Shown here: piece after piece, positions 1 through 64,000 of the stretch
Layout: each line of letters opens with the position of its first letter
Numbering within the stretch: the stretch's first letter is position 1
Translations under genes and position numbers: made by a program
Assembly (NCBI GenBank): GCA_011109175.1
Contig: RDEW01000034.1
Span: 150,504-214,503, forward strand
DNA: 64,000 nt
Reading direction: 5' to 3'
DNA from: Dicyema japonicum
Taxonomy: Eukaryota; Animalia; Dicyemida
Notes under the pieces: generated by a model
Databases searched by the model: none
What the model was told of the DNA's origin: nothing
What the model saw: only the letters and a program-made list of their open reading frames with translations

Positions 1-325
1 AAAGACTCCAGGTTCATAATAATTTTCAAATCCACGGATATTAGCAATGGAATGTAGTCACTGACCGGAAGAGTAATTGGTACGTCGGCGTGTTCTGAAA
101 TAGTAGGGGAAATCAAGAAGACACCAAGTTTGTCACCCCCGTAGGGAAAAAATGGTTATCTCTTTTCGGTGTAAGGACTTTTACTCTTAGGCTTTTTTGG
201 ATATAATTTAGAATTATATATGTCTCCACTAGAGATGGTGAACCAGATGAAATACGATAACAATTCAAGCTCCCTCAACTAAAAAAAGGAGGAGGAACAG
301 AAGAAACAAACAAAAAGACTCACTA

Positions 326-724
326 ATGACATTCTCACAACACATTGAAGAATTCTTGATAAAAGGCTCGGAATTGAATGTATTGGAAGTAATTATAAAA
401 AAAGTTCCTTCCCTCCTATTGACTGCATATCCAGACCATACAAAAAATTTAATAAGCATGTCCATCATGGAAGTTTGCGATATACTCATCCAAACGCAAC
501 AAACTAAATACAATAAGACAGAGCTACATGTTAGCATCCCACATTATATGAGAACATGGAGAATTAATATAAAAGAGTTTTATGGAAATTATTCTGAACT
601 GAAAGTTAAAAATGGAACCCAACTTACGTTGATTTATATTGACAAAATTGTGATAGAGAGTATGTTCATGAGATATTACACAGACCAACCTCCATCGATA
701 AAGATTCTTCATTTATTTAAATAA
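326..724 (+). CDS. Hypothetical intronless 132-aa ORF
   Basis: Open ATG-to-TAA frame in AT-rich DNA; no recognisable motif. Confidence 0.3.
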   Translation: MTFSQHIEEFLIKGSELNVLEVIIKKVPSLLLTAYPDHTKNLISMSIMEVCDILIQTQQTKYNKTELHVSIPHYMRTWRINIKEFYGNYSELKVKNGTQLTLIYIDKIVIESMFMRYYTDQPPSIKILHLFK

Positions 725-911
725 TTTATATATAATATAGATCCTAAGAAATTTGGTCGCAGAAAGAATAAGATTTGAAAGCCATGTTGAACCGATTACC
801 AGGTATAAGATCCTTAAATTGAAAAGATTATTTATTCATTATAAATAATATAATACAAATTTATAAATTCAAATAAAAAATTAAATTAAATTTATATTAA
901 GGTCATCAATT

Positions 912-1124
912 ATGGAAACACCTTCATTATATGCATTATGCATCAAAAATATTCGAACGAACGTTAAAGAACAAAAATATATAAAATTAAGCGATAAATC
1001 TAAGAAAATGATTTCCAAAAGAACTCTTAACGAATTGAAATATTTGATTCCTTACTCTAAGAGAGATCTACTTTTTAAAGATTCATTTTTAAATAAAATT
1101 TCAGATGTAGTGCAGAAGATATGT
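912..1124 (+). other. AT-rich ORF start with a BC-box-like motif (TPSLYALCIKNI), in frame with the downstream CRE fragment
   Basis: N-terminal part of ORF 912-1655; composition switches to GC-richer retroelement sequence near 1125. Confidence 0.35.
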
Positions 1125-1790
1125 ATTCGTATTGGAATCGCACAACGCCTGGGAGGTGATGTTTGCGTCGAACACCAATGTCGCTGTGGATGGATCGTCG
1201 ATGCCAAAGGGCTGCACCCGCTCTCGTGCAAAAGGAGTGCGGGCAGAGCACCACGCCATGCTGCTATGAACAACATTGTCTTGCGAGCTCTTGAAGCGGC
1301 AGGCTTCCCGGCAGTATTGGAACCTGTGGGATTGGACCGAGAAGATGGGAAAAGACCGGATGGGTTAACTATCTTTCCGTTCACTGAGGGAAAATCGCTC
1401 GTATGGGACTGCACTGTTGTGGATTCTTTCCCGAACTCGATGATGCTCAGCTCGCCGCAGTCTGCTGGATCGGCAGCCGATCTGGCCGAAAAAATCAAGA
1501 TTAAAAAATATGGCGAAATTGGAGACCGCTACCGTTTTGTACCGGTAGCAATCGAGACGTCTGGTGCGGCTGGAAGTATTACAGCCAATTTCCTAAAGGA
1601 AATCGGGGAAAATTGGCCCACCGCAAGAAAGACGTGCGGGAAGCGGTCTGGCTGAGGCAAAGAATTGGTATCGCAGTTATTCGCGGAAACGCTTACTCCG
1701 TGATGTCAGCAGCCGCTCTCCCCCATAGTTAATAAATAATATTTTATTGTTAATAAATTTTTGTTTAAAAAAAAAAAGAAAAAAAAGTTA
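1125..1790 (+). mobile_element. 5'-truncated CRE-like non-LTR retrotransposon (CCHC knuckle plus RLE endonuclease)
   Basis: CRCG..HPLSC, RHAAMNN, KRPDGLT, WDCTVVD, KKY, FVPVAIET motifs; A-rich tail about 1765-1786. Confidence 0.85.
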
Positions 1791-2539
1791 ATTGCTCCAC
1801 TTTAGACGATTGCCATTTTGTTTGATTGGCTGTTTAAATCGGACATTTAAAATCGATATTTAACGGCTCGTATTCAACCGTATTTTATTCTGAACCGGTC
1901 ACAGTTATTAACTATCAGATGGTTAATTTCGTAATGTCTCTTTAACATGTACTCTTTTTTATTGTTATTTCGAAATAACAGTGTATCTTTCTACTAACCA
2001 TCGTACAAAGTACTATCGTTCATATGTTTCCTGAAATACCCGTTTTTTAGGTATTTCAAGAATTAACGCCATTGACAGTTCCACAGTCTTCTCAGGTGGT
2101 CTCATTTTGATTACGACAGGATAAGCGTTCCACGATTTATTATAAGAAAATATTTCCCAGAACATAATTGTGACTAAAGACAAATAGAAAAATTGAGGTT
2201 AATTTATAGAGCACAAAACGCAAGAAAATATAATAAAAACTAAATAAACCAATTTAACGACAAATCACACCCGTTGAATGATTTCAGATTTAAATTCTTT
2301 AAGTAAAGTTAATATCGGAGCATATAAGAAAAATGTCAGACTTTTCGAGAAAAGGTTTTTTACTTGTCACTCAAGTTTAGATGAATTATCGCCAGAATTT
2401 AATAACATGACTCTTGTATTTTGTTATCAGCTAAAATAACAAACAATGTTAAATACATTAAAAATATTTCATAATGAAAAGTTCAAATTTTTACAAAAGT
2501 GTTATTAGTTCAAATAATTGTTGATGTTTGTAACATGTG

Positions 2540-4075
2540 TTAAAGTCTTGATATTATCTAAGCATCACCAATTTTTTGGTATATTTAGAACTCCAAGAAA
2601 AAGTAAATGATACTTCTTCTTGTTTAAAATCGAATACCGGATATTACAGCGAATACCGATTTATTTAAGAATGTTCGTGTGGCAGCTTCTAGAGGACGCT
2701 GAAAAGTATCAACAGTGTTATCAACGAAGATGGCAGCGGAGTGAAAGCTGTTACCTCTAGTGCTTCAAAACTTAACAGAAACTTGCAAACAATCTTATAA
2801 AATATTGTGTGTAATCGTATATGTGCAGCTTCTGTCATAATCAAAATCATGTCCAAGTTCATGGCAGAATGAAAAAAACTAATGACATTATAAACTACAA
2901 AAAACGTGCAAGAGAAAAACTGCATATAAAAAACTGGTAGAACAGATAGAAGAGCAGAGTATAAGACGAACCCTAAGTATTCATGTGCTCATGGATCACA
3001 CGGAAGTGCTCCAACTAATGTGCGTCTTCTGACATTGTCACTCTCCACTCTTTCAATTTTGATTGGAAGATTGGTTACGAATGAAACAGATCGAGTGCAA
3101 TTGAACTTAACAGATTTTCTTGTCTTGGAAGACACGAAGATTCTGACATGAGGTAAATTCTAAGTGTGTTTAGTTTGAAAAAGATAAATAAATCTGACGC
3201 TCTAGAATATTCGCGAATAGTTGAGATCTGAAAATTTCTAAGTTTATAATATAACTAATAAGCACTAATGAGTTAAAATGTCAATTTGATCCATCATAAA
3301 ATTGAACATATCAACTTACCCCGGTATAATGTGATGCGTTTTGGTCAGGTTTGACTGCCGCAAATTCATCTCGAGCGAGGTTTAACTGTACAGCGAAATT
3401 GCGTGGGATCCGGTGATGATTTTGTTCTGGTATGTGATTTCTTTAAATCCTCAGAAAAGTGGAAACTGAAGGAATATTTGTTGCTTGGAGGATGTTTTTT
3501 TATCTCAATACGGTTATGATAATGGGTAAAGGGGACATCAATGAGGTCAGAAATACTTGAGATACAGAAACCCTCACAAGGGGATATGATTTTCAAATTT
3601 CCTGTTATGGCCATCCTTCGACGCAATGGCCAGTCTCTCTTAGCATTTTGAACACGAATTGTTTGTAATGTCCTCTGTTTCCAAATAATTACCTCCAATA
3701 AATTGATAAAAATTAAAAATTTCCTTTTTGATTATCTGTTTGAAGACTTCAACTCATGGTAGATCTTGGGTATTCGGAACTAAGATCTTGGATAGTGGAT
3801 ATAAAAGGAAGTGAACTCTAGATTCTTTTCTGACAGATTTTTTGGAGGCGTTTAGAGTGCTTGCTCCCAAAATTATCGAGTTCGTCGAGACTTTCAGTAG
3901 GCTTGTACGAACACGAAAGAATGAATCCCAGATTCTTCAAAACATCAATTTCGCGGGGTAATTCTAATTAAGCTTTGATGTCTAATCTCCTAGTAACATC
4001 TCGTTTAATTATCATAACTCAACAATTTCGCTTAGTCTCTCATACATCATACAAAATAGGGTGTATCATCCATTC
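2540..4075. repeat. Diverged segmental duplication, inverted copy of about 30480-31880; decayed unidentified coding sequence
   Basis: Continuous nucleotide similarity by eye; shared peptide remnant KRKTAYKKLVEQIE..RTLSI..EVLPTNVRLLTL. Confidence 0.8.
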
Positions 4076-4240
4076 AAATTCAATAATATGCTATAACCAA
4101 AAATTGAATCATTCAGAGACACTTGTGAATTTCCAATAGAATGAAACAATTTATTAAACAAAACAGTTAACATAGATAACAAACACTAATTATAACGCCC
4201 GTTTTGCTGCTTTTTACAATTTTCCATGTATTTTTCATAG

Positions 4241-4720
4241 TTAATCCATCGGAATAGGGTTCTTTTTGATTTTCTCATCCTTATCAATTTCGTGATAAAT
4301 GAAAAGACACGATGTTCCATATTCACATAAAAAACTTTTGTGTTAGTTCCTGCAGAGATTTGTCTTGTATCCTGCTTTACGTGCTTTGTTCATTAACTTA
4401 GTTTCCTGATGCGAAAAGTAGCAGTTTTCCCCATGTATACACGTTCCAGTATCTAAAAAGTTCTTGCAAACCTTTTTCTGTCGTTATTCAAAATGAGTTT
4501 CAGAAGGGTTGTCTCCAGTTTCTCTTAAAGACATGTAGCACATTCCTAAATATCGCGAACAAAGCTTTAAATATCGTCAAATTTCGTGTATTATGAAATT
4601 CTTTCAAAATAATTATGAAATGCTGAGTTGATCTTTTAAAATAAGTGAGACGTGTCATATTCATCCAAGACTATATTTGAAATATATGAAGGCCTTACTT
4701 CTCTTTAGGTAGTCTAACAT
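4241..4720 (-). pseudogene. TIS11/ZFP36-like tandem CCCH zinc-finger gene, disrupted
   Basis: CKNFLDTGTCIHGENCYFSH, 18-aa linker ending GYKTNL, then CRN*HKSFLCEYGTSCLFIYH (C-x8-C-x5-C-x3-H spacing) at about 4292-4468; in-frame stops. Confidence 0.75.
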
Positions 4721-5224
4721 CCTCCTACCAGTTATTTTCAAATCGACATTAGTAACGATCTTCACCGCCCTCATGGGGATCATCCATTCGTTTTCGAGAC
4801 CAAAAATCTCTTCGACTATTCGAAAAGTGCGACAATCTACCGACAAGGTGGGTCCAATGGCTGCCATGATAGACGATTAAAAGGTCATAGTCAGGCATTA
4901 CTCTAAGGTGATAATCTATCGACTCTCTCTGGAGATAGTTTGCATTATATCTCTCCCAAACTAACAAAAAGTAATCAAATTCATCGAATGGTCCCAGACG
5001 GTGAACGTAGGGAGGCAATTTTTGCTTTTCAGGAGAAATGTATTTTAGTTATGGTGGAGAATGAGAAAATAATTCACACGTGCACTGATAGATTTCCGAT
5101 TGCAGGATTTATACTCTGGTTGGATTATGAATACAAAAGATGAGCCAAAGTGGTCTCCAAAAACATAACCCTCTCTCACGATAAATATCCCTTTTTTACT
5201 GTTTGAATTTTACTAGTTTCTTCA

Positions 5225-6990
5225 TTATTATTATTATTAGCACTTTCAAAGACAAAAAAATGTAATTTATTTAATTAAGGTTCCGCATTTGCCGTATTTA
5301 TCTTCAGGTTATTCTTTCTCCCACAATTCTCTTAACTAACTTCCTCCATGCTCCACGGTTACTGGCAATTATTCTGAAAGTATCCAGATCATCTTCTGTT
5401 TTCAGCTTTCGTCCTACATTAATCAGGTCTTTGTGTAGAACCTCTGGCAAAGTTATGCGAGGTCTTCCACGGAACGAGGTATTCACTTCTGGGCAGAAAT
5501 AGTTCCCATTGCTATTTTAGCAGGCGTCATCTGGCTCATTCGAAAGATGTGACCAAACAGACGCCATCTTGATTCAATGATATCCTGACTCAATGGTCTC
5601 GTATTACATACTTCGTATAGATTATTGATTGTAATTTTTTTGGCCAGTTGATACCAAGCAACAGTCGGAGATGTTTAGTCTTTTACGTATTGATTTTGAT
5701 GAACCATTTTTCTAAGACATCGGGCATCTTTGTCCGTATATAGTTTAATGTTTTCTCGTCGCTGGATATATAGTCGAATCATCTGCATAAATCACTTCAA
5801 TTTGAGGTAAATCGCCAATTTATAGTCTGAAGTCTCTGAGTGCCGCCTCCAGATAAGTCACAAAAATTACCGGTGACAAGGAATCTCCCTGCGCTACCCC
5901 GAACGTATTCTCGAATGGGACAGACTCCGAATTTCCAAAACGTACACTTAGCTGAGCTGTTCCAATAATAGACGGATCATTCTGACACTTTCCTCGACAA
6001 CCAACTTCTCGACAACCTTCGTTCTTTTCTTTATTTTATACAGGGTTCCGCATGTCTCTTAGAGTGTGTTCCTTTGCCTGGTCCTGACGGGTTTCCACCG
6101 GTAAACGTAGGTTCCTCTGCAATTTAGATAGTTCTTCAAACTCGTGTCATAGTGTCCGTTAAATACTTCGGTTTTACTCCAACTGCTGAATGGGCCGTGG
6201 ACTTTATTGCATCGATGATGTCTCGCCACAGCTCCCCAGGCATTTTTTCTTTATTCCACTGTCTGATCTTTTCTCTCAATGTATTTTGATAGCTATCCCG
6301 AGTCGGTCCCACCATGCAGAGTTGCTCTACTGCGAACCTCCTCTCAGATGTCCTCATGTCAGCCGCTTTATAAACCACAAATATCGTTTGAAAAGGAAAC
6401 GTGCCACAACTATTCTGTGATCACTGTCTACTAGTGTCCCAATGTAGCTCCAAGAATCTGTTAGCAGTACCTTGTATGCAGATATGTAATCTATTTGGTT
6501 TTATATAGGCTTGATAGTCTTACGACAGAAAGGAATAGAAGTCGTCTAGTTCGTCTCCATTGATTGAGACTCTCACCGAAGTTGGTACATATAGATTAAT
6601 AATGGAGATTATGGAATTGTTCCTTTCACCGTATTTAATTGTAAAACACATATTCTATCACTCACCCTCCACGTCTTGTGAATTCAATTGTTCAGTTCTT
6701 TTTGTATTGCAAATCCCATGCCATAGTGTGGGCAATTCGAAGGGTGCAGAATCAGGCGGAAATCATTTGATTTCATCTAGTCCGCCTTTTACTTTCGTTT
6801 CCTGTAAGCACGCAACGGTTACCTTGTACGATCCAAGATCCACGCATAAATTTCTTCTTTTAGATCCGACTTTAATCCTCTTACATTGAACGAGCTAATG
6901 GTGAAAGATCCCGAAGAAAAGCACGAAAAAGACATGTGTGCAATAGAGCCACGTCACCAGCTCAACCAAAAAATTCTTCATTAAAAACTT
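5225..6990 (-). mobile_element. RTE-like LINE, internally deleted and frameshifted (APE plus RT)
   Basis: FNVRG, CLQETK, GMGFAIQK, GVAQGDSLSP, YADD, C-terminal FRGRPRITL..HKDL; (taa)n-like tail near 5225-5240. Confidence 0.8.
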
Positions 6991-7095
6991 ACAAAAATAA
7001 CTGATAAGACAAGAAAGTCGTCACATAAAGTTTAAATTTAAAATATTTTTAAATTAATTTTATTTTAACTAAATTTTATTTATTTAAATTTAAAG

Positions 7096-7515
7096 GTCTC
7101 AAGACCTTTTGCAGACTGTGGAGGTGGAGAAAAAAAGGAAGTATGACTTTCTTGCAAACGAGATGGGCAGATGCTTGGTTGCAAGGTCCTCGTTATTCCT
7201 ATAGTAATGACGTGGGAAGGAATTGCAACAAAGTACCACAAGGGTTATCTGAAGCAGTTGGGGGTAGATAGGAAGCTCCAGGCCTATCTACAGTCCACTG
7301 TGTTAAAGCGGACCCTAGAGAGCCTGACACTGGAGTATAGGAGGCAGAGCCCTGAGATGCCATATGGGCAGAGGGTTCAATTGGACAAGGCGCTCTCGGA
7401 GTTGTTTCAGCAACCAGAATCGAACTGCCTGAGGAGGCTGGCGAACAGGCAGGGGAGGAAGGTTGTTGATTAAATATATTAACTTTTTTATTGTTTGTTA
7501 AATAAAATATTGATA
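7096..7515 (+). mobile_element. 5'-truncated R4/Dong-like element, family A
   Basis: Near-identical to 39900-40315; flanked by 14-bp TSD ATTTAAATTTAAAG (7082-7095 and 7516-7529). Confidence 0.9.
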
Positions 7516-8999
7516 ATTTAAATTTAAAGTAAGTCTATTCTTAAGTCATGTTACCGTCTGTCATGTGGTTCGCCTTGTCAGGTGGCGTCAGATACAAGCC
7601 AAAAGTGTATCCAAAAAGAACCATTTGTAAACAAGGAGTTCCTCCTTTTTGGTTCATAAAATTAAATTCATTAAAATTCTATTAATCTGAACGGAAAGGC
7701 AAATAAACTAGAATCTACTGTCCACGACATTCATGATAATTTAGTCTAGCGATTGCGGACATTCAGGATGACAAACTCTTTCTCCGATGGTTAAAATCTG
7801 GTTGTTTTTATATTGAATTTCAGGTATATTGATGGCGAAAGACTTGAGTTCAGAAGACTGCCACAAAATTATTTAATTGATCGACAAACAGTTCAAAAAC
7901 CAAAATTCTACCCTTGGAAATACTCAACCCTGGTTTTAAGGTTACTCTCAGAGTAATTGTTAGTTCCTGACGGATTCATCCTACGATTGGAGGTCGGAAG
8001 ATAAGGTAAGGGATTGGACTAAAGAGTTCCTTTTCCAAATTCTTCTCTTCATGAAATCCAAAAAATAATGGACTTTTGACTGAGTTGAAGCCGAACTATA
8101 TTGTCCTCGATTGATCTATTGACAGGTAAATCTTTTAGGTCTCTGAATATGTCTCCTACTCTCTCGAAATGGTCTTTATCATGCCTAACTTTGTTTTCAT
8201 GTTTTAATATTTCAGGACTTTATTTTTAATGGAAAATTGTAAATTGGTTTACCTTCGTCTCCCTGATTCGGCTTCGAGTTATATTTGCCTGTTTGAACGA
8301 ATCTTTCAACGCTCGGTCACTCACTGAGCTTCCTGTGATCTCTAGTCTCACGGTCCTCATTTAATTGGAAAAATCCAAATATTTAATTGTGACCTCAAAT
8401 TCTACTTGACTTTTCTCACTATGGTAGATTTGGAAAATTATTTTACTTCCGGAGTTTTCGAAATTGTAAATAGCACTTCTTATTGTGTCAGTAATACCCC
8501 ATGGACAGATTGTTTATAGGATCTAAGAAAAGAGGTGGATTGATGGTTCTGATTTGTTATAAAAATTAGATCACTTCGTCAATCATGTGGTTAGTCTCAA
8601 CATTGATATGCATGATTCTTAGTTTGTCTGATTTTTTAATGGTTTCATTATTTTTTAGAGGGATACCCGACTATCGATTAAAATGTAGATTAATGCCTTG
8701 TTTAATGAAAATGAATTTAGACACTATTGGAGATCTGTACATTCAACGAAATCGACAGCAGATTCTCTAAAAGCCTAATAATAATGAAGATAATATCAGA
8801 AGAGGTCGAAGTCCAGTGAAAAGATGTTAACATACTCTGAATCTTTGTGTTATCAATACTAACTCATACTAACCCAATTAAAGTATTATTGAGATAACGA
8901 CAGTAGTCAATCATTAATGACACTTCGTCAATCAAAAACGACAATAGTCAATCAATACGATATTATTATCTATTTAAGCACTTCACGAGAGCACTGCAT

Positions 9000-9560
9000 G
9001 TGCNGGACCTTCTCTAACACTTCAGTTTTAGCTGTCAAATAAAGAATGATGTCATCCCCTATGAGAGTTATTTGTTTTAGGGAGACAAATCTACCTGCAT
9101 CAAACCAATTCCACATTTGATGAGTAAACGTGGACAACGACGTAATTAACTACGGTCGACGGTCTTATCCAAGTATCTTCTACATATTCTGATACAGGTT
9201 GAACTTATGGGAGCTTGTCGTAATCACACGATGTTCAAAGAAATGAGCAACCCTTGGAAAATCAATACCTCCTTTTTCAAAATTGTAAAAATCAATTCAT
9301 AAATACCTCCTTTTTCAAAATCAGTCATAATTGTGGTCGGTGACGGTTCTAAAGACTTTAATTCGGAATAAGTGATTTATAGCTTCCTTCAGTTCATTTA
9401 CTCATTGGAACACATACAAGAGGCAAAACGTCATTATTTATTGCGCCATGAATGGTGTACAGTCGGTTAAGTAATTTATTTGGAATCCTGAATCATCATA
9501 TAGTCTAAGTCTCCATGAATCTAAATTTGTCAACTCGTTGCTTACGTTGTCGAAAATGAC
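9000..9560 (-). mobile_element. MULE (Mutator-like) transposase remnant
   Basis: LYTIHG..VLPLV, IMTDFEKG, YVEDTWI, MWNWF..LPKTNN..GW motifs across broken frames. Confidence 0.7.
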
Positions 9561-10198
9561 AATATAATTGAGTATTTTCTTTTTTTATCTTAAACTTTCT
9601 GACTAGACACGTGGTCAATTTCATGAAATCAAATGATATTGAATGGAGTCAATTTGGATCAATATGTACTGACCGAGCTCCTTTTATACTGCGTTATTGC
9701 TCAGGATTCCTCGGTCTCGTCAAAAAATGAATACTCATATTAAATCATTGTTTTCTTGCACAGATATCGTCTTGCTTCAAAAACATTACGGCAGAGATGA
9801 AGGAAGTTCTTGACCAAGTTATAATAATTATTAATATCATCCGTTCTAATGTAATGAAAAACTTTTACAGTTGTATATGTAATTAAAAACTCAAAATAGC
9901 TCACTAACTGTAGGAAACTATTAAGTGATACGCGACAAATGCCGGTATCTCCCAAAGATCTGTCAACTTTGGGGTGTAGACAGGCAGCATACAAGTTCGG
10001 GACAATCAAAAGGGTGATTTGCAGTCAACTCATAACAAAAAACACCATTCGCATCATCCAGATACGTGCGTATTTTAATAAGAGGATACGTCATAAAAGT
10101 GAGAAGGACATTAATTGAACAAGACTACACAAAAGTTAAACTAAATAAAAAATAAAATTAAAATGTTGTTAATTATTTTTAAATGGATTAAATTTAAA

Positions 10199-10915
10199 TT
10201 AGTTATTTCGATAATGATTTATTGCTGTTTTATTAATGATGCAAATGTCCCTAAGATCTCTGAAATGTTCATTATAGTCTATTCCAAATCTCACGATAAA
10301 TCTGTCTGGTACACTAAACCCCACATCAGCTAATAATTTAAAATGCAAACATTCTGGTGTCCCATTCTGTCCTGTAATTCGTTTTTGGCAGAGAATTGCT
10401 AACCTGACTGAATTTGGTTCAAAATCTGAGATGACTTTAATCAGTTTAGAGAGGGTTAACCCAGTATCGAGTATATCATCGACAATCAAGACGTTCTAAC
10501 AATTTACAGGAATCAGTTACATTCTGAAATACACATTCAAGGCAATAGTCACGTTTCCTGTAGATTTGTCGTTCTATCAATATAATAACGTTTCTACCGC
10601 GTAACTGCTAGCTTTGATGAATTCTGGTCTGATTTTCACATAATCTGAGATTGAACAGTCAGAATTCAGCCTTTCAATAGCATCCACGGAAAAACTTAAA
10701 GCCCCCTTTAAGGAGGCACACCATGACTAGTTCCTGCCCTCTTGAATCATTCCAAATTTCCTGTGCCATTGCATCAATTCTTTAATAATTGAAAAACTAC
10801 CGATTTATAATCACATCGCGGCTAATCATAACACTTTCAATATGATCCGTTAATATTAGGTGAACTTCATTCTTATCTGTGTGAATACATAAGTCGGGGA
10901 TTTTCAATGATTCAT
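10199..10915 (-). pseudogene. HPRT: Hypoxanthine-guanine phosphoribosyltransferase with four micro-introns and apparent frameshifts
   Basis: RIDAMAQEI, CLLKGGFKFF, FIKASSY, NVLIVDDILDTG, VGFSVPD, DYNEHFRDL; introns 10780-10800 (21 nt), 10574-10597 (24), 10496-10520 (25), 10330-10350 (21); frame breaks near the start, after KFF and in the NDKSTG exon. Confidence 0.9.
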
Positions 10916-10949
10916 AATTTATTTATTTATTTAACACCCAAGACCACGG

Positions 10950-12185
10950 TAAAACCAAAACTAACTATCACGTGATCCCGATGCGTTCCGCCAAAATCCT
11001 CATTCTTTCCCGGTGCTCCTCCCTCGTACCCACACAAGCTCGTACTGGGCGGCTGACTGTATTTGCAGGGCCACCTTCCCGCATGCCGGAGTTTTGTTTA
11101 ATGAGGGCCTCCAGAGTAGTCGGTCCGGTTCTGTGTCTCCCACAAGACCACCGCTCCGTCATTCTGAAAGCCTTCTTTTGAACGTCCTCAATTTTTCTTA
11201 GTGTTCGTCCATGATAATGAAGGTCCCCACGAAGCACACGCGTACGAGAAGCATGGTTCGATGTATTGCTTGTAAATGTTCATCAAGACTGGGTGGGTAC
11301 CTGTCTTCCATATTCCAGATAAACATTTTAATACATTGATCCTCTTCTCGCACTTCAGAACAATGTTTGCCACGTGTGGTGACAAACATAAGTGTGTATC
11401 CAGTGTCACGCCCAGGATCTTCTGACATTTGGTGAAGGGGATTTCAATGTTGTCCAATTTTAACTTGACAGTCATCTTCCCCAACCTTTTGTCCGAAGTA
11501 AACATAGACGTGACCGACTTTCTGGAATTTATCGTGAGTCGGTTCTTCATTACCCAGGCGTTGAGTCGGTCCAGGTTAATTTGTAATCTTTCTGTAGCAT
11601 TTTGGATATCCCGATCACGCGAGGCCAAAACAATGTCGTCCGCATATGTGAGTAGAACATCGTTATTGGATTCCGGTGTCGGGAGGTCTGCCAGGTATAA
11701 ATTGAATAAGGCGGGGGATAAAGGAGAACCTTGGGGGATACTGTTTGGGAGAAGACGTGAGACTGATTTCAGTCTTCCAAGGCATGCACGTCCCCTTCGT
11801 CCATTTAAGAAATTTGTTATCCAAAGTTTAAGCTTCCCGGGATCTGCACTGGAGGGGTTTCCACAATTGCAAGTATGGACGTCTTTTACCTTTTATGTTG
11901 ATTCCGGATGGACACTGTTTCTGTAGATGTGGAAACTGGATACACTTAATTAGTTGTTTCCTTAACTTCTTTCTTGGTGTATCTGGGGTTAATAAATAAA
12001 TAAGATTGTAGAAGGGTAGGGAAAGTCGAAAGTTTCTCTTCCATGCAAAACTTGAACTGAGCACCATCACAACAACAGGTGAACCACGCTTTCCCTCCTA
12101 CTGCTTGTATCAGCAAAGTACATCTCCAAGTTATTGTGCCGACGATTGAATATGCCTGTTCTGCCTAGAGATTCGCTATTCCGTA
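10950..12185 (-). mobile_element. I-group (Ingi/Vingi/Nimb-like) LINE, RT and 3' part
   Basis: PQGSPLSPALFNLY, YADD, KILGVTLD, KRINVLKCLSG; runs into the N gap. Confidence 0.8.
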
Positions 12186-12282
12186 NNNNNNNNNNNNNNN
12201 NNNNNNNNNNNNNNNNNNNNNNNNNNNNNNNNNNNNNNNNNNNNNNNNNNNNNNNNNNNNNNNNNNNNNNNNNNNNNNNNNN
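12186..12282. other. Assembly gap (N run)
   Basis: Run of N bases. Confidence 1.
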
Positions 12283-13428
12283 ACTTTCAAACGAAATTAG
12301 TTTTTCAAAACTTATTGTATCTAAATTTCAGTCGAGTTTACTAACCATCTGAAAAATAATGATGTTTAATCGTTGTTTTTTTGTCTTTAATTTCAGTAGA
12401 TGATTGTGTTTCAAAGCATCCTTCATCTAAAATTCAGTCGGATTTATTTACCATCTCCAATAAATTCAAAAATCAAATCATCACGGAAAATTGTAATTTA
12501 AAGATGAAATTTCGATAGACACATTTTTATAGCTTTGTGAGATGGATCCACAGTGATTATATCCTCCATTTTAATTTGTTTAAATCGCTTTTTAAGTGAA
12601 ACACATTTATCTTTTTTATACCCAACACAAACAGAAAATCTATTAATACGATATTCATTCCCATTTTGTTTATACGCCGTAATAGATATTTTAGAATAAT
12701 CACACGCAATATATATTTATTGTCTGTATAATATGTTAAGACATTATAGTAATAATCACTGAAATGTTCATCTGTATCTACTTATCAATGCAAACGTGTA
12801 CAATTTCGTATTGTCAATATATGATATTTTGATAATTCCACTTATTACTGCTCGGATTCTATTTTGGTTAAATAAAAACCAAATAGGCGTATTTGGGTCA
12901 TATTTGGGTTACAGTCATTAGCTAAAAAATTTTAATAAAAACCTTTTCCAGTAAAATAATACGAAAAACTTTTATCGTTATATTGCAACTTGATTGAATA
13001 AATTGTAACAGATATATATTTGAAAAACTAATATAAGCATAACCACATCGGTAGTAATCCCCATATTTAGTTTTAGGAATTTTTGTGATATTCGTATATC
13101 GCTTACCAGCTTAAGTACAACAAAAAACGTACCATAATCAATTTCTGTTACTAAGTCAATAGTATAAAACTCATTGTAGAAGTATGGAATAAGTTTAAAT
13201 TTTATGTTAGTGAAAGAAAACAAATCCGTACCATTAGTTTCCCATACATCTATATGTTCTTCAGAGATCAACCTTGATAAACTATATTCCTAAAGTTAAC
13301 GAAATATATACTATAGAAGGATTCTTGTAAATTACATATGAATCAATTAATATATATCTCTCATCACATTTTATTTTGACTATTTTGCTAAACAGAATAA
13401 TTATGATATAATGAATAGTTCTGTTCAT
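12283..13428 (-). pseudogene. LAMP-domain-like membrane protein, copy A (3' end lost in the gap; intron-2 acceptor AG mutated; small indels)
   Basis: High identity to 32340-33650; same exon structure. Confidence 0.7.
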
Positions 13429-14163
13429 GTAATCTAAATTTTATTAGGTCAAATTTTATTTTATTTAAATTTTTATCATTATTGTTTGATTTAATTATAT
13501 ATTAAATATCTATGATAAAAGATATTTCATTACCATTTTTATTAAATTCTTAATTATAGAAAATATAGTTAACATTATCAATTTCTCTAACTATTCCTCC
13601 ATTACTCAACAACGTAAGAATCTTGAACAATAATTCCAGCTTCATCCTATCGTTTCTACTAATCAGCTATACAAGTCGGCAAAAACGTAAATTTGAGAAT
13701 AAAACCCACATCTCTTTAATTCTTATTTAAAGAGTAACGATTGGATTCAGAAAACTGTGGTACTTGAAGGAACACAGCAAAAACCTCTCATTCCTGTCGA
13801 GGTCTCTTAATTGATGGTTTAACTCCTTTTTCTTGATGTTTCCTTTTTCGATGTTAGATAATTATAAAGTGGTTAGTGCTTTCAATCACGAATGGCTTAG
13901 TTAGATTCCTACACTTCCGCCCATATTAACAAGGATTCTTCCTTTTTATGTTTTTTCTATTCCTTAAGCACCAATAGGGATCCACATTAATCGAGAAACG
14001 CTATTTCATTTTTACTCCGTGTTTGCAAAACCAGAGAATTTAAAAAAATAATAAATAGCGACAACAAAAAGTGGACGCTGCTCAACAAACCACTAAGAAA
14101 TCTAAGGCGAACTGAGTTGACGTCTGTATTGTCTTCAGCAAACTTTCCGATTTGTTAGCGATT

Positions 14164-15963
14164 TTTGGTGAGGTGGAGACTTACTCGTTTTTTCTCTGTA
14201 CAACGGTTAGAAAAATGTCTGAAAAACACTCATCATACAATCGAGAACTCAGGCTAATGACGTTCAACGTACTTGGAATATCGAATGATTGTTCAAGAAA
14301 CGTACTTTGTGACGATCTCGAGAAATATAAAATATCTATTGGCTGTCTACAATAGACGAAAATCGAAAATGGACACGATGAGACATGGAACAACTACCGA
14401 CTGATTCTCTTCTCAACTGAATGCAAGTACTACGGCATGGGATTTGCCCTACAAAAACCCTATATGACGTCTTTGAAGCTAATACCGATCTAGGACTTGG
14501 ATTGGATTATTAATACCCATTCAAAAACGTTGGTTATTGTTAGGGAAATATGCCATTCAGATGCCTTAATTTAATTTTTATTCATTTGATAATAAAATTT
14601 CTTTCATTAAAAAAAATTCAAAAACCGAACAAATCAAAAGGACCAGTAGAAAATCTTCGCCCGATCATACATCTGAATTCTATACGCAAGGTGCTGGCAA
14701 AAATTGCACAAAGCCGGATAAAGGATGTGGCTGATCTATACCTACCAGCAAGTCAAAGTGGGTTCCGAGAAGGGAGGTCTACGGCAGACATTGTATGGAG
14801 CCACAGATGGCGCTGCGCAACGCGCCAAAGATTCAAGAGCGCAACGACAGTGTTGGGAATAGATCTCTCCAGAGCTTTCAACTTAATAAACAGACAGAAA
14901 CTGATAATTGTGCTTGAGAAAATATTGGATGAATCGTCGGTTAGGATAACCAGACTACTACTTGCAAACACAAGACTATCTGTGAGGATAGAAGGAGCAA
15001 CTTCCTGCAGTTTCAAAGCAACGATTGGGACACCCCAGGGTGATTCCCTCTCCCCTTTACTATTCACCATATACCTTGAATCTGCACTCCGCGACCTTCG
15101 TAAATGCTATATAGGAGACATAGAAGAGACATCTTATGCGGATGATGTGGATTTTGTATCACGGGACGTAACCGCACTCCAACACCTGTTAGAAAATGCA
15201 CCTGCGGAGCTTGAGAAATGGTTCCTCAGTGTAAATGTTAACAAAACTGAAATTACGGAAATCAAAAGAGCAGACGATAACATTCATGAAAGATGGAGAC
15301 GTACAAATAAGCTCTACTAGGAGACGCTGAAGATGTACTAAGTAGGAAAACACTGGCAAATGCGGCAATAGCTAAACTGAAGAAAGGATGGCTAGGGGCA
15401 AAGAACTTGGAATTGACATCAGATGCAGGCTTTACAACGCATTTGTGAAACCGATCCTACTGTATAACGCTGGGACTTGGGGAAGTTCCTTCAACGAACT
15501 ATTGAAACTGGATTCGTTCCATAGAAGGCAACTAAGAAGCTTACTCGGAATGGAGTGGCCACGTAGAATATCAACCACTGGTATCTACAACAAGTGTGTG
15601 TTGTTACATCAGCAAGACGTCCGGTGGAGACTATTTGGGCATGTACTTTTTGGCATCTACTAAGAATGTAATAAGAATGAACCCGGACGCACCGCTAACA
15701 AAGCGATGGAAGATTACTTGATAGTTGCGCAAAAACCCTTCCGTGGACGATTTAGATAGACACTTACGACAGCCTTAGACAAAGACTTAAATCGTGTGAG
15801 AAAAAATCTAAAGACGGGAGGCGACCTGGACGAATTGAGATCACTCGCATTGGACAGAGGAAGATGGAATAGACTAACTATAAATATCGATTCTTTGAGT
15901 GTTGCACATGCGGGGCTATAATCATTATGGCTTTTGTGAAAGTGGCTTAATAATAATAATAAA
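14164..15963 (+). mobile_element. RTE-like LINE, internally deleted, with 7-bp TSD
   Basis: TFNVLG, CLQ, GFREGRST, DLSRAFN, GTPQGDSLSP, YADD; (taa)n tail; TSD AGCGATT at 14157-14163 and 15964-15970; empty site near 34409. Confidence 0.9.
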
Positions 15964-17854
15964 AGCGATTAGGAAAAATAATCTGATTTCTAAATTTATT
16001 CGAAACAATATTACCGGTTTTAGATCTCAGTTAAATTTATCATTTCTGAACTTTTTGTTTAGTGAACTAACTTCCGTTGCTGATCTTAATTCTATGGTTT
16101 TGGCAAGTCGTTCAAATAGTTATGGGTTTTTACATTAGTCTTTAAATAATACAAAATAACTATTCATATTCGTACAAGCTATTTTGGTCCTCTACGCTCA
16201 TTATTAATTTAATTTGAGAGAAGTGGACTGTATAGCAGCCTATATTATAAATTGGAAAATTGTTGTCTTGCTAGAATGTCCGGAATATTGATTATAGAGT
16301 AATTATGCCTGGGGACAATTTTCATTATTTATCAGATTCGACGAATTGATCGTCCCCTGTTAGCAAAAGATCTAAACAACCCCCTTCATAGCCTACCATT
16401 ATGAACCAATAATCATTAAAATGCAATAGTAAAGAATCCAATAATATTTTGCATAAAGAATAATATTTAATGTTAGAATATTTACCCTCGATCTTTAATT
16501 ATGTTTCCCCATTGGCTTTGTGCGTAACTCAAGATATTCCTTGACGACTTCCATATCTACGCTTGTATAAATCGCAGGATCATCGAGTTTAGATCCACCA
16601 AATCATTGCTCTGACAATTACTTTACTACTTCGAGGATAAAGCTAGTTACACATGGAAATTTACTTTATTACTTCGAGGATAAAGAATCAACTCAGAATA
16701 ACGGAGAGTTATGAAAGAAAACGTTCGGAAGTTATGAATTATCTCAAAGGAATAAACCAATAAAGTGGGAGAAATTGAATTGTTTTTGATAGCATCCTGC
16801 AGTATCGCTATTTATTTTTGGTGAACCACCTAAACTGGCGCTAATTAGGAAAATAATAGAACCAAGTAGATAAAAGGGGAATCAAGCAGTAAAAAAATCA
16901 TTATTACATTAAGTGTTTACAATTTTTAATTGATTTGTTAAATGTTCTATTTGACAAGGAAATTATTAAAACTCAGCGTTTACTGAAGAGTACAACATTA
17001 TAAAATGTATGCTGGAGAGACAAGACCTAAGTGTATTAGCAACTCGGAAGTGTAGAAAAGCTTTTATTTAATTTTAATTAAAATTTTAGGAGGAATAAGC
17101 AGGAATTTAATATTATCGTTGATGCTCACATGTTCCGGAATTCGACTTGAAATAATAGTTAACTTTGATATAATAGATTATTTTTATTTTTGACGATGAT
17201 TGACAGTGATGGATCAGTCTCAGCGCTCGCGACATAATATCTATTTGATTTTTGTAAGTTGGATTAATAATATCAAAGTTAAGACGTCGATTTTAGATTA
17301 TGATGTTTTAATCGTTTTTAATTGACTTCGTATCATGACAACGTAGTAAAGGAGGATTTTTTGTTTCTTCACGTTCCCAACACATGAAGAAAGTCCTTCT
17401 TATAGAACTATGACTTCCCTGGACAGTCACCATAATCCTTTCCTTGATCACAAACAAAATTTTTATTATGCACTCGGGAACTATGTGGTTTTCCAAAAAA
17501 CATCTATTTTTGGAATTGCAATATTAAGTTTCATGGGAGTGTTTAAGGCCCACTCACATCCGTTCTGATGAGATGCCTCTAACTCCGTTAATGTCCAGGC
17601 TAAGTATATTTAAGGCCTTTGGTCCCGGATACATTTCAACATCTCATAACATGACGAGTCTCCACCGGAAAAGTGCACAGATGTGTAGGAAGTGCCGTCC
17701 AGGAGTGACTTTTCTGGATGGTCGTTGACAAATAATTCTTTTGGATACAATTTTGATTTGTATCTGACGTCACCAGACAAGACGAACTACATGACGCACA
17801 CTATGTAAAAATATAATGATTTGCTTAATTTAATAAGAATTTATTTTTTTGATC

Positions 17855-18770
17855 AAATTACAATATATTATTTTGATGGAAAAGATTAACTTAAAAAGCA
17901 GGTCCTCTTCAGAGCATTGGACAACCCACATGTCGACCTTAAGTCGTCGACAATATGGCTAAAATTTGGTGACAACTTACCACGATCGGAGGCGCTGTAC
18001 ACGTATATGCAAAACCGCAATATTTTTTGGGGTCGATCACCAAATACATGTCCCCACTGTAAGTCAAAGAGCATGTCGGTTGATCATATAGCCACTTGAT
18101 GTGGATCCATGATCTGCCACGACTATGTGTGAGGCAGAACGAGGTAGTAAGAAGTCTTCATCTTCTACTATGCAATAAATTTGGTATTTGCCACACCAGA
18201 AAGTTGCGTACTTATAAGGTGCAATCTGTAGTATAGAACACCAGAGTACAAATTAAGGTAGACTGTGTTATCCGTACCTCGGTGCTAGTCAAGCACAATA
18301 TACGGACATTGTGCTACACGATAAGTAGTCTGCCCAAGTCCTTATCATAGAGGTTAACATCACGTCTCAAGACCGTTTGCAGAATGTAAAAGTGGAGAAA
18401 AAAAGGAAATTATTACTTTCTTGCAAACGAGATGGGGCAGATGCTTGGTTGCAAAGTGTCGTTATTCCTATAGTATGATGTGGGAAGGAATTGAACAAAG
18501 TAACATAAGGGTGATCTGAATGAGTTGGGAGTAGATAGGAAGCTCCAGATCTATCTAAAGTTAACTGTCTTAAAGCGGACCCTAGAGAGCCTGCCACTGG
18601 AGTACAGGAAGCAGAGCCCTGAGATGACATATGAAAAGGGTTCAATTGGATAAGCGCTCTCGGAGTTGTTTCAGCAACCAGAATCGAACTGCTTGAGAAG
18701 GCTGGCTAACAGGCAGGCAGGAAGGTTGTTGATTATTAAATATATTAACTTTTTTATTGTTGGTTTAATA
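17855..18770 (+). mobile_element. Degenerate R4/Dong-like family A, 3' part
   Basis: Colinear with about 39390-40310 with many indels. Confidence 0.9.
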
Positions 18771-19149
18771 AGTCGATTTAAACGAGATTAGTTGTGATAT
18801 TTTCTGAACTGTTTGAGTATGCCTATGACCCAAATCACAAAGTCTTACAAAAAGACCAAATCAGGTATTTACTGGTCTGCAAATAAGTTAGAATCCATTT
18901 AATCTTTTAGTTGTATCTTAAGACAAAATAGACGGTTAATATTCCACCTGCTTTTTAATTGAAGGAGAACAACATGGCAGATGTCTCTGTTGTGCTCTTT
19001 TTGACTGAATGACCCTTCTGTGATTGCTGAAGTTTTACACTTTAATGTTTTACAATGCTTACGAAAAAGAAGACAAAGTTTTCATTCATCATGAAGCAAA
19101 GTAGATATTTAGTGAATTATGGGTACCTTAATACCTTAATTAAAATGAG

Positions 19150-19270
19150 GATGAAATGGCGTCCATACTAAGAGGGTACATGAGGAAGTTGGAAGTTGAT
19201 AGATCATTCTCATTACGTACAAGAACTGTTCTTAAAAGAATCCTGGAATGTATGTCTCTTTTACGAGAAC
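19150..19270 (+). mobile_element. Old R4/Dong-like 3' remnant
   Basis: GYMRKLEVDR..TVLKRILE resembles family A GYLMQLGVDR..TVLKRTLE. Confidence 0.55.
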
Positions 19271-19394
19271 GGGAGGATTCCTTTGTTCTGTGCTTAAAAA
19301 ATTACAAGAATTATGTTAAGACCAAACTAACTACTTAAATAGCACATTATTTATGAGACATAGGGCTTTTTGAGTTACGGAGTGGTGGATTTGT

Positions 19395-19560
19395 AGGGAA
19401 CATCGAACCGGACCAACTTCTCTGGAGGCCATTATGCAACTAGACTCCATAAATTGGCCCCGTAAATTCAGTCAGCCGCCCAGTACAGCCATGCGCAGCC
19501 ACAGGGGAGGAACATTGGACAAGATGAGGTCTCTAATGGAACGCATCGAATCACGTGATA
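19395..19560 (+). mobile_element. 3' fragment of the I-group LINE family
   Basis: Similar to the reverse complement of about 10970-11135. Confidence 0.7.
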
Positions 19561-21699
19561 ATGAGTTTACTATCACCATGGTTTTGGGATTTTAAATAAA
19601 CAAGAGGCTTATACTAGAAGATGCCAAAAACTATCCAACCTCACACACAAGAGACCAATTCCAACAAATTCACTAAGAGTTGATGTAATGACAATTTGCC
19701 TTCTATCATGGTGGTGATAATAAACAGATGTTCACGCTATTCCTCTCTTTCTATATTAGGGATATCAAGTTATTGTTTTATCGGATTGATAGTTGTTGCT
19801 TTTTTAATTTTATTCCAGTAACTATGATGGTATTCATTAGGTTGCCAAGTAATTGACTGATGTTTACTCCACCGTTGAAGAAACGGTATAGTCTATCAAG
19901 AACTCCTTCCGGAGTGTGAACCTCCATTCTGTCAACAGTCAGGAAGAAGTAAGATTAATTTGAATTCTTCAGACATTCATCAAGTACTCTTCTATCATTT
20001 GAAGGGATCAGATTGACCGACTTTCTTGCGGGACCTTCCAATGTACCAACTGTAAAGCGGTAAAGCCTCCGCGAATGCCTCAAAGTATATCGATCTGGGT
20101 GTCCTTCTTTGTGACCATCGTGATATGCAAACGTTTAGTTCCTTAATTATTTAATATAGTTTATAGAGTTTGGATGTGGATATCGCATACGTTTATGGGG
20201 ACAGGAATATTCAATTATTGGATTCTATGATTTAAATATACAATATGAATATGCAGTATACAGAAGGGAGGGGGCACTTGTTTATAATTGCCTTTAAAAT
20301 ATACATCGCGAGGAATTATTATTTATCCCCAAAAGGGTTAACCAAAGTAAAAAAGTTAAGCCACTAATAAAGATCCCGGCAGTCTTCAAACATGCGCGCG
20401 ATGTTTCTGCAAAGCTCCTTTATAATTCCCACTGCATTCTTAAACTCCTTTTTCATCAGAATTTTTAGTGGTGCGGGTTTCTTATGAAATTTACATGTTT
20501 CAGCAGCTACTACCGTTGATTGACGGAAACAGTGAGATTCGACGCCACAGAAAGTGAGGAACAAAATTAGTGTTTATTGGAGTTACCAAAAATATTTAAT
20601 TTTTTGTTTTTAATTTTATTTTTTATAATTAATAAATTGATAATAATTTTAAATAAATATATATAGCTTTGTGGTGTTGAATGGATCCTGTCAATCTATT
20701 TCTTTCTTAACTGATGTTTTACTTCACGCAAATGATATGATTGACGAAAAAAACTTTCATTTTCTCAAAACGCAAGAATCTGACGAAAGTGTAAGTAGAC
20801 TAATATAATCTCAGACTCTTAAATTTTAAAAATTTGAATTCACTCGAGCCATATGACAGACCACTCAGACTATTGGGGATGAAACTACTAATGAGTACAT
20901 TCTCACTAATAGAATTGTTAATTCAATGTCCTCAGAAGATCGATTTGTACTTACTGATTGTTATATTTAGTTGGAAAATATGTCCAATAATGATGATTTA
21001 TCCTCTTAAATGTTATTTTGAAATATTATTTTATATACAAATAGGCAAAGATTTTTCGTCATAGTTAATTCCTCATATTCATTCCCCCATAGTGTCTCGA
21101 GACACTCAGTGCAAGCATGCTGTAAAGAGATCATTTTCTCTCTTCCCTCTTCCATTAAGTTATTTTTTGGAGTTCCCACAACAGTGTGCCAGTTCCTCGT
21201 TCTTAGTTCGGGTCTTTATCTTCATTTCTTTATGGTGTCACATGATTTACGTTTTTCAGAAGGAACTCAATTCTTATAAACTCCGTTTATATACGCTTTT
21301 AGACTTTACTCGTGTTTTTGTAAAGTTAAGGCTTCATCATAAATCTTTTCTGTTTTTTTATAACGTGAGAAGAATGGATAAATAATTAAGTTGATTTCTA
21401 CATGTTCCTTCAAGACTGTTGATTGTTTAGATAAGAGGTTCCCAAACTTTTTTATCCATTGCCTTCATAGCAAATCAGAAAAAATTGATAGCATTATAAA
21501 TTCAATTGTGTATGACTTGTCTGATTTGTTGATAATTAAAGCGATGAGATGCAACAACACGATCGCTCAATATGAAATTTCATAGCCTCATTGAAGAACG
21601 ACTTTAAGTACATACACTACAATGATTTACACTTGGGTGATTTTAATTTTTAATTTAATAACCTTGGATACACAAAGAAAGAAATTAAAAGTAAACAAC

Positions 21700-21900
21700 T
21701 CGTTAAATGTATCCAGTTTCCAATTCTACAGAAACAGAGCCATCCGGAATCAGCATGAAAAACAGACGTCCATTACTTGCATTTGTGAGAACACCTACAG
21801 TCGAGTGGGGGAGAGCAAACGATCCTTTTCATGCCAGCTTGACACTGGGCGCCACTTATACAGGTAGATATAATGACCCACTCTACTAAAAAGAACAGAA
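21700..21900 (+). mobile_element. Short internally deleted I-group LINE derivative
   Basis: Similar to 54355-54600 and to the reverse complement of 11880-11945. Confidence 0.55.
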
Positions 21901-22079
21901 AAAACAGATAACTACATTTAATTAGCTACGTAACATCTTTTGAAGACACCTGACGCCACGTAGCATACAAAATCAAATACATGATTTTAAAATACTAGTT
22001 GGATAAATTATTATAATATATTAAATGCATAATTATTAAAATATATGAATAATCGTTTAACACCCACCAGAAATTCATC

Positions 22080-23030
22080 GCTCCCAAAGGCGCAAAACGT
22101 CAATTCATTTCATATCGTCAACTGTGGGAATCACTATAGATGAACTACTTCGGACCAAACACTCCAGACAATTCTAGAACTATACAAAAAAGATGGTTTC
22201 TATCAATTTTGAAATTAACCATCCGTTGGCGTCTTATATCACTGTCATTTATGTTAGTGGTAATTTTCTTTGAAATATCAGATATGAGAAATCCCAAGAT
22301 AGAGATCACACATTCTCTTTATTTCCCAAAGAGATCGAATACTAAAATCAAGGCGCATGGGAATTTGGGACTAAAATCTTTGAGAGGTTTCTTTAAACAC
22401 AACATCTTATCTTTCCATATTCAACTAAAGAAGTTCTCATAAAAACTGATATGAATGACAGGGTGCTTTAAAAAATAACCCTAACTATGACCGTGGGAAC
22501 TAGGATCACTTAAAGGATTTCTTTCTTTTTCCTTAACCATTGGTCAAAAATTAAAAAAAATTTAAAATGACATTCTTGGATGGGCCAAATCTCATCACGT
22601 TGACATAAGTGCTTATACCAAAATAATGAATAGTTCAACCTACTAAAATGTATCCTTGAAGAGCAAGACGCTTTGTCGAGAGAACATTGTTTTTCAAGTG
22701 GTAAGGGACTGCAGTGTATGCCAGTGCAACGAATATCACAAAATTGTGTTAAAAGTTCAGAATTACCCAGATCCATGGGAGGCGGAACAATTACCAGACT
22801 CAGAGAATCGTAGAAAGATTTAATCAGACTATCACGAGGTTATCGAAAAGATTGTTTTGGCTAACAAGATTGGATAAATACAATCGAAAGGCTATGTGTT
22901 ATACAATAAAATACCTCACTCATCCGCAGGTATAGTGGTTCTTTTATTTTTTTGTAGGTGTTAGCCCGTTCAAGAGATTTCGAGGGATTCGTGGATTCTA
23001 CACTATTGTTGCAAATTCGTCAAGCGATTT
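22080..23030 (+). mobile_element. Ty3/Gypsy LTR retrotransposon pol remnant
   Basis: VRDCSVCQ (integrase zinc finger), RIVERFNQTI (integrase core), KEVLIKTD (RNase H-like). Confidence 0.5.
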
Positions 23031-23879
23031 CGTCGATGTAAAATAGTCAAGGATCTGTCATGAAATTCAAGTCAGCAAAAAGCAATATTAGTCTGTAATC
23101 TCAGTGGCAATTATCGAGACCCTTGATGTCAGAAATTTGAAGGCAACATGTCGACTTTTTGTAGTTATTCAGTCCTGACAAAGTAGCTGTGTGTTCGGAC
23201 GGGCATTGAGGTCTCTGTAATTGGATGTAAGGATGGTTGGCATATGAGATCATCCAACCGTGAATCGAACATAAGTGAAAGTAAAGGGACGTCACCCCCT
23301 CAGTCAAAAAGGGTAAAAGATAGATGTTTGTGTTAGAATTATTATTTTAATAATTTTGTATTTTTTTAAATAATTAATTCCTAATTTAAATCTTTAAATA
23401 AAGACTGAATAAAAACCGACTTCACTTTGTTATGCCAGTCAGCACACATTAAAAAGCGAGAAGCTAATGAGCGAAAATATGAAGCAGTGCCACAAAGTAA
23501 GATATAGATTCAATTTAGGACATGAAACTAATATTAACGGGCAACATGAATGTTCCATTAGATCTCCCGATGGATAGAATAGTTGGATCGTATTGATAAC
23601 TGGCATGGGCGTCTACTTAGTAAGGTAGATCCAATGACTCCTTTAAAGGGTGCACAGTAAATTTTAAATCAATTAGCCACATAGCATCATATGGCGCCTC
23701 ACGGCTGACTTGTTTTATGTATTTAAATGAACAACCAAAGGACAACCAGATATTTTGAAATTGAAAAAGCATGTTTGAATTTTTCAAAATTATTATTATT
23801 TGTTAAAGTTTAAATTAAATATAATTTAGTTAGAAATCAAAAGATCATTTAACAGTTTTTTTGTGATTTGCTCTCCCTC

Positions 23880-24390
23880 AATGCACTGAGGGGTTCCCAC
23901 AACTGCAAGGAATGGACGTCTATTAACTTTTATGCTGGTTCCGAATGTACTTGTGTGATGTTGAAGGACTCTGTTTCAGTAACAGTGGAAACTGGATACA
24001 CTTAACTAGTTGTTTACTGTGTTACCTTCTGCGTATCCGGGATTAATAAATTAATTATTTAAACAACATAACATTCCCTCGATAATTCCCACTGTCTCCT
24101 ACTTCCCTTATTACAATTCTGAGGCTCGCAGTTTTGACTTGGCAAAATAACAAAATCGATAGCTGAGGCCTCTGCAAAGTGAAGGAAATTTGATTCCTTA
24201 GGAAAAAATTAGAAATTATCAGAACTTGATTATGCTTACTATAAGATAGTGCACCAGAACTCATGGATTTCCAACGATATGTGCGCTTGTGTGATCTCTG
24301 TTCTCCACTACTAAAACTCATATTGAAGATGTAAGGCTGCAAAAATAGCTCCAAAAAAAATGCTGTCAAGACTCATGGGAATACTCAAAT
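23880..24390 (-). mobile_element. I-group LINE fragment
   Basis: Nucleotide similarity to 11860-12000. Confidence 0.6.
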
Positions 24391-25049
24391 AGTACGTGTG
24401 ACAGAATTTTTTAAAATAAGAGGAAATTGGGGGAAGACATTGCAATAAAGATTTATGTTCTGTTATACAAGGAAGGTCTTATCAAATAGAATTGAATATT
24501 TTATTTCATTTTTGCTAAATGTAGCTTTCAATTTATGACAAAAAATCTACTCTGGTTTACATCTACTTCTCCCTCATATTTCCTCCTTCCAACTTTATTT
24601 CAAGAAATTACCAAGAAACATATCAGTTAAGTCGAAACCGACTACACTTTGTTTCGACTTCATCTTTTAAGTTCGCTCTTCCATGTCCACTCGGAGAATG
24701 GCATGACAAGGAGAAATCTGCTATCCAATACTTGCTTCGATTTTTGGTTACATCTTGCTTTATTTTGAAGATCCGTCGATGACTGGGGTCCACAAGGAGT
24801 TGAGGCTAATATTTAATTATAGGAAAGATGAGGAACTAATTCCCTCTGGTTTCTTTTCGAATCTAAATAATTTTCACTCCAACCATATCTTAGTTGACTT
24901 ACCTTTATAATTGGGGGATTCAACATAACCTACCATTTTGCATTAATCGTTACTTTTTTACTAGATCGTTCACTTAGAACATTCAATTCCACAAAGCTGT
25001 TGATTGTACCATGTTTTATTATTAGCACATGTTATCGACTAACTACTAA

Positions 25050-25980
25050 CTATACCATTTCAGGTTTAAAGTGGGTCTTACCAAAAGCAAAGTGGGTCTT
25101 ACCAAAAGCAAAGTGGGTCTTACCAAAAGCAAAGTGGGTCTTACCAAAAGCAAAGTGGAACTTACCAAAAGCAAAGTGGTACTTACCAAAAGCAAAGTGG
25201 AACTTACCAAAAGCAAATTGGTACTTACCATAAGCAAAGTGGTACTTGTAGGATATAGACGCGTAATATTTTATCAGTGTGTCTGGTTTTATGTAGAGTC
25301 GACTTTTCTCTCTGGGGTGGATCTTTTGGTGTTTTAGATCCACATCCATACTCTCTGCATTGGGGGGTTTTTGTAGAGAGCCTTCGATAGTCTCGTCCAT
25401 CTATTTGCATTTTCTGTCTTTATGTTGTTGTCGATCTCTGTGTTCTGCTCTCGTATTTTCCTGATGTTCTTTTCTGTTGGCGATTTTACCATCTTTAGAT
25501 TATTTCGTTCTCTGATCAGATGTTTCGTCGTTGTGTTGAATGTACTTCTTTTTCGCAGCGTTTATAATGGAGTTGAACCATTTCACTAATTGTTCGACGG
25601 AGGGAAAAGTGAGGAAATTTAATAGTCCAATACAATTATCGACGTATTCTTTGAATCCTCTCCAATTCGCAAGGCTGAGTTTGTTATCGTTGGGTATTGT
25701 CCTTTTATCCGTGACCTCGTTTTGAACTCCAAAAATATTGGATTGTGGTCACTCCTGGGGTCATACTTCACTGACCAGTCAATAAGAGGGGCCACTGATA
25801 AAATATTACGCGTCTATATCCTACAAGTACTACTTTGCTTTTGGTAAGTACCACTTTGCTTTTGGTAAGTTCCACTTTGCTTTTGGTAAGTTCCACTTTG
25901 CTTTTGGTAAGTTCCACTTTGCTTTTGGTAAGACCCACTTTGCTTTTGGTAAGACCCACTTTAAACCTGAAATGGTATAG
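25050..25980. mobile_element. Foldback-type element: long inverted arms built from 21-bp tandem repeats around a captured LINE fragment
   Basis: Arms 25050-25279 (8 units) and 25793-25980 (6 units) of AAGTGG(GT/AA/TA)CTTACCAAAAGCA; interior encodes SDHNPIF..ANWRGFKEY..FNSIINAAKK on the minus strand. Confidence 0.85.
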
Positions 25981-27179
25981 TCTCATTTTGGTCGGAAATT
26001 TGTAAAATTGTTAGTTCTTAAAGTTTAACTACTAATATTCTAGTGAGCTGTGAGATCAACATCGACCTTTTCTACTTTACTTGGGAAACTTAATGAGCTA
26101 GGGGTTTTTCACAGGTGTTAACATCAGAAGACTCAGCTTTTCTCAATTGACATAGACTTTAGACTCACTATCACGAAGACACTCAGTATGAAGTAATTTT
26201 TGGTAAACTCATTATCTGGATGGATAGTTATCTTGACGGTCAGAAAAGACTTACAGTCAAAGTCTACTTTTTTACCCCCTTCAAATAACTCAAAAAATCT
26301 TAGGGGTGATTTTTGCACTTCTCATCACATGATTTAGATGTAGTGACAAATTGTGAAAATAGGACAAATGGACTAAAAAGTCAAGATTTTTAATATTTTT
26401 ACATTGAATTTTTATTGTAGCGTCAATAGCAACATTTTAGTGGATTTTCTATAAATTCAGTGAATTTTAATTTCATATTAATTCCATTATTATTGTAAGA
26501 CCAGAAAATCACCATTAACAAATTTTATAAAAACTAGAGAGCTATAATACCTATCAGAGCTTATACAGGGGAAAGGTTCCAGTTACCAAATATTTTATTT
26601 ATACTTATCTAGACCCCCTTGATCACCTAGAAAGACAGAAAAAGCGTCAGACAGTAAGCTAATCTTAGTTCCCACAATCAATGTAACTGTTCAACGTGTA
26701 TGGTCTTCTTTGAACGACAGTCTGAGATGAATAACGTGCATATTGATCGTAGTCAGTAGTACTATCTTCAATGGAATGATTGATTTATACTGGAGAGATC
26801 TTCGAAAGGCTTTGGTTCCGCGAACGTCTCGGAATTGCCATCGTTCACGGCTTATCCTGCCTGCCTACTTTTTTTGGTCCTTTTTTCTATAAAAATGAAA
26901 TGTCAGCTTATCTAATACCTAAACGAGGTATTTTTTTAGGATTTCTCTGAAACTTCGTTAAGCGATTAGGAGAACGATAATAAAACTCTATCTCAACTGA
27001 AATCTCAACAGTTCTATGCATCAACTAACTGCGATTTGCTGAAAACTTATAGTAAGAACGCGGATAAGAGGTCAAATAGTGAATCAGTAGATTTCCATAA
27101 TATTATTGCTTCCGATATATTCTGAGTAGCTGATAAAAACCGAATTTGTTGTTTAGCAATTAATTTTGACTAAATATCT

Positions 27180-27620
27180 TGTGTTGGACTACCTAAAGAG
27201 AAGTAAGGCCTTCATATATTTCAAATAATGTCTTGGATAAAAATGACACGTCTCATTTATTTTAAAAGATCAATAGAAGTTCATAATTATTTTAAAAAAT
27301 TTCATAAAACAAGTAAAGTCAACGATATTTAAGGTTTTGTTCGCGATATTTAGGTATCAGCTACATGTCTTTAAGAGAACTGGAGATTAGCCTTTTAAGA
27401 GCCAGAATATGTATAAAGACAGAAAAAAGGTTTCCAAGAACTTTTTAGATACTGAAACGTGTATATATGGGGAAATTGCTACTTTTCTTGTCAGGAAGCT
27501 GAGTTAATAAAAAAAGTACATAAAGCAGGATACAAACAAAGCTCTGCAGGAACTACCACAAAATGATTCAATTAATCGTTTATATCACATTATTGAATCA
27601 AAATCATTTAAAAGAGGTGT
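27180..27620 (+). pseudogene. Second decayed TIS11/ZFP36-like CCCH copy
   Basis: Inverted homolog of 4330-4720; KNFLDTETCIYGE..KAGYK..LCRNYH. Confidence 0.65.
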
Positions 27621-27699
27621 GGTGTAATCAGCGATAATCTCAGATGGAAAATAAAGAACGAAAAAAACGAAGTACGAGGAACAACGCCAGTACGGACAA

Positions 27700-30470
27700 A
27701 TCAAGTAAGTTTTTTATGTAGACAATGGAATAAAAGGAAATTTGGAATAAATTGCACCCTATGTGAATCATTCGTCCATTTGGGATACATAAAAATGAGA
27801 AAAGCTTGGGCCGAGACGCTGTCGAGTTGGGTGTGCCCCTCTTGTATTGGAATGGGATTCCCCAGGCAAGAAAAAATAGCTAAGCCTAACTTTACACTGC
27901 CACATACAGACCACACTCTCTTGAAGATCTCGAACCTTTTGAAAGCCATAAAGATCTCAGTAAAAATCCCTAAAGGAGTACGAATTGCCGCAGCAACGTG
28001 TCTTTCAGATACCATTGGGAAACTGAAACGAAACATAATGGATTTTAGCTGTCATAACTTACACGTAATACTTGAACAGCCACTTTATGTAAATGAGGTC
28101 GAAACCAGAGGAGCATTCATCAAGAATGCCCCCAACAAACTAAAGGAGAAAGTAAACCGGAAGGTTCTCGAAGGCGACGTGCGGGCAGCCATACGGGTTA
28201 TCACGTCTGATACACAATATTGTCTTGTACCCCCGAAATCCTAAATACCTTAATACTGAAGCACCCAGATGCGACGACTGACTATTAAGGAACCCAAGAG
28301 ATTATCATTACCGAATCCGAAGTGCGCCACGGAATAACTTCCTTTGCCGCTAGCAGCGGTGGAGGTTTGGAAGAGCCATATTAAGGACCTTACGATAACT
28401 TACACCTCGGAAGCTGGACGCTGTCTCGTCTAATCAATTACGGACCTAATCAGAAAAATGGTCAACGGCGACATCATAGAATAGGCCAGAGAATTGCTCT
28501 TCTCCGCAAGGCTACTTGCTATCAAAAAACCAAATTGAGGAATCCACCCCATTGCGATCGGGAAGTATTTTAGAAGACTTGCAGCAAAGGCATCGACCCT
28601 GGTGAGCCGACAACTTGGAGAGGAGTTCTTTCTAAACAAATGGGTGTTAGTATCCAGAACGTATGTGAAGCTACGGTTCACGGAGAAAGGCGTTTCTTCA
28701 CACAGAATAATATTTCAAATGAATTCATTGGAATCAAGTTGGACATAACGAATGCATTCAATTTTTTCAGAAGAGATAAAATTATGGAATCGTGTTGAAA
28801 GAGGGCTCCAAAGCTTTTCCCTCTTGTCAAATTATATTATGGGGACGATGGTTTTGAAAACGAAATTATTAAATCAAAAACGGGGGCCCAACAAGAAGAT
28901 CCGCTCGGACCTCTCTTATTTGCCCTGACCATTGATGATGTTGTAAGATCAATTGTTGCCCAGTTTAATCTCTAGTACTTCGATAATGCCACAATTAGAG
29001 GATCATTAAGAAAACATACAATTCATTACGTAAAGCGTTACCCGCATTAAAACACTTGTGCTTGGACATCAATGTTAATAAATCAGAGCTAATAAATGTC
29101 TCATATCCATACACCGACTTCATCTCTATCAAGGAGACTTTTAACGAACTGCTTCCTGGGATCCCGACTGTGCCAGTAGATAAATTGTATTTTCTCGGAT
29201 GCCCACTCAGCGAAGAAGAACTCAAGAACCATCGACATTTCTAAAATGAAAAATTAACACGCCTCGCGAAAATATTGTCATGTTTCGACTCTCACACATC
29301 TTTCTTCGTGATGAGAAACAATATCGGACTACCCAAGCTTTTGTATCTACTCCGATGTACACCCTACTACGAATAATAAGACAGTCTACTTTCGATAAAC
29401 AAATCTCTCAAACAAACTGTTGAGTCACTAATTAACGTCCGCTTCGACGAACTTGGTTGGAAGCAATGTAAACTTCCCTCTGGATTTTTGGATGTAGGTC
29501 TAAGATCGGCGCTGAAGGTTACGTACATATCTATCGTCTCTCTCAAGCTGCAGCCATTTGACACGGCAAGTCCTTCATAACACTATTGGACTTCGCTGGA
29601 ATGATTCAATTGACGAAGCTTGTCGGAAATGGAACGAATCCGGACTCAAAATTCTCGAAGACACAACAAAGCAAAGTAATTGGGATAAAATTGTCTGCTC
29701 AAAAATTTTGGAAGACCTTAAAAAGAAACAAATCAACATCATCTGGCTTGTTTGGTGTGAACATCAAGTGGAAGGAGTGAGCATGGCTTGGTGCAGTACA
29801 TTGCTCGAACCTCTGGACTTTTTGGAAGAGGTTATTTGAGGATCGAAATTGGACAAAGGCTGGGAGTAGACGCTTGCCAGGAACACAGATGCCGATGCTT
29901 GAAAACAGTCGATGTTAAGGGATTGCACCCGCTGTCCTGCAGAAGAAGCGCCGGAAGAGGACTACGTCATGCCGCTCTGAACGATGTGATCATCAGAGCT
30001 CTAAAGCTACAGGCTTCCCAACACAGCTTGAACCAGTGGGTCTTGATCGAAAAGATGGAAAGAGACCTGACAAGATGACCCTTTTTTCTTTCACGTCTGG
30101 AAGATCTTCGGTCAGGGACGCAACTTGTGTTGACACGTTCTCAAGCACGAATATTTACAAATCGGTTCAAACACCTGGATCAGCTGCTTCGACTGCGGAG
30201 AACCTAAAAATCAAGAAATAATCTAGCCTCGTGACTTGTACCGATGTACTCCTGTTGCGACAGAATCATCGTGAGCCGTTGGTCCAATGATGGCTGAGTT
30301 CTTGCGAGAACTCGGAAAAATGCTTGCCAAAAACAAAAAAGATAAACGAGAAGGGTTATGGCTTAGACAAAAGATTGGATTGGTCATATTACGAGGACTC
30401 GTGCACAATCCACGCAGCAAACTTCCTCAACTGACATTTGTTTAATAGTCAAAAAAATAAATTTTACATT
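27700..30470 (+). mobile_element. Near full-length degenerate CRE-like retrotransposon with an N-terminal PHD-like finger
   Basis: CTLCESFVHLG..WVCPSC; HPIAIGKYFRRLAAK; KLDITNAFN; QQEDPLGPLLF; RHAALND; KRPD; WLRQKIG; sits between the two halves of the duplication of 2540-4720. Confidence 0.85.
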
Positions 30471-30479
30471 AAAAAATAT

Positions 30480-31880
30480 TTAATGGATGATACACGCTAT
30501 TTTGTTATGATGTATGAGAGAATTTGCGAAATCGTTGAGTTATGCTAATTAAACGTGATGTTACTGTGAGATTAATATTTGTATACTTCAAAGATTAATT
30601 AGAATAACCCTTGCGAAACTGATGTTTTGGAAGAGTCTGAATTCATTCTTTCGTGTTTGTACAAGCCAAGCGAAATTCTTGATGAACTCGATAAAATTAG
30701 GAGCAAGCACTCAAACGTCTGTACATAAATCTGTCAGAAATAATATAGAATTCACTTTTTTTATATCCACCATCCAAGATTTTAGTATCAAAAACACAAG
30801 ATCTCCCATGTTGAAGTCTTTAAACAAATAATCAAAAACTAAATTTTTAATTTTGTATCTGTTATGGCCATAACAGGCAATTTAAAATCATTTCTTTTTG
30901 TGAGGGTCTCTGAGCCTCAATTGTATTTCTTACCTTATTGATGTCCCCTTTACTTATTATCCTAACCGCTCCAGAGGTTTTTCTGTACAAACAAACCTCG
31001 CTTGAGACGATTGTGCGACAGTCATCCTAACTAGAGTCGCAAGAAACCTGACCAAGACGCATGATTTTATATCGGAGTCAGTTGATGTGTCCAATTTCAA
31101 TGGTTGAAAGATCAAATTGACATTCTGAACTCATTGGTGCTTATAGGTTAGATTATAAACTTAGATATTTTCAGATCTCAACTATTCTCAAATATTCTAG
31201 AATGTCAAATTCATTCTATCTATTTTAAATTAAACACACTTAAAATTTATCTCATGTAAAAATCTTCATGTCTTCCAAGACGAAAAAATCTGTTAAGTTC
31301 AATCGCTCTTGATCTATTTCATTCCTAAGGAATTTTCCATTCAAATTGCAAAAGTGGAGAATCCAATGTTAGAAGACGCACGTTAGTTGGGAGCACTTCG
31401 TTGTTATCCATAAGCATATTAATACTTAGGGTTCGGCTAATACCCTGCACTTCTATTTGTTCTACCAGTTTTTTATATGCAGTTTTTCTCTTGCACGTAT
31501 TTTGTAGTTTATCAAGGTCGTTAGTTTTTTCCATTCAGTCATGAACTTGGACATGATTTTGATCATGACTGAAGCTAGTCAAATTTAATGACACAGAATA
31601 TTTACAAGATTGTTTTCAGGTCTCCGTTATTTTTCGAAGCACTTGAGGTAACGGCTCTCACTTTGCTGCCATCTTCGTTGGTCACACTGTTGTTACATTT
31701 CAGCGTCCTCCAGAAGGTGCCACACGAACATTTTTAATAAATTGATATTCGCTGTAATATCGGTTATTCGTTTTTGTGAGAGATAAACAAGGAAAAAGTA
31801 TCATTAACTATTCCTACGAGTTTTGAATATTCCAAAAGATTAATGATGCTTAAATAATATTAAGACTTTAAAACATGTTA
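30480..31880. repeat. Inverted paralog of 2540-4075
   Basis: See 2540-4075; includes ORF remnant 31325-31534. Confidence 0.8.
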
Positions 31881-32199
31881 CAGCCCCCTTGTTCAACATA
31901 AACGAACAGGAAAAATAATTTGACTAAGAAATGTTTAATTCCTTGTGCACAATTACTTTAAAATCGAAGAGTGGAGAATTCGATAGGGTTGTTTATATAT
32001 TTGATTGTTTGATAAAAATTGCGATTTCTTGAATCGAGAAAGAGATTTAGAAGAGACAAATTTTGGCATAAATCATTTGGTAAACTTTTTTGCAATTGAC
32101 AAAATTCAAAATTTTTTAAGTTTTTCAAATATCGTCTTAGTTTAAATAATTAAATAAATTCTGATACGAAAAAAATAGAAGACGAGTTACGAATTAAAA

Positions 32200-33650
32200 T
32201 TAGTTAGTAAAAGAGTTAAATCTATTGCTTTCTTGTATTTCAGTATGTGATTTCAGTTTAATAAAAATAGCGACAATGAGACATATGAATATTATTCCAA
32301 CAACTCCACACACGATTCCAATTATTTGATTTTTCGTCAATTTTTTTACGGCTTTACTTTCAAACGAAGTTAGTTTTTCAAAACTTATTGTATCTAAATT
32401 TCAGTCGAGTTTAATAACCATCTGAAACATAATGATGTTTAATCGTTGTTTTTTTGTCTTTAATTTCAGTAGTCAATTTTTTTACGGCTTTACTTTCAAA
32501 CGAAGTTAGTTTTTCAAAACTTATTGTATCTAAATTTCAGTCGAGTTTACTAACCATCTGAAAAATAATGATGTTTAATCGTTGTTTTTTGTCTTTAATT
32601 TCAGTAAATGATTGTGTTTCAAAGCATCCTTCATCTAAAATTCAGTCGGATTTCTTTACCATCTCCAATAAATTCAAAAATCAAATCATCACGGAAAAAT
32701 TGTAATTTAAAAGATGAAATTTCGATAGACACATTTTTATAGTTTTGTGAGATGGATCCACAGTGATTATATCCTCGCATTTTAATTTGTTTAAATTGCT
32801 TTTTAAGTGAAACACATTTATCTTTTTTATACCCAACACAAACAGAAAATCTATTAATACGATATTCATTCCCATTTTGTTTATACGCCGTAATAGATAT
32901 TTTAGAATAATCACTATGCAATATATATTCATTGTCACTGTAATCATGTGATAAGACATTATAGTAATAATCACTGAAATGTTCATCTGTTATCTACTTA
33001 TCAATGCAAACGTGTACAATTTCGTTATTGTCAATATATGATATTTTGATAGTTCCACTTATTACTGCTCGGATTCTATTTTGGTTAAATAAAAACCAAA
33101 TAGGCGTATTTGGGTCATTATTTGGGTTACAGTCATTAGCTAAATAAATTTTAATAAAAACCTATTCCAGTAAAATAATACGTAAGACTTTTATCGTGAT
33201 ATTGCAACTTGATTGAATAAAATGTAACAGATATATTATTCGAAAAACTAATATGAGCATAACCACATCGGTAGTATTCCCCATATTTAGTTTTAGGAAT
33301 CTTTGTGATATTCGTATATCGCTTACCAGCTTAAGTACAACAAAAAAAACGTACCATAATCAATTTCTGTTACTAAGTCAATAGTATAAAACTCATTGTA
33401 GAAGTATGGAATAAGTTTAAATTTTATGTTAGTGAAATAAAACAAATCAATACCATTAGTTTCCCATGCATCTATATGTTTCTCGGAAAGTAACCTTGAT
33501 AAACTATATTCCTAAAGTTAACGAAATATATACTATAGAAGGATTCTTGTAAATTACATATGAATCAATTAATATATATCTCTCATCACATTTTATTTTG
33601 ACTATTTTGCTAAACAGAATAATTATGATATAATGAATAGTTCTGTTCAT
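32200..33650 (-). CDS. Two-domain LAMP-like type I membrane glycoprotein, copy B (six micro-introns; two homopolymer frameshifts that may be sequencing errors)
   Basis: Signal-like MNRTIHYIIIILFSKIVKIKC; YYRCG..IKLQ..FTGI|ANDC; YNHCG..FKLQFF..FIGD|DEGC; TM IIGIVCGVVGIIFICLIVAIFI; tail ..SNRFNSFTN; introns 33512-33533, 33301-33326, 33140-33161, 32994-33017, 32635-32659, 32530-32554. Confidence 0.7.
32337..32607. repeat. About 135-bp tandem duplication inside copy B (real or assembly artefact)
   Basis: Units about 32337-32471 and 32473-32607, nearly identical. Confidence 0.85.
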
Positions 33651-35577
33651 GTAGTCTAAATTTTATTAGGTCAAATTTTATTTTATTTAAATTTTCATCT
33701 TAATTGTTTGATTTAATTATATATTAAATATCTATGATAAAAGATATTTCATTACCATTTTTATTAAATATCTTTAATTATTGAAAATATAGTTAACATT
33801 ATCAATTTCTCTCCTTAACTATTCTTCTATTACTCGACAACGTGATCATCTTGAACAATAATTCCAGCTTCATCACTATGCGGCTCCAAATCCTATCGTT
33901 TCTAGTAATCAGCTATACAAGTCGGCAAAACACGTAAATTTGAAAAAAATCCACGTCTCTCCAAATTCTCATTAAAGAATAACGATTGGATTTAGTAAAG
34001 CTGTGGTAATATGATGGAACACAGCAAAAACCTCTCATTCCTGTCGAGGTCTTTTTTTATTTTCTTTTTTCGATGTTAGATGATAATAAAGTGGTTAATG
34101 CTTTCACTCACGAATGGCTGTGAGTTAGATTCCTACACTTCCACCTACATTAACAAGGATTCTTTCCTTTTTTTGCTCTCTATTCCTTAAGCATCGATAG
34201 GGTATCCACATGAATCGAGAGCACTTTTTCATCTTTACTACGTGTTTGATTGGCTATTTCATATTACTCCGTGTTTGCAAAACCAGAGAATCCAAAAATG
34301 TAATAAATAGCGACAACAAAAAGTGTACGCAGCTCCTCAAACCACTTAGAAATCTAAGGCGAACTGAGTTGACCCCTGTATTGTCTTCATCAAACTTTCC
34401 GATTTGTCAGCGATTAGGAAAAATAATCTGATTTCTCATTTTATCCGAATCAAAATTACCGGTTTTAGATCTGAGTTAAATTTATCATTTCTGAACGTTT
34501 GTTTAGTGATCTAATTTCCGTTGCTGATCTTAATTATATTGCTTGAGCGCTCACTTAGATCTGGGCATTAAGATCCGATTCCCTAATCCAGATCCAACAT
34601 TTTGGTTGCCTAGGATATGTGGCGTTAGACAATTTTGAAGATCTTTATAAGACTAAAAACCAAATCGGGAATGTGGTGCTGAAAAATCAGTTAACCATTT
34701 TTTACGTTCATTTAAGGGAACGAGAGAAGTAAAACGTCCATTGATGAGATCCTTTTTGGAATGCATCGGAGTCATGTGATAATTAATTTGGTTTTAACGT
34801 GGTCTTGGGCAGTTATAAACAAATAAAATACAAGTAATCGACTTCTCCAAAAAACTTTCTACATTTATGGCAGACAGATCCAAACGACCCCTTTACATAG
34901 CCGCTAGCATTATGAATCAATAATCATTAAAATGCAATGAGTAAAGAATCCAATAATATTTTGCAAAAGAATAATATTTAATCTTAGAATATTTACCCTC
35001 GATCCTTAATTACGTTTTTCCATAATCGGCTTTGTGCGTAACTCAAGATATTCCTTGACGACTTCCATGTCTACGCTTGTATAAATCGCAGGGTCATCGA
35101 GTTTAGATCCACCAAACATCGCTCCGACGATAAAATTATCCAGTTACGCATGGAAATTTACTTTACTACTTCGAGGATAAAGAAAATCAACTCAGAATTA
35201 CGGGAAATACTTCGTCTATATTTCTATTGAAAATAATAAAATATATTTGAGTTATGAAAGAAACGTTTGGAAGTTATGGATTATCTCAAAGGAATAACCT
35301 AATAAAGTAGGAGAAGTTGAATTGTCTTTGATAGCAGCCTGTAGTATCGCTACCTATTTTTGGTGAACCACCTAAAATGGCCCTAATATAGAGAATTAAG
35401 AAAATTATTAGAAAAGTAGATAATTAAGGAATCAAGCAGTAAAGACATAATTATAACATTAAATGCTTACAATTTTTAATTGATTTTTTAAATGTTAATT
35501 TGACACGGAAATAGAAATAATACTCAGGGTTTAATAAAGAAAAAAATTTTGACGTCTCAATTATTTTATCTAAAAAA

Positions 35578-36060
35578 TTATATGCTGATGATAAATGGTT
35601 CCAATTGAAATTTCGATTTGATATAAAAAGTAACACCGAGTCCAGTTATATACAATGCGATAACTACGCATACAATTCCAATTATTAGATTTTTTTCCGT
35701 TTTTTCGAGGTTGATTGTTGCACAAAACATCCTTCATCTAAAATTAACTCCTATAAATTACCTTTCCGATAAATCCAAAAGTCGAATCATTACGGAAAAG
35801 CTGAAATTTAAAAGACGAAATTTCGATAGAAACTCCATTGGTGTAGTTTTGTGAAATTAATCCGCAATGATAGTGATTGCCTTTTTAATCCATTTAAAGT
35901 TTCGATGTATGTAAAAACAATTTCTAATCTTCACTTTTCTAGCACAAAAATAAAATTTAAAATCCGATATTCATTATCAGCCATATATGCCAAAATCGAG
36001 ATATAAGAATGAGTACCAGACAATCGATATTCACAAAGATAATCGACCAAACTATTAAAA
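35578..36060 (-). pseudogene. LAMP-like copy C, 3' part only (5' part replaced by a CRE fragment)
   Basis: HYHCGLISQNYTNGVSIEISSFKFQLF..FIG|DEGC; TM LIIGIVCVVIAL..; 24-nt intron 35738-35761. Confidence 0.65.
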
Positions 36061-36099
36061 TATTCATAATCATGAGCGAATACTCATCCTTAATCTAAT

Positions 36100-36760
36100 G
36101 TCTTCCGAGAGAGGTGTCTGGCTCAACGCCATTCCCAATGGTTTTGGGTACCTTCCTGGATGATGAATGCGTCTGTTGAGATCTCATTACAACTGTATTA
36201 AAATTCTGTGTTTAACATACGTGCCGATTCGGATACCAGGTCGAATGATTTGGCCTACATTTTTTCTCCTGCAGAAAGAGCCCAGGCAGATTTTCCAGAA
36301 ACATGGCATTGAGAGAAGTCTTTAGACGCACTTTGGACGCCGCCGGACACCGCTCCATGCTTAAACCAGTCAGTCAAGAAACGACCAGATGAGATAAACC
36401 ATCTTCCCTTTTGAAGCAAGGAAACCATCTCTCTGGAACGTCACCTTCACCGACACGTTTACCTGTTGCAACAAACTCCACAATGCCTCTGGAGCCTGTT
36501 CTATCGCTGAGAAGGCCGAGAGGTTGAAACGGGTAAAGTACGCAGTTCTACCCAAAGATTTCTGTTTTGTTCCACTCGCCGTTGAGACGTTTGGTTCCCT
36601 TGCGCTTGCAACACAGGAATTTTTAAGTTGTCTAGGGAATCGGATTTCTACACGATCTGGAGACCCTCGTGAACGCTGCTGCTTATTCGAGCGAATCTCC
36701 TTGCTATCCTGAGAAGGAATATCCATGCAGTCAGGGCAGCCACTATATGATCATTTGTTT
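36100..36760 (+). mobile_element. CRE-like 3' fragment
   Basis: GVWLNAIP; KYAVL..FVPLAVETFG; GDPRE..FERIS. Confidence 0.8.
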
Positions 36761-36959
36761 TCTTTTCTTTCCTTAATAAGTTATTTATTCATCAATTAAA
36801 AAAATTTGCTAACAGTTAAATTTTGACAAAATTGACACATATAAGAGAATAACTTAGTTATGGTTCAATAATATATCTTAGTTGCCTCAGGTTGCACTTC
36901 ACTGTAGAAAAAGTAATAATGAAAACACAGCTAAATTAATATTCCCATAAGTTAGTAAA

Positions 36960-37738
36960 CTATATTTTCAATTTAAGGGGATCGAATCTATTTGAAAGTG
37001 ATTCTCTGCTTCTAATTTTGTTCACTTTGAAATATGTCATCAACGAAATGATAAAAAGTGAAGTAATAATAATTCCTATAATCATCGGCATCTTGTCACG
37101 AATGAAACTGTATGACTTTTTTGTCTTCCTCCTATTCACGTCCAACAGACAATCATGAGCTAATCATGATACGACAAACTAACCTGTACCAATAAAATCC
37201 GAAACTGTGCCTTTTATGAGAAACTGCAACCTTAGATCCAACATTACTAACGTAATGTTGCTATTTTCAAATCTTAATTTGCTACATCTAAAATATTCAT
37301 CAGTTTTATGCCAAATTTCAACTCGGTAGATAATTTGCTTTTTGGAATCTAAATAAATCGCACATTTACCGTTATAATAAGCTACAACTTGAATATCAGT
37401 TATTTTAACCGTCCCATCCTCGTAGTCAAAATAAAAACAAAGATCGTAAATATCCTCTGCTAAAGTCGCTTTATACGAACGAACGTTAAATTTTGGATTG
37501 GTGAATGTAAACTCTGGCTTTTATAAGCAAAACAATTTACCTTCTTATGAATAATGATTCGTATTGTACCACTGAGGATGGCTGTTACATTATTATTGAT
37601 GAATGCTATCCACGTTGAAATTCCATTTTTATCAGATTGGATTGATTTGGTATTTTGTCCACATTTAATGCTGAATGAGATTAAAATATAAAAAAATCTA
37701 AAAAATAGTTCAATATTAAGGTAACATATATGACCCAT
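36960..37738 (-). CDS. Single-domain LAMP-like type I membrane protein, copy D, apparently intact (about 243 aa, two micro-introns)
   Basis: Splicing 37518-37540 (23 nt) and 37160-37183 (24 nt) gives one open frame: hydrophobic N-terminus, EYFRCS..LRLQF..FIGT|AHDCLLD, TM MPMIIGIIITSLFIISLMTYF, tail ..SNRFDPLKLKI. Confidence 0.75.
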
Positions 37739-37782
37739 TTTTAAATTTATTTATATTCTCAATATTTTAATTTAATCGCAGA

Positions 37783-40315
37783 TTGTTTTACCGTCGCCTA
37801 CACGAAAATGGCCATAGTGTATGTTCCCAGCAGGACGCGGAAATGCTTTCCACATGGGGTAGTATGTGGGAGGCTAAACCACGCAGAGGAAATACGTGGA
37901 ATGTCCCGTACAGCGCCGCTCCTTTCTTGGCGGAATCTTGCGGAATTTTCGATTTTCGCAAGAAATTTGAGGCGGTAGTGAGACATCTCCCTGATTGGAA
38001 GACGATCGGGGTCGATAAAGTTTATAATTTCTTTATCAAAAGATGCACTTCATTACACGAGTCTATGTGTCGTGTATTACAGAAAAGCATCACTAACCCG
38101 GAAACGATTCCTGATTGGGCATGCACAGGGACAACTTATTTGATCCCAAAGCTGGACAACCCCAGTCTGCTGCAGATTATCGACCGATAACCTGCATGCC
38201 AACCCTGTATAAGCTGATGACCAAATTGGTGGCTAATGAGGTCAGGAGCTTTGTAGACGCAAATGGGATTCTCTCCGAGAATCAGTTGGGAACTGTGCGA
38301 AATTGTCAGGGGGCAAAAGAGCAGGCTTTGATCAACAAATGCCTTTCTGTGTCTCACGGAAACTCACTTTTGTCTATGTGGGTGGATGTGAAGAAGGCTT
38401 ACGATTCAGTTGATCATTCTTACCTTGTCGAGTGCCTACACAGTCTGTGTATGCCTGTGTGGTTCATCAGCTTTGTAGTGGCTGTGATGAATAGGTGGAG
38501 TATTCATCTGAACTATAATAGGCACCGGATAGGCGAGGTAAAACTCAAGAGGGGGATCCTTCAGGGGGATAGCATGTCTCCGCTACTCTTTGTTCTCTGT
38601 TTGGAGCCATTGAGTCGCCGCCTCAATGACCGGTTTGAGCAAATACCAGTTCATTGTGAAGGGGTCTGTTTCAGTACAAATCACCTTCTTTTTATCGATG
38701 ACCTGAAGATGTATGCTCGAACAGCCGAGGAGCTCTACTCCATGGGGGTCTGTGCCAGGGAATTCTTTGAGAGTATAGGGCTAGATTTGAATTATTCAAA
38801 GTCTGCGACTAACACGCAAGTATGTAGCGAGTTAGTAAGAGTCCTAGAGGAACACGAAGGATATAAGTATCTGGGTGTTACCGAATCTCCAAAGTCCCTT
38901 ATAATGCCTGAGACAAAGCGACAAATTACTGAAGGCATCCGTAAAAGAGCAGCGTTATTGTGTAAGACGTCTCTAAATGCAAGGAATTTGTTCCTAGCAT
39001 TAAATGAGTATGCTGTCTCGCTGCTAAACTACTACATAGGTGTTGTGGAGTTTGAGCCCAAAGAGTATGATGAGATGGATGTTATGATCCGTGGAGTACT
39101 CAGAGAGAACCATGTCCATGTGTTGGCAGCCAATAAGGAGAGACTATATTTACCCCGTGATAAATTCGGCCGTGGACTGTGTGGAGTAGTCCAACTAAGT
39201 GAGCGCATCCTAATGCGAATGCACGACACCCTGATAGCTGGGTCAAGTGTGTCTGCTAGGAAGCACGCCATAATAACGACCGAGAAAACACGGGCAACCC
39301 ACCTAGGCACTATCAGACCTTTTTTGTCTGCTAAGTATGGTGTTGATGATGGTGGGCTAGTAAATGTGAAGGCGTTGATCGAATTACAATATAATAATTT
39401 GATGGAAAAGATCAACTTAAAAAGCCTTCATAAGGTCCTCTTCAGAGCATTGGACAACCCACATGTCGACCTTAAGTCGTCGACAATATGGCTAAAATAC
39501 GGTGACAACTCACCTCGATCGGAGGCGTTGTACACGTATATGCAAGACCGCAATATTTTTTGGGGTCGATCAACAAATACATGTCCCCACTGTAAGTCAA
39601 GGAGCATGTCGGTTGATCATTTAGCCACTCGATGTGGATCCATGCTCTGCCACGACTATGTGTGGAGGCACAACGAGGTAGTAAGGAGTCTTCATCTTCT
39701 ACTATGCAATAAGTATGGTATTCGCCACACCAGAAAGTTGCGGACTCATAAGGTGCAATCTGTAGTAGAGAACACCAGGGTCCAAATTAAGGTAGACAGT
39801 GTTATCCGTACCTCGGTGCTAGTCAAGCACAATAAACCGGACATTGTGGTACACGATAAGGAGTCTGGCCAAGTCCTTATCATAGAAGTTGGCATCACGT
39901 CTCAAGACCGTTTGCAGACTGTGGAGGTGGAGAAAAAAAGGAAGTATGACTTTCTTGCAAACGAGATGGGGCAGATGCTTGGTTGCAAGGTCCTCGTTAT
40001 TCCTATAGTAATGACGTGGGAAGGAATTGCAACAAAGTACCACAAGGGTTATCTGATGCAGTTGGGGGTAGATAGGAAGCTCCAGGCCTATCTACAGTCC
40101 ACTGTGTTAAAGCGGACCCTAGAGAGCCTGACACTGGAGTATAGGAGGCAGAGCCCTGAGATGCCATATGGGCAGAGGGTTCAATTAGACAAAGCGCTCT
40201 CGGAGTTGTTTCAGCAACCAGAATCGAACCTGCCTGAGGAGGCTGGCGAACAGGCAGGCGAGGAAGGTTGTTGATTAATAAATATATTAACTTTTTTATT
40301 GTTTGTTAAATAAAG
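37783..40315 (+). mobile_element. R4/Dong-like non-LTR retrotransposon family A, 5'-truncated, RT-CCHC-RLE largely open (719-aa ORF)
   Basis: YRPITCM, WVDVKKAYDS, GILQGDSMSP, LFIDDLK, YKYLG, CPHC..HLATRC, RHNEV, KPDIVV, IEVGIT, KYD; one frameshift near 38150. Confidence 0.95.
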
Positions 40316-40944
40316 TTGTTTAGATAATAATATAATTTAAAACATACTTTAGGTGGTTAATAGATATTTGTCTATTTCATCTACCATCATTTATCTTCCA
40401 GGTCTTCTAGCGGTCCGTAACGTCTGAGACATCGGATCTGAAGTTGTTGGGTTCAAATTCGAACGATGGAGTTTTCAGCTAAGGTCAAACAATTTTTAGA
40501 AAATTTAGTCGCAGTCGAGGCACACCAACCACATAGGTACACCAATGGACCGTGATACGTCTATTATAGTAGTTAAGAAGCTCAATACTAATTAATAGCC
40601 AATCTAATTTAGTTAAATTGTAGAAGAAACTTATAAAAATTAGCTAAATATCTAGTAAAATCATCTGTATTCTCTAAAAACTGGATTTATTCTAAATACC
40701 ATAAGAACCGGAAGAGAAAATCTTTTTTGGTGTACATATCAAACATGGGGATGTCCTAAAACTAGTGGATCGACCAGGATGGTAGCGGCGCGAGAATCGA
40801 AGCAGACAATAAATAAAATATTCAAAAAAACAAATAATTTCAAACTTTTACATTAATTAATTTATTTAAGACTTTATTTTAAAAAATTTATTAAAAAATT
40901 TAAACAACAACCTCATTTATTTACTGTGGGTCAGTCACAGACTT

Positions 40945-42900
40945 AATTCTGATACCAAATATATCGTTTATGGAACTCTTCTTCGTAAAAAAGAATATGA
41001 AGAACTTATACTAAACCTACAGCAGTAAAACTAGAAAGTGACACAAAAGGGACGACATCGATTCAATCGGGTATTATAGTAGGTTTCACTGATCAGATGG
41101 GCCCGTCTACCTTTATTTCTCCGAGATCAAAGAAAGCCAATTTGCGTCAGCGTTTATGAATGATGAGGATCAAGGCTAATTTGGATAGCTCCATGAAGAG
41201 TTCAAACCAAAAAAAGAGTACAATCAGGCTAAATTTACAAAGTATAATTCTGGCGATGGCTGATAACTGAACTGACTACAATTTTGTATATTTTGATGTT
41301 TTACTCAGGTCTGATAATGGGAGTAATGAAAAAGGGCATAAATTGCTTAATCCCCACGACTGGAGAAAAAAAAAGCGTGTTGGAGTCAAAATAAACGTGA
41401 AATTGATTTTGATGGTCAAAAAAGTTCAAATCTCAATCTGACGCCAATAAAATTCAATCTTCTGTGAGTATATATGGATGCTGTCTCTACCTGATCCTCT
41501 TCCATCAATCAGTGATTTTGACCCCCCTGATATTCCAGTCTTCGGTGTTGCAAAAAGGACAACCTGTTTGGCCTCGGATCTAGCGGAATCTCGGTTTCTG
41601 CCATAAAAAATAAGGATCTTGACATTACAACTGACCAATTCGGTCTAGGCCTCGATCGTGAGAGATATTTGTCTCAGAGGTTTTATATTGGTAGACACAT
41701 TATCAGGTTTCTATATTGGTGGACATATTATTATAGGCGTTTGTAGTGGGAGCTTTCGAACTTGATGAAAATAACATTTTTTTCTCCTATAGACATGATG
41801 ACTACAATTTTGATGTTAGAGATGAGGAAGACGTGGAAAATAACAAATTGGATGACTGAACCCTCCATTAAGTCAATTTTGTTATTATTTCAAGATTTGA
41901 AGGATTATTTAGGGATTTAAGGAAGCTGGCCATCTGATGAGAAGACGAATTTATCAACCTTTTGCTTGGCTCCAGAAAAACTACCGTCTTCCAAGGGCGA
42001 GTAGTTTTGAGTCGGAAGCAAGTAAATCTGATACCAAAAAATCTCGATTTTCATATAATGAAGCCATCAGAGTTTTACTTTATTTTTACTTCCAGGAGAG
42101 AAATTGACTGAGATTACTGATGCTAGGTCCATCAAATTCGGCGCGAGTAAGCTTCTCACTGATATTATCGAGGGCGATTCTAAAGAGATAACTCTGAGGA
42201 AGGTATGCTAATCTATTCCTTTCAGAAACCCCATCAATTCGATGGAAGGACGTACAACGGACGGTCATTAGGAGGGTGCCTTATACTGTGGTGCAAGCTT
42301 TTCAACTTGCCAAATCCTTACCCAGAGTTCATTGAAGTTTGTATTTCTATTCTAGTGGCAAGTGACGCGAAAATGTTGCGAAAGCAAATCTCTGTTCATT
42401 TGATGCCCGTTAAAACTGAAAATGTTGAAAAGGAGAAAACTGATCGAATATGCAAAGAAGCAAACAATTCCGCCCATCTGTTTGAGAAACCGCAGAAGAA
42501 CCGCGTATTTCGAAGGTAGACTAAAGAAGGCCAATCACTCGACTCTCACTATGTAGGAACCCTTTGTAAATGAGTTTGAAAATCATCCTATAGATTTCTT
42601 TAATTAGATGATTGGGGATTCAGATGACGAGAAATTGGAAGAGGTGAGGATGAGTTTTTTAACCATATAGAAAATGACTGAAGAGACTTAAAGGGAAATA
42701 GTTGTCGTGAAAGTAAAGGAAGAAGCTATGAAGGAGAGATGGAAATGTTAGTGAAGGGTGAAGTGGCAGTAGGAGTTGCTAGAGTGAAAGAAGATTCTGA
42801 TGATCTTTGGGGGTAAACGAAGATATTCATCTGTATGGGCAACTGGACTCAGGGCTGTACGAATCGAATAGAGTGATTGTTCATCTGATAACTATTTTGA
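40945..42900 (+). pseudogene. GPATCH1: GPATCH1-like G-patch spliceosome factor, heavily frameshifted
   Basis: In order: VYGTLL, PSTFISPRSKKA, FMNDED, G-patch-like GHKLL..DWRK..VG, IYGCCL, KDNLFGLG, QFGLG, CKLFNLPNPYP, HPIDFF..DSDDEK, matching my recollection of human GPATCH1 blocks. Confidence 0.65.
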
Positions 42901-42979
42901 CCAGCTCTTCCTGATTGAAGTGTATATAATTAATGAGTCATTTTTCTCTAACATTGTGAAATAAAAATTGTGTCTATTA

Positions 42980-43120
42980 AATTTGGTTCTTACATTTTTA
43001 AGCTCATGGTGAAATCTGTAATAGAGAATCAGGAGTCCATATCAAGGTGGAAAGTTTTGTCCGAACCTCGGTGGTTATCAAGCACAATAGACGGGACATT
43101 GTGGTACTCGATAGTTAGTC
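42980..43120 (+). mobile_element. R4/Dong-like family A fragment
   Basis: Similar to about 39730-39860 (RTSVVIKHNRRDIVV). Confidence 0.6.
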
Positions 43121-43893
43121 TGGATTAGTCTGGCTTTCCAGAATCGTTGTTATTGGAAACCCCCACCTCAAAGAAACGCAAATTACTGTTTTGATGCCAT
43201 CCGTATAGTTCAAGCCATATGGAACAAACAGATAACTTGATGCTAATTGAAAGAAAGAAAAAAGCACAAGACATTAATATAACTTCACTGGGAAGGTGTA
43301 GGTTCCGACACATCGATACACAACTACCAACAAGATCTCAATCGAACTGTTTATTTATATCTGTTATGTGTTTTGACACGTGGAACAAGGATCATAGGTT
43401 CCCTTAGAGGAAGTCATTTGCTTGTAGAGAAATATAGCGTCCGGATGATATCCGTCATGGGGCGGAACTGTCGCAGATTAGTCGATGATACCCGAGCGGT
43501 TTTCGCCCAATCTATGATCTTACCTTCAAAAATTTATGCCATAAAAATGCAATCTGCAAATTGGTGATCCACAGAAATGTTTGGGAGTGAGAAAAAAATT
43601 AAAATCCAGCAAACTTGAAATAGCGTATCAAAAACAAAGGACAAGCAAGTTACCTGTTACAATTCCAATCGAAAGTTGACGTTCTAGTTTCAACTTTCAC
43701 TTAGAAAGACGAGATTCGAATTGCTAAAACTTCAAATCAATATAGTCATTACATACTACTAAACAAGTATCTTAGTATTCGTCCTTTCTCTTCACTTTTT
43801 TTCAAATTGTTTCACCGCAAAGAGACGTGAAAAGCATCCTACTATTAAGATATTGCACCAAATCGATATTCTTGTTTATAGAAGCAATCACTG

Positions 43894-45006
43894 GGTAATG
43901 TTACAGTTTAATGAGCTATATTTTTTCGAGAAAAAAATAAATAATAAAATAAATAATTATTAATTATATCAGCATATTTAGAGTAACTTTCTCTTTTATA
44001 TTTTTTTATAATTAAAAATTTATAAAAAGAAACATCACTATTTTAAGAAACACACTAATAAATGTCACCAAGAAGCGCCAAGAACTCAGAGAAAACACGA
44101 TGTCGGTCTTTTACGTTCTGCATGTCCCTCACTGAGTTTCTCCAGATAAAGTCATGAAGATAACTCGTGAATAATTATTTGATGTTCATTTATGCAAATA
44201 GAATCAAATTTATACCATATTGTTGACAATTTTTCCTTTTAGCACGCTGCCATAGATTCTTGAAAACAGCGCCCTGTTCCGCGCTCGATTCCTCCAAGGA
44301 CACAATGACCTTCCGTCATAGACCGCGATGGTATTTGCGGTGGAAGAATTTAGACTCGTAGATTTTCACGATTTTTGGTTCTATTAATTAACAAAATAAA
44401 TTTAAAAGATTGTTTTCGTCACGTCCACCAAGCAACTGTGGGACTGTCTCTGAGTTTGAAAGCTACTTCGCAAACGAGATGTTCTTTCGCTCACATACAA
44501 GTTAGCTCCAAAATTTTTCTACGACTTAGATGGCTATCTAAAAAATCATCAAAGTTGCACTACCTTTAAACCATGAGTGATTTCTGATGCTCGTCCTTTT
44601 TTCACACTTTTTGCATTTCCATACATATTTATCGACCACTTGATTCAACACAGAAGAGTGACAATAAATCTAATTATTACACATTTTCAAAAATAACCTT
44701 GCACAGTCGCAGAAAATTGTGTTCTTTATCAAACGCCGTGCTGCAACCACTTTATGCATTCCTCAAGACTCTGTGTACCCATCAGAATCCTCAACAGAGA
44801 GTCGTTCGGTTTGAATGGCAGCACGACTTATTATTTTTCTTGTAGAATTATGCTCTTGCTACCAGCTCGCACCATGTTATTCAAATTTATTCAAATATAA
44901 AAGAGAAGTTACTTTAACAATGCTGATATAATTAATAATATAATTATTTATTTTATTATTTCTTTTTTTCTCGAAAAAATATAGCTCATTAAACTGCAAC
45001 ATTACC
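43894..45006 (-). mobile_element. Internally deleted Merlin (IS1016/IS1595-like) DNA transposon
   Basis: About 110-bp TIRs starting GG; 9-bp TSD CAATCACTG/CAATCACGG; WKCKKC..SIRNHSWF, KIYESKFFHRKYHRG, LGGIERGTGRCF, NLWQRAKRK, YLHDFIWR. Confidence 0.85.
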
Positions 45007-46789
45007 CAATCACGGATATGTACAATATAATTTATAAATTTAATTAATTTTAGTTAAATTAATATTTAAAATTTAAAATAATTTAACGTGTTTATAAATG
45101 ACAAAATCAAAAAAGAACAAAAAACTCAAGAATATTGGTAATTGTATTTAATAAAATCCATAAAAGAAAATACCACATAGACTACGCGAAATGGTTCAAA
45201 TATGAAGCCAGTCGTAAAGAAAAACACAATTTTAGAGTCCACAGAGAAAATCCTTGTGCCTCTTTCACACTCATTTGAGGAAGATCCTGAACGTAATCAT
45301 CACTTTGCTGAAATGGTGAAGAAGATTGATATGAAGTTTAGATTTAATTTTAGTTCGATATCGCCAAGTTGAACCAACAGTGCAAAAAGAGGTTTTTGAT
45401 TGTTTTAAGTCAACTAGAAGTGGAAAGGCAGATGCCTTAAGGAACAAAATTAGAATAATAATAAATTAAGAGTGTTGACGACAGCTATGCTAAGCTGAAG
45501 AATAAAATATTTACTTCCTTCTAAATTTGATTTTCTTAGACAAGTAGGGTACGGAGACGTTGTCGATAAGTCTCCTGTTATACAATATTTGAAAAATAGT
45601 TTTTTCACCAGAATCATATAAACATTGTCGCTTCCGAGCTGGAGCCAATAAATAGTTTGGAAATACGGAATTTCCCATTGTCTATGTTGAACGATTTCAC
45701 ATTCTTGGCAGAAGGACTACATGTTGGACAAAAATCTAGAGCTTCTTCCTCAACCTAGTAGGCAGGTTCTCAAGATAATTTGGGAAGCCTTTTCATATAC
45801 ATCCAGGTTTCGTAGTTTCCAACAGCAAAAGAAAAGCAGAAATGATAGTGTCTGAGAAATAACATCTGTCCTCTTCTAAGAATTCTTTTGTGAACATACC
45901 CGATCCTTTGTGGGTATTCTTTATTGATTCCAAAATGTCAAACGAACAGATGATGTTTACGAATTTTTTCGCTTCATGTCTTTCCTGATAGAGTTATAAG
46001 AACTCAATCTACTAGACTTCATTCTCATTACCCCTTAGCTGATCTGCCGCACCCTGCTCTATTGTTGATTCGGTTCGAAATTTTTTATTTGTCACCGCTT
46101 TTCAACTCTTTCCTTCGTTGACATTTGCACACATCACACAACTGTACTTTAATCGAATGAAAAGACAAATGACACTTTGCAATCTTTTAGCCATTTAACA
46201 TAGAATTTAACCAACTTGGATAAACTTTTAATTTTGATCACAATTGAACTTTTTCTTGGTTCCGTTGATGTACTAATAATTAGAGACCACAGTTACACAA
46301 ACTAACTAATCATGTGATCAAAGCACGCTCTAGCGGTCTCCAATTTCGCCATATTTTTTAATCTTGATTATTTTTAATTAACAAAAAACTTTATTAATAT
46401 TTAAAATTAAAAAAAATTATATTTTTGATGGTTTTAAGCTTCAGGTTGAACATAGATGAGTTGCTACAGACAATCGAGTATCTATAAAATGGATTTCTAG
46501 ATGCGTCGCTATCCAGAAAGTGTAAACAGCTTTTTTGGAGACTTGCCACATTGCTATTTTTCGAGTATATTAAGTCTATTACAGAATATTCCGATTATAA
46601 TAGGATTAATATTGTATTCAGTTGCAATATTGCCAATCATGAGACAACGAACATGCTCCATACAAGAAGATTTTTAATGAAGTTGATTATCCGAAACAAA
46701 GTTGACAAAAAATGAAAAGTTAATTTAATTTTTTTGTTAAAACACAAAATTAGATAATATTTTACATTTTATTGCTTCTAAATATGTAA

Positions 46790-47500
46790 TAGCCAACAGG
46801 GAAAGCATGGATATTAAGTCTCTCAAGGACACTCAGAGGAAATATTTGTTAAATAAGTTTTATTGCAGAACACTACACTCTATTTTGTTCAAATGTATGG
46901 ATGAACCAAATGTCGACCTATCTATTCCTCAAATGGTTATCCGACGGAAAACGGCCCACTGAGCGAAACATTGTACTGTCTTCTGCAAGATAGGAAAATG
47001 TTTTCCATTGCAAAAGAAGCAGGAAAGCTGTCGATCATTTGCCACTCAGTGTGATAAACAGTGATTATTCCGAAGACATAATAAAATGGTAAAGTGTATC
47101 CATTATCCTGTCGAATTTATGGAATAAAAAGAAGCAGAATTGAAAGGACATCGGTTCAGTCAATATTGACGACTCAAAATGTCGAAATCATCAGAGCTGA
47201 CACAATTCAATAAACCTGATATTTTTGTTTACGACTTAATAAAGAAGAAGTAACCTTAATCGAAGTGGGCATTACCTCACAAGACCGACTAAAGCAAGTT
47301 GAAGCTGAGAAACTTAACAAATATGACTTGCTTGCAAATGAACTTTGGCTACTCAATGAATGCCAGTGAAGATTTTCCAGTTGTTTTGACATGGGATGGA
47401 GTGTCTCAAGATGCTTCAAGAATCATATGGATAAATTATCTATTTATCCATAGATGGGTAATAACAGGAAGTTTATGGCTCTTCTTCTAAGAGAAGAAGA
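46790..47500 (+). mobile_element. Degenerate R4/Dong-like 3' part
   Basis: LHSILFKCM, KPDIFVYD, LIEVGITSQDRLKQVE, KYDLLANEL. Confidence 0.8.
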
Positions 47501-47659
47501 GGTACTACCAGCAATCTGGATTAAAATCCGCTTAATTAGTTAATTTACTTGATAAGGACTATATTAGAATTTCTCCTATATTACAAAAATTTTGCTTAAA
47601 ATCAGCATTCTTTAGCAAATAATGTATTTTTATTAAAAAGCACTACCGAGAAAACATAA

Positions 47660-48130
47660 AATTAGTTAAGTTTTCCTTGTGCCGTATTCTGTATCATTCT
47701 CTCCGTTAGCTTCGACCATGATCTTCTGTTGCGCACTAGTTCTATTAGGTAGTCCAGGTCGTCCGGCATTTCCATTATAATGTCAGATGCTGTCCACACT
47801 CTTGTAACGTAGTGAATCAGGTCCTGATTGACTGCAAATCCGAGACTATAATGTCATCACGCCAATGGGAGGATAAAAAAGTGGAATTTTCTAATAAGTT
47901 CTGTACATTGTAGGGTTGTTTTGTCTCTTGTAGACAGCAGACAGAGACGTCATAATTTGTTAGATCGCATACCAGTTGTGTTTCTTGTAAGGTTGTTTAA
48001 GTTCTTCTGCAATTGAAAGATCCCAGAGTGAACGGAGAACTCGGTAAGGAATACGAATAAGACATAGTGCAATAGAGCCGTCGTCACCACCTCAACCAAG
48101 TCACCAGCAATACTTGGAACTTCACCGTCA
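47660..48130 (-). mobile_element. RTE-like element with a large internal deletion (APE start joined to 3' end)
   Basis: GSFNCR..CCLQETK then LDYLIELVRNRRSWSKL; upstream motif shared with 6941-6967. Confidence 0.6.
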
Positions 48131-48859
48131 GGCGCCTGAATAAGTTGCTATAGCGATGTGTATTAACCCATCACAGGGCTTTTTGAAGGATGCAAAAAGG
48201 AGTCCTCTGGGATAGTCGGAGATATCAGTCAGAAGAATAGGTCTGTAAAAATCATTATTATTATTGAACCGAAGAACCACCGTCATAATTAAAATAAACA
48301 AATTACAGGTGATCCCAACCTTCCTCAACAGTCTCCGCATCTTTTCTCTGTGTTCCGACTGTTCCTGCGCATTTCCGATATGGACGGGGTCCGCGTACTG
48401 GAGTCCTTAGCAAGGGCAATGTTCCAGTCGTCTGACGTCAAATGATACTTTCCCTAGTCTTCTGTACAGACCTGAAAGAATCTGGTTCCGCGACTACGGT
48501 CGCAGCTTCCGTAAGTAGGAGATGAACAGTTGATCCAGAGTGCGGGCCCATCATTAATATACTATATTGAATTGATTCTGTGGAGCGTAGTCTCTGATAA
48601 CGCGAATCTTTATGCAACAAAGGAATACTCCACAGATGGTTTACCGGTAGAATTTTCCAACAAAAGCATCCAAAGATAAAGGAATCATCCGGACAAGCGT
48701 GCGTATAACATTCAACTTTTGCAATCCTTTAATGAGGACTTTCACCGTCAACTCACCCGTCATCGGACCAACGACTCCCGATGACTCGCGAGACATAAAT
48801 TAAATTGTTTTTTTTATTTCCATAAGTTTTTTTTATATTCAATAAATAGATATTTAACG

Positions 48860-49340
48860 CAAAAACTAACAGTTAACAACTATTGGCTACTCTCATAATT
48901 GAGAACGCATTTCCCCTTACGATTTGCGTTCTCAATGACCTGGCTCTTTCTCTCCTATCTTTTTCTTCTTCACGATGAGCGATCCGATTCTGTTTAGCAA
49001 AACTCGATTCCTGACGTTTCCACAGCGACTGGTTCAAAAATAAACTGTTCACCAAGACATACGTATTTTTTCATCTTTAGGGTCTCAGCCTCTCTGAAGC
49101 AGAGCCTGGGTAAGTGCTGTCGTAACAAGGTTGGGGGAGAGAGGCTTCCACACAGGTGGCGTCCAGGCGAGGTATCTACCTGTTTCCCATGCAAATATAG
49201 TAGTCCCTCCGGTCTTTGGTTGGCTGGGGCGAGTCCGTGCGGTTCCAATTGGACAGGAAATCTGGCACGCTCAAGTCCCTATGCAATAACTCAGTTGATT
49301 GCGGAGTGTCTTGGACTCCTTCAGCACTCCTCGGCAGGAA
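48860..49340 (-). mobile_element. CRE-like 3' fragment
   Basis: KKYVCLGEQFIFEPVAVETSG; QIVRGNAFS. Confidence 0.75.
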
Positions 49341-49414
49341 AGAGCGTTTCCTTAATTATATCTTTAATAATTAAAAAATAAAAAAATAGATTAATTTATT
49401 TAAAATTTAAACCA

Positions 49415-49772
49415 ATGCAATTAAGTGATTACATTCAGCACTTACACAGACCAATAATCGGTATTAAATGTTCAGAAGAAATCTACACATTATTTCCAGA
49501 TTATCCTATCATCTCCCAACTATTTGATCTTTATATAAATAAAAATCTAACACGTACTCCATATTTACCATTTAGTCCAATTTCAAGATCACAACGGACA
49601 TTTAGTTAAAATTCCAGAATTTAACTTTCAATTCAAAGATATTAACTCTTTTCCTACTATCCCTGTTCAATTCATGGATTTCCTCCCTTCTACCGACCTA
49701 TCAGAAGACTCAGTGACTAATGACTTGCATAATCTTTCAATTAGAGACCAACTGCTTACCAAATGGTCTTAA
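49415..49772 (+). other. Hypothetical intronless ORF with one frameshift
   Basis: 64-aa ORF continues in a shifted frame (QFQDHNGHLVKIPEF..TKWS); no motif recognised. Confidence 0.25.
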
Positions 49773-50929
49773 CTACATCACTACTTTCGAGAAATTAGAA
49801 TACGAGTTTTATGACAAATATATTGGAGGTGATAGTTATATCTAATATAGTTATTTTTATTATTTTCATCCAGATAACTAATGCCGATACTGTCAAAAAC
49901 TCAAATCAATGACCAGTCAAGTTTTGGAGCCAATAAAGATTCATATTTATTAATCATGATATCCCAACTGCAATTCTTATTATGAATACGGAATCTCCCA
50001 CAGACACCAAAATGATTGAATCTGTATCGTATGCATTTGGGCGGGCATTTACGGCTGTTTTACACATTGATAAGGTTGATTTATATATTTAAATAGTTGG
50101 GTGACTTTTTCTCTAATAATTTTTGTTCTTGTGTTGCCCGTAGATAGAAAAGCAGTTGAATGGTCTCCATAACATTCTCTCAAACCGACGGGGACTACAA
50201 AAGTCATTTCTATTTGCGGCAAGCGGATATTTTCAAACCTCCAAGTCGAATTATACTACAGTAAGGACTCAGTCTGGTGTAGCAAGATCAATGTAGCGTA
50301 TAATTTAAATGCAAAGTTATTCTACAGACTCTGAGAAATGCAACTCAAGAAATGAGCGGATTTTCTTTTCTAAAAAAAATTATTTACTTATATATTTATA
50401 AATATTTTCTAATTGTATTTAATATTTTATATATATGTGATAAAAAATTCAAAAGAATACGAGAGTTATCGCTGCGCTTCCTAAGGAAACTTGGACACCT
50501 AGTTACACTAAAAGGCCACGACGCACGTGAGACCCGGTGGCCTCTCCTAAAGTATAACTCGCTCGCCTACAATGTGGAAATAGTCCATTTTGATAAAAAG
50601 AAGTTAGAAGAACACCAGTACTCGACGTGAAAGCAAACAAGTTAGAACTATATTGAGTAAATCAAAAAATTTCTATTTTCGATTGTCGGATTTCCATTGA
50701 TATTGGTTCTGTGTCACATACTTTGTATAACTTTCGTTATTGATCTTTATATCGTAATTATTATTATTAATAGTCCGATTTTTGTCAATATAGTCAAAAA
50801 TTGATATTTTTTAAAATTCGTTCAAGATCACGTCGTCGTTCAAGACCACCAATGATCACGTCGTTCAAAAAGCCAAAGTGGATTAATTAGGCATATTGTG
50901 AGCATCGGGTAAGAACCAGGTGGGGGGAC

Positions 50930-51300
50930 ATAGATGTTCACAAGGGTAATTTTTCCATTGTTGTTTCTAGTGGGACTGCATTGACTTTAGTAACATCGTC
51001 GTCTCCAAGATGTACTTCGCCAATGAAGTGATGTTTATACATTTAATGTCTTTCCGATATAAAACGAGTAGGCCACCACCTGCTTCCACGGTCAGTTCGT
51101 ATTGACTTGTATCCAGGAACATCGGGATTGGACTGTTTATAGGCAGTTTCGTGTCTTGAATCAAAGCCACGTCGATCTTCAGCTCCTTCAAGAGAGAGCG
51201 CAGTTCCAATATTTTGTCCCTCACTCCACTGACATTTAGTTGTAGAACCGTGGTCCGTTTATTACGGTGGACTAGCGGTTCCTTCCTGGTAGACGCGGTT
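50930..51300 (-). mobile_element. APE endonuclease start of an I-group LINE
   Basis: LQLNVSG, DVALIQDTKL, GGGLL. Confidence 0.75.
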
Positions 51301-52630
51301 GAAAGAGCGTGCCGCCGGGAGACATTGTTATATTTTTATAACAAAGCATTTGCAACACAAGAAAAAATGTTATTAGTTATCTTCTTCCATCCTCCATGGT
51401 TACACGCAATCGATTTCAGTTCGGAAGTTCCCCTGCCCAATCGGATTCGTGTGCAGGGATGAAAGAAAGCTCTTTCGCACGCTAGTGGGAACAATGGGAG
51501 ACTACAGACTTTGAATGGTTTGATTGCGGGAACTTGGATTATCTAACTGTCTGACGTTTTTCTGTCTTTCGCTCTCGGCGATCTCGGGGTTTTTAAATAA
51601 ATAAATATTGCCATATTCCTTGTTGGAAACTTTCTGATGTTTGTAAACTTTTCAGGAAGATGTGAATAGAAACCAGATATCCCCACTTGTCAAAGAGTCG
51701 TCAGCGATGGAAGAAGTTAACTAGTACATGTTTTGTCACGTCGTATGACATAGCGAAGTAATGTTATGAATGTAAAAGCCCAGTGATCCGGTAAACACAT
51801 GCATGCAAGCACCTTGTAGGACAGCATCGTTGTTCTGAGAACATTCGTAAAAACCACGGCTTATTAATTTGTCCTTATTGACAGAAATCAACTGCTTTTC
51901 TCTGGTGGTCTCATTTTAATAGCGCGGTCCGCCAAATGTCGTCGACTGTATAACAATCCTTTGTGCGGCCTCAAGCCACACGTCTGATATGCCTGCTTAG
52001 AGAATTTTACTAATTCTTATATCTTTCCAACCTTAAAGTGCTCGCGGAACCCTTTGGCTAATTTGAAACTCAAATCCATGTAATTAAATCGTTTAGATTA
52101 ATTTAAAATCGCCTTTTCTCAAAATTGAAAATTAAGATTTTTTTGTCGGCCCACCTTTAATTCTTAAAACAGATAACAGCAAAGAGTTTTGCATTGTCAC
52201 ATGAAAAAAATGTGCCAAAAGTTCTCTAAAAAAGAATTTAAGAGGCAGGAAAAAGGCTCCATGTATACAAGGCCAAGTCCAACGGTAATATTTTTTCTTT
52301 AAATTCGGTGAGAGACGACTGGCCTAGAAATAATATGTAAATATTATTTTTCCACACTTAATATTCAGTATACGACCTGAACATGTGTACATACGACGAA
52401 AATATTAAATTCTCGCTTATTCCAGGTAAAATTTTAAAAATCATCCATATTATCTTTGTATGAAGCCAAAATATCCGCCCACCCTTTCAGATGAAGAAAT
52501 AAACGCACTTTTGTAGTGTGAAATATCCAATTTTTTGAATAGAAATTAAAAAATGGATGCGAAATTATAGAATTTAATTTTTTGTAAGAAAAATTCTATA
52601 ATAAGTAAATATAGGTTTAGGGATTAAATT

Positions 52631-54064
52631 TTGTTAATTTTATTTAATTATCTTGAAGATAAGAACAGCAATGTTCTTAAAGGAGAAATTATGAATAAAA
52701 TCTATGGAGAAGTATCTAAGCGGATCAAAAATTTGACGAAGACGGATTTAAACTCAGTGAACCTGTTTAAAGCTATGAATGAGTATGCAATCTCCCTTTA
52801 CAACTATTACATTGGATTGATTGATATCGAACCTGGAGAGTTTGAACAGATTGATAAAAATATTCGCAGAATTCTTATGGACAGTCATATCCACTTGCAA
52901 CCGGCAAACAAAGAAAGACTTTATCTACCAAGAAATAAATTTGGAAGAGGCCTCGAGTTAGTCAGTAACAAAGCAGAAAGAATGCTCCTCCAATTTTATA
53001 GTGATTTGGAACATAAGGCAAATTACTGCCTAAGAAGAGCGGGAATTCTACGGGTCATTAATTCAAAGAAAATACACATGGCCACTATCGTAGAATTCAT
53101 CTCAAGAAAGTACAACATTGAAAATGTGAAGGATTTGACAATGTTGAAATTGATGGAAATACAACATGAATATCTACTGGGAAAAATTGAAGAGAAATCG
53201 CTGCACTCTATTCTATTTGAGTGTCTGAAAGATACCGAAGTGAATATTGCTGAATCCTCAGGGTGGTTAGTTCATGGAAATCATTCTCCTGTAACCGAAG
53301 GAAGGCTGTGTCTGCTTCAGGATCGTAACATGTTTTTTGATAATGGAGAAGCCAAGTGCAAACATTGTAACTCAGGAAAGAAGACCGTTGATCACCTTGC
53401 AACTAGATGTGGGAGAATGCTGAATAGCTCGTATCTCAGGCGGCATAACGAGGTGGTCAGATGTATTCACTTACACCTCTGCCGTCAATATGGAATAAGA
53501 AAAACTAAGAAACTGAAGACCCACTCAGTCCAATCTGTTGTCTCAAATGAATTTGTGGAGATTCGTGTAGACACAACGATTAGTACAGATACGGCTGTAC
53601 AGAATAACAAACCCGATATTTTCGTTCATGATAAGGTGCGTAATACGATTACTCTCGTTGAAATTGGGATCACGTCCCAAAACTGCCTCAAGCAAGTCGA
53701 GGTGGAAAAGTTCCATAAGTATGACTTACTGGCGAACGAACTCGGATGTATTCATCGCGCAAAGGTAAAAATAATCCCTGTAGTCATTACCTGGGATGGG
53801 ATTGTTTCGAGATTCTTCAAGGGCCATCTGGATGCCCTCAAACTGGAGGAAAGGGTGAAAGCGTACATCCAAACGTTAGTATTGAGAAAGACGTTGGAGA
53901 GCATGCAAGCTGAAGATAGACATGGAGTATCGATACCTGATGAGGAGGAAGCTGATAAGGAATGTCGACCTAGGGGAGTCTCGGAATGTGGGTTGTGCGA
54001 CAACGAAAACACACCTATACTGACAATTGACGTTGGCCCCAAGAAGAGGAGATTAGCTAATTAA
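52631..54064 (+). mobile_element. R4/Dong-like family B, 3' half open (477 aa)
   Basis: RLYLPR..GRGL, CKHC..HLATRC, RHNEVV, KPDIFV, VEIGIT, KYDLLANELG. Confidence 0.95.
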
Positions 54065-54354
54065 TTAATTACTTGTGACTCGTTGTTTCGTTAAAATATA
54101 AATTTTTTTTTTTTTTTTTTTTTTGGATAGTTTTTAAAAGTCAAAAATATTCAATCAAACATAAATTAAAACTTAAAAAAATAAATTAAATTAATAGAAA
54201 AACAATGCAAAAGCAGCACAAAGGCGATTTTTTTATATAAATTACTAATCTATTATTTTAAAAATATAATTAATTAAAATTTTAAATATTTCTTGTACAA
54301 GGTTAATTAATTTATTAACCGCGGATACATCAAAAAAAAATTAACTGTTATCAA

Positions 54355-54600
54355 CTAGTTAAGTGTATCCAGTTCCCGCTGTTATAGAAGCAGAGACTTC
54401 AACGTCACATAAGTCTTCCGAAACCACCATAAAAAATAAAAGACGTCCATTTCTTGGAGGTATGAAAACCCCTTCAGTGAGTGAGTGAGAGCAAATGATC
54501 TTTTTTCGTACCAGCCTTGCACTGGGCACCACCTGAGACAGGTGGATCATATGAACCCACTCTAGTAGGAAGAGGAAGAGGATGAACAGACTAAACAAAC
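54355..54600 (+). mobile_element. Short I-group LINE derivative
   Basis: Similar to 21700-21900. Confidence 0.55.
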
Positions 54601-55659
54601 AATTAATTGTAAAAGGTTAATTATTTTGACGCAGTGTTATAAGTGCTGGATGAAATCCGAGAACGACCTCGTGGTTTCCACGGAACATGAATTCTTCTAA
54701 ATGGCCTTTTCTGCCTTACAAAGATTATGCTTGACAAAAAATTTTCGTTAAATTGTAGTTTTCATGTAAGCTGACCACAGTCTGTAATTCTCTTTGCTAG
54801 TAAAAGAATAGGTTAACTCCTGTTAGAGGACTCCCATGATTCCTGTCGAGCCCTGATGCTCAGACAACTCATCCAACTGCATGCCTCGTCCTTAAATTTT
54901 TACACCATCTCATCTTTTGGAGCGGTCACAGACGGTCTGAAGGAAAGATTTGAGGGTCAATAAGCTTATCAATGTTTTGGTTGTTGTAATAGTTTGGTTC
55001 GTTGTTATTATATTAAAATTTTATGATAACCCACGTGGGGAGTTTTTGGCATGCAAGGTTGTTTTTGGGTTTATTTAAAAATGCTTTTTGTGAATTTCTT
55101 TAAGTCATTTCGCTTGTGAAGCCAAATTCCAAGAATTTTGAAGACTCCGAATAATGACTTTTCCACTTAAATCGTTGATTAAGGAAACGCATGCTGGACC
55201 GTATTTTATTTGATAATTTACAGTTTCAACAGTTCTCATCAAATTCAAACTCGGTAGTACAGTTCTTCTAATTTTCGTTTAAGTCAGATTATGACACTTC
55301 AGTGGATATTTGGAGTACTGCTTGCATGGTCTCCCTGTGAGTAATTGGTAGACATTTGAACTCAGACATTCTAACTCATCCCAAAATATCGAGGGTACCA
55401 AAATTAAAGAACTTTATGAACTGGTGACTTTCTGTTTAACCCCTAATCTGGACCTGGGTTGTTGAGGACTTCTTTATAAGAGGACAGGGGGATTAATAAT
55501 TTATCTTCTTCGAGAATAGTATCACATACTTACTAAAGCCCGCCAAGTTTGCTTTCGCAAAAATTTTGAATTTTACTGTTTGGTATAAAAAGTCTGACTT
55601 TGAGCAGTAGAATAATATGGTTACGGAAGCTTGGAAAGAATCTTGGTTGTTGAAGATGC

Positions 55660-56094
55660 TCAGGTCACGAGTTGAGCATAAATTCTCTTGGCTGTCTGCA
55701 TGTTATCTGATGTGCCATTGTGGATATTTCCTGATCGGATCATCACAGATGACAAAGTTTTTAATTCTGGTAGTCTCGATATTTTGGAAGTTATGACAGG
55801 GGACATGACCTTTTTGACAGAATCTAAACATTCATGAAGATAGCCGTACTGCATGTGAAAACGAGAAGTCGATAGGGACCTGTTCCAATGTTGAGTCACC
55901 CTTTTACAACTGGAGGGGACATGATAGACAACATCCGTGAATGACAATCCAATTCTAACATTTGTTGAAGTCCCCGCCAGAGCCTCTCTCCAGGTCTTGG
56001 CGACTAGCATAAAACCATGAACAGGGTTCTGTTCTACGTCCCCACACAGCACAGTCAGCAGACCCGAGAGAAATGGAGCCAACCTATGCAACAA
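55660..56094 (-). mobile_element. Probable LINE 5' remnant with a degenerate 2A-like peptide
   Basis: LLTVLCGDVEQNP(VH) at 56017-56061 followed by Cys/His remnants. Confidence 0.45.
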
Positions 56095-56339
56095 TGTGAC
56101 GAAATAGGGGAGAATTGTTCTTTTTTATGTCCACTGCCTCCGTGAACTGCGAGTTTGTCACGCCAGCCATAGAAAACATGTGTATTCGCTGTTAAATATT
56201 TTTTGAAGTGAGATCAGCCACAATGATATATATTAGTTGAGTAAATTCCACCCCTAGAAGATATAATAGGTGTAGCCCGTTAGGATATATCCTCTAAATA
56301 AACCTCTCGCTATCAGTCAACGACGTTATGGGAACATAT

Positions 56340-56520
56340 TTCGAGTGAACTCAAAGATATCCTTGGCGACCTAGATTTTGTTGCAACCAAGAAGACCTAA
56401 GGAATACAAAAATAAGCTGAAAAGCGGAGGACCTAGATTCTCTCCGCACATCGCATCTTTGATTTGACTATGGAGGTTTTTAAAAAGAATTGTTGGTGGC
56501 ACAACACAAGCAATAAAAAG
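56340..56520 (-). mobile_element. RT remnant, CRE-like
   Basis: GENLGPPLFSLFL resembles the QGDPLGPLLF motif. Confidence 0.3.
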
Positions 56521-57029
56521 ATAATAAAATTTGCTTAATAATTTTTTATGATTGTCTGAATGTGAACAGAACGGGAAGAAAGAAACTAAAAAGGGGCGAA
56601 TCAAAACTGGCGGCCACCAAATTAAGAAAATTTGCAACTTGGATTCATCCCAGATCTTATATGTCACGACGGGCAGCCTCGTAGCCACTTTCTCGACGAC
56701 TATAGGATTAGTCACCTCTTCTCATCTCTCGCTTTACATTTCCCTACGACACCAGATAATTTATCGGATCTCAGGGAGTGTAGGTCTTCGGCTTTTAAGT
56801 TCTAGTTACCTATCGGTTTCTTACCCTTGAGGGACCGGGGGTAAATATGCTACAGGCCCAAATAATCAGATTGGAGTATTCATGAATCGTTTATAGAAAC
56901 TGAGGGAGAAATCCTACGTTTTATTTGGAAGTGATCGATGTAGTGAGTTTTAGTCCTAATTTATGTAGAAGAATGTGGGGATGCAATTTCCTTGCTCAAT
57001 TATTTTTTTGAGTTCGAACTAAAAGAGTA

Positions 57030-57990
57030 AATTGAGATGGATCTTTGTATCTGCCGAGTGGTGAGGGAGAAGCATCTCCACGTTTGGTCAGCGAACATAG
57101 ACAGGCTGTACATGTCTAGGTCTGTGATAGCTCGTGGTCTACGTAATGTTGCCCACATGAGTGAGAGGCTGTTGCTGGCTATGCTCCTGAAATTTGAGTC
57201 GGAAGCAGAACATCTGAGAAGAGGGTGACATTCTTGGCTGTTGGGGAGTCAAGACAAACTCAATTAGGTTCCATTGTCACATATCTAGCTCTTAATATGG
57301 CCTTAGTCAAAAGAGAGTCTAAAGGAGTCGGTCAAACTTCAAAGTGATACTTTAATCAAAAAGACCAGCATAAAAGACCTTCATCGTTAACTCTTTGAGG
57401 ATATAAAAGCTTTCACGTAGATATGAATGCGTCCTCAGTATTGCTTCATCATGAAAACATAATTCCCCAATGGTCTGTGTCCAGATTGTAAGCAAAAAAT
57501 GAACGGTGTGGAACATTTAGCCACTAAGTACGGCAGTATGTTGAACCACCAATACTTATGGAGGCATAACAGCAAATAAGCCAGATATTGTGCTTTATGA
57601 TAATTGGTAAAGTATGGGGACATAAGTATCATAAAAGTGGGCATTACTAGCCAAAAACGTTTGCAAACAGTGGCGGTGGAGAAGAAACGGAAGTACACTG
57701 TTCTCACAAACGAATTAGGAATGATGCATTGGTGCAAAGTCTTTGCTATTCTTTATGTGATGGGATTGTGTCTTGACTAACTTCTACAGAGGGTGCTTGA
57801 GGAGTTGAAAGTGGATATAAATATTCATGCATGTATGCAACAACCGTCATCAAGAGAACTCTTGAGACCCTGTCTCTTGATTCAAGCCATGTGAATGCTC
57901 TTGTGCGACCTACAGTGGAAGAGGATAATGGTGGACAGTTGGAGAGGACAGTGAGCCCAGTGGTCAGAAAGTTTATCAAAAGGTTGACTG
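57030..57990 (+). mobile_element. Degenerate, internally deleted R4/Dong-like element
   Basis: RLYMSR..RGL, CPDC..EHLAT..WRHN, VGITSQ..EKKRKY, VIKRTLE. Confidence 0.75.
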
Positions 57991-58299
57991 GTGGTGTTGA
58001 TCTGGTGAACTCAATGTATTCATCTCCTCAAAAAAAATATAACACCGCGTCCACTATTCAATGAAGTTAAAAGCCTGATTTTTTTAATAATGAAACATCG
58101 TATACCCAATGCCTGGTTTCAAATCCCGTCTAGCTATTTTGGGGAAAGTCACAAGTCCGACTTTTGTGGAGGGACAAGAGATTTTTTAGGTATTAATTCT
58201 TGAATGTTCATAATTATCGCATTTAAATATATTCCTCAGAGGTCAACGTTGAGAGAGGCTGATCCATGGGAACGTAGAATTAAACGACCTATTTTAACA

Positions 58300-58590
58300 C
58301 ACCCGGCTCATTGCCGCGGAGGATGACGATTGCAAGGCGTTGAGAAAACCATCTTTGTTCACGAGGGGTTTATGATTTCATTGATGACTCCTTTACCAAT
58401 TCTTCCAACTGCTCTAGTGATTTTGAAGGTGATTGCGAAAAAGGAAGCGATTCTCGAGGACTGAATTTCTGATCGACATAGTGAGTATTTGAGCAGCCAG
58501 GGTGATCAGAATATGCAACTCATAAAATGAGCTGGCGTGTGTCAACTCCAAACGAGAGGTCTTCTAAGTGAAATTGGGGTAATTGTCATT
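58300..58590 (-). mobile_element. CRE-like 3' remnant
   Basis: PREQRWFSQRLAIVILRGN. Confidence 0.6.
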
Positions 58591-58794
58591 AGTCATAAAT
58601 TATTAATGAAATCGAAAAAGACTTAAAATAATTCCGCAAAAGCAGATAAATCTCTTTGGGAGCGTCGGCTTCTGATCGTTACTTTTCTATCAGCTATCGA
58701 TTTTCTTCACTTGAAGAGATTGGGTGTAAATGGATAGATATCATCTATAACATTGGAAAAGTTGAAGATCAGAATTCTGATGGTTCACGTAGAC

Positions 58795-59395
58795 CAGTGG
58801 TTCTCAACCTGGGGTCCGCGAACCTTTATTTATCAGAGTATGTTTGTCGACTAATAATAATAATAATAATAAAGCCTTATCACGAGAGCCATAGTATTTT
58901 ATAGCTCCGCATAGGCAGGACACACACTTTATTTAAGTAAAGAACAGTTAATTTTAACTAATCGTAGAACCAAGATCTTCACTTCTTTTTTTTCTTTTTC
59001 TTGTGTGAGTGTCCTTTCTAGACAATCCAGTTCCGCAGTGAGTATCCACTGATGACGGCGTCACTCGTCAAACCCTTTCTGCATCGTAGATGCGTGGAAC
59101 CTTCCACCAGGTGAACAGCAGCGAGATTCGAACCCGTAGCCTAAGCCACTTAAGTCCGACACCTAACCACTAAGCCACCCGGCTTGTTTGTCGACAACCG
59201 AGCCTAAAATTGAAAAAATTGCCTAACAACAACATAAACCTTCTTATTAATTTTATTTCCTTTTTTAATAAAAAATTGTGTTTTTTAGAAAAGTAATAAT
59301 TTTTTGACAAAAAACTTTCAAAAGTATGTTGGGGGTCCGCGAATTTTTTATTCACTCACAAGGGGTCCGCGACCAAAAAAGGTTGAGAACCACTG
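58795..59395. mobile_element. Non-autonomous hAT (Charlie-like) MITE
   Basis: TIR CAGTGGTTCTCAACCT; perfect 8-bp TSD ACGTAGAC (58787-58794 and 59396-59403); internal GGGGTCCGCG repeats. Confidence 0.9.
58852..59184 (-). mobile_element. tRNA-derived SINE with an RTE-like 3' tail, nested in the hAT MITE
   Basis: A box TGGCTTAGTGG, B box GGTTCGAATC; (tta)n tail; 11-bp TSD TGTTTGTCGAC (58841-58851 and 59185-59195). Confidence 0.9.
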
Positions 59396-60599
59396 ACGTA
59401 GACAGAACAAGACTGTCTCGAAATTATTGCTATTATAATTATATACCAGTTAAGTGGTTAATTGAACGGAAAGTTTAGGTGTACAAGTAAATATCGAACG
59501 AATTTTTTTTATCTCGTAAAGATAGATGCAACCTATTTCACTTGTCGTGTGGATGAACAAAATGATAGACTTGAAAGATGCTAAAAATAAGAAAAAAATA
59601 TATCACTAAAACAATATTTTACAATTCTCTTGACAAACCAGAAACTAGCCACTTGGGTTTATTTGATATTACAGACTATAAAGAACAAGTGGTATTACAA
59701 GCGTAGATATCTTCTGACCACGTTGGTAATATTAGAAATAATTGAAGAAAAGAGGTATTACAGACATAGATATCTCCTGACCACGTGGGTAATATTAGAA
59801 ATAATTTTAACTTTAGAATCCCACGAATCTTAATTCTTGGTGACCTTAGACTGACCCTAGTGGGATTTAATGGAATTCAAAAATAAGGGCAAGGATCTTT
59901 GTTAAACTTTTCTGGTGATTAAATGTTAGAGTGCTCACTATATTCTTATTTTGGAGAGGTTTTAAGATATCTATGAAGGATGTAATTGAAGAGGTTGTTT
60001 GGTAAGTTGGCTGCGGTTTGAAATCCACGTTTTATTAGAGCAGAAGAGGCATGGATTATGTCCGATAACTCTGATAATGGTAGTTTGGATGGGAGATAAC
60101 TTTGCAAAAATTAGTGGCAATTGACCACCCCCACTTCGGTAGATGACATTTGCAAATAAACTGGGAATAATGAAGTGGCGCCCAGAGTTGCTTACTGAAG
60201 TTTTGAGATCATCTTTGGAAATATCAACTTCTCCAGAAATATCAACGCTATCTAGCTTTCCAAGTGTTCACAAAGAAGAGTCTTCGGTCAAATCCGAGAA
60301 CACAATTAATATGTTTGGAGTGTGGCTGGGGATAACTAATATGAGTAGTAAGTCCCCCTTCTAATTAGTAACCTCTATCACCGAATATGATTTATTTATT
60401 CAAGTGGTTCGATAACTCCCCAATAGTTTCAGTTTACCACAATGTGTTGGTGAAAGTGATTGAGTTCTTAAGTGTCATCTATTAGTTTCCTGGTCCCCAA
60501 AAGCCATTGTACATCTTGATTCGATTCAAGAATAATTCCAACATAGTTGATTCACGTTTTCCCTAAATTTTTAATAGTCCATAAATAATCCATCAATTT

Positions 60600-61320
60600 T
60601 GAACTAACTCCTCGATTTCTTATTCACCAAAAGTTTCTTTGCTTCAATGCTCACTAATTACTACACATTTCCTCTATTATCTTCTAACAGTTTGTCTTAG
60701 AATCAAGGATTAGTCTCCATAATGGAAAAGTTCCTTTTTCATATCTTTGGGACGATTTTCGGTAAGATCTGACTTTTGGTCCAAAGGGGTGCTCAAGAGA
60801 TTAATCATTTTGAGGCAATCTCGCTGGCGTTCTGTCAGGAGGTCCGTGATTAATTTGATCTTTAACGTTTTCAGTAGCAGCAGGATAAATGTCACCACTA
60901 AATATTATAAACCGATTATACTATCACGTGTTCGAAGTAAACTCCTCAGATCATCATCATCAAGAACTCCAGGAAGCATTGTAAGTAAACCTCAACAACA
61001 CTAACCTTTTCCCAGATGTAGTATGGTGGTCTTCCGTGATACCATTTGCTCTGTGTTTGGTTTATTTTTAGAATTTCAAACAGATGTAAGTGTGTCTTTA
61101 TGACTAGTAGAGTTTGGGGTCATTTGGACTATTTTTACATATAACGCATCCTTTTCAATTAGCATTGGTCACTTCAGTCTAAAAAGACCGTAATTATGTT
61201 GAATGAGTGAATCATGTCTCTTAAGCTTTTTATTATCATTGAATCTGTATTACAAACGAGGATCGACTTTGAAAAGGCCTCATACTGTCTAAGTCAAAAA
61301 TTTATGTCGTCTTCTTATCC
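60600..61320 (+). mobile_element. Very old R4-like RT remnant
   Basis: DFWSK, YYKPI..KLL, IDFEKA. Confidence 0.4.
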
Positions 61321-61379
61321 ATTAGTTGATTAACTTGTCAGTGTGTTTAAATTTTGTATTTTTCTGATTAAAATTCCCA

Positions 61380-61860
61380 ATTTCTTATAAACGTTTTAAC
61401 CCGACATGTCGTTGTTGGGCACTTGCTTAGTTGGATGTCGTCTTCCGATAGAATTGACATATTTCTGTCCCGGATATCAGTTTCGTAAATCAAAACAAAA
61501 TTTTTCAGATCTATAATGAATGAAAATAAAACCTCAAAATAGCTCAATTATGTCAAGCTGCTTCTGGCATAAATGTTCTACATTTTTTCGGCAAGCGTAA
61601 GTAGAAGGAAGATTATGTCCAATACTCTCAAACAAGTCTCGTAAGCTTTCACTGTTGACTTAAGCAAGGGAATATCGGATTCGACAAACGCCTTAGTGAC
61701 TTTATCAACATATTGTCAGCAGATGGGACAAAAAAATCAATGTGTTTATAATATTGACACCTTTAAAATAGTAATAAAAATAATAATAGATTTCCATCAG
61801 GATATTTTTTTAACAACAGACTTATTCTTTTCAATGTCATTCTTGATTGAACGTGGAATC
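61380..61860 (-). mobile_element. hAT/CGGBP1-like transposase remnant
   Basis: AFVESDIPLLK, LPS..RK, ETD..DRNMS. Confidence 0.35.
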
Positions 61861-62169
61861 ACAGTGAAATAATGATGATTGATACCACGCTTGTATTTTA
61901 TTTAAAAACTCGAAAAATAAAAATCAATAAAACTCAATAAAAATTTTGACTTTATTGACTTAAAAATTAAAATTTTGATTTTTTCTTTTTCAAAAATATT
62001 GATATTTCATTTTAATTAGTACAGACAACTTTTTGGCAAGTAAACGCCGTAGGTGGACCCAGTCAATATCAAAATCTCTGAAGAAATCAAAAATAGTTTT
62101 TAGAACATTTACTATGTATTTATTTTTTTATTTACAAAACAAAATGAGAAAAATATAGTTAGGGTAGTA

Positions 62170-62290
62170 TTTGGAAAGTTCACTGCTGACATTACGGACA
62201 ACTGCAATCTCCATTCGTTGCCTCAGCCAGACTCCTTCCCGCACGTCTTTTTTACGATGGGACAATTTCCCCCGATTTCCCTCAATTGAA
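62170..62290 (-). mobile_element. CRE-like 3' fragment, same family as 1125-1790
   Basis: Shares gggaaatcggggg..aagacgtgcgggaag..gtctggctgaggcaa with about 1600-1665. Confidence 0.8.
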
Positions 62291-62579
62291 CCGACTGGGG
62301 GTATATAAGTTAAATCATAACAACTATAAATTTATTCTTGTGACAAAACGTCTTTATATACATTTTAAGACATCTTCATTTGACCTTGGATCGCTTAATT
62401 TCAATTCGAATCATAAACTTTCCGCTCAACTATTATTATTGCTAGTACCATGACCATGTTAATATTAAATTACACGCTTCAAAATCAGAAGCGCTGAATT
62501 CTGTTAGTAAAGATCCTGAAGATGATTGGAACGATAAAATTTTCAGTTGCTGCTTCTCTGAAATCTATTTTCTGTTGGA

Positions 62580-62760
62580 TATTTGTGAGATGAAAAATCC
62601 CCTAAAACTCAGTCCACTGTCACTCCTTATGTTGATTTTTCCTTCTGATATGTGTCCGATTGTCCAAAGCTGATGATTGTGCAGTTTCGATTTGGGAATG
62701 TCCAACCTGCTACTTCAGCAGCTCTGCAACAACTCCCACTTTATGCAAAGAGTCGGTTTC
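62580..62760 (+). mobile_element. Possible PHD-finger 5' remnant of a CRE-like element
   Basis: ICE..CHSLC..LICVRLS..WECPTC across frameshifts. Confidence 0.3.
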
Positions 62761-63149
62761 GGCTAAATTTAATTTTATAAAATATAAAGAACATTTTAGA
62801 GAACTACGGATAAAAATATAGCAGTCAGAAAACGTTGAAGAAAATATTTCCAGTCAATACCAGCAACTTTTGTGAAGAAATTGGGCCTCTGCGCCGTCAG
62901 CTTCAAATTTTTCAAATTACTATATACTAGTAACAGCAAGTAGTGAAGATCCGTCATAGAGGCTTTTCTTAATAAGTCATTAGTTTTGACGATAGTTGTT
63001 CAGTGTGATGAGATGTTCACGTTCAGAGGAAGTCAAAAAACTAGCTTGATAACAAAGTGGATTTTAGAAAAGTTCCCATTTAAAAGAGTTCAAAATTTAA
63101 TTTCATAAAATGAAATTTTGTGATAAAATTAGAGTTCGAAACAAATATA

Positions 63150-63250
63150 TATGTTAGACAGATATCGGTTCGAATTTTGATGATTCCATTCTGGCTGAAG
63201 GCTCCACGCATTTACGATGCATCTTGTCTTGAAGAGTGACATCGTCAAAC
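63150..63250 (+). mobile_element. Older copy of the SINE family
   Basis: B box GGTTCGAATT then aaggctccacgcatttacgatgca..gagtgacatcgtca, similar to the SINE body at about 59050-59105. Confidence 0.6.
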
Positions 63251-63759
63251 TCACACACAACCAAAAAAAGTGAGAACATGTCTTAGCCCTTTTATTAACC
63301 CCAGGCTTACAATCTATGGTAAGCCCAGCACAAAAAGTCACAACTAATTAATAAAGGAAGGAACTTAAAAGAGAACATCTGCTTGTCCCGACCAAATCCA
63401 TCCTCCAATAGTACATTAAAGACTTCCGCTTCAGAAGAAAAGTGGAGAAGTAGGTTTGCCTTCTTCCATTTTCATCAAACGCCCTACCGTCGCAGACATC
63501 GCTTTATTCTTAGGAGGACGAGTTTTCATATGTAATCTTCACCGGTGGATTTGGACAATTAAAATCACCTATTCAGTTGTTTTTAGGTTAATGTTTTTTA
63601 TTTAAATAATTTTTTATAAAATTTATTTGTTTAAAAAAATAATAATAATAAAATAATTGTAATGTTATAATATTTAAGTTATTTCTGATGCAGTGTTACA
63701 AGTTTGAAACATATCACTGGTCTAGAACATCCCTGCCACTCCCTATGCAAGCCGCTAAA

Positions 63760-64000
63760 AAAAGGAAAATTATTATGACAACCAGTGACATGTCTCGAAT
63801 GTTATCATCCATTTTTCCATCCCAATGACAGGAGTCGTCTGAAACAGATACACGATTTTGTTTCTACAAGAAGCATCCGAAGACTCGGAGACAATAAAAT
63901 ATTACAGCGACCCCCTCCTCCAATAGACCAATCAGAATCTTCTCTTTCAAAGGACGTGCGAGTAAACCTGGCTCGTCTACGATATGGGCACCACCAATAT
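63760..64000 (+). mobile_element. I-group LINE C-terminal fragment
   Basis: PPPIDQSESSLSKDVRVNLARLRYGH resembles the E..LP...R..LAQLRSG motif. Confidence 0.6.

Follow-up and report, generated by a model that had tools for sequence, protein, structure and literature searches.

We found that four related loci in the studied window, i.e. the whole 64,000-nucleotide stretch of DNA analysed from the Dicyema japonicum assembly (67.5 Mb, 377 scaffolds), belong to a large gene family with homology to LAMP. Our preferred explanation, to which we give a probability of roughly 0.78, is that they are members of a Dicyema-specific multigene family descended from an animal LAMP gene. The product of an intact gene would carry a signal peptide and then one (locus D) or two (locus B) LAMP-fold luminal domains. 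Each domain would be closed by a block Y.C...Q.F...G followed by ..C, with a phase-1 micro-intron splitting the two parts, and the domains would be followed by a stalk encoded by mini-exons, one membrane helix and a tail of ~20 residues.

Gene models in the window

An earlier note on this DNA had placed four related loci, A, B, C and D, on the minus strand, and all of them were recovered at the same coordinates. Two of the four (B and D) are intact as assembled, and A and C are broken. The features are as follows.

12283..13428, minus strand: locus A, a duplicate of B that is defective or badly assembled, interrupted by a run of N (assembly gap)
33650-32200, minus strand: locus B, an intact gene for a two-domain LAMP-like type I membrane protein, eight exons
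33650-33534, 33511-33355, 33329-33162 and 33139-33018, minus strand: B exons e1-e4, based on frames and introns
32993-32660, 32634-32551, 32529-32419 and 32393-32200, minus strand: B exons e5-e8, of which e6-e8 are stalk exons
32994..33017, minus strand: B intron 4 as revised, 24 nt, phase 0
33161-33140 and 32659-32635, minus strand: phase-1 GT-AG introns before the last Cys of the two B domains
32661..32972, minus strand: core of B exon 5, covering the C-terminal two thirds of domain 2 (AlphaFold pLDDT 78.4)
32394..32554, minus strand: B stalk region, which carries a 136-nt tandem module made of a 111-nt mini-exon and a 25-nt intron
35578..36060, minus strand: locus C, a copy of the L056 subtype, truncated at the 5' end and frameshifted, with the C-part exon, an intron and the membrane exon only
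37738-36960, minus strand: locus D, an intact single-domain gene, three exons
37738-37541, 37517-37184 and 37159-36960, minus strand: D exons e1-e3, with introns of 23 nt and 24 nt, the second in phase 1
37183-37160, minus strand: phase-1 GT-AG intron before the last Cys of D

The claim of two domains in B and one in D holds, and the sequence blocks said to be shared are real. B and D have in common an N-part block W..F.....A..SGTI.I (BLASTP E 4e-5) and a C-part block Y.C...LQF..F.G (E 4e-4). The Y.C ... C pair is seen in both B domains and in D, and domain 2 of B contains four Cys with the revised intron 4. Judged by eye, B and D have a hydrophobic N-terminus, a single helix of 20-23 residues and a tail of 19-22 residues. 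The terminal helix and short tail proposed for B, C and D stand for B and D but not for C, where the helix is out of frame with the domain. B has five N-glycosylation sequons (one within the signal-peptide exon) and D has two, and the hinge of B is nine residues long and N/P-rich. Within the B model, certainty is lowest for the stalk exons e6-e8; the tandem module rests on the region 32472-32300 of B aligning twice to one same stretch in each paralogue, and the module is single copy in most paralogues. The D type forms a small subfamily in the genome.

A and C are related to the family as proposed, but A is not an independent intact gene and C is not a complete one; both are non-functional copies as assembled. 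The duplicated tract is 14163-12283 at A and 34415-32492 at B, with 90-96% identity (96% over the gene) and eight frameshifting single-base indels in the exons of A. A LINE insertion lies upstream of A. Alignment of C to B and to its relatives L056 and L057 shows no upstream exons, and C carries frameshifts relative to the intact L056. Its homologous reading is split over three frames, with the membrane helix and the domain in different ones. GC-rich, TE-like DNA at 36100-36760 adjoins C.

Micro-introns

The phase-1 intron reported just before the last Cys was found in both B domains and in D, where GT-AG introns placed by hand lie two to three codons ahead of this residue. The micro-introns proposed in the earlier note are likewise predicted here, but their size, given there as 22-26 nt, is revised to 21-25 nt, and the boundaries of one intron were changed. 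This is intron 4 of B, which could alternatively be read as 33011-32994 (18 nt) or as the 24-nt stretch 32997-32974. Between the candidate donors, the GT at 32997 is kept in 5 of 19 paralogues and the GTA at 33017 in all 19 rows shown; the acceptor AG ending at 32994 is kept in 19/19.

Several other readings were considered and rejected. The 26-nt GT-AG stretch 33326-33301 was not accepted as an intron, since its excision produces either an exon of 3 nt or a stop codon. In D, an intron at the in-frame 21-nt GT-AG stretch 37480-37460 is not required, and this stretch aligns to coding sequence of the locus L038. We also discarded the idea that a whole domain lies in one open frame, as the frames of 170-252 residues consist of the C-part exon, an in-frame intron and the membrane exon. 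The long frames in the B-type loci are wrong-frame read-through of exon 3, and were rejected because exon 3 in the spliced frame (first domain of B) matches the family profile with an hhalign E-value of 1.6e-9 and has a dN/dS of 0.2-0.4 at its start.

Homology to LAMP and predicted fold

Exons were submitted one at a time in every database, family and fold analysis. The kinship with LAMP put forward in the earlier note is supported by a family-profile match to a canonical LAMP, by hhalign and by fold searches. We searched the family exon profile A3 against 1.84 billion proteins and obtained a single non-repeat match, P0002 (E 2.2e-4), with profile positions 11-97 aligned on residues 280-376. 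P0002 is a canonical LAMP by Pfam (PF01299 3.9e-21, PF21222 1.5e-16), and hhalign of the profile A4 against it gives E 5.7e-5 over 88 columns. Searched on the six-frame translated genome, PF01299 matches family members exclusively, with a best single-exon E-value of 1.8e-4. In the Pfam check suggested for the LAMP claim, the scan of the window's own exon pieces gave nothing; the family profile is significant against a bona fide LAMP.

The predicted fold covers the largest exon, i.e. the C-terminal two thirds of a domain, and over this part the LAMP beta-prism is predicted as had been expected. For the AlphaFold model of B e5, the top six of 48,161 PDB representatives by VIA-align are all LAMP-fold chains (Z 5.1-6.1, the next one being at 4.5), and the first Foldseek match is LAMP-3. 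For the model of D e2 (pLDDT 71.5), LAMP-1, LAMP-2, LAMP-3 and ATP6AP1 rank 4-10 of the 48,161 chains, with Z-scores that tie with avidin and outer-membrane barrels, and Foldseek gave nothing clear. The structural Z-scores are in general middling (5-6).

We consider it highly improbable that the domain is an unrelated beta-sandwich whose likeness to LAMP is convergent or due to chance. Such a reading could draw on the lack of a Pfam match above the cut-off, since the paralogue exons, scanned singly, score 15-19 bits on PF01299 against the curated 27.2 bits. In the PDB sequence search, the match of profile A2 to LAMP-1 had an E-value of only 0.49 and ranked below a spurious one to a triple-repeat adiponectin construct, and profile A3 had no match. 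The D model ties with avidin-like barrels, and the protein atlas returned for D e2 just weak bacterial beta-sandwich (carboxypeptidase-regulatory-like) neighbours. However, the profile search has a single non-repeat match, and this is a canonical LAMP whose alignment stays in register. For the B model, each of the six PDB chains with Z >=5 has the LAMP fold, and the canonical LAMP genes of Dicyema have the same closing block and intron position.

Copy number and selection

The family comprises at least 150 copies, a lower bound given by the 150 candidates scored (all at E 4e-8 or better) among 431 first-look genome candidates found by profile. We found no close relatives in the family profile search of the 1.84 billion proteins, nor any family member in a word-index search of a 15-billion-protein collection with B e5. 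Over the nine intact B-type paralogues, two variable segments, picked after seeing the sliding-window data, show an excess of amino-acid change with dN/dS 1.59 (CI 1.14-2.37). The remaining codons, the scaffold, are under purifying selection with dN/dS 0.58 (CI 0.43-0.79), at an equal dS. Along exon 5 of B the sliding dN/dS is 1.3-2.3 over the first ~45 codons, a hypervariable stretch, and 0.4-0.6 at the end. The paralogue count and the dN/dS analysis, both proposed as checks, thus agree with the earlier description of the family as lineage-specific and fast-diverging.

It is improbable that the family is mostly dead DNA, i.e. that its members, including B and D, drift without function after repeat-like amplification of a gene derived from LAMP. 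The broken state of A and C and of many other copies in the genome would fit this idea, as would the finding that roughly half of the exon matches scored (150) contain stops or are partial, the whole-exon dN/dS of 0.5-1.0 and the absence of any family protein from public protein sets. But about 10 of the 19 B-type loci are open across all five exons, their exons have essentially no indels at 8-18% divergence (the introns being better conserved than the exons), and the confidence interval for the scaffold codons excludes 1. The micro-introns are also conserved: GT-AG is preserved in 18-19 of the 19 B-type paralogues at four B introns, although intron 2 is free to vary in length.

Comparison with known LAMP proteins

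The earlier note had doubted that the loci represent a single lysosomal LAMP, and our data agree. Canonical LAMP genes co-exist in the Dicyema genome (G000:C1:1195-1197 kb, locus L065; PF21222 segment 27.1 bits) and share with the family the closing block ..LKAQFFR...F.G, the intron position and the micro-introns. Unlike B and D, they retain a threonine-rich mucin region, the PF21222 membrane segment and tails ending in Y-E-P-L-I or Y-E-E-V. The four places where PF21222 matches in the genome all lie outside the window, and tyrosine is absent from the tails of B and D. The L001 subtype keeps a tyrosine tail. Most subfamilies keep a C-terminal ..[YSN]-I-P-[LMI]-[ILF] motif, which resembles adaptor-binding sorting signals and is lost in B and D.

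The family shares with LAMP-1 and LAMP-2 (PF01299 plus PF21222) its type I topology, the fold of the modelled part and a closing Y.C...Q.F...C block, and B also has their tandem pair of luminal domains with a hinge in between. The last intron of B, D and the canonical Dicyema LAMP falls within the luminal part, immediately ahead of the final Cys and of the membrane helix. A junction at the corresponding place would be expected in LAMP genes in general, including the human ones. Exon 9 of human LAMP2 in part encodes lumenal sequence (PMC10549195). The family differs from LAMP-1 and LAMP-2 in its copy number (hundreds, against one or two) and its hypervariable segments, and in having few sequons and a very short hinge instead of dense N-glycosylation and a Pro/Ser/Thr-rich hinge. 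In addition, B and D have neither a PF21222-type membrane segment nor a G-Y-x-x-hydrophobic tail, and the similarity of the family stays under the Pfam cut-off.

D resembles LAMP-3/DC-LAMP, CD68 and LAMP5 in having a single LAMP-like domain, a membrane helix after it and a short tail, and LAMP-3 (4akm) is among the top structural matches. It differs from them in lacking a mucin-like N-terminal region and in belonging to a small subfamily within an expansion. ATP6AP1/Ac45, the V-ATPase luminal domain, equals the LAMPs in structural score against the B model (Z 6.0; 6xbw_s, 8xli_c), but no sequence-level link to it was found, and the family profile matched LAMP rather than ATP6AP1.

Possible function and implications

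The outer cells of dicyemids feed by endocytosis (PMC6736024). We infer that the family proteins lie along the apical and endosomal membranes of these cells, where their variable segments may be exposed to host urine and serve as a diversified coat or as a repertoire for binding cargo. Since most subfamilies retain the sorting-like C-terminal motif, they probably cycle through endosomes, while B and D, having lost it, may remain at the cell surface. It is rather unlikely that the loci are just a multiplied set of ordinary lysosomal LAMPs that forms the protective lysosomal glycocalyx of a heavily endocytic cell with no role at the host interface. The endocytic feeding and the adaptor-type motifs of most subfamilies are consistent with this, but the tyrosine motif and the membrane segment kept by the canonical genes are missing from B and D, which also have few sequons, and a segment-specific excess of amino-acid change would not be expected for a passive coat. 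We propose only tentatively, as a possibility, that where parasite and host meet, a lysosomal coat protein has become a large repertoire of variable receptors or coat proteins under positive selection.

To our knowledge, the animals studied so far have one to five LAMP genes. In this octopus-kidney parasite, a normally low-copy lysosomal LAMP would have been turned into at least 150 genes for membrane proteins with tiny introns, possibly the largest gene family of the genome. The published D. japonicum genome report gives 5,012 genes and 16 copies for the largest characterised cluster, and does not mention LAMP. The family was probably missed or repeat-masked because introns of 18-25 nt break every reading frame. 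It offers a natural experiment on how hypervariable segments can be accommodated in a conserved lysosomal fold, and a handle on the contact between dicyemids and their hosts, the sole exposed tissue of the parasite being an endocytic epithelium in cephalopod urine. If the interface repertoire is real, it would be a LAMP-based parallel to the variant surface families known from protozoan parasites. One of the smallest animal genomes would then devote a few percent of its genes to it.

Gene structure of the loci

We read four loci on the minus strand of the window and laid out their frames and candidate introns. All four are related as the earlier note had claimed, but two of them are damaged:

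912-1655, plus strand: open frame of 247 residues, no Pfam match found at E <=0.01
12283-13428, minus strand: locus A, frameshifted copy
14550-15320, plus strand: LINE-type reverse-transcriptase ORF (RVT_1 E 1.6e-30)
32200-33650, minus strand: locus B, open gene of eight exons
35578-36060, minus strand: locus C, 5'-truncated and frameshifted copy
36960-37738, minus strand: locus D, open gene of three exons
38115-40274, plus strand: LINE-type reverse-transcriptase ORF (RVT_1 E 2.2e-27)
52631-54064, plus strand: open frame of 477 residues, no Pfam match found at E <=0.01

B starts with a signal peptide, followed by a first domain closing ..YYRC...LQY...F.G / (A)NDC (the slash marks the intron). 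After a short N/P-rich hinge, a second domain runs from W.LF......A.ISGTI.I to ..NHC...LQFF...F.G / (D)EGC; the protein then continues through a stalk and a membrane helix into a tail of 19 residues. D has a single domain of the same kind, closing ..FRC...LQF...F.G / (A)HDC, then a helix and tail. The layout confirms two tandem domains in B and one in D, and the intron preceding the last Cys is in phase 1 in all three domains, as proposed. The shared blocks are borne out by BLASTP between the B and D exons (E 4e-5 for the N-part, 4e-4 for the C-part), and the family profile aligned with the B first-domain exon at hhalign E 1.6e-9. A second open frame of ~100 codons, rich in I, N, K and L, lies in B exon 5 (32680-32990, minus strand) and is the longest ORF in some broken paralogues elsewhere in the genome (L009, L018, L019); we take it to be a side effect of AT-rich codon usage.

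Along the gene, A shares 96% identity with B, within a duplication of ~1.9 kb of which 765 nt lie upstream. A LINE insertion is also present upstream of A; spanning ~1.8 kb, it splits the upstream homology between A and B and contains the ORF at 14550-15320. Since its exons carry eight frameshifting single-base indels and it runs into N, A is either a pseudogene or a poorly assembled copy. C is of another subtype, with the family loci L056 and L057 as its nearest relatives. It begins at the intron ahead of the C-part exon, where upstream homology gives way to GC-rich, TE-like DNA; a GC-richer block at 36100-36760, apparently a transposon fragment, adjoins this truncation point. The terminal membrane helix claimed for B, C and D stands for B and D, but the frameshifts in C place its helix and its domain in different frames.

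Introns and selection

The window is AT-rich and its genes are interrupted by GT-AG introns of ~20-25 nt, a length on record for Dicyema japonicum (PMC13644364). We aligned 18 B-type loci to B, giving 19 copies. Four introns retain GT-AG in 18-19 of the 19, and intron 2 varies freely in length (22-25 nt), while the exons have almost no indels. The GT of intron 4 at 32997 is retained in only five of the 19; an 18-nt intron 4 fits 16 copies, and all 19 are compatible with a 24-nt one that runs from GTA at 33017 to a TAG with its end at 32994. On the 24-nt reading the residues ITDEHFS are coding.

Copies diverge less in introns (5-11%) than in exons (7-18%), and per-exon dN/dS ranges over 0.5-1.0 with strong patterning along the gene. 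The fast divergence proposed earlier is upheld among nine fully open paralogues: dN/dS is 1.59 (bootstrap CI 1.14-2.37) in two variable segments, chosen after sliding windows had been viewed and with gene conversion left out of the model, versus 0.58 (0.43-0.79) in the remaining 220 codons, with equal dS. These segments are the opening 25 codons of exon 2 and the first 45 of the exon 5 core; the core is counted from 32972, after the seven ITDEHFS codons.

Homology to LAMP

Single exons were the unit in all database, family and fold steps. The Pfam Lamp check suggested in the earlier note gave nothing for the window exons, none of which matched when scanned singly. Among paralogue exons, 4 of 27 scanned singly match PF01299, the best at E 1.8e-4 and below the curated cut-off; PF01299 is the one Pfam family that recurs among the 27. 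Against the six-frame genome, PF01299 matches are limited to family members, all at model positions 46-108. A word-index protein search with B exon 5 gave no match, and the absence of the family from protein collections may be due only to Dicyema being missing from them.

An exhaustive family-profile search of 1.84 billion proteins returned two at E 0.001 or better. The first is a bacterial protein with Big_2 repeats whose match is broken into eight short stretches, and we regard it as compositional. The second, P0002, aligned at profile positions 11-97, is a canonical LAMP by Pfam; it has the membrane segment of LAMPs, and its tail ends ..GYESV. The family alignment matches P0002 at hhalign E 5.7e-5 over 88 columns, setting the family blocks F.F...KY.I, G.YY.C and K.QFFR onto the corresponding LAMP blocks.

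Single exons, each modelling part of the domain, were folded with the family alignment. The B exon 5 model (pLDDT 78.4) reached Z >=5 with only six of 48,161 chains (Z 5.1-6.1), namely LAMP-2, ATP6AP1 (two entries), LAMP-3 and LAMP-1 (two entries); the next rows are at Z 4.5 and 3.7, and Foldseek places LAMP-3 first. With the D exon 2 model (37517-37184, pLDDT 71.5), four LAMP chains and one ATP6AP1 chain rank 4-10 (Z 5.3-6.1), level with barrels of the avidin-like and outer-membrane kinds; the other ATP6AP1 chain is at rank 19 (Z 4.8). All fold matches fall in the C-terminal portion of the LAMP domain, where these exons would be expected to align. The P0002 match and the exon models support the LAMP-domain-like description, and combining the sequence result with the fold result (middling Z, partial domain), we put homology of the family to LAMP at about 90%.

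Family size and arrangement

We searched 67,542,437 bases in 377 contigs; the published genome has 67.5 Mb in 377 scaffolds, 36.7% GC, a mean intron of 38 bp and 5,012 predicted genes (PMC6736024). The largest B exon hit 112 places, and the B N-part exon and a distant paralogue at least 150 each. Of 431 first-look candidates from the exon profile A3, built from 40 sequences, 150 were scored, and every one of these has E 4e-8 or better, in line with the predicted expansion; by our own count from the table about half of the 150 are free of stops and cover almost all of the profile. LAMP goes unmentioned in the genome paper, whose largest characterised gene cluster has 16 copies (PMC6736024); a full-text literature search for dicyemid and LAMP gave nothing relevant.

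Copies of several subtypes lie in arrays on many scaffolds. Among the closest B-type copies the duplicated unit starts ~570 nt before the ATG and ends ~140 nt beyond the stop, so that it is a gene with its flanks rather than an obvious transposon. L058 (G000:C1:1087600-1090900), a divergent member containing an N, has near-identical partial self-copies on its flanks (96%, 85%); either local duplication or an artefact of assembly may explain this.

Canonical LAMP genes and tails

A C-terminal motif [EQ]-[YSN]-[IF]-P-[LMI]-[ILF] in the last exons of many loci is common to a canonical LAMP gene and most subfamilies:

L001 type: ..E-Y-I-P-I-F
L061 type: ..E-N-I-P-M-I
Many B-type copies: ..E-S-I-P-L-I..
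L045 type: ..Y-S-I-P-L-I
Canonical gene: ..Y-E-P-L-I

It is lost in B (..ESNRFNSFTN) and D (..NRFDPLKLKI). We take the tails listed above to resemble tyrosine-based and acidic-dileucine adaptor signals. PF21222 matched four places in the genome and none in the window. At L065 (G000:C1:1193800-1197100, minus strand) two canonical LAMP genes lie in tandem, one or both with a long threonine-rich mucin region (TTTTTPNTTM-type repeat). Both have the closing block and intron of the family and a membrane segment of the LAMP type; their tails end ..NYEPLI and ..SYEEVN. The expansion thus sits beside ordinary LAMP genes.
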